From: a virus
Virus record (IMG/VR): IMGVR_UViG_3300042892_003562
Span: 1 to 64,000 of that record
DNA length: 64,000 bases
Strand: one strand, 5' to 3'
Shown here: positions 1 to 64,000 of the stretch, piece by piece
How positions within the stretch are numbered: the first letter of the stretch is position 1
Layout: each line of letters begins with the position of its first letter
The notes under the pieces: generated by a model
The model's input: only the letters and a program-made list of their open reading frames with translations
What the model was told of the DNA's origin: nothing
The model's database searches: none
Made by a program: the position numbers and the translations under genes

Positions 1-2
1 AC

Positions 3-176
3 CTCAACGACCTCAACGCGATGGCAGCAGCCGAGTCCATCATCATCAAGGCTGGGGCGCAAACCATTCGGCTTTATGAGGACGCACTCCAAAAGTTTGT
101 TGCTAACATCGTATTTGCCACCGCCGCCCAACGCGCAGAAGCCTTCTTGAAAACACTGAACCTATGGACCGAATGA
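3..176 (+). CDS. 5'-partial hypothetical phage protein
   Basis: Open frame from window edge translating DLNAMAAAE...FATAAQRAEAFLKTLNLWTE*, a pattern I recognise from small phage hypothetical proteins; TGA overlaps next ATG (173). Confidence 0.55.
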   Translation, partial: LNDLNAMAAAESIIIKAGAQTIRLYEDALQKFVANIVFATAAQRAEAFLKTLNLWTE

Positions 177-340
177 GCATGTCCTTTCTTTGCGGCTTCC
201 TGTTCGCCGTGGCGGGATTGACGCTGTTTCTGACACAAGTTGCCACCGTTGAGCTTGCAAGGGCTTGGCGGGCGCTACGGGAGGACATAGAAACCAGCTT
301 CGGCCACGACACAGACATCTTTCCCGACCACATCCCATGA
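173..340 (+). CDS. small membrane protein (55 aa)
   Basis: Hand-translated MSMSFLCGFLFAVAGLTLFLTQVATVELARAW...; ATGA overlaps on both sides; one hydrophobic helix. Confidence 0.45.
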   Translation: MSMSFLCGFLFAVAGLTLFLTQVATVELARAWRALREDIETSFGHDTDIFPDHIP

Positions 341-543
341 ACACCCAAGCCATCTCGAAAAGCGAATCCCGCACCACCAAGCTGAAATGGTTCGGCACGG
401 TGGTGGGGGACGCCAACCAGCAGGAATTTGTCATCGCCGCGCCAACCCGCAACCGCTGCCTGTTCGCGGCGCGGCAGTTTTTCCCGGAAGCGAGAAGCTA
501 CGACGTGCAGCCGGTCACCTTGGTCTCACGTCAACACGACTAA
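337..543 (+). CDS. hypothetical protein
   Basis: ORF 265..543 re-started at ATG 337 (ATGA overlap with upstream stop). Confidence 0.5.
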   Translation: MNTQAISKSESRTTKLKWFGTVVGDANQQEFVIAAPTRNRCLFAARQFFPEARSYDVQPVTLVSRQHD

Positions 544-689
544 TCCGTTCATCCTATTGAAAACCATCATCACCCTGCTTCTCATCCTCCTCGCCATGCA
601 CGCCTGCCAATGCGTGACGGAGCGCTACGCGCTGGAGAAAACAACGTCTCAGTCAAAAAAAACCCACAACCAAGAAACAACCAAGCAAA

Positions 690-1145
690 ATGAACACCAT
701 TGAAACAACCATCAGTCCGAACGAAGCTGTCAAAGCGCTCGAAAGCTTCATCAGCAACTACACGCTCAACTCCATCCGCACCCAGCTGTTCCAGCACGAC
801 CACCAAGACGAGAAGCGCAACTTCGAGGAAAAATACAACTGCTGGTGCTACTGGACCAACCGTCAGGAAAAAACCCTGATCGCCAGCTCCAAAAGCTTCG
901 CCGACCGCGCCGCCGCGATGGCGTGGATCAAGGAAAAAGATTTGGGCGAGCCCGAGTTCAGCAAGCTGTCCTTCGCCACCAACAGCGGCGAGCCAAAGAC
1001 AATGTGCACCCTCAAGTGCGTCGGCGAGTTCGAAGGGATTCCTTTCGAGATCGAGGCCAACTACACCCGCGACGGGCTGCCCACTTCAACCTGCAAGGTG
1101 GTCGCCTCCACCAGCTACTCGGTGGTCTGCGAAACGGGCGCATAA
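690..1145 (+). CDS. hypothetical protein
   Basis: 151-aa ORF, phage-typical codon usage, A-rich upstream. Confidence 0.65.
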   Translation: MNTIETTISPNEAVKALESFISNYTLNSIRTQLFQHDHQDEKRNFEEKYNCWCYWTNRQEKTLIASSKSFADRAAAMAWIKEKDLGEPEFSKLSFATNSGEPKTMCTLKCVGEFEGIPFEIEANYTRDGLPTSTCKVVASTSYSVVCETGA

Positions 1146-1170
1146 TCTCCCCCGAACCAGACAAGAAACC

Positions 1171-1368
1171 ATGAAATGCTCCCGCTGCGGACACACCGTC
1201 CCGAACGTAGAGTGTTACGTCTGCTGGGAACAACCCGACGAAGGGAAAGACGCCTTTAGTCAGGCTAAAGACCTTGAATGTGACGACTGCCAGCAGTCGC
1301 TCTTCCACAACTCTCCTACAAGCTCGTCAGACACCCCAATGGGACATGGACAGCCATCCACCGTTTGA
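1171..1368 (+). CDS. small Cys-rich hypothetical protein
   Basis: Three CxxC pairs; AAACC before ATG. Confidence 0.4.
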   Translation: MKCSRCGHTVPNVECYVCWEQPDEGKDAFSQAKDLECDDCQQSLFHNSPTSSSDTPMGHGQPSTV

Positions 1369-1724
1369 CGAGCTTGTAGGTCCACCCCTTAACGCAAGAA
1401 ACACCATGCCCATGAAATCAGGCGACCGCGTCACCACTCCGGACGGAGAGGGAATCATCGTCGACTTCGAAATCCACCCGTCGCTCCATTCGAAAGTGCC
1501 GACGTATTACATCCACAACGAGCCAATGCCGGGACTCCCCGGCGAATACATCCGCTGCGGGGTGAAGGGCTGCCACGAACACATCCGCGTCGCATACTAC
1601 CCGCTCGACCAGATCAGCCAAGATCCGCAGCTGTAATTCAAATGTCGTCGCAAAGCCCTCAACCGTTTGAGGAAGCTTTCCAAAGAAACAACCGTCCAAC
1701 CACCTGTTCAGCCTGACTAAAGCC

Positions 1725-2453
1725 ATGTCACCCACCATAATCCGCAACGCCAAAGCATTCGAAAAAGAGCTCCGCGCCCTCAATTCGAACAACCTCACCA
1801 TTTACCAGATCGCCCGCGCACTCAAGATCACCCCGGCAACGACGAAACGCTACATGAATCATCTCGGGATAAAACTGGCGAAGCGCCGGAAGGACAGGGA
1901 CACCAAGCCCGACCTGCGGGTGGACGAAATGGTGGCGATGCGGAAAAAGGGCTTCACCCTCGACAGTATCGGAGGCAAGTTCAACCTCACCCGCGAACGG
2001 GTGCGTCAAATCCTCCAGCGGGAATGCCCCGACTTCGTCTTTCCCGTCAGGGTGGTGAAGAGCCAGCGCTGCAACCACTGTGAGATGGAGTTTACCCCGA
2101 CCGGGCCGTCTCCGAAGTTCTGCAGCCAGAAATGCAAGGGCTCCGCCAAAACCATCTTCAACCGCGAAACCGCGCTCGACATCATGCACGAGCGGGACAA
2201 GGGAAGCACATGGAATGAAGTGGCAAAAGCCATCGGCAACGGGTCCGGACACGCCGTGTTCCGTGCCACCATCCAGCGAAACAAAGGATTTTTCAGCATC
2301 ATGGAACAGCTGAAATACTTCCCGAAAAAAGGCGAGAAATACTTCAAGCCGGACAATGACAAGGAGTTGGGAGAAACCAAAGGATGTGAAGAACTTCAGG
2401 ACTCCTTTACCATAAGAGGGTTGCGCTCTCTTTTCTCCTTGCTCCGCCCGTAA
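1725..2453 (+). CDS. HTH DNA-binding protein with sigma70 region-4-like HTH and Zn ribbon
   Basis: TIYQIARALKITPATTKRY (HTH), TLDSIGGKFNLTRERVRQI (sigma70 r4.2 signature), CNHC...FCSQKC; preceded by motif copy 1707-1721. Confidence 0.7.
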   Translation: MSPTIIRNAKAFEKELRALNSNNLTIYQIARALKITPATTKRYMNHLGIKLAKRRKDRDTKPDLRVDEMVAMRKKGFTLDSIGGKFNLTRERVRQILQRECPDFVFPVRVVKSQRCNHCEMEFTPTGPSPKFCSQKCKGSAKTIFNRETALDIMHERDKGSTWNEVAKAIGNGSGHAVFRATIQRNKGFFSIMEQLKYFPKKGEKYFKPDNDKELGETKGCEELQDSFTIRGLRSLFSLLRP

Positions 2454-2533
2454 CCCCGTGGTAAAAGCCTCCCGGAATCAAGCCACCGGGCACTGCTCAC
2501 CGGCACGACAGCCACAACGTCAACTACCAAAAC

Positions 2534-2573
2534 AAGACCCCGGACCGAGGTGAAAACCCCGCCGGGGTCTTTT
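2534..2573 (+). terminator. Rho-independent terminator
   Basis: AAGACCCCGG...CCGGGGTCTTTT hairpin followed by a T tract. Confidence 0.65.
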
Positions 2574-2586
2574 GCGTCCACCCATC

Positions 2587-2748
2587 ATGAAAACATACAG
2601 CCAAGAACAACTCATCCAACTCCTCACGGAATGGATGGTGAAATACCGAGGAAGCCCCATGGAGCTTGACGATGAAGTTCGAGACCAATGGTATCGAGAC
2701 AACGGTCTGATCGCTCATTTCATCCGCGACCACTTCCCATCCCCATGA
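2587..2748 (+). CDS. hypothetical protein (53 aa)
   Basis: Hand-translated MKTYSQEQLIQLLTEWMVKY...; ATGA overlap with next gene. Confidence 0.45.
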   Translation: MKTYSQEQLIQLLTEWMVKYRGSPMELDDEVRDQWYRDNGLIAHFIRDHFPSP

Positions 2749-2903
2749 AAACCTACAAGATCATCCGCTTCTACGCGCCCGGAATCGACAAGGAAAACCA
2801 CGTCGTCAAAACGGGCCTCACCTTGGAAGAGGCGCAGGAACACTGCAACGACCCGGACACCCGCAAGGAGGGAGAATGGTTCGAAGGATACGACGAGGAA
2901 TAA
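2745..2903 (+). CDS. hypothetical phage protein
   Basis: MKTYKIIRFY...GLTLEEAQEHCNDPDT...WFEGY; start reassigned to ATG 2745. Confidence 0.6.
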   Translation: MKTYKIIRFYAPGIDKENHVVKTGLTLEEAQEHCNDPDTRKEGEWFEGYDEE

Positions 2904-2919
2904 ATTCCCAAAATCCTTC

Positions 2920-2947
2920 TTGACGATCCGGTCGTCTTAACTACCTT
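2920..2947 (+). promoter_or_regulatory. putative sigma70-type promoter
   Basis: TTGACG-N16-TACCTT just after a stop codon and before a long non-coding structured region. Confidence 0.4.
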
Positions 2948-2949
2948 CC

Positions 2950-4060
2950 CCCTTGACGACTGAGTAGGGCTCAACGTCATTGATCTTTCTGAATGGCCGA
3001 ACCAATCAGATTCAAGGGTCAGAGAACCGGTTGCCCTACTCCCGAGTCTCTGGCCCTTCTCCTTTCCTTTCCGGCTACGGAACCATATTAGCCGAACCAT
3101 CCGCCTGCACCGGCTGTCCGGGCTACGTCGATGCTCCCTGCCGTTTGACCTGCGCACAGGGACCTGTAAATCAACCAAGCTTGCCGTGAACTCGGCAGGG
3201 GCTCGGAAGGTGGCCAGTTACCGACCACCCTTTGAAAGATTTTCTTTGGCCCACAAAGGTTGAAGATTCGTGAAATGTAAAATACGAATCAAATCATCCT
3301 GATTGCATGCAGAACATATTGGGATCTTATGATCAATATGCCAACCCTCCTTACTCCAGTTGTCCCAATTCATTCCCTCTTCGAATTGGTTTTCCAAATG
3401 AAATCTCAACTGATCCCAAGTGCAACCAATATACTGATGAGTCCTCAAGCTTTTCTTGATCCTCTTTCTTTTCAGGCCAATCAAAACGCGAGTTTGAGCA
3501 TTTCGAGCCAATCGGGTCATTAAAGGCAATTCACTCCAAGGCTTAATCCTGCCATCTTTACGACGTCTTGCATCAGAAGCTCGATTGCAGACATTACGAG
3601 CAGCACGACGTTCCGCGTCAGACAAAAAAACTCTGCATGATTTCACGTTGTTGGGTCGTTGTTCTTGGTATCGAGTTCTCGCCCTGACTCTTGCTGATTC
3701 TCTTTTTTTCTCATAAGTTGAAACCTTCATCCACCGTTCTCCGTTCGGCTTACTTTTATCGTAACCCCAAAAAACCAAGCCGTCATCACGCAGCGTCCCT
3801 TTCTTAAGTCTCTCCGTCATTCCTGAATCATAAAGAATCAAAGCCCCTTTAGCAAGACTTTCCGAGCCCCCCTTCCCTTCACCGGGCAAATGGCTTACTG
3901 GACTCAGGGGTCGCAAGACTCAACACACCAACCGCTTCTCGGATACCTCAGACTCGTCTCAAAAGTAACAAGAAGAACCCGAATCCGTCCCTGCAAAGGG
4001 GTGGCCTAGGGTCTGACTTCCCGTGTTCCTACGACTGAACTCAAAGTAACCTTCCTTCCA
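2950..4060 (+). ncRNA. putative structured RNA interrupted by an antisense HNH gene
   Basis: Hairpin arms GAGTAGGGC..AAC / GTTGCCCTACTC; 14-bp stem 3198-3211 / 3857-3870 brackets the HNH ORF; no convincing + strand CDS. Confidence 0.4.
3218..3820 (-). CDS. HNH homing endonuclease
   Basis: YIGC...GMNWDNWSKEGWHIDHKIP...HFTNLQPLWAKENLSKG; AT-rich; start likely ATG 3820 (MTERLKKG) just downstream of TTGCTA-N17-TATGAT. Confidence 0.85.
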   Translation of the reverse strand: MTERLKKGTLRDDGLVFWGYDKSKPNGERWMKVSTYEKKRESARVRARTRYQEQRPNNVKSCRVFLSDAERRAARNVCNRASDARRRKDGRIKPWSELPLMTRLARNAQTRVLIGLKRKRIKKSLRTHQYIGCTWDQLRFHLENQFEEGMNWDNWSKEGWHIDHKIPICSACNQDDLIRILHFTNLQPLWAKENLSKGGR

Positions 4061-4072
4061 CCGTCCGTCGTC

Positions 4073-4531
4073 ATGAGCAGCAAGCGTAAGTGGACCAAGA
4101 CCGGCCATTGGTCGTTCGACGAGAAGAAGGCGTCGAAACCGACGAAGGTGAAGCGCCTCCGCAACGACCAGAAGCAGCCGGAGCTCGACGCCCACACGTT
4201 CGACGACTGGTCCGCCGCTGGCTACCGCATCTCCAAGGGGGCGAAGAGCCGCTCGCGCAATTTGGACGGGGTCCCGTTATTCGGTCTTGACCAAGTTTGG
4301 ACGAACGACAAGAAAGCCCGTCCGCCTGTCTCCAAAAAACCCTCCGTCCCCGTCCCCACGTCATGCCCTCCCGTCAAACATTCGCAGTCCAACTGGTCTC
4401 AGCCCTCCGGGCTGGTGAAGGAAGTGTTGGCGAGGATGGAGGAGAAGAAGGAGACAGAGGAGGAAAAGCACATGCACATGCCTGAAAGCTTCGAGACCAA
4501 CGAAGACGACTATAAAGATTTACCTTACTAA
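4073..4531 (+). CDS. hypothetical protein
   Basis: 152-aa ORF with TFDDWSAAGYRISKGAKS segment. Confidence 0.6.
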   Translation: MSSKRKWTKTGHWSFDEKKASKPTKVKRLRNDQKQPELDAHTFDDWSAAGYRISKGAKSRSRNLDGVPLFGLDQVWTNDKKARPPVSKKPSVPVPTSCPPVKHSQSNWSQPSGLVKEVLARMEEKKETEEEKHMHMPESFETNEDDYKDLPY

Positions 4532-4532
4532 C

Positions 4533-4763
4533 ATGAAACATCCAATTCAAGTGCGCTTGATTTGCGGCGAGCGAAGCAACATCCTTCGCAAGCTCTACGT
4601 TGATCAGGTGGGCAATTTCAACCGTGTCGCCTGTCGTTACGCCGGAAAAACCTACATCGTCCACTCCGAAGCCGGAGACTTAAGCGACCCTTTCCGGGCG
4701 GACGCCAACTACTTGGACTGTCTTTACATCAAAACGTGGGAGCCCTGCCAGTGGTCTCTTTAG
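4533..4763 (+). CDS. hypothetical protein
   Basis: Tightly packed ORF; TAG stop supplied by motif copy 4759-4773. Confidence 0.55.
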   Translation: MKHPIQVRLICGERSNILRKLYVDQVGNFNRVACRYAGKTYIVHSEAGDLSDPFRADANYLDCLYIKTWEPCQWSL

Positions 4764-4775
4764 CCTGACTAAAAC

Positions 4776-5057
4776 ATGAACCAAAAACTCTCCGACGACA
4801 GCGCAAATTCCGCCGCCATCCACTTGAATCTAGAACCTTATCACCAGCGCATCTACGAGCTGGAGGGCCGTCTCAACCACATTGAGCAGGCCTACATCAA
4901 CTCCGACCGTCTACGGATGATATGCCAGCTCCAGCTGGAAGCCCTCACACAGGCCGCTGAGCGCGTCCGTGACGCTCGCGGGCGCTACCACACCCAGAAA
5001 GCATTTGAAGAGCTTGTAGAGCTACTGCACGAGCAAGGAAAGACCAACCAGCCATGA
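4776..5057 (+). CDS. hypothetical protein
   Basis: ORF starts 2 nt after the motif; coiled-coil character. Confidence 0.55.
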   Translation: MNQKLSDDSANSAAIHLNLEPYHQRIYELEGRLNHIEQAYINSDRLRMICQLQLEALTQAAERVRDARGRYHTQKAFEELVELLHEQGKTNQP

Positions 5058-5269
5058 AAACCCCCTACCACGACGACGACGGAGTCCGTATCAGACAAGG
5101 AATGTGGGTGAGCTTCTGCTACGGCATTCCTCCGGTTCACGTCCGAGGCGAAGTGGTGCGTGACAAAAAACAGGTTCTCATCGTCACCACCCCCGGCCAT
5201 TCCCCGGATCACTGCCGACTTTCCGAACTCCGCGAATTCGTCGGAAGCTTCTACAGACACCACCTATGA
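5054..5269 (+). CDS. hypothetical protein
   Basis: ATGA overlaps on both sides. Confidence 0.55.
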   Translation: MKTPYHDDDGVRIRQGMWVSFCYGIPPVHVRGEVVRDKKQVLIVTTPGHSPDHCRLSELREFVGSFYRHHL

Positions 5270-5469
5270 CCTTCAAGACCCAGCCCGTCCACATCGAGTG
5301 GACGCTATACCTCAAGTCCGGTCCGGTCCAGATTTGGGAAGGCAAGCCTGAACGCGGTTCATGGACTCAATGGGAATGCCGCAACGTCCAAAGCGGCGAA
5401 ACCCGCCATATCGACAAAAACAACGTCCTTCAAACTTTCGACCAAATGACCAACAACCAAGAATCATGA
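5266..5469 (+). CDS. hypothetical protein
   Basis: ATGA overlaps on both sides. Confidence 0.55.
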   Translation: MTFKTQPVHIEWTLYLKSGPVQIWEGKPERGSWTQWECRNVQSGETRHIDKNNVLQTFDQMTNNQES

Positions 5470-5816
5470 CTACTCACGATCAGATGCTGGCCGACGACTG
5501 GCGAACATTCCGAGATCCGTTCCGGGAAAAACGCACATGCTACGCCAAGTCATTCGAGGGTCACGCCAAGTGCGCCTGCAACACTCCAAAGAACAAGCAG
5601 GTGGAAGTCTACCACTATCCGTCCGACCGGATCGCCGGACTGGACCTGCCCGAGTCGTGGCACGTCGAACTCAACGGCGAGCTTCCAGACGGCGAATGGG
5701 TAAGGATGACCGTGGAAGGACTCCAAACCTTCGATCAAATCACATCCAAGGCCAAAGACCTGCTCACCGCATGGGACCGCCTTGTCTCCATCACCCCAAC
5801 CGTCATCAAAGAATAA
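5466..5816 (+). CDS. hypothetical protein
   Basis: ORF 5361..5816 re-started at ATG 5466 (ATGA overlap). Confidence 0.6.
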   Translation: MTTHDQMLADDWRTFRDPFREKRTCYAKSFEGHAKCACNTPKNKQVEVYHYPSDRIAGLDLPESWHVELNGELPDGEWVRMTVEGLQTFDQITSKAKDLLTAWDRLVSITPTVIKE

Positions 5817-5819
5817 ACC

Positions 5820-6195
5820 GATTTCTACTGCTCCAGCAGCGACCGGTCGCTACGGAAACTGTAAAGCATGGCTTACAACACTGGAGGAAGAAAGCCCCTA
5901 AGCCCGTTCAGGAAAATGCGAAGCCCTTCTCGGGCGAATCAATAGCGGGAATCAAAATTAGAGACGAGAAAAAGCATCCAAGTGCGTAGCGCGAGGATGG
6001 AGCTGCTGGGGCGATACGCCAGCGCCGGACGCAGTAACCGGCTTCAATGAAGCGGCAGCACGGAAGGACGTGCCCGTAGAACCTAGGCTATAAGATCACT
6101 CAGGATTCAGATTGGGAGCGAAAGCGACCATGAGGGAGATGCGCTCCCATGCACGCATATGATATATGTCGTATTCGCAATCGACCCGCTTCACC
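5820..6195 (+). ncRNA. structured ncRNA cluster ending in a tRNA-like element (6049-6195)
   Basis: Successive hairpins (CTCCAG/CTGGAG, GCCCG/CGGGC, CATCC/GGATG, GCCGG/CCGGC); 7-bp acceptor-like stem GAAGCGG 6049-6055 / CCGCTTC 6186-6192 + ACC; D-like arm GCACG/CGTGC; T-like arm GTCG..TTCG..CGAC. Confidence 0.5.
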
Positions 6196-6217
6196 TTTTT
6201 CAGCCTGACCAAACACC

Positions 6218-6544
6218 ATGAACACCCTCGAACAAACCCGCCACTTCCGACCCGACGTCGCCATCACCGTGTCGTGGGAATTTGACCCGTCGTTCGTCTG
6301 GGACGGCGACATGGAAGACCCAAAGCTCGACCCGGACAATCCGCTGTTCCCGCACGACGTCACCGTCACCGCGTCCATCATCCGGCGAGGCGTCCTCATC
6401 CAAGACAGCGTCTACCTCGGAGGCTGCTACGCCCCGGCGGGCGGTCCCTACGACGAGGAGATCGACGGCTACCTGCCGCAGCTCGTCGACGACGCCATTC
6501 AATTCCTCGACCTGAAGCTCAAAGAAACCATCATCGAACCATGA
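6218..6544 (+). CDS. hypothetical protein
   Basis: Acidic 108-aa ORF after motif variant 6199-6213. Confidence 0.6.
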   Translation: MNTLEQTRHFRPDVAITVSWEFDPSFVWDGDMEDPKLDPDNPLFPHDVTVTASIIRRGVLIQDSVYLGGCYAPAGGPYDEEIDGYLPQLVDDAIQFLDLKLKETIIEP

Positions 6545-6736
6545 AAGTCCAACCCAAGGAAGCCTTCAAACTGCTCGGCACCGACATTGAACTCGACCCG
6601 ACGTTCGTTTACAACGCGTCACCCTCCGACAACCTGCCGGACATCACGCCCGGCCTCATCTACGTCCACGAGCGCGACGAGAACCCAGTAGGGGTGCTGC
6701 TGCGCGAAGGGGAATACACCATCATCGAACCATGAA
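6527..6736 (+). repeat. 19-bp direct repeat ACCATCATCGAACCATGAA (6527-6545, 6718-6736)
   Basis: Exact match by eye; two adjacent genes both end TIIEP*. Confidence 0.85.
6541..6735 (+). CDS. hypothetical protein
   Basis: ATGA overlaps; flanked by a 19-bp direct repeat. Confidence 0.55.
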   Translation: MKVQPKEAFKLLGTDIELDPTFVYNASPSDNLPDITPGLIYVHERDENPVGVLLREGEYTIIEP

Positions 6737-6983
6737 CGCCACCTTCCCTCTGTCTTCTTACGACCGAAATCGAGGAAAATACACAATCGTCACAGAGCAA
6801 GGAAATCTCTATGCCACGACCTATGACCCAGCGGCTCGCGACGCCATCCTCGCCATCCCCGACATGCTGAGCGCTTTGCGCTTGGGGTTGAATTTCGTCA
6901 TCGAACAGAGAAACGCAGGTTTGGATGTCGACCATGAATTTGACATCCTTACCTCTGCCATCCAACAAGCCACCCAACCATGA
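6732..6983 (+). CDS. hypothetical protein
   Basis: ATGA overlaps; AILAIPDMLSAL segment typical of small phage proteins. Confidence 0.55.
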   Translation: MNATFPLSSYDRNRGKYTIVTEQGNLYATTYDPAARDAILAIPDMLSALRLGLNFVIEQRNAGLDVDHEFDILTSAIQQATQP

Positions 6984-7828
6984 CCGAAGAATTCAAACGC
7001 CAGCTACAGAGCTTTCCCTCCCCGTTCCAGCGGGCCATGCAGAACAGCGCCTACGACAAGGGCCGCTCCACCTTCACCGTGACAGGCTTGCTAAGCCCGC
7101 CGCAGCGGACGTGGCTCGGGACCTTTAACGAGCGCATGGAGACGCCCTACGGGTCGTTCGCGGCCCTCATGGGCACCGCCATCCACACCGTCCTCGAATC
7201 CCACGTCAACGCCGAAAGCGGGGAAGTGGCTGAACAACGGATGTTCGCGGAAATGCACGGCATCACCGTCAGCGGCCAGCTCGATCTTTGGGAAAACGGC
7301 ACCTTGTTCGATTACAAAAGCACCCGTGGCGTGCAGGACGAGATGAAGCCCGACCACTACAAGCAGGTGAACATGAACGCCTATTTGGCCGGGTTGAACG
7401 GGCTTCATTCTGAGAACGTCGGCATCGTCTACATCCAAATGGACTGGTCCTACATGACCAGCACGGTCAACCCGAACTACCCGCAAAGCCCGTTCCGAAT
7501 CTTCATCCACCCCTACAACGAAAAGATCGCCAAGGACACGCTGGACAAGGCCATTCCCGAGCACATTGCAGCGCTCGACGGCAAGCCGCGCCAATGCACC
7601 CGCGAGGAGAAATGGCAAAAGGACGACAGCTACGCGTTGATGAAGCCTGACGCCAAGCGTGCGTCGAAAGTGTGCGACTCGCTGGCCGAGGCGCAGGCGG
7701 AACTGAAACCCGGCCAGATCATCCAAGTCCGCAAAGGAGAAAGCACGTTTTGCAAGATGTTCTGCGGGTTCAAGCACTGCTGCCCGCAGTTCAAGATGGA
7801 ATCACTTTCAACCAACCAAGAACCATGA
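6980..7828 (+). CDS. PD-(D/E)XK (Cas4/RecB-like) exonuclease
   Basis: GTAIHTVLE, SGQLDLW, FDYKST, QVNMNAY motifs; C-terminal CKMFCGFKHCCPQ; upstream of the ERF gene. Confidence 0.8.
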   Translation: MTEEFKRQLQSFPSPFQRAMQNSAYDKGRSTFTVTGLLSPPQRTWLGTFNERMETPYGSFAALMGTAIHTVLESHVNAESGEVAEQRMFAEMHGITVSGQLDLWENGTLFDYKSTRGVQDEMKPDHYKQVNMNAYLAGLNGLHSENVGIVYIQMDWSYMTSTVNPNYPQSPFRIFIHPYNEKIAKDTLDKAIPEHIAALDGKPRQCTREEKWQKDDSYALMKPDAKRASKVCDSLAEAQAELKPGQIIQVRKGESTFCKMFCGFKHCCPQFKMESLSTNQEP

Positions 7829-8058
7829 CCACCACCCTGTCCTTTCAAACGACACTGTCCGCACGCGATCTTTGTCGCGAAAACTCCAAGGATGAAATCA
7901 TGAAGCTGATCATGGATTTAGACTTCGCCGTCGCCGAGGCCGACTTCACCGAAACCCTCATCCTCAAGCTCGCCGACACGCTGTCAGCCGACTCGAAAAC
8001 CTCGACGATGGTGGCGATTGGAAACAAGATCGCCGCCATGCAAGGCTACACCCCCTGA
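7825..8058 (+). CDS. hypothetical protein
   Basis: Re-started at ATG 7825 (ATGA overlap). Confidence 0.5.
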   Translation: MTTTLSFQTTLSARDLCRENSKDEIMKLIMDLDFAVAEADFTETLILKLADTLSADSKTSTMVAIGNKIAAMQGYTP

Positions 8059-8082
8059 GCCCTCCGGGCTGGAGACCATTTT

Positions 8083-8304
8083 ATGATCACGTCACTACCG
8101 CAAAACATCCGCCGCGTGTTCGAAAAACACGGGCTTGAAGCCGACTCCCTGTCCTTTGACGAAGCATCCCTTGTCGTTGAATTCGACGACATTGAGGTGG
8201 CTTTCAAGGTGAGGGAGGCCATACTCGACCTTCACGCCTGCTGCCTCATCAACCGTGGCGGCAAGCCCCATCTCCTTATTCACAACCTACTCGCCAACCA
8301 ATAG
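8083..8304 (+). CDS. hypothetical protein
   Basis: 73-aa ORF packed before ERF. Confidence 0.5.
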   Translation: MITSLPQNIRRVFEKHGLEADSLSFDEASLVVEFDDIEVAFKVREAILDLHACCLINRGGKPHLLIHNLLANQ

Positions 8305-8306
8305 CC

Positions 8307-8906
8307 ATGCAAAAAGCAGCCATCAAACTACAACAGATCCAGTCGGAGCTGGTCGCCCCCAAGGACAAGCTCAACAAGTTCGCCGGATACAACTACCGTT
8401 CCGCCGAAGGGATCTTGGAAGCCCTCAAGCCCCACCTTGAGAAACACAAGGCCATCCTCACGCTCAGCGACGAGATGGTGCAGGTGGGGGACCGCGTCTA
8501 CGTCAAGGCCATCGCCACGTTCACCGCCGACGGCGAGTCCGTCGTCACCCACGCGTTCGCCCGCGAGCCGGAGGACAAGAAGGGGTCGGACGCCAGCCAG
8601 ATCACCGGAGCGGCCTCGTCCTACGCCCGCAAATACGCCCTCAACGGATTGTTCTGCATCGACGACACCAAGGACGCCGACGCCACCAACGACCACGGGA
8701 TGAAGGAGACGACCAAGCCCGCCGCTGTCGTTGTCAAACCCACAGCCAAAGACGAGGAGATGGTCGACAAGATCATCGAGGCGTTCAAACAGCAAACCAC
8801 TCTCACCGAGCTTGATGCGAAGATGAAGAAAGCGGAGGCCACGCCCTACGCAAAACATCCGCGTGTCCTGCTCGCCTACACCGAAACCAAAAACAACATA
8901 AAGTAA
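8307..8906 (+). CDS. erf: ERF-family ssDNA annealing protein (recombinase)
   Basis: NKFAGYNYRSAEGILEALKP and QITGAASSYARKYALNGLFCIDDTKDAD, the ERF signature. Confidence 0.88.
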   Translation: MQKAAIKLQQIQSELVAPKDKLNKFAGYNYRSAEGILEALKPHLEKHKAILTLSDEMVQVGDRVYVKAIATFTADGESVVTHAFAREPEDKKGSDASQITGAASSYARKYALNGLFCIDDTKDADATNDHGMKETTKPAAVVVKPTAKDEEMVDKIIEAFKQQTTLTELDAKMKKAEATPYAKHPRVLLAYTETKNNIK

Positions 8907-9190
8907 TGTCTGAAACATACGCAGTTAAAGGAGCCGTCAAGTTTGTCGGCGAAATGGAAACCCTCGGAGCCAAAGGCTTCACCAAGCGCGAGCTCATCGT
9001 CACCACCTCCGACGACAAATACCCGCAGGACCTCAAGATCGAGTTTGTCAAAGACAACTGCTCGAAGCTTGACGACATCAGCGAGGGCGACGAAGTCACG
9101 GTGAGCGTCAACCTCCGTGGCAGCGAATACAACGGCAAGTATTACGTCAGCCTGACCGGCTGGAAGATCGAGAAAGGCGAACCCTTCTAA
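8906..9190 (+). CDS. DUF3127-like OB-fold single-stranded DNA-binding protein
   Basis: GFTKRELIV...KYPQDLKIEF.KD...GDEVTVSVNLRGSEYNGKYYVSLTGWKIE. Confidence 0.75.
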   Translation: MSETYAVKGAVKFVGEMETLGAKGFTKRELIVTTSDDKYPQDLKIEFVKDNCSKLDDISEGDEVTVSVNLRGSEYNGKYYVSLTGWKIEKGEPF

Positions 9191-9193
9191 ATT

Positions 9194-9661
9194 ATGACAC
9201 TCCATCAAGTCAGCACGGCCAAGGATGGAGAAAGCTTCACCGCCATCGGCGTGGTGGTTGTCCACAAGCAGTTCAACCCCAAGATCTCGAAGAACGGCAA
9301 GCTGTTTTCCAGCGTCATCCTCAAGAGCGCGGGCACCGAGGTGTTCATGACCGTGTGGGATGACGCGGCGAAGGTCAAACTGCCGCTCAACACCGACATC
9401 ACCCTCCGTGGCAAGTTCACCAAAAACCAATACAACGGCGCGGCCAGCCTCAAGTGCGAGGAACTGGTCGTGCCGGAAGGGGCGACGGAGTGGAAGCCGG
9501 AGGAAATCCAAGGCGCTGCGGAAACCCCGAAGATGAAGGACTGCATCGACGCCGGGATCAGGGCGGCGGACTACATGGTCCGCAAGGAACGCCCAGACCT
9601 CGCGTCAGCCGCTTTCACATTCGCAGCCAACGCGTTCATTCAAGGAATCCGCATGGAATGA
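9194..9661 (+). CDS. OB-fold nucleic-acid-binding protein
   Basis: SKNGKLFSSVILK...MTVWD...LRGKFTKNQYNG beta pattern typical of OB folds. Confidence 0.5.
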   Translation: MTLHQVSTAKDGESFTAIGVVVVHKQFNPKISKNGKLFSSVILKSAGTEVFMTVWDDAAKVKLPLNTDITLRGKFTKNQYNGAASLKCEELVVPEGATEWKPEEIQGAAETPKMKDCIDAGIRAADYMVRKERPDLASAAFTFAANAFIQGIRME

Positions 9662-10300
9662 TTCTCCGCCCCCGGCGTTAACCGGTTGGGGGACAGATCC
9701 GGAGAAACACGGTTCGGGGTCTGGACCCGTATGCCAGAGCATTTGACGGCCATTAGCGCAAGAGACCGTTCGTGCAGATCACACCAGCACGTTAAAAAAG
9801 AGAAGAGTGTGACGGGACCAACCTGACGAGCAGGTGGCGTGGTCGAGAAGACGCAGGTGCAGCGCATGGCATCACCGGACACTGTCACCGGACTAAAAGT
9901 CGGAAGGTTGGCTTAGAAGCAGCCATGGGGAATCAGCACCCCTTTTCCTCTAAGGAGTGGGATACCGGGTATCACCTCCCGCGTTTGAGCTACCTGTAAG
10001 CGATGCGGGAAGGGTGAACGAGATGCCGGAGACCCTTTGGCGTAACAGCACACCGACACCATCTTTGAGCATGAGAAGCGCCTAGGCGTTAAGCGTAGAA
10101 AGCCGCCTCGCGAACGGCCATGCTCACCCACTCTCCGGCGCGTGTGCGCAGATGAAGCCAACATACTCCACTCTGAGAAATCAGGGGGCGTGAGGTAATG
10201 GGGTTGATTCAAATGTCGGGTTCAGTCCCGAGCGCGTTCGGACCACGTATCCGTGTCTGTATGACGGAAGGCGACTGGGCAACCTGCCAAAACGGGGGCC
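9662..10300 (+). ncRNA. multi-domain ncRNA cluster with a 23S rRNA H43/H44 mimic (9899-10057) and a tRNA-like domain (10134-10245)
   Basis: 640-nt gap without a credible CDS; consecutive closed stems separated by short AC-rich linkers; GGTTGGCTTAGAAGCAGCCAT and GCGTAACAGC match 23S GAC loops. Confidence 0.75.
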
Positions 10301-10323
10301 TCACTTTAGCCTGACTAAAACCA

Positions 10324-10587
10324 ATGAACACCCGCACCATCTACCTCATCTACGTCCGTCCCACAGGGTCGGAAACATGGACCCAGCACATGAAAGAATC
10401 GGGCGTCCCGTGGCGCTCCAGCAAGCCGTCAACCGCCGACGAATACGCCGTCACCCTTGCCAACAGCAGCAAGTATTGCACCAAGGTGGTGGCAGTGAAG
10501 CTGCCGAAAGACCCAGACGACATCGACCATCCGAAATACGCAGTGCTCTCGGACGGAGACACGCTCTACGTCGCCAACCCGTTCTAG
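10324..10587 (+). CDS. hypothetical protein
   Basis: ORF 4 nt after motif 10305-10319. Confidence 0.6.
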   Translation: MNTRTIYLIYVRPTGSETWTQHMKESGVPWRSSKPSTADEYAVTLANSSKYCTKVVAVKLPKDPDDIDHPKYAVLSDGDTLYVANPF

Positions 10588-10753
10588 GCCATGACCTTCC
10601 TCGTCGATCCTGAATATGGCAATCACAACGGTGACAACCTCGTCTATTGCGAAGACGACGAATACGACGAGAACGCCTGCTTCAACTGGGTGAACCACCC
10701 GGTGAGACAACTCTACGACAATCCCAAAACCCAATTCCATCCATCCAACCCCT

Positions 10754-11035
10754 ATGAAGAAGAACCGAACCCCGAGCACCCTTCCGAAGATCCCCTGTGG
10801 AGACCAACTGCGCGAGGCGTGGCTGGAAGCCGTCGAACTGCACGCCATCGTAGCCAAGCTCCTTGGTGACTTGGACAGTGCGGTGACGCTTGCGAACGAC
10901 GAAAAGCCTGACGCGAAGGTGGAGGCCAAGGAGGCCAAGGAAGCCATTCACGACCTGACCGTCAAGGCTCTGGCCATCCGCGACATGATCACCGTGTGGC
11001 AAGCGTGGGCCTCGGAAAGCTCCGACATCGACTGA
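10754..11035 (+). CDS. hypothetical protein
   Basis: 93-aa helical ORF with phage-like codon usage. Confidence 0.5.
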   Translation: MKKNRTPSTLPKIPCGDQLREAWLEAVELHAIVAKLLGDLDSAVTLANDEKPDAKVEAKEAKEAIHDLTVKALAIRDMITVWQAWASESSDID

Positions 11036-11128
11036 CATGACCGCCAAGCAAATCCGCAAGTGCCAAGACGAGATGATCCGTCTCCGTCTGAAGTGGCTCG
11101 ACGAGAAAATCCGTAACAACCGAAGAAA

Positions 11129-11374
11129 ATGAACAACATCCTTGAAGAAGTATTCCTCCATTCCGACGTGCGGGGCGGCTATGCCGTCGGCTTCCAGATA
11201 TACGGCGCTGGAGGCGTCGGAGACAGGATTGGCTACATAGTGAAGCACCAACATCTAGGACACGTCCTAGGCGTCACGGAGGGACTCAATACGCCGCATC
11301 TCTCGCCTTCGCACTTGAAGACCATCGCCGAACGGCTACAAACCCTCAATGAGCGCCAAGAAAAAGCCCGTTAA
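11129..11374 (+). CDS. hypothetical protein
   Basis: 81-aa ORF. Confidence 0.45.
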   Translation: MNNILEEVFLHSDVRGGYAVGFQIYGAGGVGDRIGYIVKHQHLGHVLGVTEGLNTPHLSPSHLKTIAERLQTLNERQEKAR

Positions 11375-11441
11375 ACGCCGAACTGACATCACCCGTCCTC
11401 GAAACGGTGGACAATGGTCGGAAGCGATAATACAGGCTTGA
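11349..11441 (+). pseudogene. orphaned 5' fragment of the endonuclease gene continued at 11903-12370
   Basis: MSAKKKPVKRRTDITRPRNGGQWSEAIIQA*; RPxNGGQW recurs downstream of the HNH insertion. Confidence 0.55.
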
Positions 11442-11472
11442 CTGGAGCGAAGCTGTTCTTTACATCATTCAA

Positions 11473-12000
11473 ATGATCACCAATAAAATCGCATCCATTT
11501 ATTTCTCATACAATCCGGAATCAGGAGTGATTACAAGGATTGCTCCAACGATCCGGAAAAATGGAAGGTCTCATTCACAAGGAATAGGACAGCCATGCGA
11601 AGCCATAATGAATAGTGGATATTTATACACATCCATATCCCATGAAGGGAGAAAATGGAGAATCCTTGCTCATCGTTTAGCGTGGTTACTCCATTATGGA
11701 GTTCATCCTGAAAATCAAGTTGATCACATCAACGGAAAACGCGACGATAATAGAGTCTCAAACTTAAGAGCCGCAACCAACAGAGAAAATCAATGCAATC
11801 GGCACAAAAAAGTAGGCATGAGTAAAGATTTGCCAATCGGAGTCTACAGAATCACTCGAAAAGGAAGACCCGGAATCTGGTATGCAGTTCACCTAGAAAT
11901 CAATGGACAAAGAAAAAGCACTTCAAAAAGATGCCTCCAAGCCGCGATTGAAACACGCAAAGACTGGGAAAAGAAATACTTCAATCGAGAGGCCGTATAA
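11473..12000 (+). CDS. HNH homing endonuclease (HNH_3 type with AP2-like C-terminus)
   Basis: YNPESG, AHRLAWLLHYG, VDHINGKRDDNRVSNLRAATNRENQCN, GVY...WYA; AT-rich. Confidence 0.88.
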   Translation: MITNKIASIYFSYNPESGVITRIAPTIRKNGRSHSQGIGQPCEAIMNSGYLYTSISHEGRKWRILAHRLAWLLHYGVHPENQVDHINGKRDDNRVSNLRAATNRENQCNRHKKVGMSKDLPIGVYRITRKGRPGIWYAVHLEINGQRKSTSKRCLQAAIETRKDWEKKYFNREAV

Positions 12001-12370
12001 TGGAGGACAATGGACTCGCGCCAGAATGACCTCCTTCATCAAAAGCGCCTTGCGCGGAGCCCGCTGGCCGCAAAAATACGAGTGCATCAAGGCGGCGTTC
12101 GTCGAGCACGGGATCAATCCGGCCACCGGCCACAAGTGCAAGTTGCACAAATGCCCAGAATGCCAAGGGTTGTTCCCGCAAAACATGATGCACGCCGACC
12201 ACATTGTTCCCGTCGTTGGACCGGAAGGTTTCAAGACATGGGACCTGTTCATCGAGCGGTTGTTTTGCGAAGCGGACGGCTTCCGCGCCCTCTGCAAACC
12301 CTGTCACAACCTCCAAACCTCAAAGGAACGCGCCGGACGCACCTTTGAAAAGCTTCTCTTCCCTCTTTAG
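11903..12370 (+). CDS. HNH-fold Zn-binding phage endonuclease
   Basis: WTRARMTSFIKSALR, CPEC, HADHIVPVV, IERLFCE, LCKPCH; start uncertain (overlaps the HNH gene). Confidence 0.7.
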   Translation: MDKEKALQKDASKPRLKHAKTGKRNTSIERPYNGGQWTRARMTSFIKSALRGARWPQKYECIKAAFVEHGINPATGHKCKLHKCPECQGLFPQNMMHADHIVPVVGPEGFKTWDLFIERLFCEADGFRALCKPCHNLQTSKERAGRTFEKLLFPL

Positions 12371-12426
12371 CCCGGCTAAAGCCCTTCGGGCTGGGGACCA
12401 TTTTGTATTCTCAGAACACCAACCAA

Positions 12427-13155
12427 TCAACAAACCTTTGATCCTTTTTTAAGGTTGTCAATCCACCACAATGGTTGCAAGTTGCTGAAATGTAATAAGG
12501 GGATTAACGCCTCCAATGTTAATGCCGATGAGATAGGAACGCGATGATCTATGTGCCAACCACGACTCCCATAATTATCCCAAGACATCCCATCAATAAA
12601 ACAGGACTCAATATGATTCTTGAGTTCTTCATAAGAACAGCCCAAATAGCTTTCAGATCCAAGCTTCTTATTCTTCTTAAGAGCGTAATGAATGCGTGAC
12701 CTTGTGTTCAGAGTGATTTTACGAAGATGGCCTCCATTCTCAACCCATTGCTTTCTTCTTTTGTTTATTTCAGGACGATTTCTCGATTGATACTTTCCAA
12801 CCTTAGTTTCCCACTTCTCTGAATAGGCCTTAACCTTTTCTGGATTCGCTCTCCTCCATGCTTTCGCGTATTCCTTTAACTTTTCTTTATTTTCCAATCT
12901 ATATTTCCTTCTTTTATCTGAAATCTTCTCATGATTTTCACTCGCCCAATTGGCGTGATACTCCTTCCTTTTTTCTTTGCTTGTTTTTAATTTCAGCTCA
13001 TCACGATATCTTCTTGAGGCTTCATTCTCATCAAGTTTAATTTTCTGGAACGTTTCTGGATCTGTCCAAAACTCAGATCGTAAACCTCTTCGGCTTTGAT
13101 ACCGAACAAATACTTTTCCGTCCTCACGGACCATCCCACGAATAAAAATCTCCAT
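12427..13155 (-). CDS. HNH homing endonuclease (paralogue of 3218-3820)
   Basis: GMVREDGKVFVRY N-terminus; YLGC...GMSWDNYG..GWHIDHRVP...HFSNLQPLWWIDNLKKG; AT-rich, antisense. Confidence 0.85.
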   Translation of the reverse strand: MEIFIRGMVREDGKVFVRYQSRRGLRSEFWTDPETFQKIKLDENEASRRYRDELKLKTSKEKRKEYHANWASENHEKISDKRRKYRLENKEKLKEYAKAWRRANPEKVKAYSEKWETKVGKYQSRNRPEINKRRKQWVENGGHLRKITLNTRSRIHYALKKNKKLGSESYLGCSYEELKNHIESCFIDGMSWDNYGSRGWHIDHRVPISSALTLEALIPLLHFSNLQPLWWIDNLKKGSKVC

Positions 13156-13216
13156 GAAGAAAAAATACAAAACTTCATGGATTAATCAAATTAATTCCCA
13201 ATAGAAGACCAACACC

Positions 13217-14224
13217 ATGAGCGCAGGACTTACCGCCAGAGACAGACAAACCGGGCTTGAACAGGCATGGCATCGCGAGACGAACATCGTCGACGTCGTG
13301 ACCCGTGAGAATTCAATGCCTTACGAGATCATCGAAGCCCCCATCCAATACCGGGTGTTCGACAACATCGAGGGATTCCCCGTCGAACGGATCATCGAGG
13401 ACACCGAATATAAGCGGCTGATCGCCAGCGACGACTTCCAGCCGATTGGCGAGCCGTTCGCCAAGTCCTACTGCCCCGGTTCCATCGCCGGGTTCTGGGA
13501 AATCATCCGCAAGGGGATGGGAGACACGCCATATCAGGTGGCGAGCGCCGGAACCGTGGACGACCGTTGCAAGCTGTTCGCCTCCATCAAGGTGAACGAG
13601 GGCTTCCACGTCGGCGACCGCGAGTTCAAGGACTACATCACCCTCATCGACTCGTTCGACAAAACCACCTCGTTGCAAGCACGTTACAGCAACATCTGCG
13701 TGGTGTGTGCGAATACTTACGCGATGGTGATGAATTCGGGCAGCCAGCTCGGCAAGGCCAAGCACACCACCTTCATGGAGTTGAACGTCGAACGGCTGAT
13801 CGCCGCCATCGACGCCTTCGCGGGCACCAGCGCTTCCAACAAGGTGATGCTCCAGAAGGCCTACGAGACCCAGTGCAGCCGCGACGAGGCCCGCGCATGG
13901 GTGACAGGCATCGAGGGACGCAACGCCACCGCGTCCGGCCTGACCAACGGCATGTTGCAGAAGACCGCACGCATCATCGAGTTGTTCGACAACGGACGCG
14001 GCAACGAGGGACGCACCCGTCTGGACGCGTTCTCGGCCATGACCGACTTCCACAGCAACGAGTCGACCAACCGCAAGGAGGCCGGATCGCAGCGCTACAC
14101 CAGCGAGTGGGGGGCTTCGGCCCAGACCAAGAACCTCGTGGCCACCCGCTTCGAACAGGACTGGACGACCAACGTCCGCCGTGGAGAGGGACTGCTGGAC
14201 CGCAACCTCGCCCTCACCGCCTGA
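13217..14224 (+). CDS. DUF932-family phage/plasmid protein
   Basis: AWH near N-terminus, SAGTVDD, LIDSFDKTTSL...ICVVCANT, KHT, AFSAMTDFHSN pattern. Confidence 0.72.
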   Translation: MSAGLTARDRQTGLEQAWHRETNIVDVVTRENSMPYEIIEAPIQYRVFDNIEGFPVERIIEDTEYKRLIASDDFQPIGEPFAKSYCPGSIAGFWEIIRKGMGDTPYQVASAGTVDDRCKLFASIKVNEGFHVGDREFKDYITLIDSFDKTTSLQARYSNICVVCANTYAMVMNSGSQLGKAKHTTFMELNVERLIAAIDAFAGTSASNKVMLQKAYETQCSRDEARAWVTGIEGRNATASGLTNGMLQKTARIIELFDNGRGNEGRTRLDAFSAMTDFHSNESTNRKEAGSQRYTSEWGASAQTKNLVATRFEQDWTTNVRRGEGLLDRNLALTA

Positions 14225-14425
14225 AGCCATGAACCCCTCACTCATCGCGCTGGTCTTCATGGGAGACCCGACAGACAACTTCTTCATTGAAGACGCCCCG
14301 GAAGGTCCGCCCGAAAAATGGATTGGGCGTTTCGTCAACAGCGTCGAAGAGGTTGAATTTGTCGAAGTGTGGGAGTTAAAATCGCCATACGCCTACTGGT
14401 CCAACCCCAACTCCAACCCCGAATC

Positions 14426-14737
14426 ATGACCACCAAGATCACCCTCTACAACAACTACGAGTCCCGCTTCAACGGTCTCCCTGAGTCCCTTCCCGAGCTC
14501 ATCCAACGCCTCACCGAAATGCTGGAGACCGTCCCCTCCGAGCTCCACGACGAGGTGGTGTTCGAGATGGTCACCGAATACGAATCCAACTCGGCGGACG
14601 TCGACATCTACTACTATCGGGAAGAAACCCCGGAAGAGGAGGCGAAACGTCTCAACGCTGAAGCCGCTGTCCTCCAAGCTCACAAAGAGCGGAAGCGCCG
14701 CGAATACGAAAAGCTCAAATCAGAATTCGAACCATGA
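14426..14737 (+). CDS. hypothetical protein
   Basis: Re-started at ATG 14426; YYREETPEEEAKR...REYEKLKSEF. Confidence 0.6.
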   Translation: MTTKITLYNNYESRFNGLPESLPELIQRLTEMLETVPSELHDEVVFEMVTEYESNSADVDIYYYREETPEEEAKRLNAEAAVLQAHKERKRREYEKLKSEFEP

Positions 14738-14979
14738 AGAAATACGAAGCCGTCAGGCACGCCGAGGACTGCGTCACCCAGCTCTCCGACCGCAAGGAAG
14801 GGGGCTGGGGGTTCCGCTTCAGGGAGACGCCCGAGTCGCCGTGGCACACCTCTCCGGGGTTTCCACGGGTGGAGGCGCTGCAAGCCCGCAGGGTGCACCT
14901 GATCCGCCACGCGAGACGTCTCCTTGGAAAGCCCGAGGAGTATGAAGAACGAAAGAAAGACTGGACCTCCCACCTATGA
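14734..14979 (+). CDS. hypothetical protein
   Basis: ATGA overlaps. Confidence 0.5.
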   Translation: MKKYEAVRHAEDCVTQLSDRKEGGWGFRFRETPESPWHTSPGFPRVEALQARRVHLIRHARRLLGKPEEYEERKKDWTSHL

Positions 14980-15236
14980 ACACACCCCACACACCCGGAC
15001 CTTGGACGGTTGACGGACAATACATCCGGAGCAGCCAGTTCCACCTCGCCATCATGACACGTCCCGACTCGGGCATGATGGCGGAATGGAGAGCGAACCG
15101 AAACCTGATTGCAGCCGCACCTGATTTGCTGGAAGCGCTTCACAACCTCGTCGCCAGAGGCCTCATCAATCCCGACGGAGACCACTACGACGAAGCTATT
15201 GAAGCCCTCTCCAAAGCCACCGGACAAACTCCTTGA
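14976..15236 (+). CDS. hypothetical phage protein (HTPGPW...ANRNLIAAAPDLLEAL type)
   Basis: Widely seen small phage protein pattern. Confidence 0.65.
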   Translation: MNTPHTPGPWTVDGQYIRSSQFHLAIMTRPDSGMMAEWRANRNLIAAAPDLLEALHNLVARGLINPDGDHYDEAIEALSKATGQTP

Positions 15237-15269
15237 CACCTGTTCACACTTTAGCCTGACTAAACACTC

Positions 15270-16418
15270 ATGACCACACCACACACCGTCTATTTTAACG
15301 AAGCCCCCGTCGACCAGTCCGACTACCCCGCCCTCGCCGAGAAGTTCAAAATCCCTTATGAAGTGGTGTTCCGCTGTGTCGAGGCGCTGGAGAAAACCGG
15401 GGAGGTGCCAATCATGGCGTTTTCCGGTCCAACCAGAGAGCGTGTGAGGGCCTTGGCGATGGCTTTGGGCACTGAGTCCCCGGAAGCCGCTCAGGACGCG
15501 CCACAGGAGCCAGCGGAAGCCCTTGCGGAGCCACCTGCGGAGATTGTCTACGACGCCAAAGACGAACCAACCGAATGGGAACGTGAATCCATTCACTCCC
15601 AGCATGTGAATTCCCCGCAGACAAAGGATTCCAGCGATGTTCAAACTAATTTCGTGACCAAAGACGACGAGTTTGACCCGGAGGAAACCACCGAGCGCGA
15701 CGAGATTGTCGAACACGCGGCCCACGGGCTGATGGAAGCGTTCTCCGACTCGGAAGGCTGCTTCATCATCTCCGACGACGGGTGCTGCCGGATCAATCCG
15801 GACAAGCCGCCGACGATTCAGCACTCGCTGGTCGTCGTTGCCAACGTCCTCAAGCTAAAAGACTTAGGGACCGTGGTGGACGACAAGAGCTCGTGGATGC
15901 TCGGCTCGATCATCTCCTCCTTGGAAGACTTCCACGGCGAGAACTTCTCCGTCTCCCAAGTGTGCGACTCCACCACCAAGGCCTACAACACGGTGGTCAC
16001 CGCCGTCGGCGTGTTCAACGCGTTCAAGCTGAAGCGCTACAAGCTGTCGTTCTCGTCGCACAAGGAGGCGCACTACGCCAAGATCCCGGACGCCCACAAG
16101 AAGCTCATCCTGCACAAGGCCGAAACCTACAAGGTGGGGCCGAAGTCGATCCGGGCGCTGTGCTCCATCGCCAAGACCATGGAGGACGACACCACCATCC
16201 GCAACATCCGCAGCCAGAAGCAGGCGCTCGACCTCATTGCCGCCTACAAGGAGGCCAAGGTCACCTACATCGTTTACGAGGAAGGCGAGTGGACGCGGGT
16301 GAACGGACTGGCCGGTGATCCGCCTGAAGGCAAGATTGTTTTGAACACCAAGGAGTGGACCGCGCAGGTCGGCAACCAAATCCTCCCCATCGCCAAGCGC
16401 AGCACCCTCAAGTCATGA
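15270..16418 (+). CDS. putative LmbU-like DNA-binding regulator
   Basis: C-terminal half SSWMLGSII...AYNTVVTAVGVFNAF...RYKLSFSSHKEA...LHKAE...SIRAL resembles the LmbU consensus as I recall it; acidic N-terminal linker. Confidence 0.45.
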   Translation: MTTPHTVYFNEAPVDQSDYPALAEKFKIPYEVVFRCVEALEKTGEVPIMAFSGPTRERVRALAMALGTESPEAAQDAPQEPAEALAEPPAEIVYDAKDEPTEWERESIHSQHVNSPQTKDSSDVQTNFVTKDDEFDPEETTERDEIVEHAAHGLMEAFSDSEGCFIISDDGCCRINPDKPPTIQHSLVVVANVLKLKDLGTVVDDKSSWMLGSIISSLEDFHGENFSVSQVCDSTTKAYNTVVTAVGVFNAFKLKRYKLSFSSHKEAHYAKIPDAHKKLILHKAETYKVGPKSIRALCSIAKTMEDDTTIRNIRSQKQALDLIAAYKEAKVTYIVYEEGEWTRVNGLAGDPPEGKIVLNTKEWTAQVGNQILPIAKRSTLKS

Positions 16419-16771
16419 TCGAACCCCTCATCCCCCCCGAGCGCGACCTCTCCGGACTGGTCAAATTCTTCAAGACCGCCAACGAGGTGACCGGGACCAT
16501 CCAGAAGGACATCAGCATCGCCCTGCTGAAAGACCCCGCCATGCAGAAGAAGCTCTCGAAGCAGCTGAAGATGTCGGAGAACGACGCACAACTGGAAACC
16601 GACAAGGTGGTGAGGGCGTTCATCGACGAGATGCCGAAAGCGACGATGAACGGCTACAACCTTGTCGGCAAGGTGTTCGCCATGCACGCCAACATCACCG
16701 GAGACCCGACGATGCACGACGTCTTCGACGAGGTGAACCGACAGGTGTTCGAAGAAATGGAAGACCACTGA
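16415..16771 (+). CDS. hypothetical protein
   Basis: Re-started at ATG 16415 (ATGA overlap). Confidence 0.6.
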   Translation: MIEPLIPPERDLSGLVKFFKTANEVTGTIQKDISIALLKDPAMQKKLSKQLKMSENDAQLETDKVVRAFIDEMPKATMNGYNLVGKVFAMHANITGDPTMHDVFDEVNRQVFEEMEDH

Positions 16772-16840
16772 ACAACCAGCTCACGGACGCCTAAGCGTTC
16801 CGTGCAGCTTCATGTTCTCAACTTTAGCCTGACTAAACCT

Positions 16841-17191
16841 ATGGAAACCATCACTCCACTCACCGAATACACAAAGAACCAATACCGGTTCACCCTAATC
16901 CAGCGCAAGGCCAACTGCGCCATTTTCGCGGGAACCAAGCCCGGAGTCAGGGCCGTCAACTATGAGGTGGTCAGACTGCTTATCACCCCGTCAGGCTCCC
17001 GCGTCGTTCACGATCCCAAGACCAACACCGACACCCCAATCCACTGGGACGCCCATGAGCGCCTGCCGGGCGACCGCGAATGGGGAAAGCACGGCTTCAC
17101 CTGCACCACCCTCGAAGCCTCCATCGACAAACTCAACACCCTCACCCAATCAACACTCCCACATGAACCAACGCGACCAGCAATTCTTTGA
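16841..17191 (+). CDS. hypothetical protein
   Basis: Start reassigned to ATG 16841, 3 nt after motif 16823-16837; NYEVV...ERLPGDREWGKHGFT. Confidence 0.6.
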   Translation: METITPLTEYTKNQYRFTLIQRKANCAIFAGTKPGVRAVNYEVVRLLITPSGSRVVHDPKTNTDTPIHWDAHERLPGDREWGKHGFTCTTLEASIDKLNTLTQSTLPHEPTRPAIL

Positions 17192-19016
17192 CTTACAGGC
17201 CATCCGTGACGCCCTTGCAGGACGCATCGACGAATTCGTCCTCAACCTGTTCCCCGAAGCAAAACGGGAAAGCAGTTGTTACATGATCGGCGGCATCGAC
17301 GGCAGCAAGGGCCGCCGGATGATGGTGAGCACCCGCGCCAACAACCCCGGCTACTACCTCGATTTCTCCGACCCGTCGATCAAGGGCGGTCCTTGGCGGC
17401 TGGTGTCCCAAGTGAAAGGCATCACCCTCAAGGAAGGTATCGCGTGGCTGGCCAAGTTCTGCAACGTCCCTCCCATCCAGAGCTTCGGCACCATAAGCCA
17501 AGCCAAAGACCCGGAGGCGCTGGCCCGCACGATGAAGGAGCTTTCCGCCAAGTCCATTGAATATGCCAAGGCTCGCGGCATCACCGAAGACACCCTGCGC
17601 AAATACGGGGTGGCGTCCGACGTCCGCGACGGCGTCCTTTTCCCCTACTACGACGCCTTCGGCAACTTGGGAATGACCAAGCACTGGGGCCACAAGCTCA
17701 AAACGGACGGCAAGAAGGACACGTGGGTGAGCGCCGAGCCCGTCATCTCGATCTTCGGCAAGGACGTCTGCGACCCTGAGACCGGGCTGCAACGGCTCGT
17801 CATCTGCGAGGGCGAGTGGGACGCGATGGCGTGTTGGCAAGCTGGCATTCCAGCCGTGTCCATCCCGATGGGCGCGTCCAACATGAACTGGATTACGGAG
17901 GACTACCAATACCTGTCCCACTTCGACGAGATCGTGCTGTTGTTCGACAACGACGAGCCCGGCAAGAAGGGAGCCAAGGAGGCGTCCGCCCGTCTCGGGA
18001 CCGAACGCTGCCTGACCGTCCGCCTTCCCCTCAAGGACGCGAACGACATGCTCCGCGCCGGACGCGGGGCCGAAATCCTCAAGTGCATCGAGAGCACCAC
18101 GCGTGAGCCGATGGCGGAGATCGCCGATCCGGAGTCGATGAAGGAGACGGTGAGATCCTACATGAAGGGCGAACACCTGTCGGACGGCGACGCGTTCTTC
18201 CTGCCAAATTTCGACCTGACGTTCCGCAAGCACGAAATGACGCTGTGGTTCGGGTTCTCGTCTCATGGAAAGTCACAAGCCGTTCAGAACCAAGTGGCTT
18301 CGTTGATGAGCCAAGGGAAGGTGACGTGTGTCGCCTCGTTCGAGCAGCCGCCGGAAATGACCCTGTCCCAAATCCTCCTCAACTTCACCGCCTATCCCAA
18401 CCTTCCGTTCCACGAGGAGTTCGACCCGGCCTACGCCTACATGGCGAAGAACGTGTTCATGTATAAGGCGCGGAAGCGGGCCGACCCGAAGCACCTCATT
18501 CAAACCTTCATCCACGCGCACAAGCGCTATGGCATCGACACCTTCGTCATCGACAACGTCATGACCATGGACATCGACCGTGGCGACAACACCGCGCAGG
18601 CCGAAGCCGCCGACTTGGTGCGTGTCTTCGTGGCTGAATACCCGGTCCACGTCCACGTCGTCGCCCACCCGCGCAAACCCCCGGAAAACACCGGCAAGGT
18701 TCCGGGCATGGCGGAGATCCGTGGCGCGTCGGAATGGGGAGACATCCCGAACAACGTCATCGCCATCTGGCGCGACATGCCAAAGGCGGAGAAGATCGCG
18801 GAGATGGAGGACCAAGGGTCGGAGCAGTCGGAGATCGACCAGTTTTGGGCGTCCACTCCGTGCGGCAAGATTGTGGTCAGGAAACAACGGGCGACCGGCA
18901 ACCTGCCGATGGCGTCGTTCTACTTCCACAAGCCGACGATGCGCTTCATGAACCGAATCGGCAAACCGTCGCCGATGTTCTCCGAACAACCATGGGTCAC
19001 TCCTGATTCCAAATGA
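17163..19016 (+). CDS. TOPRIM primase / SF4 (DnaB, T7 gp4-like) helicase
   Basis: ICEGEWDAM, LFDNDEPG, KDAND (TOPRIM); GFSSHGKS (Walker A), FVIDNV (Walker B), VAHPRK, IRGASE, RKQR; start reassigned to ATG 17163. Confidence 0.92.
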   Translation: MNQRDQQFFDLQAIRDALAGRIDEFVLNLFPEAKRESSCYMIGGIDGSKGRRMMVSTRANNPGYYLDFSDPSIKGGPWRLVSQVKGITLKEGIAWLAKFCNVPPIQSFGTISQAKDPEALARTMKELSAKSIEYAKARGITEDTLRKYGVASDVRDGVLFPYYDAFGNLGMTKHWGHKLKTDGKKDTWVSAEPVISIFGKDVCDPETGLQRLVICEGEWDAMACWQAGIPAVSIPMGASNMNWITEDYQYLSHFDEIVLLFDNDEPGKKGAKEASARLGTERCLTVRLPLKDANDMLRAGRGAEILKCIESTTREPMAEIADPESMKETVRSYMKGEHLSDGDAFFLPNFDLTFRKHEMTLWFGFSSHGKSQAVQNQVASLMSQGKVTCVASFEQPPEMTLSQILLNFTAYPNLPFHEEFDPAYAYMAKNVFMYKARKRADPKHLIQTFIHAHKRYGIDTFVIDNVMTMDIDRGDNTAQAEAADLVRVFVAEYPVHVHVVAHPRKPPENTGKVPGMAEIRGASEWGDIPNNVIAIWRDMPKAEKIAEMEDQGSEQSEIDQFWASTPCGKIVVRKQRATGNLPMASFYFHKPTMRFMNRIGKPSPMFSEQPWVTPDSK

Positions 19017-19264
19017 AAACCATCGACCACGTCCGTCGGGTCCTCAGCGACCTGCAATATCAGTTCCCGAACGGGGACACCACCTTCAGCGCCTGCCGCA
19101 ACGGCTGCGGTGAAGGGGCTCGGGGCGGGCAGGAATGCCCCGACTGCCTGACTCTAAAGCTAGGGAAGGTGGTGGGAGAAGACCTCGCCCGCCGACACCT
19201 CGTGGCGATGAAGGTTTACAAGTCGCTCCACAACAAGATCATCGAAACCGCGCAATCCAAATGA
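19013..19264 (+). CDS. hypothetical Cys-containing protein
   Basis: ATGA overlaps; CRNGC, CPDC. Confidence 0.5.
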   Translation: MKTIDHVRRVLSDLQYQFPNGDTTFSACRNGCGEGARGGQECPDCLTLKLGKVVGEDLARRHLVAMKVYKSLHNKIIETAQSK

Positions 19265-19593
19265 CCGAACAAGAAGACGTCCTGCAAGAAGCCCTCCGCA
19301 TCACCAGCGGCGACCGGCAAAACCAATACGGCCCTCCGAACAAGGACTTCGCCCGCACCGCCAAGATGTGGACCGCGCTGAAAGGCGTCGAGTTCGAGGC
19401 GCGTGACGTGGCGCTATTCCTCATCTGCCTGAAGCTGTCCCGCGAGACCCACCAAAGGAAAAGGGACAACGCGGTGGACATCGCCGGATACGCCCGTTGC
19501 CTCCACTTGTGCAACGAGTCGGCTCGGGTGAACCGCTCCGAACAACTCCAATCCTTTATCGACTCCATGAAACTTGATCCAAACAAATTATGA
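19261..19593 (+). CDS. DUF6378-like (nucleotide diphosphohydrolase-associated) protein
   Basis: EALRITSGDRQNQYGPPNKDFARTAKMW...VALFLICLKLSR...DNAVDIAGYA; start ATG 19261. Confidence 0.7.
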   Translation: MTEQEDVLQEALRITSGDRQNQYGPPNKDFARTAKMWTALKGVEFEARDVALFLICLKLSRETHQRKRDNAVDIAGYARCLHLCNESARVNRSEQLQSFIDSMKLDPNKL

Positions 19594-20087
19594 AATCAAA
19601 GACACACGCAATGGCGGAAGCCATCACCGCAGCCCTCGGCCCGATCTTCCACGCCAACCCCGACTACAAGACCATCACCGAAGCCATCGCGCTGACCGTG
19701 GCGCGTGTCGCTCAGTCCACCCCAGACAAGGGTAACGAGGAAGAAGAGCTTGAAATCATCATGCAAATCGCAGCCAATGCCCTCAACGTATTCCTCAATG
19801 AAGAGCAAACCATCCAAGAAACCAAAGCCAAGGTCTTGGCTAAAGGAATTGATGGATTTGCAGAGATGTATGGACCCGTCAACGGACTCGCCGCCATCAA
19901 CGGAGGCGTGTCACCCGAAGCCTGTGCGGAAGCCGAAGAGTTTGCTGGACAAGACCACTCCGAAGAAAGCTGGGCGAACAGTTCCATCCATCAAGAAATC
20001 GCCCGGTTTGAACAAGAGCATCCAGAGGTCAATAATGGATACGAGCCCGACCGCCACAACCCGGACGGAGCCAGAGCTTACCTATGA
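19590..20087 (+). CDS. hypothetical protein
   Basis: 165-aa ORF with ATGA overlap. Confidence 0.55.
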   Translation: MKSKTHAMAEAITAALGPIFHANPDYKTITEAIALTVARVAQSTPDKGNEEEELEIIMQIAANALNVFLNEEQTIQETKAKVLAKGIDGFAEMYGPVNGLAAINGGVSPEACAEAEEFAGQDHSEESWANSSIHQEIARFEQEHPEVNNGYEPDRHNPDGARAYL

Positions 20088-20481
20088 GCGCCACGAGGCA
20101 CCAAGGAAGCGCCGCAGGCTGCCGACGGTCAGTGAGTCACGGAAAGCCCTCTCCGTGGCCTACAGGGCGTGCTACGAGGCTATACCGTCTCATCCTCAAT
20201 GCCCGAGATGCGGGCTATCGCTCCCTAAAGATCAGCTTGAACGCCACCACCCGGCAGGCAGACGCAAAGCCGCCTTCCTATTTACGGTTCAAACATGCTC
20301 TCCGTGCCACCAATGGACCCACGCCCACCCCAAGGACGCCGAAGCCGTCGGTCTCTTATTGTCCGGTCGCAACTCCAAAATCCTCACCCTTGCCGCAGCA
20401 ACTGAGCTGGTGGTAAGACAACGGTTTCCTGCCATGTATTCCATTGACATCCTGAAAGCCTTTAGCCTGACTAAACCATGA
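20035..20481 (+). CDS. HNH-like Zn-binding nuclease
   Basis: CPRC...LERHHPAGR...CSPCHQWTHAHP; start uncertain (in-frame ATG 20035). Confidence 0.55.
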   Translation: MDTSPTATTRTEPELTYERHEAPRKRRRLPTVSESRKALSVAYRACYEAIPSHPQCPRCGLSLPKDQLERHHPAGRRKAAFLFTVQTCSPCHQWTHAHPKDAEAVGLLLSGRNSKILTLAAATELVVRQRFPAMYSIDILKAFSLTKP

Positions 20482-20780
20482 ACCACGAATCCATCAGCCT
20501 GCGAGTCAGCCACCTTGAGTTCCGCTGGTCCGACACCAACAAGAAATATGAGCTGCTGCGCTGGCACTCCCGTGACGAGGGCGGCGAGTTCTGCACCGTC
20601 ATAGCCTTCTTCCATTACCAGAACGAGGGGTTCGACATGCGCACCGTCGGACGGCGCTACGAGGAGGCGCTCCGCGAATGTCCGGACGCCGTCCAGATCA
20701 CCACCCGCTACGCCTTCGACTTCCTGCAAGCCCGCTTCAACGCGGAAGAGTCGCTCAAAGAACTTAAACCTTGGATGTGA
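20478..20780 (+). CDS. hypothetical protein
   Basis: 2 nt after motif 20461-20475. Confidence 0.6.
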   Translation: MNHESISLRVSHLEFRWSDTNKKYELLRWHSRDEGGEFCTVIAFFHYQNEGFDMRTVGRRYEEALRECPDAVQITTRYAFDFLQARFNAEESLKELKPWM

Positions 20781-20976
20781 TGAAATACGAAGGACCCCTC
20801 TACGGAAAGATCGGGAGACGCTACATCCCGCTCCGTCAAACCTCCGATGACGTGGACGCGATGGAACAGGCACTGGCTGCCGCCAAAGTGAAACATGAAT
20901 TGATGCAGGTAGAGTTAAAGCAGCTCCTCCACGACCTTCGATTCAACCCACTCCAACTCAAAACCCACCCCACTAC

Positions 20977-21243
20977 ATGAAACACCTCTTTATCGGCGGG
21001 CCGGTTGACGGCCAGCATTTCGAAACCCACGAAGCCCCCTACCACACGGTTGCCGTCGCTCCTTACCGCACCGTCACCTATGTCGATCCGCCTGATGAAA
21101 CGACGATCAGCGACTACGGCTACCACCGAGCCTACTACTTCGCCCACCGACTGCCGGGCAACGTGAAAGTTTACACACCGGAAGACTGGTCGATTGACCA
21201 AGCCATCGCAACCCTCATCCGCAGATACCCCACATCCTTATGA
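20977..21243 (+). CDS. hypothetical protein
   Basis: LFIGGPVDG start, typical of small phage proteins. Confidence 0.55.
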   Translation: MKHLFIGGPVDGQHFETHEAPYHTVAVAPYRTVTYVDPPDETTISDYGYHRAYYFAHRLPGNVKVYTPEDWSIDQAIATLIRRYPTSL

Positions 21244-21749
21244 AATCTCCTGAAAACTGGTATCATGAAATGATGAAACATGGTGAAAAGGTCATCACTT
21301 GGGGTGATTTCCAAGAACTTGTCGCTGAGATCCAGCGCGACGCCCTGTCCGACCCGATAGCTAAAACCACCGACCAGTTTAATTTTGAAATGAATCAGTC
21401 AATCGCCCGCAACGAGCGCATCCGGGCCGACCAGCTTCACGACGAGCTGATGAAAACACGAGCTAAGTGGCACGAAGCCCGCAAGCACCTCCGCGCCGCC
21501 AACAAGGGGGCCGAACGCAACGCGCAAGCCCTCGCCCTCGCCACGACACGCTATTGGGACTACCGCGACTCCGACCGGAACGAAAAGCAGCGCGACGAAT
21601 ACAAACACAAAACAGTCGTCTGGAACTGGCTGCTCATGTCGGACGACGAATACCGCCTGAAGTGCGGCGAGCTGTCGTCCCAAGACCTCCGCAACATCCG
21701 GGCCGTGCTCAAGGCCATGCTCGGAACCTCTCTCCTCAAACACCTGTAA
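21240..21749 (+). CDS. hypothetical protein
   Basis: 169-aa ORF, ATGA overlap. Confidence 0.55.
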   Translation: MKSPENWYHEMMKHGEKVITWGDFQELVAEIQRDALSDPIAKTTDQFNFEMNQSIARNERIRADQLHDELMKTRAKWHEARKHLRAANKGAERNAQALALATTRYWDYRDSDRNEKQRDEYKHKTVVWNWLLMSDDEYRLKCGELSSQDLRNIRAVLKAMLGTSLLKHL

Positions 21750-21751
21750 CC

Positions 21752-22216
21752 ATGCCATTCCAACACGCCATCCAACTCCTCGAAAAAGAATCCAGCTACT
21801 GTCTCCGTGATTACACCGCGCTCGGTGAGGTTCCGTCCGACGAATGCGCGGCCAAGCTCCGCAAGCTCAACAACGCCATCACCTTCCTCAAGGTGGCCAA
21901 CCTCGGAGGGACGTCCGCGCTGGTCTCGCAGGTCCGCCAGTGGGGGCAGGACCGCAACATCACCGGCCCCAACGCCAAGGCGACGGTCCACACCCAGTTC
22001 GAGAAGCTCCGCGAGGAGTTCTTGGAGCTGGAGGACGCCATCGCCCGCGAGGACCAGCACGAGCTCATCGACGCCATCGGTGACATGACGGTGGTGTTGA
22101 TTTTGTTGTCGGAGCTGGCAGGGGTGAGGTTCGAGACCTGCCTTGTCGCCGCCTACGAAGAAATCCGCGACCGCAAGGGCTCCATGATTAACGGAGCGTT
22201 TGTCAAACAACTTTAA
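21752..22216 (+). CDS. MazG-like nucleotide pyrophosphohydrolase
   Basis: VRQWGQDRNI...QFEKLREEFLELEDAI...LIDAIGDMTVVL...AYEEIRDRKGSMINGAFVK; start ATG 21752. Confidence 0.8.
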   Translation: MPFQHAIQLLEKESSYCLRDYTALGEVPSDECAAKLRKLNNAITFLKVANLGGTSALVSQVRQWGQDRNITGPNAKATVHTQFEKLREEFLELEDAIAREDQHELIDAIGDMTVVLILLSELAGVRFETCLVAAYEEIRDRKGSMINGAFVKQL

Positions 22217-22219
22217 CCA

Positions 22220-22507
22220 ATTTTGCGCCGTGCCTGTGCAAGCCGAAGTAGCTCGCAACCCCGGATTGGGAATTCCCGACGAGGCAGTAGTGGTCGAAAA
22301 GCGCGTGGGGCAACTGCTCGTCGGCAGGATCATGACCCTAAACCTGATCACTCACGCGGCGGCGCAATCCCCTCACGGACGTAAAGCCGGACTTGATCCG
22401 GACAACCGGACGAATGACCCGAAGGAGGTTCGAAACTCCGGAAGGCAAGGAGACTACGTGTAAGTGTCTCCCGCTCTGCTCCACGGCGTAAATACTGCTG
22501 GAGCACC
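22220..22507 (+). ncRNA. putative pseudoknotted ncRNA cluster
   Basis: TTGCGCCG/CGGCGCAA closing stem; CCGACGAG.CAGT/ACTGCTCGTCGG stem whose loop (22302-22309) pairs with 22351-22358; further hairpins up to motif 22509. Confidence 0.5.
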
Positions 22508-22528
22508 CTTTAGCCTGACTAAACCACC

Positions 22529-22750
22529 ATGAACCGAGACGATCTCATCACCGAACTGTATGACCTACAGGCCCAGCTGACCCGTGGCTGTAGGATGAAC
22601 CACTGCATCATCAACCCGCCTACCGGCATGGCTCCCAACGGAGGGTGCCGCTGCACCAAGGACCAGATCAGCAGACGCCTGCGCCAACTGTCGGAAGACG
22701 TGATGGACATCAGGCGTGACAACTGGTTCCCACCCACCCAACAACCATGA
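22529..22750 (+). CDS. hypothetical Cys-rich protein
   Basis: GCRMNHC...GMAPNGGCRC; follows the motif. Confidence 0.55.
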   Translation: MNRDDLITELYDLQAQLTRGCRMNHCIINPPTGMAPNGGCRCTKDQISRRLRQLSEDVMDIRRDNWFPPTQQP

Positions 22751-22956
22751 TCATCCACCATCCCGACATCAAGGAAATCAACAAGTTCCTCACCCACGGC
22801 ATCCGCCTGCTGCACCATCTTGAGAAGCAGACCGGCGAACACGCGAAGCACAACCTTGAGACATTCCGTCTTGAGCTCGGGGACGCGTGGCTCAAGATGG
22901 CCAACTCCCTGAGCAATCCAATCATCCAACTCGAAGAAACCGACCAACAACCATGA
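22747..22956 (+). CDS. hypothetical protein
   Basis: ATGA overlaps. Confidence 0.5.
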   Translation: MIIHHPDIKEINKFLTHGIRLLHHLEKQTGEHAKHNLETFRLELGDAWLKMANSLSNPIIQLEETDQQP

Positions 22957-23510
22957 GTGCCAAGAAGACCGCCAAGAAGAAACCCGCCGCCAAGAAGGCC
23001 GCGAAGAAAGCCGCCAAAGTGATGGCCGACGTGATGGACTCCATCATCGAGGCCGTGGAGCCGATGACCACCTCCAGTCCCCACGAGATGGAAGTGTTCG
23101 ACGAGGACGACTACAACCCCTACGCCCCGAACAATGACGGTGGTGGATGGGGCAAAGAGGAGCCAGCGTTCTCGTCGTTGGACGATGATGAGCCGTATCC
23201 AGAGCCGGAAGCTATCATCATGCCCCCTGACGAGCCGAAGCCGCAGCCTGTCCCCGTGGAGAGGCCGTCCTTGCCCGTCCCTGCACCCGTAGGACGCGTC
23301 GTAACGCCTCCCGTGGCACCAAGTCCCACACCACCCCCCAACGAGCCCACAGGCGACGCCCTGATCGTCCACCGCCTCATCAACGGCATCAACCACCTCT
23401 ACAAGATTGCCCGCCTGACCAAGGGAGCCAAGGGACCACAACCCGAGCACGTCGCCCGCATCCAGACCAACATCCTCGCCGCCAAAGACCTCATCACCCG
23501 CCTGTCGTGA
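22953..23510 (+). CDS. histone-H1-like Lys/Ala-rich, acidic and Pro-rich protein
   Basis: MSAKKTAKKKPAAKKAAKKAAK N-terminus; start ATG 22953. Confidence 0.6.
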   Translation: MSAKKTAKKKPAAKKAAKKAAKVMADVMDSIIEAVEPMTTSSPHEMEVFDEDDYNPYAPNNDGGGWGKEEPAFSSLDDDEPYPEPEAIIMPPDEPKPQPVPVERPSLPVPAPVGRVVTPPVAPSPTPPPNEPTGDALIVHRLINGINHLYKIARLTKGAKGPQPEHVARIQTNILAAKDLITRLS

Positions 23511-23794
23511 ACCGCCCCAAGCAACGCAAGAACAAGCGCCTGCTCGAACTGCTCGGCTGCGACCCCCACGAGGAAGTCCCCACCTTCGAGGAGGCTCGCG
23601 ACTCGGTGCCACGGGAAGTGCTCCCAGAACGAATCATCTGCCCCGCCTCCGGCAAACATTCCTTCCCCTCACAAAGCACCGCCCGCCAAGCCGCCACCAA
23701 CCGCATGAACAAGGGCTCGGGGACAGGCGCTGTCAGGCAGTATCTCTGCCCCGACTGCTCGATGTGGCACCTCTCGTCCTCCTTCCACCGCTAG
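23507..23794 (+). CDS. Zn-finger hypothetical protein
   Basis: CPASGKHSF...RQYLCPDCSMWHLSS. Confidence 0.6.
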   Translation: MNRPKQRKNKRLLELLGCDPHEEVPTFEEARDSVPREVLPERIICPASGKHSFPSQSTARQAATNRMNKGSGTGAVRQYLCPDCSMWHLSSSFHR

Positions 23795-23796
23795 CC

Positions 23797-24120
23797 ATGC
23801 TCTACAACGAAGACCGTCAGAACGAAGCTGACGCCCGGATCGACCAGTGGATTGGAGCCCCTATTGCGATGGAGGAACTGAGACGCACCATTCTCCGCCA
23901 CGTCTGCCACTGCTACCAACGCAACGACTGGCGCTGGCCGTGCAACCGTCACACCGTCTCGGACGAAGACGTGCTGGCGGCGGTCAACCACATCAAATCC
24001 CTAAGAGGATGGTGGTTCAACAAGACAACCAAGGACGCCGCCTTCCGCACCGCCCTGTATGAACAAGGGAAGGCCATCTACAAGCGCGAGGCTCCCGAAC
24101 GACACGATTACCAAATTTAA
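23797..24120 (+). CDS. hypothetical protein
   Basis: Re-started at ATG 23797. Confidence 0.5.
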   Translation: MLYNEDRQNEADARIDQWIGAPIAMEELRRTILRHVCHCYQRNDWRWPCNRHTVSDEDVLAAVNHIKSLRGWWFNKTTKDAAFRTALYEQGKAIYKREAPERHDYQI

Positions 24121-24138
24121 CCTTTAGCCTGACTAAAC

Positions 24139-24300
24139 ATGAAGAAAGAACTACAGGAAGCGGCCTTCACCCGTGAGATCGAGAGACGCATCGACCAGCT
24201 CGCCACCGAGTTCGACCTGTCCTACTCGTTCGTCGTGGGGGCGCTCAGCCTGATCCTCCACGGGATCAAGCAGGAATACTTCGAGGACGATGAGGACTAG
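24139..24300 (+). CDS. hypothetical protein (53 aa), last gene of the + arm
   Basis: MKKELQEAAFTREIERRIDQLATEFDLSYSFVVGAL...EDDED*; 1 nt after motif 24123-24137; stop shares CTAG with the giant ORF stop. Confidence 0.6.
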   Translation: MKKELQEAAFTREIERRIDQLATEFDLSYSFVVGALSLILHGIKQEYFEDDED

Positions 24301-27300
24301 GGCTCGTTCGCCCACACCGCTTCCTGAAGCACCTTCTTGGAGGACTGTCTTCCCTCACGGGTGGAGAATAGAATTTCCTGTGCGAGATAGAGCGAGATGT
24401 CGAAGGCGCTAACCTCGCCCGTCTCGTTCGCGTCGTAAGCCAAATTCATTCCGGCAACCAAGTCGTATAGCACCCCGGTCGGAGCGGTGAGCTGCATTGC
24501 CGTCTTGAGTCCGCTGCTCTCCATCTCCCACACGTTTACCGCGTCCTTGTCCCACTTGTTCTCCGCCGATTCCAGTCCGGTGAGCTTGGCCGTGGCCTCC
24601 TGCACCACACTGTTGGTGATGCTGTTCTTGAAGGCGCTTGCCACCGGGAACAACCCGAGCACCGCGCCAGCCACCGGAGCCACCGGCAATACCTCGCTCA
24701 ACATCGAGCTGGCCAACCCGGCGTAAGCCGAAGCCGCCGCCGCGTCCGGGTCCTTCCAGTCTTGGAAGAACTGTCCGGGTTTGCCGATGGTCATCGCCTT
24801 GATCCCTCCGAGAACCGCGTTGTCCTCTCCTTCCGTATTGAACAGGCTGTCTGCCTTCTCCTGAGCCTTGGCCATCGCCTCGTCCTCGTCGTCTCCGCCA
24901 AGCATGTAGCCGACCGACAACAGGATTGGAACGAGGTTTCGGATCTTCAGAGCGTGGAACAACGAGTTTTGCACCATCGTCCCGACAAGGTTCTCCACCG
25001 CGTTCTGGTGGGCACGCTTTCCGCCGTCGGTCATTTGTCCGCCAATGTCCTCACCCGCTTCGTTGAGCGTTCCTATCTCGTGACGTTCGGCCTGCCATAA
25101 CGTGGGGGCCATAGCACTCATGTTACTGGCGGTGGACGCCTGATGGTTCGAAAACCGGACAATCGAGCGCATCAACGCGTTCCATGTCGGAGAGCTGGTC
25201 TTGTTCTGGAAGAAGAACGACTTCTTCGCCTTGTCCGAAACCCCCATGTGGTCATTAAGCTTTGTTTGAGCGGCTTCCACCGCTTCCTGCGGGATGTCGA
25301 AACGTCCCTTGTTCTCCGCCTTGATCATCTCTGTGATGGAGCTTGGCACCTCCCCGTCAATCAGACCCCTTGACTTCATCCATTGGAGCTCGGCCATCAA
25401 CTCGGTGAGGAAGATGGCGCGTGACAACCAGCGTTCCGGCTTGGCGATGGTCAAATCCAAAGCCTTTTCCTGCCACTCCTGAGTGACCTTCGCCGCCTTG
25501 CCGGAATACTTCTTCACATTACCCACACCGTGACGGGTCTGGTTGCGCAGATTGGTCTTCACTTGGTCCATTCCGTCCGCACCACGGAAACTCGACCACG
25601 GAGCAACCCGCAGCATAAACTCCTTGGCGTCGTGGTTGTAGTCGCCGGGCTCGTTCTTGTCGAACGACTTGGAAGTGACGATCTGGCCCATCGCCTCGAA
25701 CATCATCCCCGCCTCGTTCCATTTCCCTGAAAGCAGCTTTTTCGCGCCGTAACCCAGAAGCGAAGGAGCCGACTGGTTCCACCATTGTTGGAACGAAGCC
25801 AGCGCCTTGAAGATATACATCGACGACAGGAACTGAATGCTTTCGGAAAACGCCGTGTCGGTCACCCCGTGCTGCATGTCGTTGGCGATTTCATTGTCGA
25901 ACTCGGAAGCGATGCCCGCCAGCGCCACCCGTTGCAAACGCTTGTCCGCATTCTGCTCGTCCTCCCCAAGAATCAGTGAATTGACGATCTCGGCTTGGTT
26001 TGGACCCGCCTGCTGGACGCTTCCGACAATGTTCCGCAACGAACTGTAGACTGGCGTGACGTTCAACCGGTAGAGCGTGTCGTCAAGCATTCCCTCAATC
26101 GCGGAAATCCCGTTCAAACTCACAGGACGGAACACCAACGTCTTCTTGTTCTTGTCACGCTTCTCGGTGCGTCCCGGACCACCCAGCAATGACATCTCTT
26201 GGAACCCGACCTCATGCAAAGGATCGGCCTTGTAAGGCGTCACTTCCAGACTGAGACGTTCCGCAGACGGATCGGTGGCGTAAGCATACCGCAATGGGAC
26301 AGTCGAGATCAAACGGGCTTGGCCATGCAGTCTTCCCGCAAGGAACGCCTCGGACGGATTAATGTCCTCAATCTCTTTCTGGTCGTGACCCATCGCCATC
26401 ATCATGATTTCAGCCGCGTCGGTCATGCCCTTGAACTTGTCACCGATGTAGTCGGCGTAGTCCTTGGCGGCATCCATCACTCCTGACTCTTCCGACTTCG
26501 CGTAAAGCCTCTCGATGGCCTCGTTGATCTGCTGCACCGCATAGGCCTCCTTGTCACCTTTCGGGACAAACGGAGAGTCAACGATGTCCTCAATGATGGA
26601 GTAGAGCTCCTTCACCATGTTCTCGTCGCGAATGACGTTGATGTGGTCGTCGTTGAAAAACCCTTTCACACCACCCGCCGCCTTTTTCAAGGCCCCGTCC
26701 GTCACCTTGCTGTGACTTGCGAGCTGGGCGTCGCGATACAAGGACAAGTCCTTCACCCCTTTCTTCAGGTCGTTCGACCACATCGAGAAGTTGGCGGCGA
26801 CCGAGTAGGTCCTGACTCTCTTCAATCCTTCCAAACTGGCGATCATGTAAGGAATCGACTGCATCAAGGAGTCGTTCCCAAGCGCCAGATGCTTCTTGGC
26901 CATCACCTTCTTCTCAGCTTCCAGCTGGGAAATCCAGCCGTTGCGGCCCGAGTTCATGTCGAAACCGTTCTGGAGGATACCGTGGAGACGCATCGCCTCA
27001 AGCTGGGCGAGGTAGTTTTTCCGGTAACGAATCCGGACGCGAGAGTCGTGGTGGTTCAAATACTTCATCGCCGTCAGTTCGGCGGTGCTCAGGTTGGTGG
27101 ACAACCCGGTCAACAGCTGTTGCAAAGCGGCCTCCCCCTCGATCCTCGCGCTCATCCGCTCGAACAATTCGAACAGGCGGACCTGCTGGGCGGTGTTGTC
27201 GCTTTGAACAATGCTGTCGTCACCGAGCATCTCAAGGAACTTTGCGATGTCCTCCTTGAGTCCGCGTTGGTTGGTCTCCGTGCTGGGCGAGAGCTTGTCG

Positions 27301-30300
27301 TAACCAATGACCAGCGCCTCCACCATGTGGGACAACTGACTCAACGCGTTCTTCATGTCAACATGCTCAACGTCCACCTTCTTGTCCGCCGCCAGCTTGA
27401 AACCAGCCACCTTGTCACCCGGACGGGCGTTGGCTCGGGCGATCAAAAGCTCCGCGTGACGACCGGAATACTCCTTGGCCACCTGTTCACGGGTGGTTCC
27501 AGAAGGGGTGAACCTCGCTCCACCAAACGCATGGGTCCATGTCCCGTCTTTCCATTCACGGGTGAAGCCCATCCGGTTCTTGGTCTGGGGTTGGGGCGTT
27601 GGTTCGTCGGTGTCGGGAAGAGAGTTGAGGACGACGTCGCGCATCGTGATCTTCTTGCCTTTGCGCTTGGCGGTCTTCTCCGCAGGGGTGAGCTCGCTGT
27701 TGGAATGGTAGCGGTTCTTCAGGTCCTGCTCGGCGTTGATCTGACCCAGCATGATCCACTCACCGTTGTTGATGAGATGGCCGATGATGTCCTTGCGGGC
27801 GGCGAAGTTGGACGGCACCTTGTATTTGGAGACTCGGCGGGCTGCGTTTAGCCGGGCTAAATCAGCCTGAAGACTCTTGATCTTGTTCCGGTTTCCGGCA
27901 ATCGGATGCTTGAACAACTCCTTGTCGGCGAGCTTGGTCTCAATGGCTTTGATCTGGTTGTTGATAACCTCAAGATTACCTCTCAGACCACTCCGGAACT
28001 TCGGATCAACCGACAGCTTCACCAGACGGGTCTTTTCGTTCTGAAGCGAAACCATCTTCTCAAGCATTGGAGCGGCACGCTCTGCCTCGGTCTGACGCTG
28101 GGCCAGCTCGTCCCTCACCTTCATCGCTTCGACCACGTTGCTCGTGGAATAGATGCTGTGGACTCCGGGCTCCGCCAGCAAGGCGATGGCGTCAGGACTC
28201 AGTTGGGAACCCGATCCGGTCACTCCCCCGAAGTTGTTCTTGAACTCGGTCAGACGCGCCTCGGCGATCCTCTCCTGCAACGTGAGCGTGTCGCTCACCT
28301 GACGGATAATCGCCGCTGGGTTATAGTCGTTGAAGTAAGCTTGGTCGCCCTTCACCGCACGGTAGAGCTCGTCGGCATGACGGGCGTATTGACCGAGCGA
28401 CTTGGTCAGAGCCTCTTTCATAATGTAGAACTCGTGGTCCTTCTCTCCTTCCGGCGTGGCGTTCCACTTGGCTGCAAGCTGGGCAAGACCCGCCTCAATC
28501 CCCATCTTGTTCTCGAAGTTGGGGGTGGTTCCGGCAGGGTAGAGGACGATGGTGGCGTTCACCGATTCGGTGCGTCCGGTCGGTCCTTTCTCACCGGAGA
28601 TGAAGACGTGGCGACCCGCCGACCACGGGGTGACCGAGCTGTGGGCGAGACGCTGGAAGAACCCTCCCTTCAATGGATTGCGGTCGATACGGACCAGACC
28701 AGCCAACTCCTTGTTTGCCAGTTCGACATTCTGGCGAGCGACACGCAACTTGTTCATTTCCGACGCATCCAAAACCTTGCCACGCTCCGCGATCTCCATC
28801 TTGAGACTTGACGAAAGCTGCATCTCGTTGAGCAGGGCTCTGGTGTTCTTCTGGCGGTTGGGACGGACCTTGGAATCGTTTTCCAATGAGTCGAACTTCT
28901 CGTTCAATTCCCGAACCAACGTCTTTGCCGCAGCTTCCTTGCCGAACGTGCTGATCTCGCCGATGGTTTGATTGAGCAGCTTCTGGTAACCGCTGCGGTT
29001 GGGCGCGAGCTTGGCCGGAAGGTTCGAACGGTAGATCGCGTCAGCCTCCGACAGCACGTGCTGGAGAATCATCTCACGTTGAGCCTCATCAATAAGGTTG
29101 ATTGACTGCGAGTTGAACAAGTCAGGCGTCGCCGCCATCACGGCTTCAATCCGGTCGACCTCCGATTGGTTGAACGCAATCCGGTCTTCGATAAACGCCT
29201 TCCGGTCCTTCATCGCCTGAAGCTCGCGGCGGGCCTCTGCCTCATGGCCTTCCAGCATTGGAAACACATTTTTCATCTCGGCGTAGACTTCGGGCGTCAA
29301 GGCCATGTCGGCGAAGGCGCGTGGGTAGATGACAAGCTTGTCCTGCCCCTTGCCGTTGTCGACCCAAGCTTGGGTTCCTTGGTCAATGGAACGCTGGGCT
29401 TCCTTGCGGATCACCGACTCAACACCGGAGACACGGGAAAGAAGACCGCCGGAGAACGATTTGAACCGGTTGCTCTCGTGGTGAAGCGTGGACGCGGTGC
29501 GTCCGTTGATCCGTCCTTCCATCATGTTGTGCCATGCGGTGACAACAGGGACTCCCTCACGGCCCTGAAGCCTGCTCTCCTGTGTCCGGCGAAGCCCCTT
29601 GGGGGTGTTCTGTCTGACGACGGGACGCGCCTGCGGACTGGTGGACTCGCTGAGAAGTTGTGTTCCCGGAGTTGGCCGTCTCGAAGCCATCCCCTCCATC
29701 TGGGTTCTGGCGTCAAACCGCATCGACTCATGCTCCTTGGCAAGACCGATCAGGTCGACAAAGAGGTTGATCATCATCGCGTCGCTCGCTGGCAGGCTTT
29801 CTCCGTTCCATGCCGGGTCCTCAAACCCACCACGTCCACGGTGAAACTCCTCCAACACCGCCTCCATCCGCTTGTCCATCACCCCATACTCAGAGATGTC
29901 GTGGTTCTTGTTGCGGAGATACTGGAGGATGCTGGAAACCGACGGCTCGACGGAACGAAGCAACTCCTTGTCCTCGTTCGACGGCTCGATGTCCAACTCG
30001 ACTTCCTGACGTTCGGTGGAGTCGACGCGGCTGGCGAGGAACTTCTCAAGCTCCGACTCCATCCAGCTCTTCTCCACATCGTCAGCCGCCTGCTCTTCGG
30101 CCAGATCCGAATCCTCGTCGGTTTGAGGCGTGGCCTTGGTTTCCATCGCGTTGTCGAAGGCGTATGGGTCCTGTTCCTCCACCGCGTCCTCGCCCATCTG
30201 CTTGTTTGCCAGAAGGATTTCATTGAGGGTGGCGTTGGACAAGTCGCTTGATTTCAATAGGTTGTCTCCGAAAAGGAAGCGGTCCAGAAGCTTCTTCATG

Positions 30301-33300
30301 TTCGGATTGGTCATGGCCTGAGCGACCAGCATCGCGTCGGTGATGATGTTCTGCTGTCCTTTAAGACCCGAGAGATCAGTCTTCCCGTCGAAAGAAGCTG
30401 ACTGAAGTGTATCGGTCGACTCGACAAATCCTTTCTCACCCATCCGGTCAAACAAGTCATCCCTATCAAAAGCACGGACGGTCGAAAGGGTCCCGTTTTT
30501 CATCAATCCTTCTGAACGAGACAGAGCTCCAAGATTCTCCATCGTGGCGAAGTGCTCACGGAGGAGACCAGACAGGATTTCAACTTCCGTTTCCTTGGCC
30601 GCTTCGTCCATCGCCGCCAGTTTTTCGGGGTTCTGTTCAAGCAGCGACATCGAATAGTCACCGAGCATTTTGCTCACTGCATCCGTATTGCCCTTGTGAG
30701 CCCTCATGAAGCGCTCGATGTGGGTTATGGGACTGAGTGCCACACGAATCCTTTCAGCGGCTTCCTGAAGCACGGGGGCGACCAATGCAGCCGACTCTGA
30801 CTGTGTCCCCCACCACGCAAGCGCCTGAGACACCATCGCCTCGTTGTCGGCGGAGTTGGAACCCTCGGCGGCGTAAAGCACCGGAGGGTTGCCGTCGACA
30901 CCGGGAAGGAACCGTGAACCAAAGTAGGCTTGGTTCTTGTCGATTTCGCTCTTGCTCGCCCGGTAGACCAAGACACCCGGAATGTTCTGTGTGAGAAGAT
31001 TGACGGCCTTGTTGGCGGAGACGAAGCCCGTTTCATTGTATTGGGCGAAGACGTTGCCCCGATGGAGGTTGATGGCCTTGTTGCCACGGCTCTCCGACTG
31101 GAGCATGAGCGCGATCTTGTTCGACTCCTCCTGTGAGGCGAAGCCATTGCCCTTGCGCGGAGCGAACAAATCACCCATCCCGAGCTCTGCCATCTTGGAC
31201 GCTGTCGCGGCGAAACTCGTCTTGATTGATTCGGAGTCCTTGGCGAAAACAGCCCCCTGCGCGGACTCGTTGTCGTTCGTCGCGGACAACGCATATCCCA
31301 CCACCGTCCGGATGGCCGTCAACAACTCCTTGTTCGAATCGTTGCCATTGCCGTTCGCCTCCACCACGCGGGCTTGGTCGATGATCTCCATCTCGCTCTT
31401 GGCCTTGAACTCGATCAACGACTCCATCAATTCAAACGGGTTGATCTCAGTGGCAACGCTTTTCCGTGTGTCCGATGGCACAACCCCCATGCGGGTGACC
31501 GTCCGTGTTTTGGTGACGGTGCGCGTGGTGGCTGCGCCGGGAGCGTTCTGGGCGTTGATCCGCGCAGTTTCCTTCTCCCACTTTGCCAGCGCCTCTTGAT
31601 GGATGGCGTCTCCGAACATATCGAAACTACCCTGAACCGGCTTGATTGGAAGAACCTCTTTCGGAATCACCTCATCATCCTCATAGCTTTCCTCCTGCTG
31701 GATTTCCTCGACTCCACGGCTGGAAGCGTAGTTGTGATACATTTCGACCAACGGAGACAGTTCGCTTTCCTTGGTGACGCCGAATAAGCCACGAATAGCC
31801 TTCCGGATGAAAGCATCATAACCTCTCGGATCGTCCTCCAGTGCGACAAGATCGCGGAGGAACTGACGGGGAGCGTCGGCAGCCGACTCGTTCGAAGAAA
31901 GAAGTCCGCCATCCAAGTTTAGCCCGACTAAAAGGGCGGCTTCAGTCAGACGCTTATTCTGAAGCTGGCGCTGAAGGTCGGTGGTCACCTGTGCTCTCTG
32001 TGCTTTTGACCGCCTTGAGTCCTCGCTGGCGCGTCCATCACGGGTCTCCTGCACCGTGCTGCCCTGCGTCCCCATCTGGGAAGCGAGAGGGAAGTTGCCG
32101 GAGTTGTCCTTGTCGGCGATGGCGTAGGCGATGGCCTCGCTCGGGTCCATGTCGACGTGGATCTGCTTGCGGACCACGAGCATCTCGCCGTTGGAATCGA
32201 GCTGGACCTTTGGTTGTCTCACTGGAACCAAGCGTCGCGTCTCAACCCCGTTGACGGCTTCCGTTCTGTAAGTGACTGCCACCGGCATCCCGGCTTGGTA
32301 ATCTGGATGAGACGACGAAACCAGCTCGGTGAACTCCTGACCGTTCTTCCCAACCGACCTCTTCTCAAACATCTCCTCAAACACCACGTCCCCCTTGGAG
32401 TCCCGTTCAAACACAGGGACGTCAGACCAAACCCAGTTCGGACCGCCCACCACCAACTCACCGTCCTCTTTCGAGAACGAGATACGGCGGAACTTCTCGT
32501 AAAGGTCGATGCCGAAAGTGGCGCTGATCGCTGAAGTCCTGCTCTTGGCGAAGTAGTTGATGTTCCACAATCCGTTGTGAAGCGTCGGGTAGTCGATGTG
32601 GCTCTTGCGTGCCTGCTCGAAGAAGTCGGAGTAGGCCACCATTCCGGCGTCACGGCTCGTCTGGGTGACCTCGCGGGTGACGTTCGGACGACTGCGGACA
32701 AACCGCTTCACCGCACCCCGCGCCCAACGGGCCTCGTTGCGAAGTGACCGGACAGACGCATCCAGCACCTGATGGCTCTGAGAGTTGTAAATCGCGCTGA
32801 TGGATTCAGCGAGCGCCTTGCCAGACAAGCCGGAGCTGACGACGTCGAAGTGAAGCTTGAGGAACCGTGCTTCCTGCTCGTTGATCAGTTGGAGGGCCTC
32901 TGTCGCACGCTGATGAATCCGTGACGACAGTCGTCCGGCCAAAGTCTGCATTCCTCCGATATTCCCAAGGATCTTCTTGGGGTCGGTGGACTCCTGAAGC
33001 TTGGTCGCCCAGTTGCGGAGCTTCTGGAAATAATCCGCAAAGGTCTCTTCATCATACTCCGTGGTTGAGGAAATGGTAGCTTGATTGACTCGGGCGGTCT
33101 CCCCGGAATCGTGTTTGATCATCTCCGGAATACCGGCGCTGTCAAAAAACGCCTGACGCGTCATGCTCTTCAAGCGGGTCTTGCCGTTGAGGAAGTCAAT
33201 GAAGTATTTCCCATAAGGGATGTTCGGAAGGATGGACTCCAGCTCCTCGTAGGTGGTGGCGTTGAACTCGTCGTTCTCGATGGGTGGAGTGTTGAATCCA

Positions 33301-36300
33301 AAGCTTCCCTCGTAGCGTTGAGCCAGCTCCTCGTTGACTCCGATCTCGGTCAACATCTTTTGCCACTGCATCTGGTAATTCGTCCCGATTGCGGCCATGT
33401 TGCTGGCGACGTGGCGATTGAGGAGGACGTCTTTGGCCGTGGCATTGCGCTCCAGCGTGAACACCTTGCTCTTGTCATAGGGCTTCTCGACCATCGACAT
33501 GCCGTCGGAGGAAGGAACCATCTCCGGAATGAACGGGACGCCGGGGCGGTCGACATGGTAACGGAGACGGTCCGCTCCGTCCTTGTTCAACACTTGGAAG
33601 ATCGCGGGATAGTAGTTGACCCCGTAGGATGATTCGGAATCGGAAGTCGGCATGATGTCGTCAAGACCCTGTTCCGGGTCAAAGAACAACGGGCGACCGT
33701 CCATCTTCGCCTTCACGTAGGCCTCCATCTCCTCGGCGTCTCTGGCGTCGAACTTGGCGTAGACCAAGCTCTGGAACCGAAGACCGAAGTTGGTGCTGTC
33801 CAAGGACTCGGAACCAAGGACCAAGTCCACCACCCGGCGGTTGGTCTCGTTGTATTGGTCGAGCGCCTGCATGTAGGCGTTGAACTTGACCATCTCCTCC
33901 TCGGCGAAAGGCTTGTTGATCGCCGCCTCCGCCCGCAACCGGCGGGCCTTGAGTAGGGCCTGACTGCCGTCCGAACGGCTTTCACCCGACAAATACATTT
34001 CGATTTCCTTGGCCGTGTTTAGCTTGGCTAAAGACTCCTGCTGCTCATCCGTGAGGTTGGCGCGTCCAATCCGCTCTTGTTGTTCCTCGGTCATCACCGC
34101 CAGCTTGAACGCGGCGAGATCCTCCTGAAGATTCAGGCGCTTGGTGTTTTCGAGGTTGGTTGGCTTTGTGTTTGGGAAGAGGATGGATTGGATTGGAAGC
34201 AAGGCGTTGCTGCCAAGCAACAGGCTCTTCCCTTCCAATAACGCGTCGTCGTCCATTGCCATGTCGGCGGCGTGACGGCGCAAGCCGACGAGCCACGCTT
34301 CAGCCGTGGTGCGGGGAGACTCAACCAAAGGACTCATTCCGGATAATACGTCCAGCCTGTGAACCAAGCGGGCATCATCCATTGCAACCTCGTATCCCAA
34401 AGCATTGGCCGCCTTCGTCGCCTTGATGCTGTCTGAAACCTTGCCCAGATCAATATTCTCCAACGCCTGAAGCATGTCCACGTTGGCGTTGTGGAGGGTG
34501 ATGCGGTCGGCGTTAAACATTGCGGCAAGCTCGTCCTCCTTCTGCTTGATGAAGCGCGAGCCGTTGTCCATCAACGGGGCCGACGCCACGAGCTGGGACC
34601 ACACCTTGAGCTTGTCCGGTTCCGAGCCCTCCTCCAACACCGACAGGAAGTTGGGGGTGTTGGCCCGAGCCCATTCCAGCTGCTGCCACGCGTAACCCAA
34701 GTCCCGTTGAACCAAGGACAACGCACCCTCCTCGTTCAAATCACCCAGAGCCTTGTCCAGATCGTTAAGGTCGGTGCCGGGGTAGTAGCGACCGATCATC
34801 CCGCGAACGTCCAAACCGTCCTTGTCTTCAGACGTCCGGAGACGGATGGCTCCCTGCTTGTAGTCCAACACGATCATGTCGTCCAAAGACATCCCGAGCT
34901 TCCCGGCAATGTCACGGATCTCCACCATCACCTCGTTGTGCTTCATCGCCACCGAGCCGATGGCCTTCTTGGTCATCTCCCTCGACCGCTGGAATCGCTC
35001 CACCGCCTCCTCCAGCCCCTTCTCCTTGATCTGGTCGACGTCGCCGCGCAGGTTGGTCTTCACGTAGGCCGTCTCCTGCTGGCGGATCATCCGGTTCAGC
35101 GAGGTTGGAAGCTGGCCCATCATGTAACGGAGGTGGGCCATCCGCTTGATCTTCTGCATATAGCGCTTGAGAAGCTCCACCACGGTCTTCCACGGGTTGC
35201 TGGTCTCCTTGTTCGAGAAGTCCTCGTTGAGGGCGATGAGCAGGCGCTTGGAGTCGGTGGTTTGTTGTTCGGTGCTGACGCCGCTGGTGAGGATCTGGTT
35301 GAGAGCGCGGAGGGTTTCCGAGGCGACCAAATACTTGTCCGCGTCGTCGAAGTCCTCGATCTTCTTGCCCTTCACCCGTTGGGCGGCAACCCGTTGGAAC
35401 ACGTCGTTGACGAAGCGTTGCCTGACGTTGCCGCCCTTGTCCAAGTCTTCGGACAGCTCCACGAAGTCGGAGAACGAATTGATGATCTCCTCGTCGGTGA
35501 ATTCACTCATCGCCACGAAGTGGGTTTGCTCCTCGTCCACGAACGCCGCGATCTGACGGGCGACTTCGTTGGAGACGAAGGAATCGTAAAGCTCTCCTCG
35601 GGTGGCGTCGTAGCCCTTGAAGATGCTGCGGAGGTTGGCGACGAACGCGTCCTTGTCCAAGTTGATCTTGAGTTGTGACGTTACCGTTTCCTTGGCTTTC
35701 TGTGTTCTTGTTGGCGCAACATATCCATCCACTGGAACTCTTCTTCCGCTCAGCTGAACGTAGTGGGCAACAAGCGTCCTGACCTTCTCTTTTACCTGTG
35801 TGCCATCAGGATTCTTTTTGGCGACACGTATCCCGGTTTCCGGATCAGCATCTTCATACACTGTCCGACTTACCACCTTTTTGATCATGTCGATCAACAG
35901 ATCACCGTTCGCGTCACGCTTGAGGTTGTCATCGAGCTGGGCTTCGTCAAAAGACGTCCCGTTCGATGTCTCGCGGGTGACGTTGAAGAAAAACCCCTTC
36001 TCCATTTTGGCGTCCCAGTTGATCGCCGCCGGGTTGCTGCCGGGAGCCACCACCTGAAGCACGTTCTCGATCATCTTGCGGAAAGCCGCAGGATCAATCG
36101 GTCCCTTCCCAAGAAGGTCCTTCAGCATCGGCTCGATGGCCTTGCCAGCTTCCGTGAGGCGGTTGCGGTTCCAGTTGGAGTTGAGCTTGCCGAGAAGGAC
36201 CGTGTCGTTCTTCCGCATCGCGTCGCCAATCACCTTCACGTCGATCTGGCGGAAGTAGTAGACGCCGTCGGCTTCTTCAGTGAGGACAAGAACGTGGTCA

Positions 36301-39300
36301 GGATCGCCTGCAATCTCAACCACCGCGTTCACCCCGATGGGGAGCGTCTTGCCCTTGGCAGGCTTGTAGTAAATCTGGCTCTTGTCGTCCTTCGACCACA
36401 CCCCGCCAAACTCGTCCTCCACGTCCATTGTTGACAAGTCGACGTAGAACTTCGGCGTGGACGGATCGAGGAACAACGGGTCCTCCTCACCGGGCTTGTC
36501 GTTGGCCGTGTCTGGCTGGGCGTCAAGGACGTTGGTTGGCTTCTCTTTGAACTTGCGAACCGCCTTGCGGACGTCGGCTGCATTCTTGATCTCGGACTCG
36601 GAGATCAACAGGACACGCTGGTTCGCGGGAATTCCGTACTCCTCGCGGGCGGACGTCTCGTCATCCCCGACAACCACCGCCACGCCATCGTCCCACAGCT
36701 CCTGAAGCGCCTCGTCCACCATCGCCGCCTTCTGGTGAGGCTTGCGTCCAAGGACGTCCCTGACGGCGGCTGGAGCTTCCGGAGTTGTTTCTTCGGAAGC
36801 TCCTTCGGTCAGCACATCCCCTTCGTTTTCGGCTTGGGCTTCGTCGTCGGTTTCGGTTTGGTCTTCATCGGGTGGTGTTGGTTTCTTGGTTTCTGCCGCC
36901 GGAGTGGCGGAGGGAGCTTCTTTAGCCGGGCTAAAATCGTCCAACTTTTCAGCTGGCCCAAAAATACCTTCGTAATACTGATTGGCTTGATCCAAAGGAT
37001 CGGAGCTCATCTCAATCGACTCCTCAAAAGCGTTTTCTGGATTATCAAGAGGCACATGAATGATGATAACTTCATCTACTTCGATCCCACTGACCTTGAG
37101 CGCTTCCACGTAGGCCTTCATTTGAACCTTGTGAGACATTGCCTTTGAAGCACGCTTCCGGAAAGGAGCCTTCTTCTCCGTATAGCCATTGTTGTAATTC
37201 TGATAAGAGGCTTCTTCGCTGGCGGTCTTGGTATCCACCAGAATCCACTTGCCGTTGGCCTTCGGGATCAGACCATCCACCATCCCTGCGTATTTTTTTG
37301 TCGCAAACGCACCTTCAGTGACAACTGGCCCGGACGCTCTCTTTTTCAAACCTTTGATAATCTCCTTAACCTTGTCACCAAGTCCGGTGGGCTCGCCCTT
37401 AAATTCTTTCTCTACCTCTGCGTGGAAGGCTGTCCCTTCTTCAGCAGCGAGAGCTCCCGCCGCAGTTGACTTCCGTTGGAAGTGGGGATGCTTCTTCATC
37501 AAGGTGGTGACGGACGGCTTCACGTCCCCGTCCGCCTCGTAAATATGGTTCTCCTCATCGAAGGAAATTCTCTCAGGCTTGAACGCTGAGTCGAAGTCTT
37601 CGTTGCCCGTAGGGGTTCTTTTGACTAGCCCTTTGACAGGTGCCAAAGGCTCTGGGCCTGATGTCGGGACAACTTTGCTAGGACCTGAAGCTTCGCTATC
37701 GACGACTCTTTCGGGGCTTGGAGGATCTCCCACACCTTCTTTGCCGGGAGTGGGGACTTTTGGATTAGCTCCTGAATCTGTTCTGCTTTGGATCGGTCTT
37801 GCATAGTTGGTGGTTTGAGAAGAATCGAAATTGCCGAAGCTCTTGAGCATCCCCTTGCGGATTTTCGCCTCGGAACCGAGAGCCTTCATCGGGCTGATCG
37901 GGTCAGCCGCCTTGAGTTGTGCCGTCGCCTCGGATGGAGACAACACCTTGGTCTCGCCCTTGGAGTTGGTCAGCACCGCGCCCATCGACGTCTCTCCCTT
38001 GACCGCGACGCTCTTCATCGTGAACGTCTCTCCGCCAACCGTGAAGTTGTGCGTGAGGTCGCGCTTCGGATCGCGCATCTCCGGGTTCCACTCCATGTCG
38101 TTTCCGTCCTTGTCCTTCGGTGCCGGACCCAAATGGTCGGTCATTTCCTGAGCATGGACGGTCTTGGGGTCAGGAGGGGTGTTCCTTGCCTTCTCCTGCG
38201 CCTTCTGGGCGCGTTCAACGGGAGTCGTGGCACTTGGCTCCAGACGGCGGGCAAAGCCGCTCACGGCGTGCTGTGAGAGCACCTTGGCCCGCTTCTCCAC
38301 CGGGATGGATTCATCGGCCATGTAGTTGGCCACCGAAACCACCGGAGCTCCGGACGCCGCCTTGATCCCCAGCATCTCCGCAGACGCATCACTGTTGTTT
38401 TCCTTGATGTCCTTCCAGATCACCTCGGCAAACTCCTTGATCTCACGGACGCGGGTGTCCCGGTTCTTCTTGCGGAAGGCTCCAGCCGTCTCAACGACCA
38501 TCCCTCCACTCTCACCCAACCCGCCACCGAACGCACCCATCACGCCCGCCGCCATATACTCACTGAACTTGTCACCGATGTTGTCCCAAACCTCGCCCTT
38601 CCACGTCTTGGAATCGTCGAGCACGGCGAGGAACACGTCGGACAGCGCGGTGTCGAAGGTTTCCTCCATGAACTCGGCACCCATTCCAACCGCAGGGCCG
38701 TAGCCTTTCAGACCGTTGGCGCGGGCGGCGCGGTTGATGGTCTCGCGCAGCGCGGGTGCCAGCGCCTTGCGTAGCTCGGAACCTTCCGCCGCCAATCCCT
38801 CAAGGGTCTCGATAGCCGCCTTCTGAGCGTCTTGAGAAACAGCGCTCTTCATCGCCTTGTTGAACTTGAGATGCTTGAAAATTGACCCGCTGAGCCCGCC
38901 CTCGACACCGCTCATGCCTTTTTCAAGACCCGGAGCAATCCGGTTGAACGCGGCGGTCGCGATGAACGCGGCGGCTCCGTCTGCCAATCCCTTCATTCCC
39001 GCCTGATGATACGCCTCCTCGGCGTCACCGGTCTTGTCAAAAACCTGATTGTAGGTGGAGCCGAAGGACATCCCTCCGGCCTGCAACGCGCCGATGTAGG
39101 CGGAAGGGTCCTTGATCGCCTTGATACCGAAATTCTTCAGCGTGTTCGGAGCAAGCTCGGTCATCGCCTGCTTCATCGCCTTCTCGGAAATCGTGATCTG
39201 CCTGCCCATCGCTGTGGCGGCTCCTGTGCCCTGCAACGCGCCAACTCCCTTGAGTCCGAGACCGCCGCCGATGACACCACCTACAATTCCTCCAACCATC

Positions 39301-40757
39301 TCGCCCGTGTCACCACCGACGGCTTCACCAAGTTCGGAGCCAAGATAACCACCCGCTGTTCCTCCTGCCACAACACCGACACTTTTCGCCCCGGCAACCG
39401 CCACGCCACGGGCCGCGCCAGCCATGGTCAGCCCCTTGATCCCGCCCTTCACCAGTCCGCCAGCTCCAAAGGTGGTCATCATCGACGCAACCTGTCCGGC
39501 CATGTCATAAATCCCCTTGTTGGTGAAATCCATTCCAAGCACCTTGTAGTGCTCCGTGCCGCCCATGCCCTCGAAAGCATTGTCACCCACGCGAGACGAG
39601 TCCGCCGCGTATTGGGTGATGGCGTCGTTACCTCCAAAGAAAGAAGCTCCAAGCAACGCAGCTCCGGCACCCGTCGAACGGTTGGCCGACCAGAACGCGT
39701 TGTTCAACTTGTCGAGCATCCCATACTGGTCCTTGTCGAAAAGCTCCGGGTTCTGCTCGATGAACGAATACATGTCGCCTCCCGGCGCGTCCATGTGCCT
39801 TTGGAACTTGGAGTGGATGTCCTGACGGTCCATGCCAACCAAGTCCTTCACCTCACCACCGACGTAGTTCAGGACAGGCGCAAGAACGCCGCCCTTCTTC
39901 GCGTCAAACGCGAACGCCTCGGCATCAGCAGCCTCAGTGATGAACTGCGAGTCCATCTTGTTCACCGAGTCCCGAAGATTGATCTTCATCATCTTCTTGT
40001 CGGCGGCGGAGATGTCCTGTTCATCAATCGCGGCAAGCAATCCCGGCATGTCGGAAAGCTTCTTGAGGTTGGGAATCTTCCTGCCAGCCACGTCCCAGAT
40101 GTAGGCGTTCTGGTCCATCTTTGCCGGATCAAACTCCTCCATCTGCTTTCTCTGGTCGAAGGCCGAGCGCATCCGCTCGTTGTCCTTGTCCATCCGGGCC
40201 GGTGAGTCAGCGCTCAAACCCTCGTTGTGGTGGTCGACGTAGGCGTCGAAACTCATCTCGGGAGTCTTGCCCTCGATGTCCACCGCCTGAATCTGTTCCT
40301 TCACCTTGTCATAGTCCTTAAACTGGTCGGGCTGCTTCTCTCTCTTCTGGGTGAGGAATCCTGAAAGCCCTTCAGCTTCAACGAGTTTGCCTTCAATCGG
40401 ATCAAACTCCGTGCCGCCAGTCTCGTGACGCGCAGCCACTTCAAGGAAACTCCGGCTGCGATCAAGATAGTCGCGACCATCCGTGGTGTAGTTGCCGGAG
40501 GCGTCAAACAATGGCTTGTCCACTTCCTCGCCAGCAGCGTTCACCCCCTTCACCGTCCGGGTCTTGTCCTGCTCCAACGCTTCCGTCATCTTAACGAACG
40601 CCCGTGGTGCCGCCTTGACACGCTCCTCCACCGACGCGTTGCGCCACTTGTCCGCGCCGACAATCCCCGCAGGGCTGGTGAAGTCATAAGGAACCGGAGC
40701 CGCTGGCTCCAACTCTTCAAATGAACTGGAGCCGTCGAATCCGTAATTGAGTTCCAT
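24297..40757 (-). CDS. giant (5486 aa) polyvalent internal-virion/DNA-ejection protein with an embedded PD-(D/E)XK nuclease
   Basis: Last gene of the virion operon; Gly/Ala-rich hydrophobic N-terminal segments; nuclease motifs at about 36960-37580; degenerate zincin-like motif at about 35160-35550. Confidence 0.75.
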   Translation of the reverse strand: MELNYGFDGSSSFEELEPAAPVPYDFTSPAGIVGADKWRNASVEERVKAAPRAFVKMTEALEQDKTRTVKGVNAAGEEVDKPLFDASGNYTTDGRDYLDRSRSFLEVAARHETGGTEFDPIEGKLVEAEGLSGFLTQKREKQPDQFKDYDKVKEQIQAVDIEGKTPEMSFDAYVDHHNEGLSADSPARMDKDNERMRSAFDQRKQMEEFDPAKMDQNAYIWDVAGRKIPNLKKLSDMPGLLAAIDEQDISAADKKMMKINLRDSVNKMDSQFITEAADAEAFAFDAKKGGVLAPVLNYVGGEVKDLVGMDRQDIHSKFQRHMDAPGGDMYSFIEQNPELFDKDQYGMLDKLNNAFWSANRSTGAGAALLGASFFGGNDAITQYAADSSRVGDNAFEGMGGTEHYKVLGMDFTNKGIYDMAGQVASMMTTFGAGGLVKGGIKGLTMAGAARGVAVAGAKSVGVVAGGTAGGYLGSELGEAVGGDTGEMVGGIVGGVIGGGLGLKGVGALQGTGAATAMGRQITISEKAMKQAMTELAPNTLKNFGIKAIKDPSAYIGALQAGGMSFGSTYNQVFDKTGDAEEAYHQAGMKGLADGAAAFIATAAFNRIAPGLEKGMSGVEGGLSGSIFKHLKFNKAMKSAVSQDAQKAAIETLEGLAAEGSELRKALAPALRETINRAARANGLKGYGPAVGMGAEFMEETFDTALSDVFLAVLDDSKTWKGEVWDNIGDKFSEYMAAGVMGAFGGGLGESGGMVVETAGAFRKKNRDTRVREIKEFAEVIWKDIKENNSDASAEMLGIKAASGAPVVSVANYMADESIPVEKRAKVLSQHAVSGFARRLEPSATTPVERAQKAQEKARNTPPDPKTVHAQEMTDHLGPAPKDKDGNDMEWNPEMRDPKRDLTHNFTVGGETFTMKSVAVKGETSMGAVLTNSKGETKVLSPSEATAQLKAADPISPMKALGSEAKIRKGMLKSFGNFDSSQTTNYARPIQSRTDSGANPKVPTPGKEGVGDPPSPERVVDSEASGPSKVVPTSGPEPLAPVKGLVKRTPTGNEDFDSAFKPERISFDEENHIYEADGDVKPSVTTLMKKHPHFQRKSTAAGALAAEEGTAFHAEVEKEFKGEPTGLGDKVKEIIKGLKKRASGPVVTEGAFATKKYAGMVDGLIPKANGKWILVDTKTASEEASYQNYNNGYTEKKAPFRKRASKAMSHKVQMKAYVEALKVSGIEVDEVIIIHVPLDNPENAFEESIEMSSDPLDQANQYYEGIFGPAEKLDDFSPAKEAPSATPAAETKKPTPPDEDQTETDDEAQAENEGDVLTEGASEETTPEAPAAVRDVLGRKPHQKAAMVDEALQELWDDGVAVVVGDDETSAREEYGIPANQRVLLISESEIKNAADVRKAVRKFKEKPTNVLDAQPDTANDKPGEEDPLFLDPSTPKFYVDLSTMDVEDEFGGVWSKDDKSQIYYKPAKGKTLPIGVNAVVEIAGDPDHVLVLTEEADGVYYFRQIDVKVIGDAMRKNDTVLLGKLNSNWNRNRLTEAGKAIEPMLKDLLGKGPIDPAAFRKMIENVLQVVAPGSNPAAINWDAKMEKGFFFNVTRETSNGTSFDEAQLDDNLKRDANGDLLIDMIKKVVSRTVYEDADPETGIRVAKKNPDGTQVKEKVRTLVAHYVQLSGRRVPVDGYVAPTRTQKAKETVTSQLKINLDKDAFVANLRSIFKGYDATRGELYDSFVSNEVARQIAAFVDEEQTHFVAMSEFTDEEIINSFSDFVELSEDLDKGGNVRQRFVNDVFQRVAAQRVKGKKIEDFDDADKYLVASETLRALNQILTSGVSTEQQTTDSKRLLIALNEDFSNKETSNPWKTVVELLKRYMQKIKRMAHLRYMMGQLPTSLNRMIRQQETAYVKTNLRGDVDQIKEKGLEEAVERFQRSREMTKKAIGSVAMKHNEVMVEIRDIAGKLGMSLDDMIVLDYKQGAIRLRTSEDKDGLDVRGMIGRYYPGTDLNDLDKALGDLNEEGALSLVQRDLGYAWQQLEWARANTPNFLSVLEEGSEPDKLKVWSQLVASAPLMDNGSRFIKQKEDELAAMFNADRITLHNANVDMLQALENIDLGKVSDSIKATKAANALGYEVAMDDARLVHRLDVLSGMSPLVESPRTTAEAWLVGLRRHAADMAMDDDALLEGKSLLLGSNALLPIQSILFPNTKPTNLENTKRLNLQEDLAAFKLAVMTEEQQERIGRANLTDEQQESLAKLNTAKEIEMYLSGESRSDGSQALLKARRLRAEAAINKPFAEEEMVKFNAYMQALDQYNETNRRVVDLVLGSESLDSTNFGLRFQSLVYAKFDARDAEEMEAYVKAKMDGRPLFFDPEQGLDDIMPTSDSESSYGVNYYPAIFQVLNKDGADRLRYHVDRPGVPFIPEMVPSSDGMSMVEKPYDKSKVFTLERNATAKDVLLNRHVASNMAAIGTNYQMQWQKMLTEIGVNEELAQRYEGSFGFNTPPIENDEFNATTYEELESILPNIPYGKYFIDFLNGKTRLKSMTRQAFFDSAGIPEMIKHDSGETARVNQATISSTTEYDEETFADYFQKLRNWATKLQESTDPKKILGNIGGMQTLAGRLSSRIHQRATEALQLINEQEARFLKLHFDVVSSGLSGKALAESISAIYNSQSHQVLDASVRSLRNEARWARGAVKRFVRSRPNVTREVTQTSRDAGMVAYSDFFEQARKSHIDYPTLHNGLWNINYFAKSRTSAISATFGIDLYEKFRRISFSKEDGELVVGGPNWVWSDVPVFERDSKGDVVFEEMFEKRSVGKNGQEFTELVSSSHPDYQAGMPVAVTYRTEAVNGVETRRLVPVRQPKVQLDSNGEMLVVRKQIHVDMDPSEAIAYAIADKDNSGNFPLASQMGTQGSTVQETRDGRASEDSRRSKAQRAQVTTDLQRQLQNKRLTEAALLVGLNLDGGLLSSNESAADAPRQFLRDLVALEDDPRGYDAFIRKAIRGLFGVTKESELSPLVEMYHNYASSRGVEEIQQEESYEDDEVIPKEVLPIKPVQGSFDMFGDAIHQEALAKWEKETARINAQNAPGAATTRTVTKTRTVTRMGVVPSDTRKSVATEINPFELMESLIEFKAKSEMEIIDQARVVEANGNGNDSNKELLTAIRTVVGYALSATNDNESAQGAVFAKDSESIKTSFAATASKMAELGMGDLFAPRKGNGFASQEESNKIALMLQSESRGNKAINLHRGNVFAQYNETGFVSANKAVNLLTQNIPGVLVYRASKSEIDKNQAYFGSRFLPGVDGNPPVLYAAEGSNSADNEAMVSQALAWWGTQSESAALVAPVLQEAAERIRVALSPITHIERFMRAHKGNTDAVSKMLGDYSMSLLEQNPEKLAAMDEAAKETEVEILSGLLREHFATMENLGALSRSEGLMKNGTLSTVRAFDRDDLFDRMGEKGFVESTDTLQSASFDGKTDLSGLKGQQNIITDAMLVAQAMTNPNMKKLLDRFLFGDNLLKSSDLSNATLNEILLANKQMGEDAVEEQDPYAFDNAMETKATPQTDEDSDLAEEQAADDVEKSWMESELEKFLASRVDSTERQEVELDIEPSNEDKELLRSVEPSVSSILQYLRNKNHDISEYGVMDKRMEAVLEEFHRGRGGFEDPAWNGESLPASDAMMINLFVDLIGLAKEHESMRFDARTQMEGMASRRPTPGTQLLSESTSPQARPVVRQNTPKGLRRTQESRLQGREGVPVVTAWHNMMEGRINGRTASTLHHESNRFKSFSGGLLSRVSGVESVIRKEAQRSIDQGTQAWVDNGKGQDKLVIYPRAFADMALTPEVYAEMKNVFPMLEGHEAEARRELQAMKDRKAFIEDRIAFNQSEVDRIEAVMAATPDLFNSQSINLIDEAQREMILQHVLSEADAIYRSNLPAKLAPNRSGYQKLLNQTIGEISTFGKEAAAKTLVRELNEKFDSLENDSKVRPNRQKNTRALLNEMQLSSSLKMEIAERGKVLDASEMNKLRVARQNVELANKELAGLVRIDRNPLKGGFFQRLAHSSVTPWSAGRHVFISGEKGPTGRTESVNATIVLYPAGTTPNFENKMGIEAGLAQLAAKWNATPEGEKDHEFYIMKEALTKSLGQYARHADELYRAVKGDQAYFNDYNPAAIIRQVSDTLTLQERIAEARLTEFKNNFGGVTGSGSQLSPDAIALLAEPGVHSIYSTSNVVEAMKVRDELAQRQTEAERAAPMLEKMVSLQNEKTRLVKLSVDPKFRSGLRGNLEVINNQIKAIETKLADKELFKHPIAGNRNKIKSLQADLARLNAARRVSKYKVPSNFAARKDIIGHLINNGEWIMLGQINAEQDLKNRYHSNSELTPAEKTAKRKGKKITMRDVVLNSLPDTDEPTPQPQTKNRMGFTREWKDGTWTHAFGGARFTPSGTTREQVAKEYSGRHAELLIARANARPGDKVAGFKLAADKKVDVEHVDMKNALSQLSHMVEALVIGYDKLSPSTETNQRGLKEDIAKFLEMLGDDSIVQSDNTAQQVRLFELFERMSARIEGEAALQQLLTGLSTNLSTAELTAMKYLNHHDSRVRIRYRKNYLAQLEAMRLHGILQNGFDMNSGRNGWISQLEAEKKVMAKKHLALGNDSLMQSIPYMIASLEGLKRVRTYSVAANFSMWSNDLKKGVKDLSLYRDAQLASHSKVTDGALKKAAGGVKGFFNDDHINVIRDENMVKELYSIIEDIVDSPFVPKGDKEAYAVQQINEAIERLYAKSEESGVMDAAKDYADYIGDKFKGMTDAAEIMMMAMGHDQKEIEDINPSEAFLAGRLHGQARLISTVPLRYAYATDPSAERLSLEVTPYKADPLHEVGFQEMSLLGGPGRTEKRDKNKKTLVFRPVSLNGISAIEGMLDDTLYRLNVTPVYSSLRNIVGSVQQAGPNQAEIVNSLILGEDEQNADKRLQRVALAGIASEFDNEIANDMQHGVTDTAFSESIQFLSSMYIFKALASFQQWWNQSAPSLLGYGAKKLLSGKWNEAGMMFEAMGQIVTSKSFDKNEPGDYNHDAKEFMLRVAPWSSFRGADGMDQVKTNLRNQTRHGVGNVKKYSGKAAKVTQEWQEKALDLTIAKPERWLSRAIFLTELMAELQWMKSRGLIDGEVPSSITEMIKAENKGRFDIPQEAVEAAQTKLNDHMGVSDKAKKSFFFQNKTSSPTWNALMRSIVRFSNHQASTASNMSAMAPTLWQAERHEIGTLNEAGEDIGGQMTDGGKRAHQNAVENLVGTMVQNSLFHALKIRNLVPILLSVGYMLGGDDEDEAMAKAQEKADSLFNTEGEDNAVLGGIKAMTIGKPGQFFQDWKDPDAAAASAYAGLASSMLSEVLPVAPVAGAVLGLFPVASAFKNSITNSVVQEATAKLTGLESAENKWDKDAVNVWEMESSGLKTAMQLTAPTGVLYDLVAGMNLAYDANETGEVSAFDISLYLAQEILFSTREGRQSSKKVLQEAVWANEP

Positions 40758-40778
40758 TGTTAATGTGTGTTTTTGAAA

Positions 40779-42107
40779 TTAGTCACCGAGGATGTCTTCC
40801 TCTTCATCAAGGTCGAACGCATCAGTGAACTGCTTGTCGAACGCCTTCACGTCGTCGAGAGTCCTAATGTTTTTGAGCAAGGCATTATCCTTATGGTTGG
40901 TCTTGATGAAGTCGAGCGCCTCTTCCCGCTTCATGCCTTTCGCCCGGAGGCGCACGGCCACCTTGGTAATGGCGACACGGTCGGTGGCGTTCTTGATCTC
41001 ACCCATCGACTTGAGGACGCCGATGCGGTCTTTTTCAAGCTCGCGGTTGCGGTCAATCGCCTTCTCTTGTGACTCGCGGTCGCGGTAGTCCTTGTCCACC
41101 TGACCTACCAACGCGCCCATCTTCATCCGGATGCCAGCCATCTCCACCTTGAAGTTTTTCTTCACGGTTGGGTCGGTGATATCGTCCTGACGGCTGACGA
41201 TCTGCTGGAGATTGTCCTGCAACGTCTTGCGCGACAGCATCGCGTTGTAGAGGGTGGAGTGGGCCTTGATGGCAGCTTCGGCATTGGCGTCCTCCTTGGA
41301 ACCGGGAGCATACAAATTCTTGGCCTTTTCATAGGCAGAAGCAATTTGATCGGGAGGAAGATCAAAGCTCAGACTGACACCGCCGGTCTTCTCGATGGAC
41401 CGGATCGACGGTGACAACACCTTCATCGAATGGGTGTTGGCGTCCTCAAGGTAGGCTGAACGGCCAAGACCTCCCATCATCTTGCCCATCTCCCTGACCT
41501 CGCGGGCCATCTCGGGGTCGCTGCCGTAGCGCTCTCCCCACTCCGCCGCCTTCTGCGCCAGATCGGGGAACTTCTCGTTCAAGCTTCCAATGACGGTGGA
41601 AAAGTTGTCGGTGACCTTGGCATCTTCGTCTTCTTGTAAAATCTTCAGGTCATTCTCTAGCATTTTGCCTTTGGAGAATGCGTTCTTAATTCCAAGACGG
41701 GCGGTCTCCTGAAGCATTGGCTTTTGAAGCTCATACTCATCCATCTCATCCGACTCCATCTTCGACTTACGTCCTTTGAAGACGGACTCCGAGGCATTGG
41801 TAAGGGCGTCAGCCGCCTCCTTGATGCGCTTGTTGCCGGGATTGCGCATCTGTAACTGGGCGAGCGCCTTGGCGTTGCCCTCGTAGTCGTCAGGAGCAAT
41901 CCCCATCTTCTTGTACTCCTCGTCGAACGCGTCAAACTGCTGGGATTCTTTCTCCTCATTGGCCGCGTCGCGCTTCATCTTGTCAATCGACAACCCACCT
42001 TGTTCGTTGCGTTGACGCATACTGATCAAGTTCTCCACCGCCAGCGTCTCGGGCAGGACGTTGAAAGCCGAGACGGCGGTGTCGTAATCGGATGAGGAGT
42101 AGGGCAT
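40779..42107 (-). CDS. putative internal virion (ejection) protein
   Basis: Helical, charged 442 aa; position analogous to T7 gp15 (inference from synteny). Confidence 0.5.
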   Translation of the reverse strand: MPYSSSDYDTAVSAFNVLPETLAVENLISMRQRNEQGGLSIDKMKRDAANEEKESQQFDAFDEEYKKMGIAPDDYEGNAKALAQLQMRNPGNKRIKEAADALTNASESVFKGRKSKMESDEMDEYELQKPMLQETARLGIKNAFSKGKMLENDLKILQEDEDAKVTDNFSTVIGSLNEKFPDLAQKAAEWGERYGSDPEMAREVREMGKMMGGLGRSAYLEDANTHSMKVLSPSIRSIEKTGGVSLSFDLPPDQIASAYEKAKNLYAPGSKEDANAEAAIKAHSTLYNAMLSRKTLQDNLQQIVSRQDDITDPTVKKNFKVEMAGIRMKMGALVGQVDKDYRDRESQEKAIDRNRELEKDRIGVLKSMGEIKNATDRVAITKVAVRLRAKGMKREEALDFIKTNHKDNALLKNIRTLDDVKAFDKQFTDAFDLDEEEDILGD

Positions 42108-42133
42108 GGGCGTGTTTAGTCAGGCTAAAGTTA

Positions 42134-43741
42134 TCAGGCGTATCTCTGAAGGAAGTTGGATCGTTCAAGAACGTCGTTAATCGGGGCTTGGTAGGCGGCG
42201 GCACGCTGCTGACGCTTGTTGTCTATGGAGGCTGTTGGCGGAAGCTTTTTTTGATTCTCCTGCTGAAGCTTGTGCTTCAAGGCGTAAGCTGGATCATTGA
42301 GAAGTTTTCTTTCATGATCGGATTTCTTAAAGCTATTCCATGGGTCATTTTTATCTTTGGTTGATTTATTTATAAAGGAATCAAGAACAGCATCCTGACG
42401 ATCCTGATCCGCAAAAGTCTTCCTGAGATGATCTCCGGTTTCTCCGGGTAATGATGTCAATATGTTTTCAACACCGGTTGCTCCTTGGATCAATCCATAA
42501 CCCACGGCATTAACACCTTGATTCACCATTGAGTGTGCTGCCGTACCCAAGAGCCTTCCAGAGGTAGATAAGGCTTCTCCAATATTTGCTCCCATTGCGC
42601 CAACATCACTCCATATAGAGCCAAGGAACCCTTTATCCTCACCCGCACCAATCTTGATTCCATCCAGAATCTCCTTGTCGGACTTCACCCTTGGTTTTTC
42701 AGCAAGGCGCGGGTTGTTCTTTTCCATCTCAGCTTTTCTCACGTCAATAGCCTTGATCTTCTCGGCGTTGGCGGCGAGAAACTTATTAGCTGCGTCATCT
42801 CGCTCAATCGCGGCGGCGGTTTCTGCCTGACGGCTTTTTTCTCGACTCTTATTCTTTTCGGTAAGCGCCCTCAAAGCCTCCAGATTTTCGGGAATGAGAT
42901 AATCCTTGAACCTCTCGTCAAACTCCTTCTTAGCGGCCTGTCCCGCCTGCTTAATGCGCTGAGCAGATGCGGACGGCTCTTTGTTGGAAGTTGGTTGATT
43001 TGTCGGATTGGACTTGGTGATCTGGGCGTTGATCTGGTCCTCGTTAATACCGAGGGTCTTGCCGTATTCGAAAAGACGGTCCGCATCGGGACGGTCCTTG
43101 GCCGGGGTGGTCGCGTAGTTGGCGAGGTCAGATCCAAATTTATTGATCGCCGCGAGCTTGTTGATCGCCGCGAGCTTGCGGTCCGCGTCCGAACCCGCTG
43201 GCTTGCCGTTTCCCGCTCCACCCTGTGCCACAGGAGGCGTCGTAGCGGGGGCTGGGGCACCTTGTCCCGCAGGAGGGGTTGGCGAGCCTCCAGCCCCGAC
43301 CGCAGGCGCAGCAGGAGCACCCGGAGCTGCAGGGGCGGGCTTCTTAGTAACCAAGCCGGTGTCAGCGGGGTTGTTGTCTGGCGTCCGTAGCGGAGGGCTT
43401 GGCATCACCACCTCCGCGCCGTTTGCGACCGCGTCAGCCGAGGTTTGACTCTTCCCCAGCTCGGCTTCAATTTGTTTTTTTCGATTCGCCTCAATCACCT
43501 TGCCCGCCTCGGTGTTCTTCACCCCTGTCTGCCGATCCTGCTCGGCCATTGCTTCCGCGTCATTCACGCCGCCGCTGTCTACGTGGCCGGGCCTTTTACG
43601 TTGATCCGCCAGCATTGCTTCAGCCTGCAGCTCGACCGAGTCACTTTCCCCGGTCGTTTTCCAACGCAGACGGCGATTGCTCGCAGCCTCACCCTTGCGG
43701 TTTCTTTCTGCGTCTTTAGTGGCTTGGTCTTTTTTACCCAT
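42134..43741 (-). CDS. putative internal virion (ejection) protein
   Basis: Low-complexity Pro/Ala linker and Gly-rich amphipathic C-terminal part; synteny. Confidence 0.45.
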   Translation of the reverse strand: MGKKDQATKDAERNRKGEAASNRRLRWKTTGESDSVELQAEAMLADQRKRPGHVDSGGVNDAEAMAEQDRQTGVKNTEAGKVIEANRKKQIEAELGKSQTSADAVANGAEVVMPSPPLRTPDNNPADTGLVTKKPAPAAPGAPAAPAVGAGGSPTPPAGQGAPAPATTPPVAQGGAGNGKPAGSDADRKLAAINKLAAINKFGSDLANYATTPAKDRPDADRLFEYGKTLGINEDQINAQITKSNPTNQPTSNKEPSASAQRIKQAGQAAKKEFDERFKDYLIPENLEALRALTEKNKSREKSRQAETAAAIERDDAANKFLAANAEKIKAIDVRKAEMEKNNPRLAEKPRVKSDKEILDGIKIGAGEDKGFLGSIWSDVGAMGANIGEALSTSGRLLGTAAHSMVNQGVNAVGYGLIQGATGVENILTSLPGETGDHLRKTFADQDRQDAVLDSFINKSTKDKNDPWNSFKKSDHERKLLNDPAYALKHKLQQENQKKLPPTASIDNKRQQRAAAYQAPINDVLERSNFLQRYA

Positions 43742-43760
43742 GGTTTAGTCAGGCTAAAGG

Positions 43761-44417
43761 TTATTGAAATTGTGTTGGCTTCCTCCGCAGGCTGGAATCC
43801 ATCCCCAAATGAAACTTCTTGGGGCCATGAACCTGTCTCTCGCTGAGCTTGATGAACTGGTCGAAGCTCTGCCAATGAGACATCGCCTCCGCGTCGTTGC
43901 CGACGAACTCCGCGCACACCGCCCGGATGGCGCATTTAAGCGCCCCGGAGCTCTCCACGGGGATGATGGAGTCCTCGGTCAATACGGGGGCTTCCAGCTT
44001 CATCAGGACGTAGTAAGGACCGCCCGTGGGAGTAAACCCAAGCGGCATCCGATACTTCCTGACCAAGACGTCCGCCACCGTCACCGTCCCCATGTCCACC
44101 ACCGACAAATCACCACCGTTCACCCCGTTCTTGAACAGGATGGTCTGGTCCATGATCGACCAGCCACGCGACTGGTTCCTCAACCCGATCATCCCGTTGT
44201 AGGTTTGCTCGCTGAAATGGAGGAAGTATTCCACCAAGTCGGCGTCGTAGATGAAATCCTCATCCGCAAGCTCCACCTGCACCGTCGTCCCCGGCCAACG
44301 CCCCATCTCATACACCCGGTCCACCGCCTCTTGGATCGCGTCCTCGATGGTGATGTCCGTGGTGACGAGCGGTCCGAATCGGACGGCGGCTTCGGAGAAT
44401 GTCAAAAGTTTGGCCAT
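43761..44417 (-). CDS. putative head-tail adaptor / tail tubular protein
   Basis: 218 aa, IQEAVDRVYEMGRW N-terminal helix; size and position fit podovirus adaptors. Confidence 0.4.
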   Translation of the reverse strand: MAKLLTFSEAAVRFGPLVTTDITIEDAIQEAVDRVYEMGRWPGTTVQVELADEDFIYDADLVEYFLHFSEQTYNGMIGLRNQSRGWSIMDQTILFKNGVNGGDLSVVDMGTVTVADVLVRKYRMPLGFTPTGGPYYVLMKLEAPVLTEDSIIPVESSGALKCAIRAVCAEFVGNDAEAMSHWQSFDQFIKLSERQVHGPKKFHLGMDSSLRRKPTQFQ

Positions 44418-44493
44418 GGTTTTTCGGGAGAGTATTGATTATCAGGAAAACTTCAAGATCGGAGTGAAATGATTTTATTTAGCCGGGCTAAAG

Positions 44494-46209
44494 TCAATTC
44501 GGAGCCACCGCCACCACCACTTGGGAGGTGCCGAAGCTTTTCATCCAGACTACCGGGGCTGCCGTTGACCCGGAACGAGCTGCTCCAGTGAATGTGGATG
44601 TTCCGGCGGCAATGGCGGTTCGCGCTCCGGGAGCCGCGTCGGTGATGGTCAGGGTGGCTGTTGCGAGCGTGGCGAGAAACGCCGCGTCCGTGTTAATGGC
44701 GTTGAGAATGGCCGTTGCGACAACAGTGTTCGCTGAATTTTTCACAATGACCACGGGCAGCAGACGTCCGCCTGTTGGTTCGGCGGGGGCGGTGCTAGCA
44801 TCAAGCCCCCCGGTCAGCGCACCCGCCCCGGAGACCGATAAACTGCCCGCCGTATTCGCTTCACGGACGAGCGTGATGGCGTTCCCCGCCACACCGGGCG
44901 TATCCGCCACGATTGAAATCACGGTGCCGTTGCTGGTCGAGGAGATTAGAGGGCGTCCCGTTACGAGGGTGTTCAGCTCAGCGATGCTGGAGAACTGGTT
45001 GGCTCCGGGGGCTGTCGCCTTGTAGCCGAAGGTAGTTCCGTTGACGATGACCGCCGTGCGGTTGAGTCCTCCGGTGAGGTTGGCTGCTGCAAACCCACTG
45101 CCACCGTCGGTGAGCGTCTCAATGGTGACAATTTCGATGTTGTAACCAGCGGTGATGGCGGTTACGGTCATTGTGTCGCCAGATCCCGCCGCTGCGGTGG
45201 CTGTCGCGTTGGCGGTGGTTCCGGTGCCATACAGAGTTCCCTCCCCGGTCCCAATACCCGCTCCATCCGTGATAGCGGAAATCAAATTGTCGATGGAGTC
45301 TGTGGCGGCGGCACCTACCAGAACCTCATTGGCCACGAGCGCGATGGCGGTAATTGTTCCGAGAACATCGCCCCCCGAATCAGCAACCACAAGGGTCCCC
45401 GGCAGATCGTAAACGACAGTCACGGTGTTCGTGCTGGCCGAGGAGGTGAGATTGGTCACGGCTTCGACAACCAGTTCGGTAGCCGTGGCCACTTGGGAAT
45501 CAGTGTTCCCTGTGACGATGTCAATCTCATTCAATCCGCCCCCCGGATCGGCAGGGGCACCCGTGCCAGCCGCGTCAATATCATACCAGAACCGCTTGGT
45601 GGAACCGCCGAAAGTGATGTCAAAATACTCGCCTTGGCCGATGTCGGCTGTGGCCTTGCAGACAAAGGATGCCGAGGCGGTGCGGAAAGTGTAGGTTTTC
45701 GTCCCAACCGTAACCGTGTCGCCGGGCGTGGGATTGGCGGCAAGGGTGAGCGTTCCCGTCGCGGCCACCGCTTCGGCAGCAGTTCCGTAGGTGATGCTTC
45801 CGGTAGCCGCTTCCGCCGCCATGTTGAACCACACCCGAACGGGGGCCGCCACGTCAGCGAGATCAAAGTAGAGGCCACTCAGCGAACGGGATGTGTCAGC
45901 CACACAAGTGATGGTGCTGATCTCCCTGCTTTCAAGATTGAGTAGGAGCGCGTCATTAGCGCCGTTCAAGGACAGGGGGTAGGTGCTGCCAGCATTGACG
46001 CTGATGAGCAGATCATTTCCAGACACCAGCTTGAACAGAATTTGGCGCGGATCAGTAATGTCTCCGAGGGAGACCGCTCCGGGCGTGGTCGTGACAGTGA
46101 TGGCGTCGGAGGAAAAGCTCTCTTCAACGGTGGTTCGCATCCGTCCGGAGCTCGCGCTGAGCCCGCTTTCGAGGTGGAAGAGATTAACACTTGATTGGAT
46201 TTGACTCAT
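44494..46209 (-). CDS. virion structural protein with repeated Thr/Ala/Gly-rich beta modules
   Basis: Nested repeats (ATGTLTLAANP.PGDTVTVG.KTYTF; two 'YFDL/I...VWF/Y' modules). Confidence 0.6.
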   Translation of the reverse strand: MSQIQSSVNLFHLESGLSASSGRMRTTVEESFSSDAITVTTTPGAVSLGDITDPRQILFKLVSGNDLLISVNAGSTYPLSLNGANDALLLNLESREISTITCVADTSRSLSGLYFDLADVAAPVRVWFNMAAEAATGSITYGTAAEAVAATGTLTLAANPTPGDTVTVGTKTYTFRTASASFVCKATADIGQGEYFDITFGGSTKRFWYDIDAAGTGAPADPGGGLNEIDIVTGNTDSQVATATELVVEAVTNLTSSASTNTVTVVYDLPGTLVVADSGGDVLGTITAIALVANEVLVGAAATDSIDNLISAITDGAGIGTGEGTLYGTGTTANATATAAAGSGDTMTVTAITAGYNIEIVTIETLTDGGSGFAAANLTGGLNRTAVIVNGTTFGYKATAPGANQFSSIAELNTLVTGRPLISSTSNGTVISIVADTPGVAGNAITLVREANTAGSLSVSGAGALTGGLDASTAPAEPTGGRLLPVVIVKNSANTVVATAILNAINTDAAFLATLATATLTITDAAPGARTAIAAGTSTFTGAARSGSTAAPVVWMKSFGTSQVVVAVAPN

Positions 46210-46221
46210 GGTGGTGGTGGA

Positions 46222-46443
46222 TTAGGGAGTTGGTGGATTGAGTGCAGAGTCGCAGCAGCCGGAGATGCGGCGGACGTTTTGCGGGTGGGTCTTTTCCCGG
46301 CTGGCGAATAGTGCCTCGGCAAACTCCGCGTTGTTGTTTCCCTGCGACACGCACGCGATGCAGTTCATGGTGTGCGGGCTGCCTCCGTAAAGGCCGATGG
46401 CGCAGCGGTCAGACTCGAAATGTTCGCAGGGCGGGCGGTTCAT
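46222..46443 (-). CDS. small Cys-rich protein
   Basis: MNRPPCEHFESDRCAIGLYGG...CIAC...ISGCCD; start ATG 46443. Confidence 0.5.
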   Translation of the reverse strand: MNRPPCEHFESDRCAIGLYGGSPHTMNCIACVSQGNNNAEFAEALFASREKTHPQNVRRISGCCDSALNPPTP

Positions 46444-46829
46444 GGGAGCGGGGTGAGTGTGACGTAGGCCATGTAGTCGGGATAAGGGCGAACAGTGAAT
46501 ACATCGGCATCCCAGTAAGAGCCAGATGGCTCGGCGCGGCCGTCGGGGCGGATGCCAAGGCCAATTGCGCTGATCCCATAAACGGGATCGGTCATGACCC
46601 ATTCCCCGGCCCCGACATTATAAACCAAGGTGAACACGCCACCCGGACCGGTGCCTGTGAATCCCGCGCCGACTGTCCCGGTCATCTCGAAGTATGAGAC
46701 GACGCTGCTAGGATGGATCAAATAATACTCGATGTGCTCGACGTAAAGAGTCGTCCCGCAGCACGTGCAGCTCGGCAGCCCGCCCCGAAGGATGACCTGC
46801 CCGCCGCTGTTGAGTTTGATGACTGCCAT
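46440..46829 (-). CDS. hypothetical tail-associated protein
   Basis: SCTCCG near the N-terminus; in operon. Confidence 0.55.
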   Translation of the reverse strand: MAVIKLNSGGQVILRGGLPSCTCCGTTLYVEHIEYYLIHPSSVVSYFEMTGTVGAGFTGTGPGGVFTLVYNVGAGEWVMTDPVYGISAIGLGIRPDGRAEPSGSYWDADVFTVRPYPDYMAYVTLTPLP

Positions 46830-46832
46830 GGG

Positions 46833-47663
46833 TCAGGTGCACTCGGAGGTTGCGAGCCACTGCACGACGCCGCCCACGCAGCCTAGAACATGGGTGCCGG
46901 TGCTCGATGGAGAGCCCACTGTTTTCCACCTTTTGGTTTCAAAATCATAGTAGAGCAGATCATTGTCGGCGGGAGCGATGCCCGCTGAAATCCAACCTGC
47001 CTCATTCCCCTCCGTAGCCGGAACCCCCTCGCTTGCTTCGGTCGGGGGGGCCGCAGAAACCCATTGCAAAATGTCACCGTCGCTATACCCGACAGGCAAA
47101 TTACCATCAGTGGACCAAAGAGGACGATCCGACTCAGAATCGTAGGTGAGGAATTGCTTTTCGGTCTCCGATGCTACGGGTTTATCCAGAACCGCCCAAC
47201 TTCCATTTCCCACGTCAAAATAGATCAGGCAGCCCTGCGTGGGGATGATGTCGCACTTGCGCCACATAAGGCCATCCCATTGGATGATGTCCCCTATGAA
47301 GTCACTTTCAGCAATAGGTGGTGTTTTGGGACGGGGCGATGGTGGAACCCTTGGTGGTGGTCCCGGGGCTGGGGCGTCCGCAGTCGTCGTGGAACTGATT
47401 ACCGGAGCCGCCACCTGCGGCGGATTGGTGGGCTTCCATCCGGCTGCCTCCATCGTTTTAGTGACAAAGTTTCGCATTTCGTCCTGCTCCTCCCTTTCTG
47501 CCTTCACCACCTCCTTGATCTCGCGGGTGCTCATCCCTCGCGAATCAATCCCAAGCTCGCGGGCCTCGTTCTGAGCGTTCTGCCGATTGCTTGGCGTGGA
47601 CCGCTTGTCTGCGCGAGACCCGGTCGGTCCGCGTTGGATTGAAGGATCTTTGTTTTCTGACAT
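46833..47663 (-). CDS. tail-associated protein
   Basis: Repeated GDI(I/L)QW / LLYYD...W motifs typical of fibre repeats; start ATG 47663. Confidence 0.55.
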   Translation of the reverse strand: MSENKDPSIQRGPTGSRADKRSTPSNRQNAQNEARELGIDSRGMSTREIKEVVKAEREEQDEMRNFVTKTMEAAGWKPTNPPQVAAPVISSTTTADAPAPGPPPRVPPSPRPKTPPIAESDFIGDIIQWDGLMWRKCDIIPTQGCLIYFDVGNGSWAVLDKPVASETEKQFLTYDSESDRPLWSTDGNLPVGYSDGDILQWVSAAPPTEASEGVPATEGNEAGWISAGIAPADNDLLYYDFETKRWKTVGSPSSTGTHVLGCVGGVVQWLATSECT

Positions 47664-47667
47664 GGTT

Positions 47668-49362
47668 TTAGATGTTGGAGGCGTCAATCAGGACAGCGTG
47701 GCACCGCGCCCAGCCCCACTTGTATGGCTCGACTTTCGACTTGACGACATAGGTTCCAGTGGAGGGTATCTCTGACGGGGTGGTGGCGGGGAGGGTTGTA
47801 GGATAAACCGACCCTGTCGCGCTCGCGGACGCTCCGACTTGCGCATTGATGGACGGGAAATTATAGCCCTGCCAAGAGGCGCTCGCATGAGCCGTGACAG
47901 AAGCGCTTTTGGTGGTGTCACCGCTTAGGGTGATTTCCCCATGGATGGTTGGGCTAATGTTGGTGACGCTCGTGACGATGCTGATGTCGCTAGACTGCCC
48001 CGAACCCACCGAGCTGTCGCTCATGGAGGATTTTGGGGACAGGGCCGATGATGCAGCACCGTTCGCCTTTGCTGTCAGCCCGACTTTCATCCCTTTAGTG
48101 ACAATCGCGTGACTGGTCGGACGAAACATAGGCCACCGAAGCACTTCGCCGAGACCCAGATCATCCATTCTGGCGATGAACGCCTCTTCCGTGACGGTGT
48201 TGTTCACCATCTCGATGTAGAAGAAGTGAGCTGAAGCTGCAATGCCCTTCCCCCAAGGCTGTTCGATTGTCGGCGAGATGTCAGGCCGGATGGACACTGA
48301 TGAGTGCGCGTCACCACCCTCGGAACCACTCAGTGACCATGACTCCCCACTCGCTGAACCCACCCAATTAGAAGAATAGCTGCCCGCCGACGACTCATTC
48401 GTCCATGTAATTGCTACGGACTTCAGGACATTGGGGAGGTCCAAGTCCTCGGTTGTCGGAAAGGACAGCAGGTAGTTTCCAAGATGCTCCGTCGGCACCA
48501 CCTCGACCACTTTCAACGAGCGGTCTTGGTTGATAATCTTGTAGGAGGTGTTCGGCTCGGCAAACGGATCGGGATTTTCCTCTGTCACCACTTCCGGAGT
48601 GACTGGTGGTTCCACGTATTGCTCGGTGCGGACAATTTGCGTTTCCAGCTCATCACTCCATTCGCTCCCGGTGTGAACAGGCCATGATTCCACGGAAATG
48701 GTTTCCCTAATGGACTTGCCGTTGCCGAGAGGGGTTGTCTGAGAGTCAATAATCAAGTGGCCTGAATCCACGGGATTGGGTGTAAACACCCCGGAGCCCA
48801 AAAATGTCTCAACCAGCTCAGGCACCAGCGTTTCGGTGACGGTTCCGATGACGCGTTCGACATAGGCGCGTTGGCCAACTAAAGGATCGGCGTTCTCGTC
48901 GATGGTCTCTGTCACCTCGGTCAGCACCGCCTTGCCCGTGTTCGGGGTCTGGGTGACACCAGAGGAGACAAGGTTGCCTGTGAGCGCGTTGGGCTGCGTG
49001 TCTGGTGCCACCTCCTGCTCGGTCTTCACCACCACGGTCTGACTCCGGTATTTCTGCGGAGTGAGGTTGTCCTTGGAGTTGGAAGTGGTCGTCCACGCGG
49101 GACCGTCGAGCTTCTGAAACACCCACAGGTGGTCCTTGCCACCCTTGTCCGCCGGTTCGATGGAGACCAGCGTGTAGCCGGGATACTTGTCCGAGTCCTT
49201 CGGAGCCAGACCAATCGCTGTGATGAGAGTGCCGAACGGCTTGTCCGGAAACTTGGACGCCATCAAGGGGTCCATCTGAACCACCACCTCATACTGGCCC
49301 GCAGACGGCTCCAGCACCTTCATGATGCGCGGAGAGGAGAAAGGTAGGTCCTTGAGTGCCAT
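47668..49362 (-). CDS. tail/structural protein
   Basis: 564 aa, Ser/Thr-rich beta C-terminus; in virion operon. Confidence 0.55.
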   Translation of the reverse strand: MALKDLPFSSPRIMKVLEPSAGQYEVVVQMDPLMASKFPDKPFGTLITAIGLAPKDSDKYPGYTLVSIEPADKGGKDHLWVFQKLDGPAWTTTSNSKDNLTPQKYRSQTVVVKTEQEVAPDTQPNALTGNLVSSGVTQTPNTGKAVLTEVTETIDENADPLVGQRAYVERVIGTVTETLVPELVETFLGSGVFTPNPVDSGHLIIDSQTTPLGNGKSIRETISVESWPVHTGSEWSDELETQIVRTEQYVEPPVTPEVVTEENPDPFAEPNTSYKIINQDRSLKVVEVVPTEHLGNYLLSFPTTEDLDLPNVLKSVAITWTNESSAGSYSSNWVGSASGESWSLSGSEGGDAHSSVSIRPDISPTIEQPWGKGIAASAHFFYIEMVNNTVTEEAFIARMDDLGLGEVLRWPMFRPTSHAIVTKGMKVGLTAKANGAASSALSPKSSMSDSSVGSGQSSDISIVTSVTNISPTIHGEITLSGDTTKSASVTAHASASWQGYNFPSINAQVGASASATGSVYPTTLPATTPSEIPSTGTYVVKSKVEPYKWGWARCHAVLIDASNI

Positions 49363-49396
49363 GGCTTTGATTACATTGAAAGTCTGGAAAGGTCAA

Positions 49397-49984
49397 TCAG
49401 TTGATTGGCCCGTCGATAAGAATCATCGCGAACCTCTTTAGCCCGGCTAAATGAAGCACCTCGTTGAGCGTGCGGCGGAAGTCGTTCCACTGCTCGGGCG
49501 GCAGCGTGAGACACCCCTCGGAGGATGTCCCGTTCACCCCGCCCAGATGCAGGTTGATGCCGAACTCGCCGCTCTCGGTCACTCCGATGACGCCGTCCTT
49601 CTTGACCCGCTCCACGGTGACGAGGTCAGGCCCCTGCCCAAACGCCTGATACTTGGCGCGGTGGATGAGCGGGCGGAACCACCAGCAACCCGGCTTGAGG
49701 CGAGCCATGAACTTGTCGGCGTTCGAATTCCAGCCGTAGCGGCTCGGGTCGGTGTTGCCGTTCCAAGCGGTCATGGCGGTGGGCGTGACGATGAAGAACG
49801 CGTCGTCGTAAACCGAGATGTCGTTCCCCGGATCTCCGATGGTCTGCGAGTAGTAACCCCGCACCGCGAGCACGAACCGCTCGGGCAGTGGCGACGTGCC
49901 GTGCTTGTCCGCCCACGCCTCGGTGGCCTTGCGGATGACGAGGTCGCGGGGGGCCTTGGGCTTGCTCTTGGGGATGGGGATCAT
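49397..49984 (-). CDS. endolysin candidate, YkuD/L,D-transpeptidase-like Cys peptidase
   Basis: LAVRGY...YDDAF...NTDPS...GINLHLGG...SSEGCLT (His...SxGC motif); in lysis cluster. Confidence 0.7.
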   Translation of the reverse strand: MIPIPKSKPKAPRDLVIRKATEAWADKHGTSPLPERFVLAVRGYYSQTIGDPGNDISVYDDAFFIVTPTAMTAWNGNTDPSRYGWNSNADKFMARLKPGCWWFRPLIHRAKYQAFGQGPDLVTVERVKKDGVIGVTESGEFGINLHLGGVNGTSSEGCLTLPPEQWNDFRRTLNEVLHLAGLKRFAMILIDGPIN

Positions 49985-50042
49985 GGCTTGTAAACGATTC
50001 GGGTGTCGGGCGGGGTGGCGTCGATGGGGATTCCGTTGATGG

Positions 50043-50384
50043 TCATGGCGTCTTCGTTCCTCCGAAATAAGGGACGGCGTGTCCGGCGGCGATCATCGCG
50101 CTGGCGAAGTCCGAGCCGTCCGCAAGGGTGATCTTTCCAAGGTAGCGGCCATACTTCTCCTTCTTGTCCTTGAGCGTGGTCATCACAACGCAGCGCCCGC
50201 AGAACAGGATGTGGTCCGCGTAATCCCTTGCCGCCTTACCCGCGTCGGTGTTGATTTCAGGGCAGTCGATCCCGTAAACACGGATCGGCTGGTCCTTGAT
50301 CCACAAACCAAAGCCAAGGTCGATGTCGGCGCGGCAGGTGTCCCCGTCGTAAACGCTGGTGATCTTGGCGCGGTATTCAAACAT
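50043..50384 (-). CDS. staphylococcal-nuclease-like (thermonuclease) protein
   Basis: VYDGDT..ADIDLGF...IRVYGIDCPE...KYGRYLG. Confidence 0.88.
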   Translation of the reverse strand: MFEYRAKITSVYDGDTCRADIDLGFGLWIKDQPIRVYGIDCPEINTDAGKAARDYADHILFCGRCVVMTTLKDKKEKYGRYLGKITLADGSDFASAMIAAGHAVPYFGGTKTP

Positions 50385-50472
50385 GGTAGAAAGCGAAAGC
50401 GAGGGTGATGGCGGCGAGGACGAGAAGCGCGACCAGCCCCGGCCACCAAGGCGGGGTGTTGACTGGCTCCAT
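50377..50472 (-). CDS. putative 31-aa membrane peptide
   Basis: Hand-translated MEPVNTPPWWPGLVALLVLAAITLAFAFYHV*; fills a gap in the lysis cluster. Confidence 0.35.
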   Translation of the reverse strand: MEPVNTPPWWPGLVALLVLAAITLAFAFYHV

Positions 50473-50489
50473 GTCGTAATTCGAGGACA

Positions 50490-50627
50490 CTACTTTTCGG
50501 AGTAAATGATGATTGCGCGTGCGGCCTGCTCACCGTTCAGGGACCACGTTCTCGCGCCGTCGCTATCGACGGTCAGGGAACACGAGTTTAGCCCGGCTAA
50601 AGAGGCGAGGATGAGGAGTGTTTTCAT
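50490..50627 (-). CDS. small lipoprotein (spanin-like candidate), 45 aa
   Basis: Hand-translated MKTLLILASLAGLNSC|SLTVDSDGARTWSLNGEQAARAIIIYSEK*; lipobox LNSC; absent from the ORF track (<60 aa). Confidence 0.6.
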   Translation of the reverse strand: MKTLLILASLAGLNSCSLTVDSDGARTWSLNGEQAARAIIIYSEK

Positions 50628-50628
50628 G

Positions 50629-51009
50629 TCAGTGCTTGTAGAATTTTCCGCCAAACATCCGGACGGCGGAGTGGATCGTGTGGCGCTTCAACCACGGAAC
50701 CTCGATGTTATACATCGCCTCCAGAAACAAATAATCAGCGCACTCGCGGGAGAGCGGATAGACCGCCGTGCTCTCCGGCGAGTAGAGGAAGTCATGCAGG
50801 AGGGCTGCGGGGAAATAACCGCCGAACGGCGACATGATGTTCCAGAACGCACGCGGAATGCTCGCCCCGTCCGTCTCGAACCCGGCGGGGACGACGATGA
50901 CGCCGTAGCTCGTCCGACAGGAGAACGGCTTGGCCAGACGGAACACCCGCGACTCGCCGCGCATTCCAGAGTCCTCAAGCAACAGCGGGTCTGGGAAGGG
51001 TGTTTTCAT
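50629..51009 (-). CDS. DUF1353-family protein
   Basis: VPAGFETDGASIPR...PAALLHDFLY...ADYLFLEAM...AVRMFG. Confidence 0.82.
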   Translation of the reverse strand: MKTPFPDPLLLEDSGMRGESRVFRLAKPFSCRTSYGVIVVPAGFETDGASIPRAFWNIMSPFGGYFPAALLHDFLYSPESTAVYPLSRECADYLFLEAMYNIEVPWLKRHTIHSAVRMFGGKFYKH

Positions 51010-51419
51010 TCAGCCAGTTTTTTGAACCATTTCTCTGCCAGCGCGGGGGCGGACCGCTCGATGCAAAGAAGGAACGCATAGCCCACAAAAAACGTCCCGA
51101 TGCAAGTGAGCGAGGACAAGCCACCGAGCGATATGATGTCCGTCTCGGTGAGCTGATCGAACCCGAGTTTGTGGACGATGGGGCGCGTGGCGAGGATGCC
51201 GCCGAGGATCGCAAAACCGCAGCGACCGATGGACAGCCGGATGGTTTCGTCAGCCCGCTTGAACATGAGCGCGAGGAAGCCCGATGTCATGGAGCTGGCG
51301 GCGAGCGTCACGTAGAGCCAGCGGGCTTCGCCGGAAGTCATGATGGCTCCCATCATCGAGAATCCAGTGCCTAGCAGAGAAGTGACGCCGAAGAAGACTT
51401 TTTCGTGGAAGGAGTTCAT
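51006..51419 (-). CDS. holin-like membrane protein
   Basis: Three to four hydrophobic helices, basic C-terminus, in lysis cluster. Confidence 0.5.
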   Translation of the reverse strand: MNSFHEKVFFGVTSLLGTGFSMMGAIMTSGEARWLYVTLAASSMTSGFLALMFKRADETIRLSIGRCGFAILGGILATRPIVHKLGFDQLTETDIISLGGLSSLTCIGTFFVGYAFLLCIERSAPALAEKWFKKLAE

Positions 51420-51454
51420 TGGAGGAGATGGGTGCTAAAGGGTGGGGTCTGGGA

Positions 51455-53467
51455 TCAATAAACGATCATTAGTTGCCCGGTGGACGTCTTGTAAACATCG
51501 CCAGCAACTAACCCTCCAGATAGTGCAGCGGCGTTGTCGGCGTAGGTAGTGGGGGCGGTGACGAAGTTGAGGACACCCGAAGCCTTGATCTTAACGCGGA
51601 GCGTCTGCGCTGTCGTTCCTGTCTCTGTACCAAACCCCAAAGATCCTCCCGACTTTCCTAAAATCACCGAATCACCGGGAACCGCCCCAGAGAAGGAGCT
51701 TGTAGCTAGCGCGAAAACGAATCGGGACGCTTGGCCGGAATCAGCTCCTGTTCTAATTCTAATGCTAGGGTTTGTTGCGTTTTCAATGGTTTGGGGTGTG
51801 CCCGTGAATGTGTTTCCCGAAGTGGTATAGGCGGATGCGCCGTTTGCCGCTTTATCGAAGTGATACTCCAGCAGGTTTGCCCATGCGAAACTTCCGGCTG
51901 CGTTCCGCACTCCGAAATTGACGACATCGTTACCTCCTGTGATGACGCGCCTCCACATGTGCCCCCAGGTGGCCGCTGATGCAGCCTCGCCGGATGCGGC
52001 GTTTGCCGTGGCCATGCTGTTCGCGGCAGTAAGCGTGGCCGAGTAAACGCCCGATGCGTAGGTATCAATCTTAACTACACTAGATGAGTTCCAAATTGAG
52101 AGGTTCCGACTAATCGTGCTATTTTGCTTTATTGCGGCGCCATTGGTGGTTGAAGTCACTCCGAAGAGGCAGCCGAGAAATGTAGCCTGCTCTCCCCCTA
52201 TTTCCACCGAGAAAGTATCCGCGCCGGGCGTTCCGAAATTTCCGAAATAACATCCGACGCATGTAAAAGCCCTCCCGTCAGTCGTCACAGACTTAATCGA
52301 CCTGCTGCCTGCTGTCTCAAAGTTGCAACCGACAATCGTTGTTGTTCCGCTTTTCTGGTGCAGTATTCCAATGTCTTGGGGGCCTGCAAAATCAGAGGAG
52401 ATAATGGAGCTTCCCGCCCCCCCTGCCATCCAAATACCGACCGTTCCGGTTCCAGCGACAGATCCTGCCGGGCTAGCCATGATTGTAGTGCTGTTCCCTA
52501 TCATTATGCAGCCGTAAAAATTGCCTTGGAAAACAGTTGATCTCAGGGATGAATTTGAAAACTCCTCAAGGTGCGACCCGACGTTGAATGTGCCGAAATA
52601 ACAGCGGTCGATCTCGCAGAAATCCACGCTCGCCCCCGAGCCTTCAGCGCCGCTTTGCAGCGACTCACCGCAAACCACCATGCCGCAGCTCGTCGGGCGG
52701 TATTGGTTCGTTCCGCTGCCGACTGCCGTGATGTCGATGGCTGTCCCCAGTAATGCACGGGGGCGATTGTAGGCGAGCTTGAATGAGTCGTCATCTACGC
52801 GGATCGCCCAATACATGCGCTCGACACTGAGCGGAGCGGGCAGGGTATTTGTGGTGGTGCACATCACCATGTCGCCAGTTGTAAGTCCGTGTGCTGTGGC
52901 TGCGATGACATCGGTGGCGGCTGTCGCGGCGCCGGTCACAGCGGTCTGGAGCGTGGCGGATGGCCCTATCACCCTGATCCCCTCAACCTTAAAGGAATTG
53001 TAGTCGGCTGGCACCATGATAACCGGAAGCCGGTTGGATGTGGTGGTGATTTTGGTGAAGGTTCCGAATGCAGGATTTCCCTCTCCGATCACTTCGGCCC
53101 CTTCCCAATCGAGGGTGATGGCGATGCCAGAAACGAGATAGCTCAGGGCTGGGATATACAGAGGCTTTTTTGCAGCCTTAGCTGCTGCGGTCGCTGCCAC
53201 AAAAGCGGCGGTGTCGTCGGTTATCCCGTCTCCGGTTGCTCCGTATTCAATCACATTGATAACTGGCCGAGCGGTATTTGCCGCAGTGAAATCTCCACTC
53301 GCCGCAGTCGCCGCCGTGCCGAGGCCGAGGGCGGTGCGCGTCGCGGCCGCGTCGTTGTCGAGAACGCCGTTTAGAGTGGCGTTTGTCACACCGTCGAGGG
53401 TGGCGTTGGTCAACTGTCCGCATAACGCGGACGCGGACAGGAGGAGGATGGTTAGGGCGTGTCTCAT
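51455..53467 (-). CDS. tailspike / beta-helix depolymerase (pectate-lyase-3-like)
   Basis: INVIEYGATGDGITDDTAAF...LYIP motif then beta-helix-like repeats; C-terminal YADNAAALSGGLVAGDVY. Confidence 0.75.
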   Translation of the reverse strand: MRHALTILLLSASALCGQLTNATLDGVTNATLNGVLDNDAAATRTALGLGTAATAASGDFTAANTARPVINVIEYGATGDGITDDTAAFVAATAAAKAAKKPLYIPALSYLVSGIAITLDWEGAEVIGEGNPAFGTFTKITTTSNRLPVIMVPADYNSFKVEGIRVIGPSATLQTAVTGAATAATDVIAATAHGLTTGDMVMCTTTNTLPAPLSVERMYWAIRVDDDSFKLAYNRPRALLGTAIDITAVGSGTNQYRPTSCGMVVCGESLQSGAEGSGASVDFCEIDRCYFGTFNVGSHLEEFSNSSLRSTVFQGNFYGCIMIGNSTTIMASPAGSVAGTGTVGIWMAGGAGSSIISSDFAGPQDIGILHQKSGTTTIVGCNFETAGSRSIKSVTTDGRAFTCVGCYFGNFGTPGADTFSVEIGGEQATFLGCLFGVTSTTNGAAIKQNSTISRNLSIWNSSSVVKIDTYASGVYSATLTAANSMATANAASGEAASAATWGHMWRRVITGGNDVVNFGVRNAAGSFAWANLLEYHFDKAANGASAYTTSGNTFTGTPQTIENATNPSIRIRTGADSGQASRFVFALATSSFSGAVPGDSVILGKSGGSLGFGTETGTTAQTLRVKIKASGVLNFVTAPTTYADNAAALSGGLVAGDVYKTSTGQLMIVY

Positions 53468-54093
53468 GCAGTTGTGATGTCGAGTTTGGAAAGCGCGGTG
53501 TTGTAAAAAAGGCTGCCGATGGCGAGGTCCGTGTTGGCGGTGGTGAGGTTGGCCTTGGTGGGGAGGCCTAGCAGCGTGACGACGGACGCGGCTGTCAGGG
53601 TTGGGATATCGCTCGTCAGCGCGAGCGTGCCGCTGGCGTTCGGAAAGGCGATAGCTTGGTTGGCTGTCGGCGCGTGGGAAAGCGTGGTGGCATGGGTTCC
53701 GTTATCCAGTTTGAATGTCCCACCTGTCTGGATGATGCTGCCAACCCCTAACGTGTAAATCTTGGCTCCGACTCCACTGGCATAAATAACGTTATTATCT
53801 CCAATAACGGAAATCTCGCCGTCCTCGCTCGTCAGTGTTATCGAATCTGTGAACGCTGGGCCAGCCAGCGGGGCCTTGAGGGCGAGCGCGGCGGCGAGCG
53901 CGGTGTTGTCGGCTGGCACGCCGCCGAGGTCCGCGAAGTCGGAGGCTCCGCCAGCAACCACGGGCATCCAGCGAACCTTGGTCGAGTTGAACCACCACTC
54001 CCCACCGTTGACCGAGTCAGTCCAAGGGGCTTCGAGGGTGTAAGTGGTGCGCGAAGGAGTGCTTGCGGCGGTTGGAAAATTGATTGCGGCCAT
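53464..54093 (-). CDS. tail fibre-like protein
   Basis: AINFPT..., NTALAAALALKAPLAGPAFT, FPNASGTLALTSDI fibre-type motifs. Confidence 0.6.
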   Translation of the reverse strand: MAAINFPTAASTPSRTTYTLEAPWTDSVNGGEWWFNSTKVRWMPVVAGGASDFADLGGVPADNTALAAALALKAPLAGPAFTDSITLTSEDGEISVIGDNNVIYASGVGAKIYTLGVGSIIQTGGTFKLDNGTHATTLSHAPTANQAIAFPNASGTLALTSDIPTLTAASVVTLLGLPTKANLTTANTDLAIGSLFYNTALSKLDITTA

Positions 54094-54099
54094 GGCGGG

Positions 54100-55380
54100 T
54101 TAAAGGGTGGGGTCTGCGGCGACGGTGACGGTGTAGCCGGTGGGAGAAACTAGGTTTGCCAGAGTGATGGCGTTAGCGTCGGCTTCCGAGATCATCGCGT
54201 TGAGCAATTCATTTCCGCCTGATCCCATCCATGTGCATGGCCCCGAATTCGCTGTGAACCAGCAGGTGATCAGAACCGGGTCGCCATTAACCACGGCAAA
54301 ACACGGACTCCCTGAATCGCCTCCAACTATGGACACCCACAGCCCCGGCTTTGTGGCAACATAGGGGTGCAGAGCAGCGGCTATGTCTGCGTGCAAAATC
54401 GCGACACTCTGATTCCCTGTGATGGGTATCGCTCCGTATGTCGTTGGTTGCGCTTGCGAATAAGCGGTAATCGGGTCGCCAAAAAGACTCAAACCGACCT
54501 GTCGGTTCTTGTTCAAGGATAGCAACAATCCCCCAGAATAGGACGTGCCATCAACCACTTGCGTGATCCAGTCGTCCGCCACTTTAACGGGGTTGCACCC
54601 TGTTGGCGAAGCATCCAATAAAAGGACTTTCTGATCCCTGAAATTTCCTGACGCTCCGACAACCCTCCTTGTCCTCACTACGCCTCCGGGTGTCACAAAT
54701 CGCACGTAGTCCGCTCTGCCTTGATACGTCGTGTCCGCGGGCGAATAGTGGTTCGCCACGACGATGTGACGCGGAGTGATGAGAGTGCCCGGACGCTGCG
54801 TTGTGTAATAGGAATCCGATCCGTGACTTGTTCCCACTGACAGGCACGACAGGTCAACGGCTCTTGCCCAGCAATTCGCATTCCGCGTGTAGGTGGCGGA
54901 AGCGTGGTTGATCACACCATAATACCCCAATTCTTGTTTCAGTGGGTCGGAATCAATCAGTGTTTCAACTTCTCCCTGCAATGCGGCGGAAACAGTGCCT
55001 GCCGCATACCCCAAAAACTCCCGCTTCGCACCGCTGCTGATCGGCATTCCGTAGCTCAAAACGCTTCGCGCCTCTCCGAGCTGAAACTCGATTTCACCAA
55101 GGCCAACGCCTCCCGCACGGGCCAGTACATAATCTTCACCCAGCGTCGCCACGGATGGAGTTAAGTTTGTGACAGTAGCTCCTAGCATCGGTGTCACTAA
55201 ATAATTCGTCCACGTGTCCGCGCCGCCCGACTCATCGACCTCGGAGTCAAAAAACAACGTCGGTGCTGGCCCGGTCCCACCGGACGACGCCGGGACTTCA
55301 ATAAGTGTCCCAAGCCCATCGGAGGGATAGCTTGCTGTCCTGACCTCCACGGTCGATTCGTTTGACTGGATCAGGATCAT
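54100..55380 (-). CDS. trypsin-like serine protease domain protein (virion-associated?)
   Basis: GTLITPRHIVVANHY (His), RDQKVLLL (Asp), GGDSGSP (Ser). Confidence 0.75.
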   Translation of the reverse strand: MILIQSNESTVEVRTASYPSDGLGTLIEVPASSGGTGPAPTLFFDSEVDESGGADTWTNYLVTPMLGATVTNLTPSVATLGEDYVLARAGGVGLGEIEFQLGEARSVLSYGMPISSGAKREFLGYAAGTVSAALQGEVETLIDSDPLKQELGYYGVINHASATYTRNANCWARAVDLSCLSVGTSHGSDSYYTTQRPGTLITPRHIVVANHYSPADTTYQGRADYVRFVTPGGVVRTRRVVGASGNFRDQKVLLLDASPTGCNPVKVADDWITQVVDGTSYSGGLLLSLNKNRQVGLSLFGDPITAYSQAQPTTYGAIPITGNQSVAILHADIAAALHPYVATKPGLWVSIVGGDSGSPCFAVVNGDPVLITCWFTANSGPCTWMGSGGNELLNAMISEADANAITLANLVSPTGYTVTVAADPTL

Positions 55381-56789
55381 CAGAGGTATTTATAGGTCCA
55401 CTTTGCGCTAGCGGAAATAGCACCAACCAAAGCCACGCTGGATTTTTTCACCCAAATCCCAAATTCTAAAACACCCGCAACGCCTATGACGTAAGGATCG
55501 GTGGCAAAATCAAAAACCGCAGCAAGCGATCCAGAGCTTGGACTCCCTGCGGTGGTAGGATAACTGCTGCACACCGCCTTTGAGTCCGATGAGCACGACA
55601 TATCAGCGCCCACTAATGTGGTGAAGTTCAAAATCACCACTCCTTTGTAGGAGTGAGTCCTATTAAGGGACGCGGGCGATACCGGGGCAGGGAAATGCGT
55701 CGAATCTCCCGGAGCTTGTCCGGGGGCTCTGAAATTGAGAGCAAGGTCGGTGAGGTTTGTGAAATTATACAGGTCCGCCACCACGTCAAACGCAACTTGC
55801 AGCTGTGCGCCTTCTACCAAGAACGAGGCGGGCAGCGGTATCTCTCCCAGCTTCAGGAAATAGGTCTGGGCTGCCCCGAAATCGTTAATGAATGCCATCG
55901 CGTGCTGCGATGGGAGCGCCACGTCCTGCATAAGCCGGATACCTCCAGTAGTGGAGTTATTATGCACTACGGCGTTTCCAGCACCGTCTCCGCTCAAACG
56001 ACCGAGAGGTAAAATGACCGCAGAGGAATCTCCAAGGGAGATGCCTGATGTTGGCAGACTTTCCGGCATATACTCCGCGCCGATCCGCGTCGGGTCAGCC
56101 ACTGCTCCTTTAAGCGTGGTGGTGATCTCCGCAGCTGTTGGAAGTCCACCCGTTCCGCCACCTCCCACCACCACCCATGCGTCCACATACCAAACCGAGA
56201 ATCCGCCGGTCTCCGGGTCGAACCAGATCGCGTCTCGGTCGTCAACTCCCGGCGTGGTGGTGGAGGTGATGAGCGGGGTTTCTCCTGTGTCTCCCGTGGG
56301 GCCGGTGGCTCCCGTGAGGCCGGTGGGGCCGGTGTTGCCGGTAGGTCCGGTGGCTCCTGCAGCTCCTGTGGGGCCTGTATAGGGCACCGCCTCGCTCAGC
56401 GTGTGCAGGGGGACGCTCGTCGTCGTCTGGCGCGTCGTGTCGCGCTTCAGGACCAGCGTGCCGTAAGCCACCGTCAGGATGACGCCCGTGGTCTCGTGCT
56501 CCGCTTGGATGTCCCAGTAGAGGGTCTTGCCACCGAGGTCCCGCGTGTCCACCGGATGGAACGTCACGGAGGCGCTGGAACTGACGACAGGATCGACAAT
56601 GCCCACTCCGCTGGCGTATTGGAACTTGGCCCCGAGGTCGCTCGCCGCGTTGGACGCCTTGGCCGTGAAGATGAGCTGGTAGGCCGAGCCGGGGCTGAAC
56701 GCCGCTCCATCCACTTCCGTCTTCAACGGAATGGACACCGTCTTGGTGTCTCCTGCGTAGAACGTGATCTCCTGTGATGTGAGCGCCAT
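55380..56789 (-). CDS. collagen-repeat tail/head fibre protein
   Basis: N-terminal GDT...YWDIQ adaptor-like domain; (GxT)n collagen run GPTGAAGATGPTGNTGPTGLTGATGPTGDTGET. Confidence 0.7.
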   Translation of the reverse strand: MALTSQEITFYAGDTKTVSIPLKTEVDGAAFSPGSAYQLIFTAKASNAASDLGAKFQYASGVGIVDPVVSSSASVTFHPVDTRDLGGKTLYWDIQAEHETTGVILTVAYGTLVLKRDTTRQTTTSVPLHTLSEAVPYTGPTGAAGATGPTGNTGPTGLTGATGPTGDTGETPLITSTTTPGVDDRDAIWFDPETGGFSVWYVDAWVVVGGGGTGGLPTAAEITTTLKGAVADPTRIGAEYMPESLPTSGISLGDSSAVILPLGRLSGDGAGNAVVHNNSTTGGIRLMQDVALPSQHAMAFINDFGAAQTYFLKLGEIPLPASFLVEGAQLQVAFDVVADLYNFTNLTDLALNFRAPGQAPGDSTHFPAPVSPASLNRTHSYKGVVILNFTTLVGADMSCSSDSKAVCSSYPTTAGSPSSGSLAAVFDFATDPYVIGVAGVLEFGIWVKKSSVALVGAISASAKWTYKYL

Positions 56790-56809
56790 GGTTTAGCCGG
56801 GCTAAAGGG

Positions 56810-56853
56810 GAAAAAGAAAGACAGCCCGCCCCCGCACTGGACGGAGACGGGCC
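56810..56853 (-). terminator. putative Rho-independent terminator
   Basis: GCCCG...CGGGC stem followed on the - strand by TGTCTTTCTTTTT. Confidence 0.5.
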
Positions 56854-56861
56854 GGGTTAGG

Positions 56862-57182
56862 TTAGTGGCTGACGCGATACCAAGCGTTTCCAATCGCCCG
56901 GTAGGTTCCGGTCGTGGCGTTCGCAACGGTCGACGTGGCGGCTCCGGTAGCCGAAGCTCCGCTGTAGATGACGTCGGGACTCACGGCGGTCACAGTGGCA
57001 ACCGTGGACGTCCCTGCGGCGATCACGGTGAACTCCTTGCGGCGTCCCTTCGAGGAAGGAAGTGTCAAAACGGTGGTGGCTCCTGATGTCAGGAGGGTCA
57101 CTTTACGACTCAAAGTCGCGGCAGCGGTAACAGCCTTGATCTTGTTGTTGTAAGTGAGAAGTGGGAGAATGACTTTTTTCAT
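56862..57182 (-). CDS. small virion protein (capsid decoration candidate)
   Basis: Start reassigned to ATG 57182 (MKKVILPLL); Thr/Ala-rich beta protein right after the capsid gene. Confidence 0.55.
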   Translation of the reverse strand: MKKVILPLLTYNNKIKAVTAAATLSRKVTLLTSGATTVLTLPSSKGRRKEFTVIAAGTSTVATVTAVSPDVIYSGASATGAATSTVANATTGTYRAIGNAWYRVSH

Positions 57183-57207
57183 GATGATTTTAAGTAGGCC
57201 CGTTAAG

Positions 57208-57244
57208 CAGAAAACCCCGGCCCGGATGGGCGTCCAGACCGGGG
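57208..57244 (-). terminator. Rho-independent terminator after major capsid gene
   Basis: CCCCGG...CCGGGG stem then TTTTCTG on the - strand. Confidence 0.6.
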
Positions 57245-57259
57245 ATAACACACTACTGT

Positions 57260-58729
57260 TTAGCCAAGCGAACTGCCGTCCATGATGCGTCCGTCTGGAG
57301 CTGCGACCGCGAGGTGACGAATCACGATGCCGAACTCCGGAGAGTCGGGACGGGTGCCGTTCGACCATGTTCCACGGAACTGACCGATTGAACCATCGGG
57401 GTTGTCATCGCGGTGCTCGTAGTTGGTCCAGCGATAGCTGCCCGCGTAGTTCATCGCAGGGAAGTTGGCTTGACCCACCGAGGTGATTGGTTTTGGAACC
57501 AGCGTGGTGCAGACACCCTGATGGTAGACGTAGGAATCTTCCCAAGTGGCGGTGAGCCAATTAGGATTAGGAACACGCTTGTAAACACCCGAGGAAGCAG
57601 GAGTTTCCACGACATAGAATTGCGGAACCTTGCACCAGAACGACGCGGCGGTGGTGCCGGTGGTGATGGCAACAAGTGCAGTGGCAGTGGCGCTCTTAAC
57701 GACGTAAGCGGTCGTGGACGAGCGGCTGACAACCTCAAGTTTCTGGGAACCGGTGAGGATGGTGGAACCCTTGAAGAGGGTATAGGCAGGGGCACCGTTC
57801 AGCACCAGTGCGCCAGTGGTGGCGTTCAGGGTGTCGATGGTGGTCGTGCCGCTGGCAATAAATTCCCAGCGGTCCACCTTCTCGTCGCAGGTGTGGACGA
57901 AACCGTTGTAGCTCCACTTCTTGCCCATCGCGGCGAGGAGGCCCTCGTTCTGCGAGCTGTAGCGGAAGTCCTCGCGGACATCAGGGTCGGCCATGATCAG
58001 GCGGCGCGACTGGCGCGGCGAGGTGATCAGTGAGTAGCCTGCGGAACCACCAGCTTGACCAAGAGAGTCCTCTCCTGCACCTTGATGGTTCAGGAACTCA
58101 TAGATGATATCAGTGAATCCATTGGTGAGAATTGAGCTGTCCGTTCCACTGTATGCAGGAAACGCGGTGTTGCCGTAATCTCCGCCATCCAAGCTGAAGC
58201 TGGAATCAAGGACGCAAAGATTGTCGGCGATGCGCTTGTATTCCGAGCGGGAGCGCTCAATCTGAAGCTCGCGACCTTGGTCGGCCAGAGCGTTGATGCA
58301 GGCACCCATTTGCTTTACCCGGACGAACTTGTCGCGCAGGTTGTTGGTGTTCATCGGAGGACCCCACACGGCCTTGTGTTGGAGGCGGTAGTCACGAAGG
58401 GTTTGCGTGAACTCAACGGTATCCGAAGGAGGAAGGCCAGCTCCGGTGCCTGAAAGGTGGTTGGCGGTGTTGTCGCTGGCACTCAGGTCCGTGGCGACGT
58501 TCGCCCAATCCACTTCTTCAGCGAGAGCTCCAGTGGTGCTGGCAGCCGTCACGAGTTTGGCGCGGTCGAATTGGAAGGTTTTCTGGACCGAGGAAATTTC
58601 GTCAGACCAAGTTTCCTTGCGTCCGAGGGTGATCCAAGGGGTGGGACGACCCATGATCTTTTGATTGATCATCGGTCCGATTTGGGGTGCTTGTTGGACC
58701 ATGAGGTCCGCGACAGAATAGGTAGCCAT
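57260..58729 (-). CDS. major capsid protein
   Basis: 489 aa, downstream of portal and scaffold, long leader and terminator, strongly biased codons; assignment mainly by synteny. Confidence 0.7.
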   Translation of the reverse strand: MATYSVADLMVQQAPQIGPMINQKIMGRPTPWITLGRKETWSDEISSVQKTFQFDRAKLVTAASTTGALAEEVDWANVATDLSASDNTANHLSGTGAGLPPSDTVEFTQTLRDYRLQHKAVWGPPMNTNNLRDKFVRVKQMGACINALADQGRELQIERSRSEYKRIADNLCVLDSSFSLDGGDYGNTAFPAYSGTDSSILTNGFTDIIYEFLNHQGAGEDSLGQAGGSAGYSLITSPRQSRRLIMADPDVREDFRYSSQNEGLLAAMGKKWSYNGFVHTCDEKVDRWEFIASGTTTIDTLNATTGALVLNGAPAYTLFKGSTILTGSQKLEVVSRSSTTAYVVKSATATALVAITTGTTAASFWCKVPQFYVVETPASSGVYKRVPNPNWLTATWEDSYVYHQGVCTTLVPKPITSVGQANFPAMNYAGSYRWTNYEHRDDNPDGSIGQFRGTWSNGTRPDSPEFGIVIRHLAVAAPDGRIMDGSSLG

Positions 58730-58993
58730 AATTTTAGGTGGTTATCGAGAGTTCTTTGTTTAGCCCGGCTAAAGATCGGTGATCTTTCTTGGTTGATGCC
58801 AAGGCTTGGAAAACAGAGCTGGCGCACTTGCGCTTGCTCAAAGGATGCTTTCTTAGAACGGATAACGACCGAGCCTCCGAATCAGGACCTTTTCAAAACC
58901 CGCCTGATTGTTGGGTTCGAGAAGGTTTTGCCCTAATCCGGAGGCCACGTCAACTACTTTGTTTCAGGAATCTTGAAATTCCCAAAATATTTA

Positions 58994-60193
58994 TCAATGC
59001 GTGAACGCGTAGTCGCTGTTCATAGCTTCCATGAAGTCCTTCGGCTTGTTGCCGTCGGGCTTGGTGGCCTGCACGGAACTCCCGGCCTTGGCTGCCGTGC
59101 GGACGCTCTTGACGTCCTCCTTCTCATACACTGAAAGGCGCTTCTTGAGGGCGACCAGCTCCTTCATCGCGTGCGGCAGGGCGGACCCGGCGAACGCGGC
59201 GAACGCCATGTCGTTTGCTTTAGCCCGGCTAAAGTCAATCGCCAGCCCCTTGGCCACCAGCTCCTTGAACTTGGGTGTCTCGCCGTCCTCGTCGACAAAG
59301 CCCGGAATCACTTCCTTGTATTTGTCCCAGATGGACTTCTGGAGGGTTTGGACGCTGACGCGTTGGTCGGCCAGCAGCTTGCGCTCGGATTCGACGCGTT
59401 GCACCTTCTGTCGTTCCAGTTCGCCCTCGGCATTGGCCATCATCTGCTCGCGCTTGTCGATGAGGTCGCCGAACTTCTCGCCGAACGACAACACCTTGGA
59501 CTGGATGACAAGGGACGCCTCGCCGAAATGGGTGGACATCAGCTCCTCTTGGACAACGGGATCGCGTTCCTTGATGATCTGGCGAAGGATTTGCGGGTCG
59601 AGCTGGAGACGCTCGGAAAGCTGGTCGGCTTGGGTGAAGATGGCGGCGGCTGGCTGAACCACCTCGCGCTGGTAAACGTCTTCCGACTCCACCTTGAGCT
59701 TGGCGCTCTGTGAGCTCACCTCGGTCAAGCGGGCCTTCAGGCCGTCAATCTCTGCGGTCTTGAGCTCAAGCTCTTGCAGTTTGGCTTGAACCTCGGGCGT
59801 GACGGTGGACTGCTTGGCGGCTTTCAGCTCAGCCTTGAGGGCTCTGAACTTCTCCCCGGCCTTGGCCTCCATCCCTTTGACCTCCTCCTCGGTCTGCTTG
59901 TCGAAGGCCTCCTCGTTGAAGGCTCCCTCCTTGACCGGCTCCTTGGCCTCTACGGGCGTCTCTGGCGCGTCGGAGAAGAATTCCTCCTCAATGACAGGGG
60001 TGGTGTCTTCCGGCGTCTCCTTGGGCTCCACGGGAGCATCAGGAACGGCGGCTACGGGGTCGGGCGCGGCTGGCGTTGGTTCCAGTCCGGCTTGCGGGCC
60101 GTCAAAGAACGCGTCCATCGCGGCCATCACGTCGTGGTTGGGGTCGCCGTAAACAGCGTCCGCCATTGTTGTATCTGTGTTTTCTTGAGACAT
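58994..60193 (-). CDS. capsid scaffolding protein
   Basis: Acidic Pro-rich N-terminus, long coiled coils; between portal and capsid. Confidence 0.65.
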   Translation of the reverse strand: MSQENTDTTMADAVYGDPNHDVMAAMDAFFDGPQAGLEPTPAAPDPVAAVPDAPVEPKETPEDTTPVIEEEFFSDAPETPVEAKEPVKEGAFNEEAFDKQTEEEVKGMEAKAGEKFRALKAELKAAKQSTVTPEVQAKLQELELKTAEIDGLKARLTEVSSQSAKLKVESEDVYQREVVQPAAAIFTQADQLSERLQLDPQILRQIIKERDPVVQEELMSTHFGEASLVIQSKVLSFGEKFGDLIDKREQMMANAEGELERQKVQRVESERKLLADQRVSVQTLQKSIWDKYKEVIPGFVDEDGETPKFKELVAKGLAIDFSRAKANDMAFAAFAGSALPHAMKELVALKKRLSVYEKEDVKSVRTAAKAGSSVQATKPDGNKPKDFMEAMNSDYAFTH

Positions 60194-60227
60194 AGTGTGT
60201 TTGGTTGGAGATTAGTTGCAGGTCGGT

Positions 60228-60500
60228 TTACAGTTGTTTTTTTGAGGAAGATCTTCGAAGGGCGCTTGTTGAGCGATTGTTTCTTTTGGCGCGAAACAAA
60301 ACCCGATATTCGTTTGGATCGAGTGGCTCCTCATGCTGGAAAAAACCATTGGCATCACTTGATGATGCCCTCACAACTTGGAATTCCATATCATGAACCA
60401 GATTGCAATCGCAACAAGACATTCTATATCCAACCATCACAGGAGGAACCCACCGACTCCATCCGTCTTCGGTTTCTTTTTCGATAATGAATTTTGCCAT
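60228..60500 (-). CDS. hypothetical protein with CCDC-x3-H motif
   Basis: WSRWVPP...YRMSCCDCNLVHDMEF; AT-richer than its neighbours. Confidence 0.6.
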   Translation of the reverse strand: MAKFIIEKETEDGWSRWVPPVMVGYRMSCCDCNLVHDMEFQVVRASSSDANGFFQHEEPLDPNEYRVLFRAKRNNRSTSALRRSSSKKQL

Positions 60501-60504
60501 GAGT

Positions 60505-60666
60505 TTAATCGTTGGTTGGCTTGCTTGGAGATTGTTTCCATTGATCCTTTTTTGCGACTAGCCAGTCACTCTTCCAGAACCAATAGCGGCAACGCCCATA
60601 AAGAAGTTGAAATCTCAAGCGATCCTCAAAAGGAAGATCCTTAATCCATGGATGATTACTAATCAT
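60505..60666 (-). CDS. hypothetical protein
   Basis: MISNHPWIKDLPFEDRLRF...; start ATG 60666. Confidence 0.4.
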   Translation of the reverse strand: MISNHPWIKDLPFEDRLRFQLLYGRCRYWFWKSDWLVAKKDQWKQSPSKPTND

Positions 60667-60670
60667 GATT

Positions 60671-60931
60671 TTAGTCGTTGGTCGGTTTGAGGCGGCGGGA
60701 GGTGGAGCCTTCAAACTGAGGCTTCATCTCCGCCAAGGCGTAGAGCTTCAGCAAGACCGCCACGGCCCCTTCCGTGTGGTTGTAGGCCATCGCACAGGCT
60801 TCCAGCGTTGTCGCCCCGCGTCGCTCGCGGAACACCCCGTTGAGAGCTTCCTCGATGGCCTTGGTCATGGTCTGGCTTTGAAGCAGCGCCTTGAGGTCCT
60901 GCTGCTCTAGGACGGATAGTAGTGTTTTCAT
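60671..60931 (-). CDS. hypothetical protein (head assembly region)
   Basis: 86 aa, 5 nt after motif 60937-60951. Confidence 0.6.
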   Translation of the reverse strand: MKTLLSVLEQQDLKALLQSQTMTKAIEEALNGVFRERRGATTLEACAMAYNHTEGAVAVLLKLYALAEMKPQFEGSTSRRLKPTND

Positions 60932-60946
60932 GAATCTTTAGCCGGG

Positions 60947-63268
60947 CTAAACCTGCGTGGCCTTGAGGCGTTGGAGCTTGGCCTGCGCCTCGGCGTCTTT
61001 GGTGACCAGTCCGCTCATCGCCTTCTGGGCCTCGGCCACCTGCTTCCATTCCCCGGCCTTCTTGATGTTCTCCAGCTTGAGCAAACCAATCTGCATTTCC
61101 TGCTGCATCTTCTGGCGATGCTTCATGTCGCTCATCTGCATCTCCTGCTGGGTCTTCTGCTGGAGCTTCTGGTCCTCGCTGAGCTCCTGTTGCTCGCCGC
61201 CGGGGCCTTGTTCGCCGCCCTCTTGAGCCGCCTTGTTGATCATCTTCAGGCCGTTGACGACAATCTCGCCAACCTGCTGGACCTGCTGGTGATACTGGTT
61301 GAGCTCAGGCTGCACGCTCTCGTGAACCACCGTCATCTCCAAAGTTGCAACCGCATGATCGTAAAGCATTTGATGCTCCATCGTCCATTGCATGAGGTCG
61401 ACCTGACCCTCGTCCACCCCCTTCAATCCCTCCATGAGCTTGTTGATGTGGATGGGGAGGTGCACCATGTGGAGCTGGCCGTCCTTCGGGTCCATGTAGT
61501 CGCCTTCGAGAAGCTGGAAGTTTTCCAAGGTGGCAATCGAGTCGTCGTATGGAATGCGGGTCTCGTTCGGCGTTCCGGCGTAGCGGTCGGCCAAGTCCAC
61601 CCCGCCCAACATAATCAAACGGTCGTAGTCGAAGTTTTTACGTCCCACCGCGTCCCACGTCGAATAGCCTTGCTGGATCTGGTCCATCAGCATGATCCGT
61701 GACGCACGGGAACCGGTGCCAATGATCCGCGTGGCCTGCACCCGCTTGAAGTCGATTTGCTTGAAGACGCTCTCAGGGACGCCACGGGCCACACAGCGGG
61801 CCTTCATCTCGCGCACGCGGGCCGCAGCCTGCTTGTCCTTCTGCCTGACCGTGAACGCCCGACGGACCTTCTCCTTCGTGATCTTGTCGTAGGGACCGTA
61901 GAACAACGTGACGGCGAAGCTGTTGAGCTTGTTGATGAAATCGAGCTTGGAGCTGACTTCCAGCTTCGTCTGACGGCTCTTGTCGTCGTTCATCATCATG
62001 TCGCCGGAAGCAAGACCGCCGGTCGCCCGGTTGAGGATGGAACGCGTTTCGTTGATGGCTGGCATCAAGGCGTTGTTCAGGTTGATCCCCACCTGCCTGT
62101 CCGGCATCTTCATCGTCGGCGGAATCATGATGGCCGAGCCGGAGTCGATCAGCATCATGTCCTGCTCGTCTTCCGTGGAAGCTGGCTGGAGAATCAACGA
62201 CGACCCGACCCGGGCATTATCGAGCATCTTGCAATGGAGGATGTCCCCGGCGTTGCACAGCTGGAAGATCAAATATCCCAAGCCGCGCACCGTGTAGAGC
62301 CGCCCGCCGTTACCTACGCTGAAAGGAAAGATTTGGAACGCCTGATCCACCGAATCGTAGTGGCCCGGCGACTTGAAGATGAAATCCTCCGGCCCGCCGT
62401 CCTGATCGGACAGCGCGTTCTTGGCCGAGATGTAGTAGGACCAGCGTCCGTCAAACTCCCTGATCCACGAATGGATGACGGCGATGTCCTCGCACTTGGA
62501 GTCGACAAAAATCTCGTTCGCCTTGATCTGGCGCTGCATCTCCTCCCAGTCGTTCCAGTCGGACTTCACCTGACGGGCGCTTTGGAGAATGGCCTTGCGA
62601 ATGGCGTCCTCGTTCCAGCCCTCGCCGCCAATCTTGGTGAACAACTCGGTGACACCGTAGGAGCCCAGCGAATGCGCCTGCTCGATCTTGGAGGTGATGA
62701 TGCCGCTCTTGCGCGGAAACTTGAAATGGTCGAGACCGGCGACGGAATACTGCATCGTCTCCTTGTCGTCGAAATAGGCAATGGCCACCCCGTGCTTGAC
62801 GTAGGTGGCGGCGAGCTGGATGTGCAGGGCCAACGCCCCGTCATCATCCCGGTCCATCACCGTGTATTCCTCGGCCAAAATCTGGCTCCACGTCAGCGCC
62901 TGCTGCTTATCCACCGTGGGAAGCAGAGGGATGTCAGCCAGCACTTTGGGCGTAGTGTAGATGTCGACGTAGGCGGCTTGGGCTTCCGTGAGGATGGTGG
63001 CTCCCTCACCGGTGGTGATGTTGAAGCGGTCGCTCTGGCCCTTGTTCTCCAGCTCGGCGGCGTCGTGCGGCGGCGTGTAATCGGCCAACCCGTCCACCAA
63101 GGAGCGGTTGAACGAACTGTCGTTGTCAGCCTCGCGCAGGAGCTCGTAGCCGTTCCGCGCCGCAGCCGGACTCCCCAGCCTTTCCTTCGGTTCCTCCAGC
63201 GTCTCGGCGTCGAGGGTTTTCAAGTCGTCGAGCGACTGCTCCGATTCGCGGAAGAGGGAGGTGGTCAT
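60947..63268 (-). CDS. portal protein
   Basis: 773 aa just after the terminase; Gln-rich helical C-terminal tail typical of podovirus portals. Confidence 0.75.
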   Translation of the reverse strand: MTTSLFRESEQSLDDLKTLDAETLEEPKERLGSPAAARNGYELLREADNDSSFNRSLVDGLADYTPPHDAAELENKGQSDRFNITTGEGATILTEAQAAYVDIYTTPKVLADIPLLPTVDKQQALTWSQILAEEYTVMDRDDDGALALHIQLAATYVKHGVAIAYFDDKETMQYSVAGLDHFKFPRKSGIITSKIEQAHSLGSYGVTELFTKIGGEGWNEDAIRKAILQSARQVKSDWNDWEEMQRQIKANEIFVDSKCEDIAVIHSWIREFDGRWSYYISAKNALSDQDGGPEDFIFKSPGHYDSVDQAFQIFPFSVGNGGRLYTVRGLGYLIFQLCNAGDILHCKMLDNARVGSSLILQPASTEDEQDMMLIDSGSAIMIPPTMKMPDRQVGINLNNALMPAINETRSILNRATGGLASGDMMMNDDKSRQTKLEVSSKLDFINKLNSFAVTLFYGPYDKITKEKVRRAFTVRQKDKQAAARVREMKARCVARGVPESVFKQIDFKRVQATRIIGTGSRASRIMLMDQIQQGYSTWDAVGRKNFDYDRLIMLGGVDLADRYAGTPNETRIPYDDSIATLENFQLLEGDYMDPKDGQLHMVHLPIHINKLMEGLKGVDEGQVDLMQWTMEHQMLYDHAVATLEMTVVHESVQPELNQYHQQVQQVGEIVVNGLKMINKAAQEGGEQGPGGEQQELSEDQKLQQKTQQEMQMSDMKHRQKMQQEMQIGLLKLENIKKAGEWKQVAEAQKAMSGLVTKDAEAQAKLQRLKATQV

Positions 63269-63291
63269 AGGTGTTTAGCCGGGCTAAAGGA

Positions 63292-63570
63292 TTATCGTCC
63301 GCGCTCTTGCAGGGCTTCTGGGTTGGCGATAATAATCGCAGTCCCCGTCACAGCGGTCACGACAATCGCCATTTCCGAGTGCGCCCCGTAGTTGATCACG
63401 GACTGTTCGGCTGTCACCGTCAGCGGCGTGGCAAACGCTTGGTAGGTTCCCGGCGCGGTCAAATACTTGATCGTTGCGGTGATGGTGCCTGACGTGGCTA
63501 GGCGAAGCGTGCGCCCCGGAGTGATGTCAACAAGGTAGGTGCCTGTCGCGGTGATTGTGAGTTTTTGCAT
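63292..63570 (-). CDS. hypothetical protein
   Basis: 92-aa beta-rich ORF between terminase and portal. Confidence 0.55.
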   Translation of the reverse strand: MQKLTITATGTYLVDITPGRTLRLATSGTITATIKYLTAPGTYQAFATPLTVTAEQSVINYGAHSEMAIVVTAVTGTAIIIANPEALQERGR

Positions 63571-63633
63571 GAGCTATGAAGAGGTTGGGCTCTTTTCCAT
63601 CAATCCAGCCTGATTGTCAAGCATTCAAGATGA

Positions 63634-63999
63634 TCACCGCATCTTTCTGCCCACCGTCGTCAACAAGTTGCGCTTGGTCACCACCTTGGCCCAGCCCTTG
63701 TTGACCATCTTCGCCACCTTCTGGACCTCGTCGCTCTTGAAATGCCCCAGCGTAATCGCCTTCTCCACCAACAGGTTGAACGTGTCCGCCATGTCCGGAC
63801 TCCGCTTGAGACGCTTCTTCGCCTCCTCCTTGCTCTCCACCCTGACCGTCCGCCCCTCCTTCTCGTGGTATTCCCTCTCGATCAACTCCGCGATGAGCGC
63901 CTTGCTCACCCCCGTGATCTGCCCCGAACGGATGAACTCCTTCGGCTGAATCCACAGCTCGCTGTTCTTGTTGAAATAGCCGCAGTCCTCGTTACGGAA
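63634..63999 (-). CDS. terL: terminase large subunit, C-terminal part (5'-partial)
   Basis: Frame open to window edge: YFNKNSELW...ESKEEAKKRLKRSPDMADT, typical end of the TerL nuclease domain. Confidence 0.8.
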   Translation of the reverse strand, partial: FRNEDCGYFNKNSELWIQPKEFIRSGQITGVSKALIAELIEREYHEKEGRTVRVESKEEAKKRLKRSPDMADTFNLLVEKAITLGHFKSDEVQKVAKMVNKGWAKVVTKRNLLTTVGRKMR

Positions 64000-64000
64000 G

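What the first reader, a model, noticed from the sequence alone, without database searches (positions are those of the whole stretch)
1255..63288. Genome-wide 15-bp palindromic element sitting where the Shine-Dalgarno should be
Seen: at least 25 copies of TTTAG-N5-CTAAA with a constrained core (mostly CCTGA or CCCGG and their complements). Fourteen lie 1-7 nt upstream of an ATG on both arms (1707,4759,6199,10305,15250,16823,20461,22509,24123 on +; 42115,43744,56792,60937,63274 on -). All 14 read CCYGR in the sense direction, so the element is oriented. Some copies supply the upstream gene's TAG stop (4761, 12368, 60947). Eight are inside CDSs in either orientation (1255,27847,31918,34018,36921,49437,50587,59219). 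Three ncRNA clusters end directly at a copy (6199,10305,22509). Analogies: mycobacteriophage L5 stoperators and cluster K start-associated sequences; N4 virion-RNAP hairpin promoters; the TTAG..CTAA arms of DtxR/MntR-family operators. Inference: a global regulatory or organising site for a dimeric protein, an RNA hairpin for processing or initiation, or a cassette-shuffling recombination point. Sequence alone cannot separate these.
Basis: partly seen in the sequence, partly recalled or inferred. Interest (0 to 1): 0.85.

Follow-up and report, generated by a model that had tools for sequence, protein, structure and literature searches.

The report
Palindromic gene-boundary sites in phage
An uncultured lake phage and all its relatives carry 15 to 30 evenly spread copies of one short DNA palindrome, mostly wedged between a stop codon and the next start codon; it most likely serves as the docking site of a phage-made dimeric DNA-binding regulator.

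Summary
The window holds 23 exact and 2 variant copies of TTTAG-N5-CTAAA against 0.01 expected. The whole 73.9-kb phage genome, which has direct terminal repeats, holds about 30.

The element is family-wide. Fourteen related lake-phage genomes or fragments (39-58% GC) carry it, some with a 6-base centre.

About 70% of copies lie in the roughly 14% of sequence that is non-coding, typically as stop codon, motif, then ATG. Each relative's ~5,000-residue gene also holds 2-5 in-frame copies written with rare Leu codons. Spacing in this genome is more even than random.

Half-sites occur only as inverted pairs.

This favours a symmetric site on double-stranded DNA over an RNA hairpin or a directional promoter. 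The half-site equals that of the IncP-1 KorA and KorB operators, but the spacing differs.

One candidate binder is the family-wide product of 15270-16418. It is a predicted homodimer with a weakly ParB/KorB-like DNA-binding domain.

No RNA polymerase gene, host repeat or RNA 5' end data were found. The mechanism stays inferred.

The parts
1707..1721 (+). Variant copy TTCAGCCTGACTAAA, 3 nt before ATG 1725 (HTH protein gene)
4759..4773 (+). TTTAGCCTGACTAAA, 2 nt before ATG 4776. Its TAG is the stop of ORF 4533-4763
6199..6213 (+). Variant TTCAGCCTGACCAAA, 4 nt before ATG 6218, at the end of a ~380-nt stretch with no called gene
10305..10319 (+). TTTAGCCTGACTAAA, 4 nt before ATG 10324, at the end of a ~640-nt stretch with no called gene
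15250..15264 (+). TTTAGCCTGACTAAA, 5 nt before ATG 15270, the gene of the candidate binding protein
16823..16837 (+). TTTAGCCTGACTAAA, 3 nt before ATG 16841 (start of the primase/helicase region)
20461..20475 (+). TTTAGCCTGACTAAA, 2 nt before ATG 20478
22509..22523 (+). TTTAGCCTGACTAAA, 5 nt before ATG 22529
24123..24137 (+). TTTAGCCTGACTAAA, 1 nt before ATG 24139, at the point where the two arms converge
42115..42129 (-). Sense TTTAGCCTGACTAAA, 7 nt before ATG at 42107. The same junction carries the motif in relative G001
43744..43758 (-). Sense TTTAGCCTGACTAAA, 2 nt before ATG at 43741
56792..56806 (-). Sense TTTAGCCCGGCTAAA, 2 nt before ATG at 56789 (tail-fibre-like gene), directly after a strong hairpin plus T-run. 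The same layout occurs in G010, G003 and G001
60937..60951 (-). Sense TTTAGCCCGGCTAAA, 5 nt before ATG at 60931. Its TAG is the stop of ORF 60947-63268
63274..63288 (-). Sense TTTAGCCCGGCTAAA, 5 nt before ATG at 63268 (773-aa ORF, presumed portal gene; no family match). 29 of 42 related loci have an N5 or N6 form within 12 nt of this start
58759..58773 (-). Copy 29 nt before ATG at 58729 (489-aa core gene). The same 27-31 nt offset is kept in G001, G010, G013 and G009
12366..12380 (.). Perfect palindrome whose TAG ends ORF 11903-12370, followed by a GCCC-TTCG-GGGC hairpin
44478..44492 (.). Perfect palindrome 2 nt after the stop of 44494-46209 and 61 nt before the next start
50587..50601 (.). 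Perfect palindrome in the gap between 50043-50384 and 50629-51009
1255..1269 (.). Copy that reads TCAGG on the + strand, away from any confident start
27847..27861 (-). In-frame copy in the 5486-aa ORF (encodes LARLN with rare TTA and CTA codons), at the start of the conserved C-terminal 1187-aa block
31918..31932 (-). In-frame copy in the 5486-aa ORF (encodes LVGLN)
34018..34032 (-). In-frame copy in the 5486-aa ORF (encodes LAKLN with rare TTA and CTA codons)
36921..36935 (-). In-frame copy in the 5486-aa ORF, just after the exonuclease-like module
49437..49451 (.). Copy about 40 nt before the stop of ORF 49397-49984. G003 has a copy at the same gene end
59219..59233 (.). Copy inside ORF 58994-60193, shared only with the close relative G010
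15270..16418 (+). Candidate cognate protein (382 aa), present in every relative. It has a central helical domain weakly like ParB/Spo0J/KorB DNA-binding domains and a C-terminal five-strand domain, and it is a predicted symmetric homodimer

Best explanation
The element is a symmetric operator-type site on double-stranded DNA. It is an inverted repeat of the half-site (C)TTTAG(C/T)C around one central base, or two in some lineages.

I infer that a phage-encoded homodimeric DNA-binding protein recognises it, and that the protein acts genome-wide as a global regulator, a roadblock, or a loading site for a protein that spreads along the DNA.

The sites sit about every 2.5 kb. Where a gap between genes is available, the site fills it, so it runs from the upstream stop codon to within 1-7 nt of the next ATG. 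Inside the 16.5-kb gene, which has no gaps, the sites are written in frame.

Where a site overlaps a translation start region, the G-poor half-site variant faces the ATG. This keeps the mRNA leader unstructured and A/C-rich.

The most likely binder among those examined is the family-wide product of 15270-16418, whose own gene is preceded by a site.

Shown here: the anatomy, the conservation, the symmetry and the nucleotide-level selection. Inferred: that a protein binds, which protein it is, and what binding does.
For: 1. Excess. There are 23 exact copies against 0.01 expected, and about 30 in the genome.

2. Family-wide. True relatives share 40-79% amino-acid identity in core genes at 39-58% GC. 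They carry TTTAG-N5-CTAAA, or TTTAG-N6-CTAAA in G009 (30 copies), G002 and G005 (13-14 each) and G008.

3. Only inverted pairs. In G000, 43 of 46 TTTAGCC half-sites lie in palindromes. Solo half-sites number 3 against 7 expected.

4. Symmetry extends to positions 7 and 9, and to the flanking C and G (CTTTAGCC/GGCTAAAG, 21 counts over both strands). Positions 7 and 9 cannot pair across a one-base loop.

5. Orientation. Asymmetric variants show no bias away from starts (15:18) but 25:1 next to an ATG. The start-adjacent form gives the weaker sense RNA hairpin: mean -1.12 against -1.79 kcal/mol, and -0.2 for the main form.

6. Placement. 191 of 274 core sites lie in non-coding sequence or at gene ends, which make up about 14% of the genomes.

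7. Even spacing in G000. The coefficient of variation of the gaps is 0.57 against 0.95 for random placement (P = 0.002). The giant gene holds 2-5 copies in each of the six genomes tested.

8. Nucleotide-level selection. Intragenic copies use TTA and CTA, which are 1.6% and 2.0% of Leu codons. Both LAxL[KN] peptides in the giant protein are encoded by the motif.

9. Precedent. The KorB operator TTTAGC(G/C)GCTAAA and the KorA operator GTTTAGCTAAAC of IncP-1 plasmids use the same half-site at other spacings.

10. Candidate protein. gp15270-16418 is in all relatives. Its residues 179-352 align with the ParB-parS DNA-binding domain (Z 6.7, rmsd 7.7, 118 aligned), Spo0J (Z 6.4, rmsd 3.9, 102 aligned) and the KorB-operator domain (Z 5.3, rmsd 3.6, 105 of 114). 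Spo0J and Noc are among the three rows with the highest Foldseek probabilities. Distant homologues of this domain are fused to MT-A70 DNA methyltransferase. The homodimer prediction scored 0.68 against a best control of 0.00; runs agree in at least 88% of contacts and partner pLDDT is at least 83. That mark was reached by 20 of 30 proteins solved as pairs and by 1 of 23 solved as single chains, and it rests on my own alignment.
Against: No binding has been shown.

The structural matches of the candidate protein are middling (Z 5-7, no better than unrelated helical hits), and the Foldseek E-values are 0.6-0.9. Pfam models for KorB, HTH_ParB and ParB_N find nothing in five genomes of the family.

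N5 and N6 spacings coexist in G002 and G005. A rigid dimer would not tolerate that easily; a hairpin loop would.

In two large non-coding gaps the motif sits at the very end, against the ATG (6199, 10305). This suggests a link to gene starts beyond simple use of free space.

A site 1-7 nt before the ATG is an odd place for a classical operator unless transcription starts very close by, and no promoters have been located.

Even spacing is significant only in G000 and G001 against a uniform null model.
Confidence: 0.45

Rival explanations
1. Gene-start punctuation at the transcript level. The motif is the promoter of a phage-specific transcription system, or the recognition site of a processing nuclease. 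It creates mRNA 5' ends a few bases before the ATG, giving leaderless or very short-leader mRNAs in a host that does not use Shine-Dalgarno pairing.
For: It is the only repeated signal in intergenic DNA. Sigma-70-type promoter matches are at chance level, 8 against 7.2.

14 window copies lie 1-7 nt before an ATG, and family-wide the spacing peaks at 2-5 nt. In two large gaps the motif sits at the ATG end.

At the tail-fibre junction a strong hairpin plus T-run is followed at once by motif and ATG in four genomes. A fixed 27-31 nt offset before the 489-aa core gene is conserved.

Start-adjacent copies are strongly oriented, 25:1.
Against: No RNA polymerase was found. The giant protein gave no PDB sequence match and only one PHROG hit (an exonuclease family), and its conserved C-terminal domain had no polymerase among the fold matches listed.

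The site is a palindrome. Copies away from starts show no orientation bias, 15:18. A 96%-identical relative has the opposite centre at three start-adjacent sites.

About a third of strict copies are inside genes or follow a stop codon with no start nearby. The distance to the ATG varies from 0 to 12 nt, and reaches about 30 nt.

The only RNA data were assembled contigs, which cannot show 5' ends.
Confidence: 0.25
2. An RNA hairpin on the mRNA. It would act as a translational operator bound by a phage protein at the ribosome-binding region, or as a 3' stabiliser or processing hairpin between cistrons.
For: The motif lies exactly between stop and start codons. 5- and 6-base centres both occur, as loop-length variation would allow. 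Perfect forms can fold at -2.8 to -4.5 kcal/mol. Some copies directly follow a stop codon with no start nearby, including the end of the giant gene in G009.
Against: The commonest start-adjacent form folds at only -0.2 kcal/mol, and the G006 form at 0.

Next to an ATG the sense strand carries the C.A mismatch rather than the U.G wobble, 25:1. That is selection against pairing, not for it.

The arms never vary, so nothing covaries. The outermost pair changes without compensation in G003. Conservation of C7 and G9 cannot be explained by pairing. Copies occur in both orientations inside genes.
Confidence: 0.12
3. A recombination linker. The conserved 15-mer would serve as a short shared homology at which the phage's Erf/exonuclease system swaps gene cassettes between co-infecting relatives.
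For: The phage encodes an Erf-like annealing protein and an exonuclease.

Strain contigs and relatives lose similarity right at motif edges: 12363, 20459, 6218, 16843, 22526. 18 similarity-block ends fall within 20 nt of a motif against 6.5 expected.

Conserved blocks in the giant gene begin at a motif copy in G001, G009 and G011.
Against: Per site, similarity breakpoints are no more frequent at motif sites (0.58) than at gene starts without the motif (0.50). The effect is therefore explained by gene boundaries.

This reading does not explain the tight distance to the ATG, the orientation rule near starts, or the even spacing.
Confidence: 0.08
4. A chance pattern or a repeat borrowed from the host chromosome.
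For: None beyond single exact matches in many bacterial genomes.
Against: 0.01 copies are expected by chance.

No listed locus is related to the phage, and none holds more than 3 core matches in 8 kb.
Confidence: 0.02

Closest known systems
KorB operator OB (TTTAGC(G/C)GCTAAA) and KorA operator OA (GTTTAGCTAAAC) of IncP-1 plasmids RK2/RP4
   Same: The half-site TTTAGC / GCTAAA is identical. All are palindromes bound by dimers and present in multiple copies over a mobile replicon, and they act as global regulatory sites. KorB combines a helix-turn-helix DNA-binding domain with a C-terminal dimerisation domain. The model of the candidate phage protein has a similar order of parts (helical domain, then a five-strand C-terminal domain).
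   Different: The arms are separated by 5 or 6 bases here, against 3 (OB) or 0 (OA). There are about 30 sites, not the few per replicon recalled for RK2 (12 OB, 7 OA; from my own knowledge, not confirmed in the passages read). The sites abut start codons rather than lying at -10 or upstream of -35. No KorB, HTH_ParB or ParB_N sequence signature was found. No CTP-binding motif was seen. A ParA/IncC partner was not searched for.
[quoted passage not shown]
   Same: Tens of copies of a 13-15 bp site lie on both arms, mostly in short intergenic gaps. They are thought to act genome-wide through one phage-encoded DNA-binding protein. This description rests on established knowledge and on the contrast drawn in PMC3203893.
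   Different: Stoperators are asymmetric, have one orientation relative to transcription and belong to a temperate phage's immunity system. This site is a palindrome, is oriented only next to an ATG, and no integrase or repressor was seen in the proteins searched.
Start-associated sequences (SAS) of cluster K mycobacteriophages
   Same: A conserved 13-15 bp repeat sits 3-7 bp before start codons, which are almost always ATG. It sometimes contains the upstream gene's stop codon, is conserved across subclusters in front of unrelated genes, is absent from the host, and has no known function (PMC3203893).
   Different: SAS are non-palindromic, contain the AGGAG Shine-Dalgarno core, are confined to the non-structural arm and are rarely intragenic. 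This motif is a palindrome, has no SD, lies on both arms and occurs in frame inside a giant gene.
Hairpin promoters of the coliphage N4 virion RNA polymerase
   Same: A short inverted repeat (5-7 bp stem, 3-base loop) lies just upstream of the transcript start, in a ~70-kb phage with terminal repeats and a giant virion protein. This comparison is from my own knowledge.
   Different: N4 has only a few such promoters at the early end. Here there are about 30 all over the genome, some with a 6-base centre, some inside genes and in both orientations. No polymerase was among the fold matches to the one giant-protein domain that was modelled.

Membership tests
IncP-1 KorB / OB system (ParB family) | 13-bp palindromic operator TTTAGC(G/C)GCTAAA | tested here: not met
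   The half-site is the same, but the arms are 5 or 6 bases apart, not 3. A palindrome census found no N3 or N0 form with 4 or more copies.
IncP-1 KorB / OB system (ParB family) | Protein with KorB / HTH_ParB DNA-binding domain and ParB_N CTPase domain, recognisable by sequence | tested here: not met
   PF08535, PF17762 and PF02195 give no match at E <= 10 in G000, G001, G002, G006 and G009, while control genomes do match. A profile of the candidate protein finds no PDB relative.
IncP-1 KorB / OB system (ParB family) | ParB/KorB-type fold of the DNA-binding domain | tested here: inconclusive
   VIA-align gives ParB-parS Z 6.7 (rmsd 7.7, 118 aligned), Spo0J Z 6.4 (rmsd 3.9, 102 aligned) and KorB-operator Z 5.3 (rmsd 3.6, 105 of 114). 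Unrelated helical proteins score equally. Foldseek E-values are 0.6-0.9.
IncP-1 KorB / OB system (ParB family) | CTP-dependent clamp closure and sliding from the loading site | not testable with these tools
   This needs biochemistry.
L5-type stoperators | Asymmetric site in one orientation relative to transcription | tested here: not met
   The site is a palindrome. Its asymmetric variants are unbiased away from starts, 15:18.
L5-type stoperators | Many copies in short intergenic gaps on both arms | tested here: met
L5-type stoperators | Cognate immunity repressor of a temperate phage | tested here: inconclusive
   No integrase or repressor appeared among the proteins scanned, but many small ORFs were not scanned.
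Cluster K start-associated sequences | Repeat 3-7 bp before start codons, mostly ATG | tested here: met
   14 window copies lie 1-7 nt before an ATG. Family-wide the spacing peaks at 2-5 nt.
Cluster K start-associated sequences | Contains the Shine-Dalgarno core and is non-palindromic | tested here: not met
   The motif has no AGGAG and is a palindrome.
N4 virion-RNAP hairpin promoters | Virion-packaged single-subunit RNA polymerase | tested here: inconclusive
   The giant protein shows no polymerase match by PHROG, Pfam or PDB sequence. No polymerase fold is listed for its conserved C-terminal domain. The other ~4300 residues were not modelled.
N4 virion-RNAP hairpin promoters | Few promoters at the early end, with a 5-7 bp stem and a 3-base loop | tested here: not met
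   About 30 copies lie genome-wide, some intragenic, some with a 6-base centre, and the main form folds at -0.2 (RNA) or -1.4 (DNA) kcal/mol.
Intrinsic (rho-independent) terminator | G+C-rich stem followed by a T-run | tested here: not met
   The arms are A/T-rich and are followed by A/C-rich sequence. The terminator scan of 1-20000 gives 21 sites against 29.9 in shuffles, none of them at a motif copy.
Host REP/BIME-type chromosomal repeats | Abundant in a bacterial chromosome | tested here: inconclusive
   The scan of one genome per species returned only single hits, and no phage-related or multi-copy locus.

The most novel reading that the evidence does not exclude
The phage family carries an evenly spaced array of loading sites for its own KorB/ParB-like dimer. 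The dimer spreads from each site and so coats, silences or times expression of the whole 74-kb genome. The sites also act as the punctuation between genes, and are even written into a 16-kb ORF with rare codons. This would be a plasmid-style global silencing clamp adopted by an apparently lytic phage (no integrase or repressor seen among the proteins scanned) and carried by a protein with no recognisable ParB sequence.
Probability: 0.15. Interest if true: 0.8.

Novelty: new variant of a known kind. Interest (0 to 1): 0.6.

Why it matters
Genome-wide arrays of one exact site are rare in phages. The two classic cases are stoperators and start-associated sequences, and the function of the latter was still unknown in the 2011 paper read here.

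This array defines a whole uncultured lake-phage family across a 20-point GC range. It is held by selection even inside coding sequence. It shares its half-site with the IncP-1 KorA and KorB operators.

It comes with a concrete candidate protein and clear oligonucleotide designs (N5 against N6, and C/C against C/T half-sites). The question of how such arrays work can therefore be tested at the bench without culturing the host.

The element also gives a simple sequence marker for finding and annotating gene starts in this phage family.

Tried and rejected
RNA evidence. The one read-laying run had only assembled contigs, from one metatranscriptome and two runs labelled RNA-Seq that are probably DNA. 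Contigs cannot show 5' or 3' ends, so nothing can be said about transcripts.

Cultured relatives. No nucleotide match, and no match to the presumed portal protein (60947-63268), was found in 50,697 phage records. The primase matches only at about 30% identity.

RNA polymerase search. PHROG, Pfam and PDB-sequence searches of the giant protein gave no polymerase; the only family hit was a PHROG exonuclease. Foldseek on its conserved C-terminal 1187 residues gave no hit at E <= 0.001. VIA-align gave only Z <= 6 helical matches; the top one was a phage core protein. Absence of a polymerase is not proven.

Upstream elements. TTGACA lies 11 nt before the motif at 15250 and 20461. The copy before 20461 lies in coding sequence of the upstream gene that is shared with relatives, and no upstream element recurs across sites. 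Hairpins upstream of the motif are no more stable than in random windows, mean -8.9 against -8.8 kcal/mol.

Phyletic pattern. No gene is present only in motif-rich genomes. The apparent 'motif-less' relatives turned out to use the N6 form.

Other candidate binders. The 1725-2453 HTH protein occurs only in the closest relatives, so it cannot be the family-wide binder. The 181-aa HTH_7 protein (genome 68702-69247) and the 95-aa protein (23507-23794) are family-wide but gave no informative match.

Other searches that gave nothing useful. ESM Atlas leads for the 581-aa protein (Rep_trans, Phage_CRI; score 0.79) are at noise level. Rfam found nothing in the window. Pfam scans of 20 distant homologues of the candidate protein gave no family except MT-A70 in two of them.

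Full report
WHAT IS THERE

The window is the first 64 kb of a 73,925-bp IMG/VR virus record rated 100% complete, with 127-bp direct terminal repeats.

Genes run rightwards from 1 to 24.3 kb. This arm holds an exonuclease, an Erf-like annealing protein and a primase/helicase. Genes run leftwards from 24.3 to 66.4 kb.

No cultured phage is related at the nucleotide level or to the presumed portal protein. DNA runs that hold the sequence are lake, freshwater and estuary metagenomes.

No called gene shows a recognisable Shine-Dalgarno sequence. The bases before the start codons are A/C-rich, for example ..aaccATG.

TTTAG-N5-CTAAA occurs 23 times exactly, against 0.01 expected. Two degenerate copies, at 1707 and 6199, bring the window to 25. 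The genome has about 30.

There are two main forms:
- TTTAGCCTGACTAAA, 13 copies.
- The perfect palindrome TTTAGCC(C/G)GGCTAAA, 16 copies.

The flanks extend the symmetry to CTTTAGCC...GGCTAAAG.

THE ELEMENT IS FAMILY-WIDE

An exact-match scan of IMG/VR found the 15-mer in several copies on other ~70-kb contigs. I fetched eight near-complete relatives and six fragments. They share 40-79% amino-acid identity in core genes while ranging from 39% to 58% GC.

All carry the element:
- N5 form in G001, G003, G006 and G010-G014 (3-22 core matches each).
- N6 form, for example TTTAGCCACGGCTAAA, in G009 (30 copies), G002 and G005 (13-14 each, alongside 4-5 N5 copies), G008 (15, with looser ends), G015 (5 core matches) and, mixed with N5, G007.

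Orthologous junctions keep it:
- 29 of 42 related loci have a copy within 12 nt of the start codon of the presumed portal gene.
- The 489-aa core gene has one 27-31 nt upstream in five genomes.
- The tail-fibre-like gene has a hairpin plus T-run, then the motif, then ATG, in four genomes.

The other condition, an abundant host repeat, is not met either.

WHERE THE COPIES SIT

I counted 274 core sites in 15 genomes:
- 93 lie within 12 nt of an ATG that opens an ORF.
- 81 lie elsewhere in intergenic DNA.
- 17 lie at gene ends.
- 83 lie deep inside genes. From the 8-base core I estimate that some tens of these are chance matches.

Non-coding DNA is only about 14% of these genomes.

The usual layout is stop codon, 0-15 nt, motif, 0-30 nt, ATG. 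Some copies follow a stop codon with no start nearby, such as 44478, 12366 and the end of the giant gene in G009.

In each of the six genomes tested, the giant gene contains 2-5 strict copies. In this genome they are read as L-A/V-x-L-N or F-S-P-A-K. They use TTA and CTA, which are only 1.6% and 2.0% of Leu codons in that gene. That is selection on the nucleotides, not on the peptide.

Spacing in this genome is more even than random. The coefficient of variation of the gaps is 0.57 against 0.95 (P = 0.002), and the largest gap is 6.2 kb against 10.4 kb expected.

DNA OR RNA, SYMMETRIC OR DIRECTIONAL

Four results bear on this.

1. Half-sites occur almost only as inverted pairs.

2. The symmetry includes positions 7 and 9 and the flanking C and G. 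These cannot pair across a one-base loop, so pairing does not explain their conservation.

3. The common variant has one C half-site and one T half-site. It is unbiased in orientation away from starts (15 against 18 in non-redundant genomes), but next to an ATG it is 25 to 1. The orientation chosen gives a C.A mismatch in the mRNA, where the other would give a U.G wobble. Accordingly the start-adjacent form folds at -0.2 kcal/mol as RNA, and sense hairpins at starts are weaker than their antisense counterparts.

4. In a 96%-identical relative, three start-adjacent sites carry the opposite centre. The orientation is therefore a preference tied to the translation start region, not a property of the element.

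Together these points favour recognition of the duplex by a symmetric dimer. They argue against a self-folding mRNA hairpin and against a directional promoter.

One point favours a hairpin: N5 and N6 forms coexist in G002 and G005.

A CANDIDATE BINDER AND A PRECEDENT

The half-site TTTAGC is that of the IncP-1 global regulators. The KorB operator is TTTAGC(G/C)GCTAAA and the KorA operator is GTTTAGCTAAAC. The arms here are further apart: 5 or 6 bases against 3 or 0.

Among family-wide proteins, the 382-aa product of 15270-16418 stands out. Its gene is preceded by a copy of the motif.
- Its model (pLDDT 75) has a small N-terminal domain, a disordered linker, a helical domain and a five-strand C-terminal domain.
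- The helical domain aligns with the ParB-parS (Z 6.7), Spo0J (Z 6.4) and KorB-operator (Z 5.3, 105 of 114 residues) DNA-binding domains. Unrelated helical proteins score as well.
- Foldseek E-values are not significant, though Spo0J and Noc are among its three highest-probability rows.
- Pfam's KorB, HTH_ParB and ParB_N models find nothing in these genomes.
- A full profile search found distant homologues in which this domain is fused to an MT-A70 DNA methyltransferase, which fits a DNA-targeting role.
- Residues 141-382 are predicted to form a symmetric homodimer. The score was 0.68 against a best control of 0.00, with at least 88% contact agreement between runs and partner pLDDT of at least 83. 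That mark was reached by 20 of 30 proteins solved as pairs and 1 of 23 solved as single chains. The counts hold only roughly, because my own alignment was used.

All of this is suggestive, not proof.

RIVALS

The promoter or processing reading keeps real weight. The motif is the only repeated intergenic signal. Sigma-70-type promoter matches are at chance level. In two large gaps the motif sits right against the ATG. However, no polymerase gene was found, and the symmetry and intragenic copies fit this reading poorly.

The recombination-linker reading is weak. Similarity breakpoints with relatives are enriched near the motif (18 against 6.5 expected), but they are no commoner per site than at gene starts without it, 0.58 against 0.50.

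VERDICT

This is a real, strongly selected, family-wide palindromic site array. It is best read as the operator or loading site of a phage-encoded dimeric DNA-binding protein (confidence about 0.45). Its placement and local sequence are shaped by the neighbouring start codons.

It is a new variant of a known kind, alongside the KorA and KorB operators, stoperators and start-associated sequences. It is not a member of any of them by their defining features.

Noticed in passing
window 9669-10335: In two wastewater runs labelled RNA-Seq, this bin has summed contig depth of about 3,560-3,760, against 8 or less elsewhere on the 20-kb stretch. Some very abundant foreign RNA or DNA is at least 88% identical to part of this non-coding gap. 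Rfam at gathering threshold finds nothing.
   Followed up: partly
window 12427-13197: Contigs from two other samples join 12426 directly to 13198/13199. About 770 bp is therefore an insertion in this genome. It holds a minus-strand ORF (12427-13170, 247 aa, TTG start) and may be a mobile gene.
   Followed up: no
window 16841-19016: The ATG after the motif at 16823 opens a 116-codon frame (to 17191) that overlaps the 684-aa primase/helicase ORF (16962-19016) in another frame. A strain contig skips 16843-17141. This could be a frameshift, an indel or a split N-terminus.
   Followed up: no
window 24300-27860 (C-terminal 1187 aa of the 5486-aa ORF): This is the part of the giant protein best conserved across the family (28-45% identity). 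It is predicted to be almost all-helical (pLDDT 69, pTM 0.72). There is no significant fold match; the top weak hit is a phage core protein.
   Followed up: partly
window, all called genes: No called gene shows a recognisable Shine-Dalgarno sequence, and starts are preceded by A/C-rich, G-poor sequence. TATAAT is 2- to 6-fold rarer than in composition-matched shuffles in four genomes of the family. The host probably starts translation without SD pairing. The host itself is unknown.
   Followed up: partly
   Followed up: partly
P0174, P0186 (distant homologues of 15270-16418): The central domain of the candidate binder occurs at the N-terminus of MT-A70 DNA methyltransferases in other metagenomic proteins.
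   Followed up: partly
L210, L212, L213, L226, L227, L230 and about 20 other Flavobacterium loci: Many Flavobacterium species each hold one exact TTTAGCCTGACTAAA followed by an ATG, mostly at the same total match length (24 nt; a few are 23). These may be one conserved orthologous locus rather than chance hits. I did not examine what gene it precedes.
   Followed up: no

Follow-up and report, generated by a model that had tools for sequence, protein, structure and literature searches.

A phage RNA that resembles the GTPase-associated centre of 23S rRNA, bounded by its own closing helix and belonging to a large phage-borne family

The window analysed here, a 64,000-nt stretch of the viral record IMGVR_UViG_3300042892_003562, belongs to a phage genome of freshwater origin that is complete according to IMG/VR (73,925 bp with direct terminal repeats). 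An ORF-free gap of about 660 nt separates the gene at 9194-9661, which encodes a 155-aa protein of unknown function and is the terminal ORF of a recombination gene block ending at 9661, from the next small ORF at 10324-10587. Within this gap, a structured non-coding RNA of 159 nt was recognized by sequence reading at 9899-10057 on the plus strand. According to PHROGs and Pfam, an exonuclease, an Erf-type annealing protein and an SSB are encoded upstream, and small unknown ORFs, an HNH endonuclease and a primase/helicase downstream, placing the element in the replication and recombination arm. The element is present once in the 73,925-bp genome (search with model R1, described below). No ribosomal-protein genes were seen in its neighbourhood, no tRNA genes were found in the window or in the remainder of the genome, and a tRNA or tmRNA identity of the element itself was not found. 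The phage is far from cultured phages: its primase has at most 31% identity to any phage record, its structural proteins are mostly without a PHROG match, and blastn with the whole 662-nt gap gave no match among cultured-phage records.

The GTPase-associated centre (GAC) of 23S rRNA is a highly conserved and much-studied RNA domain that binds ribosomal protein uL11 and translation factors and is the target of thiopeptides. The element mimics this domain in sequence and structure. It reads GTCGG-AAGGTTGGCTTAGAAGCAGCCAT (9899-9926), insert 1 (9927-9946), CCTCTAAGGAGT (9947-9958), insert 2 including its linker (9959-10039, 81 nt) and GCGTAACAGCACA-CCGAC (10040-10057), and it is composed of the following parts (23S positions in E. 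coli numbering).

9899-9903, plus strand: 5′ strand of the closing helix, GUCGG, corresponding to 23S 1051-1055 at the top of H42; pairs with 10053-10057
9905-9926, plus strand: H43 5′ strand, 1067 loop and return strand, corresponding to 1057-1078 (20-nt identity with 23S, family conservation)
9927-9946, plus strand: insert 1, an extra H43 hairpin of 20 nt between 1078 and 1079 (centroid fold)
9947-9958, plus strand: H43 3′ strand (1079-1081), the 1082-1086 turn, and G1087, A1088, G1089 and U1090 (family pairs)
9959-10035, plus strand: insert 2, a long irregular hairpin off H44 between 1090 and 1091 (predicted folds)
10036-10039, plus strand: UUUG linker between the insert-2 helix and G1091 (family conservation)
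10040-10052, plus strand: top of H44 and 1095 loop, G1091-A1103; A1095 is 10044, and A1101 pairs with U1090 (9958)
10053-10057, plus strand: 3′ strand of the closing helix, CCGAC, corresponding to 1104-1108; pairs with 9899-9903

Within 9905-9926, U1060 lies at 9908, A1067 at 9915, G1071 and C1072 at 9919 and 9920, and A1077 at 9925; the 1082-1086 pair of the window is C9950-G9954. Insert 1 is predicted to fold by pairing of GGGG (9927-9930) with CCCC (9939-9942) around the loop AAUCAGCA, followed by a 3′ UUUU. For insert 2, the predicted pairs are GGG (9959-9961) with CCC (10033-10035), CCGG (9965-9968) with CCGG (10026-10029) and UCACCUCCCGC (9972-9982) with GCGGGAAGGGUGA (10005-10017), leaving 9983-10004 as the apical part; its distal sequence is common only to locus L004 and, in part, to L104. 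Taken by itself, the single-sequence folding energy of the element does not reach significance (z = -1.36). Compared with 23S rRNA by blastn, the inserts gave short, chance-level matches only, and a search of the window for a sarcin-ricin-loop motif returned nothing above chance.

Once both inserts (9927-9946 and 9959-10039) are removed, the 58-nt core aligns without a gap with the 23S rRNA of Salmonella LT2 (E. coli 1051-1108), with 44 of the 58 positions identical. Such an alignment had been claimed in the initial annotation, which was made from the sequence alone; the letters and piece boundaries it gave for 9899-10057 match the sequence, and the E. coli 1051-1108 sequence that it gave turned out to be identical to the annotated Salmonella LT2 23S (L126:1090-1147). 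Its position assignments hold as well (A9915 as A1067, A10044 as A1095, T9908/A9956 as U1060/A1088, C9950/G9954 as 1082/1086 and G9906/C9948 as 1058/1080), and so does its view of the differences as compensatory: the closing helix (GUCGG/CCGAC), 1058-1080 (G-C), 1082-1086 (C-G) and 1090-1101 (U-A) are substituted relative to 23S and still paired. Both inserts also fold on themselves as it had described, with the GGGG/CCCC stem and the long insert-2 hairpin recurring in the predicted folds.

The tertiary-core residues (U1060/A1088, G1071, C1072 and the 1082-1086 pair) are all kept and presumably form three-dimensional contacts, and the window element has the canonical residues throughout, including the tip of the 1067 loop. 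The helices of the H42 top, H43 and H44, the 1067 and 1095 loops and the tertiary core are thus common to the element and the ribosomal domain. In contrast to the latter, the phage element is free-standing, closed by its own 5-bp helix instead of being embedded in 23S, and has U1090-A1101 where rRNA of the E. coli type has A1090-U1101. It is also not an uninterrupted 58-nt domain, as two extra helices break into it, with 20 nt inserted after 1078 and 81 nt after 1090. A further difference concerns the family as a whole, in which the tip of the 1067 loop varies; to our knowledge, this tip is invariant in bacterial rRNA. Neither flank is related to 23S, as had been stated initially: the 20-nt exact match at 9907-9926 is the sole 23S match within 9000-11000, and the Rfam LSU model found nothing in the whole 73.9-kb record.

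For a quantitative comparison, a covariance model (R1) was built on a MAFFT alignment (A2) of 32 sequences of at most 165 nt, the window element included. R1 matched the window element, itself one of the 32 seed sequences, with 91.3 bits (E 1e-21) and the member from Pseudomonas phage Astolliot, which lies outside the seed, with 87.9 bits. Applied to the genuine Salmonella 23S rRNA, it found a single site, 1051-1108 (55.1 bits, E 2e-12). The resemblance to the GAC is far beyond chance, since a model made from phage relatives matches 23S only at this domain. The reverse comparison, with the Rfam LSU model, had been expected to hit only the GAC helices. This was borne out for the Astolliot member, where a local match was restricted to model positions 1081-1156 (H42-H44; 20.8 bits, E 2.7e-4), but not for the window element, which gave no match at E values up to 10, as its H43 is split by insert 1. 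Rfam 15 contained no matching family for the 64-kb window at the gathering score (leaders, GOLLD, ROOL and tRNA-like families included) and nothing relevant for 9300-10700 at E up to 10. The literature searched contained no description of such a phage RNA, and the literal core motif led to papers on rRNA and L11 only. The statement that no named family is known therefore stands: the phage GAC-mimic RNAs are a large family of which we could not find a description in Rfam 15 or in the literature.

The extent of this family became apparent from motif searches. A gapped motif led to seven IMG/VR contigs, and separate scans of IMG/VR with a 15-mer and a 16-mer, taken from the 1067 and the 1095 loop, respectively, gave at least 120 matches each, most of which, among the matches listed, are not rRNA and have one common design. 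At least 116 distinct full elements of 103-422 nt were recovered, sharing a covarying closing helix, H43, H44, the tertiary 1082-1086 pair and a variable branch at 1090/1091. The window element is a member of this family and has the closing helix, the GAC core, U1090-A1101, a branch with a paired base and the UUUG linker. A pattern scan of metagenomes added 30 loci of the subtype with a branch in H43, and a stricter metagenome pattern gave no matches. Among 80 tested loci of bacterial assemblies with the 16-nt 3′ motif, 6 hold a real element and 74 are chance matches, so the family is essentially phage-borne. Cultured carriers, in which the element is unannotated, include the Pseudomonas phages Astolliot, Milchi and pf16, Aeromonas phage 4_4572 and Xanthomonas phage XacN1; further ones belong to the jumbo group of Cronobacter GAP32, Pectobacterium CBB, Serratia BF and the Erwinia and Yersinia phages. 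A match in Paenibacillus phage Pd_22F was rejected as a family member, the record holding 2.6 kb of genuine 23S rRNA.

Many family members lie beside tRNA genes. In Astolliot, 12 nt separate the end of the element from a tRNA-Met gene, and a co-oriented tRNA gene is found within 1 kb in 74 of 114 family loci (65%, among the matches listed); the window phage, which has no tRNA gene at all, departs from this habit. Clustering of the neighbouring genes revealed no conserved neighbour protein, the largest cluster covering 5 of ~115 loci among the matches listed. The branch at 1090/1091 ranges from 41 to 350 nt in 71 members, with lengths distributed 23/24/24 over the three classes modulo 3; the helix at its base is paired throughout in 65 of the 71, in more than 25 sequence combinations, and the linker is UUUG in 60 and UUUA in 6 of them (all among the matches listed). 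Minimal members lack the branch altogether (L092 and L025). An insert at the 1078/1079 site occurs in 14 of 72 parsed members (~19%, among the matches listed), and metagenomes contributed more than 25 further examples, in which the stems covary and the loops are mostly UUGRGA-like; the window loop AAUCAGCA is a variant of this motif. A possible coding function of the element was rejected, the branch lengths being even across modulo 3.

The pairs of the GAC fold covary across the family. In A2, 97.3% of the cells of 16 GAC pairs are paired, and in 10 of the 16 pairs both partners have changed; the covariation score reaches 0.545 compared with 0.147 for shuffled alignments (none of 500 shuffles reached 0.545), and all pairing and covariation measures collapse once the partners are slid. 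All five pairs of the closing helix covary, each with at least three Watson-Crick types and the three outer pairs with all four, for members parsed under the demand that this helix be paired at four or more of its five positions. In 66 distinct cores found via the 5′ motif (among the matches listed), 1058-1080 is UA in 28, GC in 24, AU in 10 and CG in 4, and 1057-1081 is AU in 57 and CG in 9; both pairs were read at fixed positions, not fitted, in members without insert 1, and the parser additionally demanded pairing of 1057-1059 with 1079-1081 in members with it. At 1082-1086, which the parser left unconstrained, U-A, C-G and A-U all occur. Positions 1062-1064 covary with 1074-1076 in the 3′-motif members, with 1063-1075 and 1064-1074 doing so in a few of them. 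In H44, G1091-C1100 and C1092-G1099 are invariant in A2 and U1090-A1101 is present in 31 of the 32 sequences; among the 66 cores (among the matches listed), 1096 is A or G, 1097 is free and U1094 is kept in 65. G1093, A1095 and A1098 were fixed by the search pattern, and their constancy is no evidence of conservation. Among the unpaired bases of the H43 internal loop, position 1078 alone varies freely.

To see the 1067 half of the core unconstrained by the search pattern, 39 distinct 5′ halves were taken from loci found by the 3′ motif only, a set in which variants are over-represented, as loci with the exact 15-mer were left out. Even so, U1060, G1059, G1063, G1071, C1072, C1075 and A1077, as well as C1079, A1084, A1085, G1087, A1088 and G1089, are invariant in 39 of 39 among the matches listed. 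The loop tip is variable in the same 39 (among the matches listed), with A1067 in 26 (G in 10), G1068 in 24 (A in 15) and A1070 in 27 (G in 12). Across the family, the residues that define the fold are fixed and the tip facing translation factors and thiostrepton is relaxed. Judged from these alignments, the GAC fold is under selection in the phage family; the initial annotation had proposed that collected homologues be examined for covariation, and those aligned here answer this in its favour. U1090-A1101, the 1090/1091 branch and the UUUG linker are absent from the Salmonella 23S and from the Paenibacillus-type 23S of L128; their occurrence together in the phages argues for a single origin and spread among phages rather than repeated capture from hosts.

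Homologues of the upstream 155-aa protein led to four syntenic loci, L202, L203, L204 and L205, of which L204 is the same contig as L004. In L202, L203 and L205, homology to the window ends at 9713 and restarts at 10060-10064 (blastn, alignment A5), and a search with R1 found no element in any of the three. The segment concerned is the following.

9714-10059, plus strand: segment absent from L202, L203 and L205 (blastn against the four syntenic loci, alignment A5); it contains 185 nt unique to the window phage and the GAC mimic

In L204, the element is located between a hairpin, GGCGGTCCTCTCAAAACCGCC, and a block, TTTTGAGCATG, which in L202 and L203 are directly adjacent with nothing between them. 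The inserted piece of L204 consists of the RNA bounded by the closing helix and at most 7 nt on either side, and conservation between the window and L204/L004 starts sharply at 9896-9899. Such clean insertion and absence at the closing helix delimit a functional unit that was gained or lost among close relatives: the element is an autonomous, movable cassette with its limits at the closing helix. In the window phage it may have been acquired as a cassette independently of any tRNA cluster. A conserved non-coding block (10064-10160 and 10203-10245) follows and is present in all five relatives, with or without the mimic; the idea that the element is part of this block was rejected for that reason. 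The central claim of the initial annotation, a selected, free-standing GAC mimic rather than a decaying rRNA fragment, is thus upheld by the covariation, the restriction of R1 matches in 23S to the GAC, the non-rRNA flanks and a presence/absence polymorphism bounded by the closing helix.

Public transcriptome data were searched for the locus. Two metatranscriptomes contained no sequence over the stretch. Two wastewater runs labelled 'RNA-Seq cDNA' had huge depth only at 9894-9926, made up of 31-mers with 2-3 mismatches that represent real rRNA; the same runs held a few exact contigs of low depth, possibly from DNA. A sigma-70 promoter or intrinsic terminator was not found within 9400-10700, where the consensus may not be that of the host.

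We infer that the element is transcribed and acts in trans, and we tentatively propose that it is a stand-alone structured RNA decoy of the GAC off the ribosome with host uL11 as its likeliest ligand. The core of 9899-10057 would refold into the 58-nt uL11-binding domain (H42 top, H43 and H44), with two lineage-specific helices branching at 1078/1079 and 1090/1091, the sites of variable length in the family. Off the ribosome, this RNA would present a second GAC surface to a partner that recognizes the GAC, most likely the host ribosomal protein uL11; its titration would leave ribosomes without uL11 and, for example, blunt RelA-dependent stringent signalling. More broadly, an off-ribosome replica of the uL11/GTPase docking domain may protect host translation or rewire it, by either depriving ribosomes of uL11, with RelA silenced and termination altered, or intercepting GAC-directed toxins, a view that we favour while holding it to be somewhat short of probable.

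The contacts of the L11 C-terminal domain have been assigned to 1058-1060, 1062-1065, 1075-1083 and 1088 (PMC1802607). Leaving aside the covarying pairs 1057-1081, 1058-1080 and 1082-1086 and position 1078, most of these are constant in the family. No uL11 gene (PF00298) was detected in the phage genome or in any of 50 carrier records, 26 of which are at least 90% complete; any uL11 bound would therefore be that of the host. The constancy of the contacts and the tertiary core, the relaxed factor-facing tip and the lack of an own uL11 in the carriers make uL11 the leading candidate. A connection of the element with translation is also suggested by the co-oriented tRNA genes near 74 of 114 loci (among the matches listed). 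Insert 1 is located at 1078/1079, within the 1075-1083 part of the footprint, and might hinder canonical uL11 binding in the insert-1 subtype. Binding of uL10/L12 is unlikely, because H42 is represented by no more than the 5 bp of the closing helix.

Instead of titrating uL11, the element could draw off a toxin, a defence effector or an antibiotic directed at the GAC, as a decoy substrate or sponge, and thereby spare the host ribosomes that the phage needs; we regard this as rather unlikely. There is a precedent for the chemistry, as the interbacterial toxin Tre23 ADP-ribosylates nucleotides 1095-1098 in H44 of 23S rRNA, exactly the mimicked site, and blocks EF-G (PMC8661411). The invariant H44 pairs 1091-1100 and 1092-1099, together with U1094 in 65 of 66 cores (among the matches listed), fit such a target, and the gain or loss seen in close relatives is in line with an accessory gene for counter-defence. 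Phages are known to replace or shield components of translation by means of tRNA genes, and the proximity of 65% of the members (among the matches listed) to such genes points in the same direction. However, no anti-phage system targeting the GAC was found in the literature searched, Tre23 acting between bacteria; a decoy would have to out-compete thousands of ribosomes; and the variability of A1067 makes a family-wide thiopeptide sponge unlikely.

The mimicked site is also the docking surface for translational GTPases, so that binding of EF-G, IF2, RF3, EF-Tu complexes, RelA or another factor docking at the GAC, either to sequester it or to hold it near phage messages, was considered. The fold is kept, as is A1095 (fixed by the search pattern), and a sarcin-ricin-like 14-mer is present in 2 of 116 elements, both long and both with the motif in the branch (among the matches listed). 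Yet this motif is not above chance in the window and is missing from the other 114, and the residues that vary, A1067, G1068 and A1070, are those of the factor-facing tip, which renders factor binding improbable. We are equally doubtful that the GAC fold is a stable chassis only and that the working part is the variable branch, be it insert 2 or the insert-1 loop. The fixed site of the branch with its conserved UUUG linker and the common motif of the insert-1 loops speak for a role of these parts, but both the sequence and the length (41-350 nt) of the branch are hypervariable, L092 and L025 do without it, and it is the GAC core that is conserved.

A function in cis, as a stabiliser in a 3′ UTR or as a leader of the ribosomal-protein type, would be in line with the position of the element on the same strand between the ORF ending at 9661 and the ORF starting at 10324 and with the failure to find a recognisable promoter of its own. 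It is nevertheless very unlikely, considering that no upstream or downstream gene is conserved across the family, that no ribosomal-protein gene occurs here or in the 50 carriers, that relatives retain both flanking genes without the element and that most members lie among tRNA genes. Finally, we give practically no credence to a captured or chimeric host 23S fragment, or a minus-strand ORF (9913-10212, 99 aa) overlapping the element, without RNA function: the 20-nt exact match, this ORF and the true rRNA in Pd_22F are outweighed by the non-rRNA flanks, by U1090-A1101, UUUG linker and branch site common to phages of very different hosts, by strong covariation and by insert lengths without reading-frame periodicity, so that both are refuted as far as sequence analysis goes.

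With the uL11 decoy as the preferred reading, a comparison with known systems is instructive. Like the ribosomal-protein mRNA leaders (the L10 leader and the L1-binding leader of the L11 operon), the element is an RNA off the ribosome that imitates a protein-binding site of rRNA. The leaders, however, imitate rRNA only in part and, in cellular genomes, act in cis on the ribosomal-protein genes that follow them, whereas the phage element is a near-exact mimic of a whole domain, has no ribosomal-protein gene nearby and matches no Rfam leader. With sponge and decoy RNAs such as 6S RNA, CsrB and the phage pseudo-ToxI (PMC3475682), it would have only the proposed logic in common, titration of a binder by imitation of its ligand; sequence and structure are unrelated, the imitated object is a ribosomal domain and binding is putative. 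The habit of lying next to tRNA genes (65%, among the matches listed) and the nature of a small cassette that is gained and lost recall phage tRNA clusters and tmRNA, but the element is neither a tRNA nor a tmRNA, and the window genome has no tRNA gene.

A faithful, free-standing copy of the GAC that is under selection in many phages implies that some GAC-recognising partner is worth capturing or diverting during infection. Identification of the ligand would reveal either a new counter-defence or a further level at which phages control host translation, and, if the decoy reading is true, the family would be a new class of viral decoys of ribosome parts. It also offers a natural set of compact, independently folding GAC variants for structural and antibiotic work. 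The window contributes an accessory unit that is mobile, is delimited by the closing helix and can do without a tRNA cluster; furthermore, it indicates that an additional, conserved branch is tolerated in H43 within the published footprint of uL11, which provides a handle on the uL11 hypothesis. The phage itself is recurrent, its DNA being present in metagenome DNA runs from freshwater, lakes and estuaries of many studies.

Comparison of syntenic loci of related phages shows that the intergenic site 3′ of the 155-aa gene is a cassette-exchange hot spot, at which the content differs as follows:

Window 9714-10059, this phage: the mimic of the GTPase-associated centre (GAC), together with 185 nt of sequence unique to this phage
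L202:1909-1938, relative without the mimic: 28 nt
L203:3518-3547, relative without the mimic: 28 nt
L205:3518-3638, relative without the mimic: 120 nt of unrelated sequence
L204:3465-4227, relative with the mimic: the mimic, together with about 760 nt that apparently contain an ORF

The apparent ORF at the last of these sites measures 219 aa in the ORF map drawn for L004, the contig from which L204 also comes. Immediately 3′ of the mimic lies a conserved non-coding block (window 10064-10160 and 10203-10245), which is kept in all five related phages, with the GAC cassette present or absent. Its 5′ part consists of GAGCAUG...CAUGCUC around two small hairpins and is followed by a GCGC-GUGU-GCGC hairpin and then by a GUCGGG...CCCGAGCGCG segment. 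A few compensatory changes were observed in the block among the related phages and it had no match in Rfam; it may represent a leader or an RNA in its own right.

In the window, 23 copies of the 15-bp palindrome TTTAG-N5-CTAAA are present, compared with 0.01 expected, and these are mostly intergenic, just 5′ of start codons. One of them (window 10305-10319), which separates the non-coding region from the ORF at 10324, is conserved in relatives. The palindrome's probable role is that of a regulatory or promoter-type signal specific to the phage. A single uninterrupted ORF of 5486 aa (24297-40757, minus strand) takes up a quarter of the window; neither half of it matched a Pfam family.

In the total-RNA libraries X16 and X19, tens of thousands of 31-mers matched window positions 9894-9926, the H43 part of the mimic, with 2-3 mismatches. 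These 31-mers derive from real rRNA of other organisms and constitute a trap for expression estimates of the mimic family that are based on short words. Genuine 23S rRNA was also encountered in a cultured-phage record, that of Paenibacillus phage Pd_22F (MZ092003.1), where a stretch of about 2.6 kb (L128:1276-3892) is 72% identical to Salmonella 23S rRNA over its length and lies in a nearly unannotated part of the record. This stretch is either a fragment that was packaged or host DNA included in the record.

Two long and two minimal members of the mimic family have the following features:

L168:8378-8798, long member: sarcin-ricin-loop-like 14-mer AGUACGGGAGGAAC inside the variable branch
L112:8580-8987, long member: sarcin-ricin-loop-like 14-mer AGUACGAAAGGAGC inside the variable branch
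L092:4293-4413, minimal member: branch entirely absent
L025:3713-3772, minimal member: branch entirely absent

The 14-mer gave these 2 matches in 24.8 kb of elements, versus 3 more in ~2 Mb of surrounding DNA. The minimal members may have been captured independently, or they may represent the ancestral form; the one at L092 retains the rRNA-type U1101 and carries a C at 1095 (E. coli numbering).

What the first reader, a model, noticed from the sequence alone, without database searches (positions are those of the whole stretch)
9662..10300. Tandem array of self-contained RNA domains, with a tRNA-like ACCA-ended element next to the GAC mimic
Seen: the 640-nt gap parses into consecutive closed domains joined by short AC-rich linkers: TTCTCCG/CGGAGAA (9662-9706), ATGCCA/TGGCAT (9731-9872), the GAC mimic, TGAGCATG/CATGCTCA (10066-10126), and 10134-10245. 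The last has a terminal stem TCCGG-CGCGT/GCGCG-T-TCGGA, a T-arm-like TCGGG-TTCAGT-CCCGA and a 3' ACCA, but no canonical anticodon arm. Inference: a polycistronic precursor processed like a phage tRNA cluster. An uncharged-tRNA mimic plus an L11-site mimic are two features RelA senses, and the arm also encodes a MazG-like enzyme (21752-22216). Together they may form an RNA-based module tuning the stringent response or translation. This functional link is speculative.
Basis: partly seen in the sequence, partly recalled or inferred. Interest (0 to 1): 0.78.

Follow-up and report, generated by a model that had tools for sequence, protein, structure and literature searches.

The report
Shuffled non-coding RNA cassette array in phage
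A 640-base gene-free stretch of an uncultured freshwater phage holds a string of separately folding RNA modules that related phages gain, lose and swap like cassettes; one module copies a ribosomal RNA site, but the supposed tRNA look-alike fails every tRNA test I could run.

Summary
Taken alone they are no more than chance gives; the support comes from comparison with relatives.

Nine related phage contigs all carry an ORF-free array at this position, built from interchangeable modules:
- H1 (9662-9706) is in 9 of 9, with five different complementary outer stems.
- The pair D (10066-10126) plus E (10134-10245) is in 6 of 9.
- C (9899-10057), the mimic of the 23S rRNA GTPase-associated centre (GAC), is a clean insertion in only 2 of 9. 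It belongs to a phage RNA family that this scan has already reported on other DNA in at least 17 genomes.
- B (9715-9872) holds a 47-nt pseudoknot-like core that is 45/47 identical to a tRNA-array spacer in an unrelated AT-rich phage. Short contigs from two metatranscriptomes cover it.

E is a three-way junction with an invariant closing stem and a replaceable long arm. ARAGORN and Rfam see no tRNA. Its "T loop" has 6 nt and is a GNRA tetraloop in 3 of 6 relatives.

E travels with D, not with the GAC mimic, so the proposed RelA module is unsupported.

Best reading: a + strand array of exchangeable stable non-coding RNAs. Their function is unknown.

The parts
9194..9661 (+). Upstream gene (155 aa): an RPA/SSB-type OB-fold protein with a two-helix tail. 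It is the last gene of an exonuclease, Erf, SSB block. The array starts at its stop codon.
   Evidence: AlphaFold2 model with pLDDT 87.5. Best Foldseek matches are RPA and SSB OB domains, E 1.5e-5. This gene precedes the array in 8 of 9 related contigs.
9662..9706 (+). H1: a two-tier hairpin. The outer stem is 7 bp and the inner stem is CCCCCGG/CCGGUUGGGGG with two G-U pairs. The loop GUUAACCG is conserved, followed by the conserved flank ACACGGU (9708-9714).
   Evidence: z -2.93 on the + strand against -1.20 on the - strand. Present in 9 of 9 relatives with five different complementary outer stems.
9715..9872 (+). B: a domain of about 160 nt found only in this phage among the DNA relatives. 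Its closing stem is uncertain.
   Evidence: Absent from L002-L005, L146 and L155-L157. z +0.33. Contigs of 168 and 180 nt from two metatranscriptome studies cover window-equivalent 9676-9866 and little else of the region.
9771..9815 (+). Core of B, compatible with an H-type pseudoknot: S1 CGUGC/GCACG, S2 UCACAC/GUGUGA, and an A-rich third loop.
   Evidence: Window 9769-9815 is 45/47 identical to L007:9850-9896, which lies directly 3' of a tRNA-Arg in an AT-rich phage tRNA array. The two differences keep pairing (C-G to U-G, U-A to U-G). S1 and S2 each appear in alternative nested folds. No compensatory change is available.
9873..9895 (+). Tail hairpin CCGG-(9 nt)-CCGG followed by ACU, then a linker.
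   Evidence: The same hairpin closes 'module X' in relatives L005 and L155-L157, with stems CCGG/CCGG, CUGC/GCAG and CCAG/CUGG. Blast match to L157:4003-4025.
9899..10057 (+). C: the mimic of 23S rRNA H42-H44 (GTPase-associated centre), with two internal insertions.
   Evidence: The H43 hairpin is 20/20 identical to E. coli 23S. The H44 loop reads GCGUAACAGCACA against GCGUAAUAGCUCA. The closing helix sits in the rRNA register and covaries across seven other distinct phage loci. Very deep contigs (summed depth about 48,000), presumably real rRNA, lie on 9894-9964 in an RNA-type run. It is a clean insertion relative to L002 and L005.
10066..10126 (+). D: a three-way junction. It has an 8-bp closing stem, a P2 hairpin with a variable loop, the conserved strand AAGCGUAGAAAGC, and a P3 hairpin whose loop holds the palindrome UCGCGA.
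   Evidence: z -2.28. Pair probability about 1.0 in every fold of the whole gap. Compensated pairs in P2 (L002) and P3 (L004). Present in 6 of 9 relatives, always 7 nt upstream of E. The covariance model R1 finds it nowhere else.
10134..10245 (+). P1 is 10134-10143 / 10232-10242. The variable long arm is about 10151-10208. P3 is 10216-10231. The 3' CCA is 10243-10245.
   Evidence: P1 is in the minimum-energy fold of 6 of 6 variants, and P3 in 5 of 6. The long arm has five unrelated sequences that all fold as hairpins. z -0.45. There is no covariation in P1 or P3. In full context P1 is out-competed. No tRNA, tmRNA or tRNA-like hit.
10246..10300 (+). F: optional trailing hairpins.
   Evidence: Shared only with L003. 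L002 and L004 have a different 95-nt sequence here, and L005 and L146 have nothing. z -0.83.
10305..10319 (+). TTTAGCCTGACTAAA, a promoter-like hairpin motif that marks the start of the next gene (ATG at 10324) and bounds the array.
   Evidence: 36 matches at up to 2 mismatches against 0.03 expected. 12 intergenic copies of this form, 10 of them exact, lie 1-8 nt before an ATG of a gene on the same strand.

Best explanation
The gap encodes, on the + strand, a string of independently folding non-coding RNA modules at the end of the exonuclease / Erf / SSB / RPA-like operon. It ends just before the next promoter-like hairpin motif.

The modules behave as cassettes:
- H1, directly after the stop codon, is universal in this phage group and probably marks or stabilises the operon end.
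- Downstream of H1 there is one hot spot where whole modules are inserted, lost or replaced. These are B with its pseudoknot-like core, the GAC mimic C, 'module X' and others.
- D plus E is a fixed unit of about 180 nt in one sub-lineage.

C is a member of the widespread phage family that copies the uL11-binding site of 23S rRNA. Here it sits in a phage with no tRNA genes, flanked by other closed RNA domains instead of tRNAs.

E is not a tRNA mimic. It is a three-way junction with a sequence-invariant closing stem, a freely replaceable spacer arm and a short hairpin stacked on the closing stem. Its closed stem with a short 3' CCA tail could serve as a processing or 3'-end-protecting element for the array.

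Shown: non-coding status, modularity, + strand polarity from conserved G-U pairs, family membership of C, and covariation in H1, C, D and X.
Inferred: transcription as one precursor, excision into stable small RNAs, and any action on the translation apparatus.
For: - No coding signal. ORFs in the gap have no Pfam or PHROG match, and the module gains and losses in relatives would break any of them.
- Modularity. Six close arrays share H1, D and E but differ by whole blocks between H1 and D. Three more distant relatives keep H1 but carry other modules. A module of the window's second RNA cluster (5822-5920) lies inside this array position in L157.
- Covariation. H1 has five complementary outer stems. 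The closing helix of C has a different sequence in each of seven other distinct phage loci, in the rRNA register. D has compensated pairs in P2 and P3. Module X has six compensated pairs.
- Strand. Conserved G-U pairs in H1, D and E would be A-C mismatches on the other strand. z-scores are better on the + strand.
- Context in other phages. The GAC mimic lies inside tRNA arrays in L007, L010, L011 and L013, and the 47-nt core of B follows a tRNA-Arg in L007.
- Own promoter. In L146 a variant of the promoter-like motif precedes a non-coding module plus D and E, with no ORF behind it.
- Expression hint. Contigs from two metatranscriptome studies begin within 1 nt of each other in the H1 loop and cover B only.
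Against: - No RNA ends, abundance or processing were measured. The metatranscriptome evidence is two short contigs of a relative, and DNA can be present in such libraries.
- E and B are not more stable than shuffled sequence.
- E's closing stem has no covariation and about zero probability when the whole gap is folded. E's small hairpin P3 also falls to about zero once the promoter-proximal sequence is included.
- The pseudoknot in B rests on three near-identical sequences.
- D plus E and B were found only in this small clade. All viral, metagenome and genome pattern scans returned the same few contigs.
- Position at operon ends fits purely cis-acting roles equally well.
Confidence: 0.6

Rival explanations
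1. Cis-acting operon-end elements. The hairpins act only on their own transcript, as terminators or pause sites for the phage or host polymerase, barriers against 3' exonucleases, or insulators between transcription units. They do not act as separate RNAs.
For: All three non-coding clusters of the window (5820-6195, 9662-10300, 22220-22507) lie between a stop codon and the next promoter-like motif. H1 always starts at the stop codon. In several relatives it is followed by a terminator-like hairpin with a U run (L002, L003, L146). In L157 it is followed by a strong intrinsic terminator, z -4.76.
Against: The window has no terminator-like site in the gap. C is a sequence-level copy of an rRNA protein-binding site and in other phages sits among tRNAs, which is not an operon-end role. 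In L146 the modules lie behind their own promoter-like motif. 640 nt of conserved junction sequence is far more than end protection needs.
Confidence: 0.2
2. E is an uncharged-tRNA mimic and C an uL11-site mimic. Together, perhaps with the MazG-like enzyme, they tune RelA and the stringent response.
For: C does copy H43/H44. E has a closing stem directly followed by a hairpin and a 3' ACCA in 5 of 6 relatives. A MazG/PRA-PH domain is present at 21467-22216.
Against: E fails every tRNA test run here. Its loop is a GNRA tetraloop in 3 of 6 relatives and its stem has 9-10 bp. E occurs without C in 4 of 6 arrays, and D, not C, is its constant neighbour. Relatives L155-L157 have neither. Nothing links MazG to the array.
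Confidence: 0.05
3. DNA-level feature. The region is a recombination or homing hot spot, or a replication or packaging site, and its inverted repeats act in DNA. The conserved sequence blocks would be protein-binding sites or leftovers of mobile elements.
For: In L004 an HNH endonuclease gene is inserted next to H1 with a duplicated H1 half. In L007 another sits directly upstream of the GAC mimic. HNH genes lie 1.2 kb downstream in the window. Loops of H1 and D hold 6-nt palindromes (GTTAAC, TCGCGA).
Against: Conserved G-U pairs and compensatory changes keep RNA pairing on one strand only. C copies an RNA, not a DNA site. Homing would explain how modules spread, not why their folds are conserved.
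Confidence: 0.07

Closest known systems
Phage RNA family that copies the 23S rRNA GTPase-associated centre (H42-H44, E. coli 1051-1108). It is unpublished as far as I could find and has been reported repeatedly by this scan.
   Same: Module C has the H43 hairpin letter for letter, the H44 loop, the UUUAAAGA/CUAAGGA junction and a covarying closing helix in the rRNA register.
   Different: Here it lies in a genome with no tRNA gene. It is flanked by other closed RNA domains, and it is an optional cassette present in 2 of 9 related arrays.
Stable RNAs of the phage T4 tRNA region (RNAC and RNAD, 'species 1 and 2')
   Same: These are phage small RNAs of still unknown function, encoded with other stable RNAs (PMC9697503 calls them 'RNAs of yet unknown functions'). 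From my own knowledge, not checked here: they are cut out of a common precursor with the tRNAs.
   Different: There is no sequence or Rfam relation, and this phage has no tRNAs to be co-processed with.
GOLLD and ROOL RNAs
   Same: Large structured phage or prophage RNAs of unknown function, often near tRNA islands (PMC12286853).
   Different: There is no match to either Rfam model, even at E up to 10. The array here is a chain of small independent modules, not one ornate fold with a conserved core.
tRNA, the tmRNA tRNA-like domain, bacterial Y RNAs (YrlA) and mascRNA-type small tRNA-like helices
   Same: E has a closing stem abutted by a short hairpin and a 3' ACCA. Relative L157 has a small helix with a canonical T arm that scores 24.2 bits on the mascRNA model.
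   Different: E has 9-10 bp instead of 7, a 6-nt or GNRA loop, and no D or anticodon arm. No model hits it. The genome has no Ro60 gene. The L157 score is below the family threshold of 42.5.

Membership tests
tRNA / tRNA-like (module E) | Recognised as a cloverleaf by tRNA finders | tested here: not met
   ARAGORN finds 0 genes in the window. Rfam RF00005 has no hit at E up to 0.01 in the whole 73.9-kb genome, with 14 of 14 control genomes positive.
tRNA / tRNA-like (module E) | 7-bp acceptor stem stacked on a 5-bp T stem | tested here: not met
   P1 has 9-10 pairs with an optional bulged U, and P3 has 4-5 pairs.
tRNA / tRNA-like (module E) | Conserved 7-nt T loop (UUCRANY) | tested here: not met
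   The loop is UUCAGU (6 nt) in the window, L002 and L003. It is GCAA in L004 and GAAA in L005 and L146.
tRNA / tRNA-like (module E) | D arm and anticodon arm | tested here: not met
   A single long arm with five unrelated sequences replaces both.
tRNA / tRNA-like (module E) | Encoded 3' NCCA | tested here: inconclusive
   ACCA in 5 of 6 variants and ACCU in L005. Whether the RNA ends there is unknown.
tRNA / tRNA-like (module E) | Cleaved by RNase P or aminoacylated | not testable with these tools
   This needs enzyme assays.
Phage GAC-mimic RNA (module C) | H43 hairpin and H44 loop of 23S rRNA | tested here: met
   20/20 and 11/13 identity to E. coli 23S. The same motifs are in all 8 viral loci found by pattern.
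Phage GAC-mimic RNA (module C) | Closing helix in the H42 register, covarying between members | tested here: met
   The duplex starts 5 nt before GGCUUAG and directly after GCACA in 9 of 9 sequences, E. coli included, with different sequences.
Phage GAC-mimic RNA (module C) | Binds uL11 or translation GTPases | not testable with these tools
   No RNA-protein prediction or assay is available.
GOLLD, ROOL, tmRNA, RNase P, group I/II introns, riboswitch pseudoknots | Match to the Rfam covariance model | tested here: not met
   No hit at gathering thresholds. Nothing relevant at E up to 10 on the gap or on its halves. The same scan found RNase P RNA, tmRNA and a group I intron in other loci.
Bacterial/phage Y RNA with Ro60 | Ro60 (TROVE) gene in the genome, and a Y RNA model hit | tested here: not met
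   PF05731 is absent from the genome, with controls positive. There is no Rfam hit.

The most novel reading that the evidence does not exclude
A phage with no tRNA genes carries a horizontally shuffled kit of RNA decoys of the translation apparatus: the uL11-site copy, an ultra-conserved pseudoknot shared with tRNA-array phages, and a closed helix ending in CCA. The kit would be released from one precursor by host tRNA-processing enzymes and used to blunt host responses that act on ribosomes or tRNA ends, such as the stringent response or toxins that target tRNA acceptor ends. Palindromic loops in H1 and D would let the modules pair with each other.
Probability: 0.1. Interest if true: 0.85.

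Novelty: new variant of a known kind. Interest (0 to 1): 0.55.

Why it matters
Phage stable RNAs other than tRNAs are a long-standing blind spot. T4 RNAC and RNAD, GOLLD and ROOL still have no known function.

This locus adds three points:
- The ribosome-site mimic can live without tRNA neighbours.
- The mimic is one of several exchangeable RNA cassettes.
- At least one other cassette, the 47-nt pseudoknot-like core, also moves between unrelated phages.

The small set of natural variants is a ready-made deletion and swap series for testing what each module does. It includes arrays with and without C, with five different E arms, and with or without D plus E.

Tried and rejected
The DNA around about 25 more divergent homologues of the upstream gene found could therefore not be fetched. 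This was the best route to more array variants.
- blastn of the gap against 50,697 phage records gave no match.
- Exact-pattern scans for D/E, for the array/gene junction and for the core of B returned only the same clade, L007 and chance matches. The 119 hits and the Spirochaete hit are chance.
- The covariance model of D (R1) found no further copy in the window, in GAC-mimic loci or in distant relatives.
- Read laying: most of the region has no cover in the RNA runs, which proves nothing. The joints 9926/10034 and 10152/10304 in the DNA run X7 probably reflect real rRNA and a variant array, and were not pursued.
- I first took the phage for N4-like because of the 5486-aa ORF and the terminal repeats. 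The two segments of that ORF that I scanned (about half of it) gave no virion RNA polymerase match in PHROGs, so I dropped the label.
- Reading the 3' half of E as an attP-type tRNA fragment was rejected. The 5' strand is present in cis, and the strand after the hairpin has 11 nt, not 7.
- Two literature searches for a described GAC mimic in phages found nothing. Three further searches on phage stable RNAs and tRNA-like elements found no description of such an array.

Full report
**Setting.** The window is the first 64 kb of a complete 73.9-kb virus record with direct terminal repeats. Sequencing runs that hold the stretch come from lake, freshwater and estuary metagenomes. The gap 9662-10323 follows a block of recombination genes: an exonuclease, an Erf-like annealing protein and an SSB. 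The last gene of the block is a 155-aa protein that I modelled (pLDDT 87.5). It is an RPA/SSB-type OB fold. The gap ends at a 15-nt hairpin motif, TTTAGCCTGACTAAA. The motif has 36 matches at up to 2 mismatches against 0.03 expected. Of these, 12 intergenic copies of this form, 10 of them exact, lie 1-8 nt before an ATG of a gene on the same strand.

They are not significant in themselves. The gap holds 21, 6 and 2 perfect inverted repeats of 6, 7 and 8 bp, against 21.9, 5.1 and 1.4 in shuffles.

Folding energies are mixed:
- z-scores are H1 -2.9, D -2.3, E -0.45 and B +0.33.
- The whole gap scores about -2 on both strands.
- In partition functions of the whole gap, the D stem is the only one that is highly probable in every run. 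E's small hairpin is probable only in the 9655-10325 run. H1 reaches about 0.7 when pair span is limited. E's closing stem loses to pairings with the region near the promoter-like motif.

No ORF in the gap matches Pfam or PHROGs. There is no Rfam hit at gathering thresholds. Nothing relevant appears at E up to 10 on the gap or on its halves.

**Relatives.** I obtained nine distinct related contigs in three ways:
- the upstream protein (L002-L005);
- a metagenome pattern scan (L146);
- a protein alignment (L155-L157).

All carry an ORF-free array at this position, 250-700 nt long, but the contents differ by whole blocks.

| Module | Window coordinates | Present in |
|---|---|---|
| H1 | 9662-9706 | 9 of 9 |
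| B | 9715-9872 | the window only |
| C (GAC mimic) | 9899-10057 | the window and L004 |
| D plus E | 10066-10245 | the window, L002-L005 and L146 |
| X | tail hairpin only (9873-9895) | L005 and L155-L157 |
| F | 10246-10300 | the window and L003; a different sequence in L002 and L004 |

- **H1.** It has five different complementary outer stems: UUCUCCG/CGGAGAA, UUCUCUG/CAGAGAA, UCUUCCG/CGGAAGA, UCUCUUG/CAAGAGA and CUUCCC/GGGAAG. The loop GUUAACCG and the 3' flank ACACGGU are conserved.
- **D plus E.** They are present together, 7 nt apart, in six arrays. They are absent from L155-L157, where model R1 with filters off finds nothing.
- **C.** It is present only in the window and L004, as a clean insertion between the same flanks.
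- **B.** It is unique to the window among the DNA contigs.
- **Module X.** L005 and L155-L157 carry this instead, with six compensated pairs in three hairpins. Its tail hairpin is the one at window 9873-9895.
- **Movement between loci.** A 100-nt piece of the window's second RNA cluster (5822-5920) sits inside this array position in L157.
- **Homing endonuclease.** In L004 an HNH endonuclease gene is inserted beside H1.

**Module C.** The pattern GGCTTAGAAGCAGCCATGG occurs in 8 viral loci, 7 of them on other contigs. All have the H44-like GCGUAAYAGCACA 130-370 nt downstream. All also have a closing helix of different sequence in exactly the register of E. coli H42 (E. coli 23S was fetched). 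Four of these loci are tRNA arrays, and one also has RNase P RNA and tmRNA. The scan's earlier notes describe the same family in at least 17 other genomes, with no published description found. My two literature searches aimed at the mimic also found none. So C is a confirmed member. What is new here is its setting, in a genome with no tRNA gene at all.

**Module B.** Window 9769-9815 is 45/47 identical to L007:9850-9896, directly after a tRNA-Arg in the same AT-rich phage that carries a GAC mimic. The sequence allows an H-type pseudoknot: S1 CGUGC/GCACG, S2 UCACAC/GUGUGA, and an A-rich loop. Both differences keep pairing, and each stem appears in alternative nested folds. Further scans found no other member. 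Two metatranscriptome contigs from different studies (168 and 180 nt, about 88-90% alike once gaps are counted) begin within 1 nt of each other in the H1 loop and run to 9854 and 9866. Their variation is concentrated upstream of 9770. This is a weak hint that B accumulates as RNA.

**Module E.** It fails every tRNA test:
- ARAGORN and the Rfam tRNA model find nothing.
- The permissive scan of D plus E alone finds no tRNA-like family.
- The closing stem has 9-10 pairs.
- The 'T loop' has 6 nt and is GCAA or GAAA in three of six variants.
- One variant ends in ACCU.

What E does show is a constant architecture. The two closing strands and the junction strands GUGUGCGYAGA and UCAAAUG are invariant. 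The long arm has five unrelated sequences that each fold as a hairpin, often with a GNRA cap. An indel of one U in the 3' strand is tolerated as a bulge. There is no covariation, so the closing stem remains inferred.

One relative, L157, has a real small tRNA-like helix with a canonical T arm directly after the stop codon. It scores 24.2 bits on the mascRNA model, below the threshold of 42.5. tRNA-style punctuation is therefore conceivable in this phage group.

**Interpretation.** The best-supported reading is a + strand array of exchangeable stable RNA modules at an operon end.
- The + strand is indicated by conserved G-U pairs and by strand-asymmetric z-scores.
- Transcription independent of the upstream operon is suggested by L146. 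There the promoter-like motif precedes a non-coding module plus D and E.

The RelA idea lacks support. E goes with D, not with C. Most arrays have no C. The MazG-like domain is only weakly detected and lies far away. There is no Ro60 gene, so a Y-RNA reading also fails.

The function of H1, B, D, E and X is unknown. Their closest analogues in kind are the unexplained stable RNAs of T4 (PMC9697503) and the tRNA-island RNAs GOLLD and ROOL (PMC12286853).

Noticed in passing
window 1707, 4759, 6199, 10305, 15250, 16823, 20461, 22509, 24123 (+); 1269, 42129, 43758 (-): TTTAGCCTGACTAAA is a 5-bp stem with a 5-nt loop. It lies 1-8 nt before the ATG of genes that have no Shine-Dalgarno sequence, except the copy at 1269, which has no ATG within 24 nt. 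Relatives keep the stem but change the loop (L155 GGTATGA, L156 TCATGG). In L146 a variant precedes non-coding RNA. It looks like a hairpin-type promoter that gives nearly leaderless mRNAs.
   Followed up: partly
window 12366, 27847, 36921, 44478, 49437, 50587, 56792, 58759, 59219, 60937, 63274: A perfectly palindromic variant, TTTAGCCSGGCTAAA, recurs 11 times, mostly in the late and structural half. It could be a bidirectional terminator or a second promoter class.
   Followed up: no
window 9194-9661: The 155-aa protein with no Pfam or PHROG match is an RPA/SSB-type OB fold with a two-helix tail. It is a second single-strand-binding protein, next to a bacterial-type SSB.
   Followed up: yes
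window 6048-6196 and 22220-22508: The two other non-coding clusters also end just before the promoter-like motif. 6048-6196 folds as a closed four-arm structure with an 8-bp stem followed by ACC (z -2.95). 22366-22508 has z -2.1 and a T-arm-like GGAGGUUCGAAACUCC.
   Followed up: partly
window 10107-10112 and 9678-9683: The P3 loop of D holds the palindrome UCGCGA in 6 of 6 variants while its stem covaries. The H1 loop holds GUUAAC in 7 of 9. Self-complementary loops could allow kissing dimers.
   Followed up: no
window 9839-9845 and 10241-10247: CGUGGUC in B is complementary to GACCACG, which overlaps E's 3' CCA tail, and the global fold uses this pairing. Because B is absent from relatives it may be fortuitous.
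   Followed up: no
L004:4472-5131: A low-GC HNH endonuclease gene (219 aa) is inserted between a duplicated 5' half of H1 and a complete, compensated H1.
   Followed up: partly
L157:3469-3511 and 3675-3746: A small tRNA-like helix with a canonical T arm lies directly after the stop codon. Further on there is a 23-aa lysine- and glycine-rich ORF inside the array.
   Followed up: partly
L013 (IMGVR_UViG_3300035394_000051): This phage contig has a GAC mimic, RNase P RNA (187 bits), tmRNA, about 10 tRNAs and a CUA-anticodon tRNA that ARAGORN calls Pyl (a possible amber suppressor).
   Followed up: no
window 24297-40757 (-): A 5486-aa ORF. Only two segments of about 2,900 aa in total were scanned. 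One has an exonuclease-like match (phrog_298, E 3e-11), and no virion RNA polymerase match was found.
   Followed up: partly
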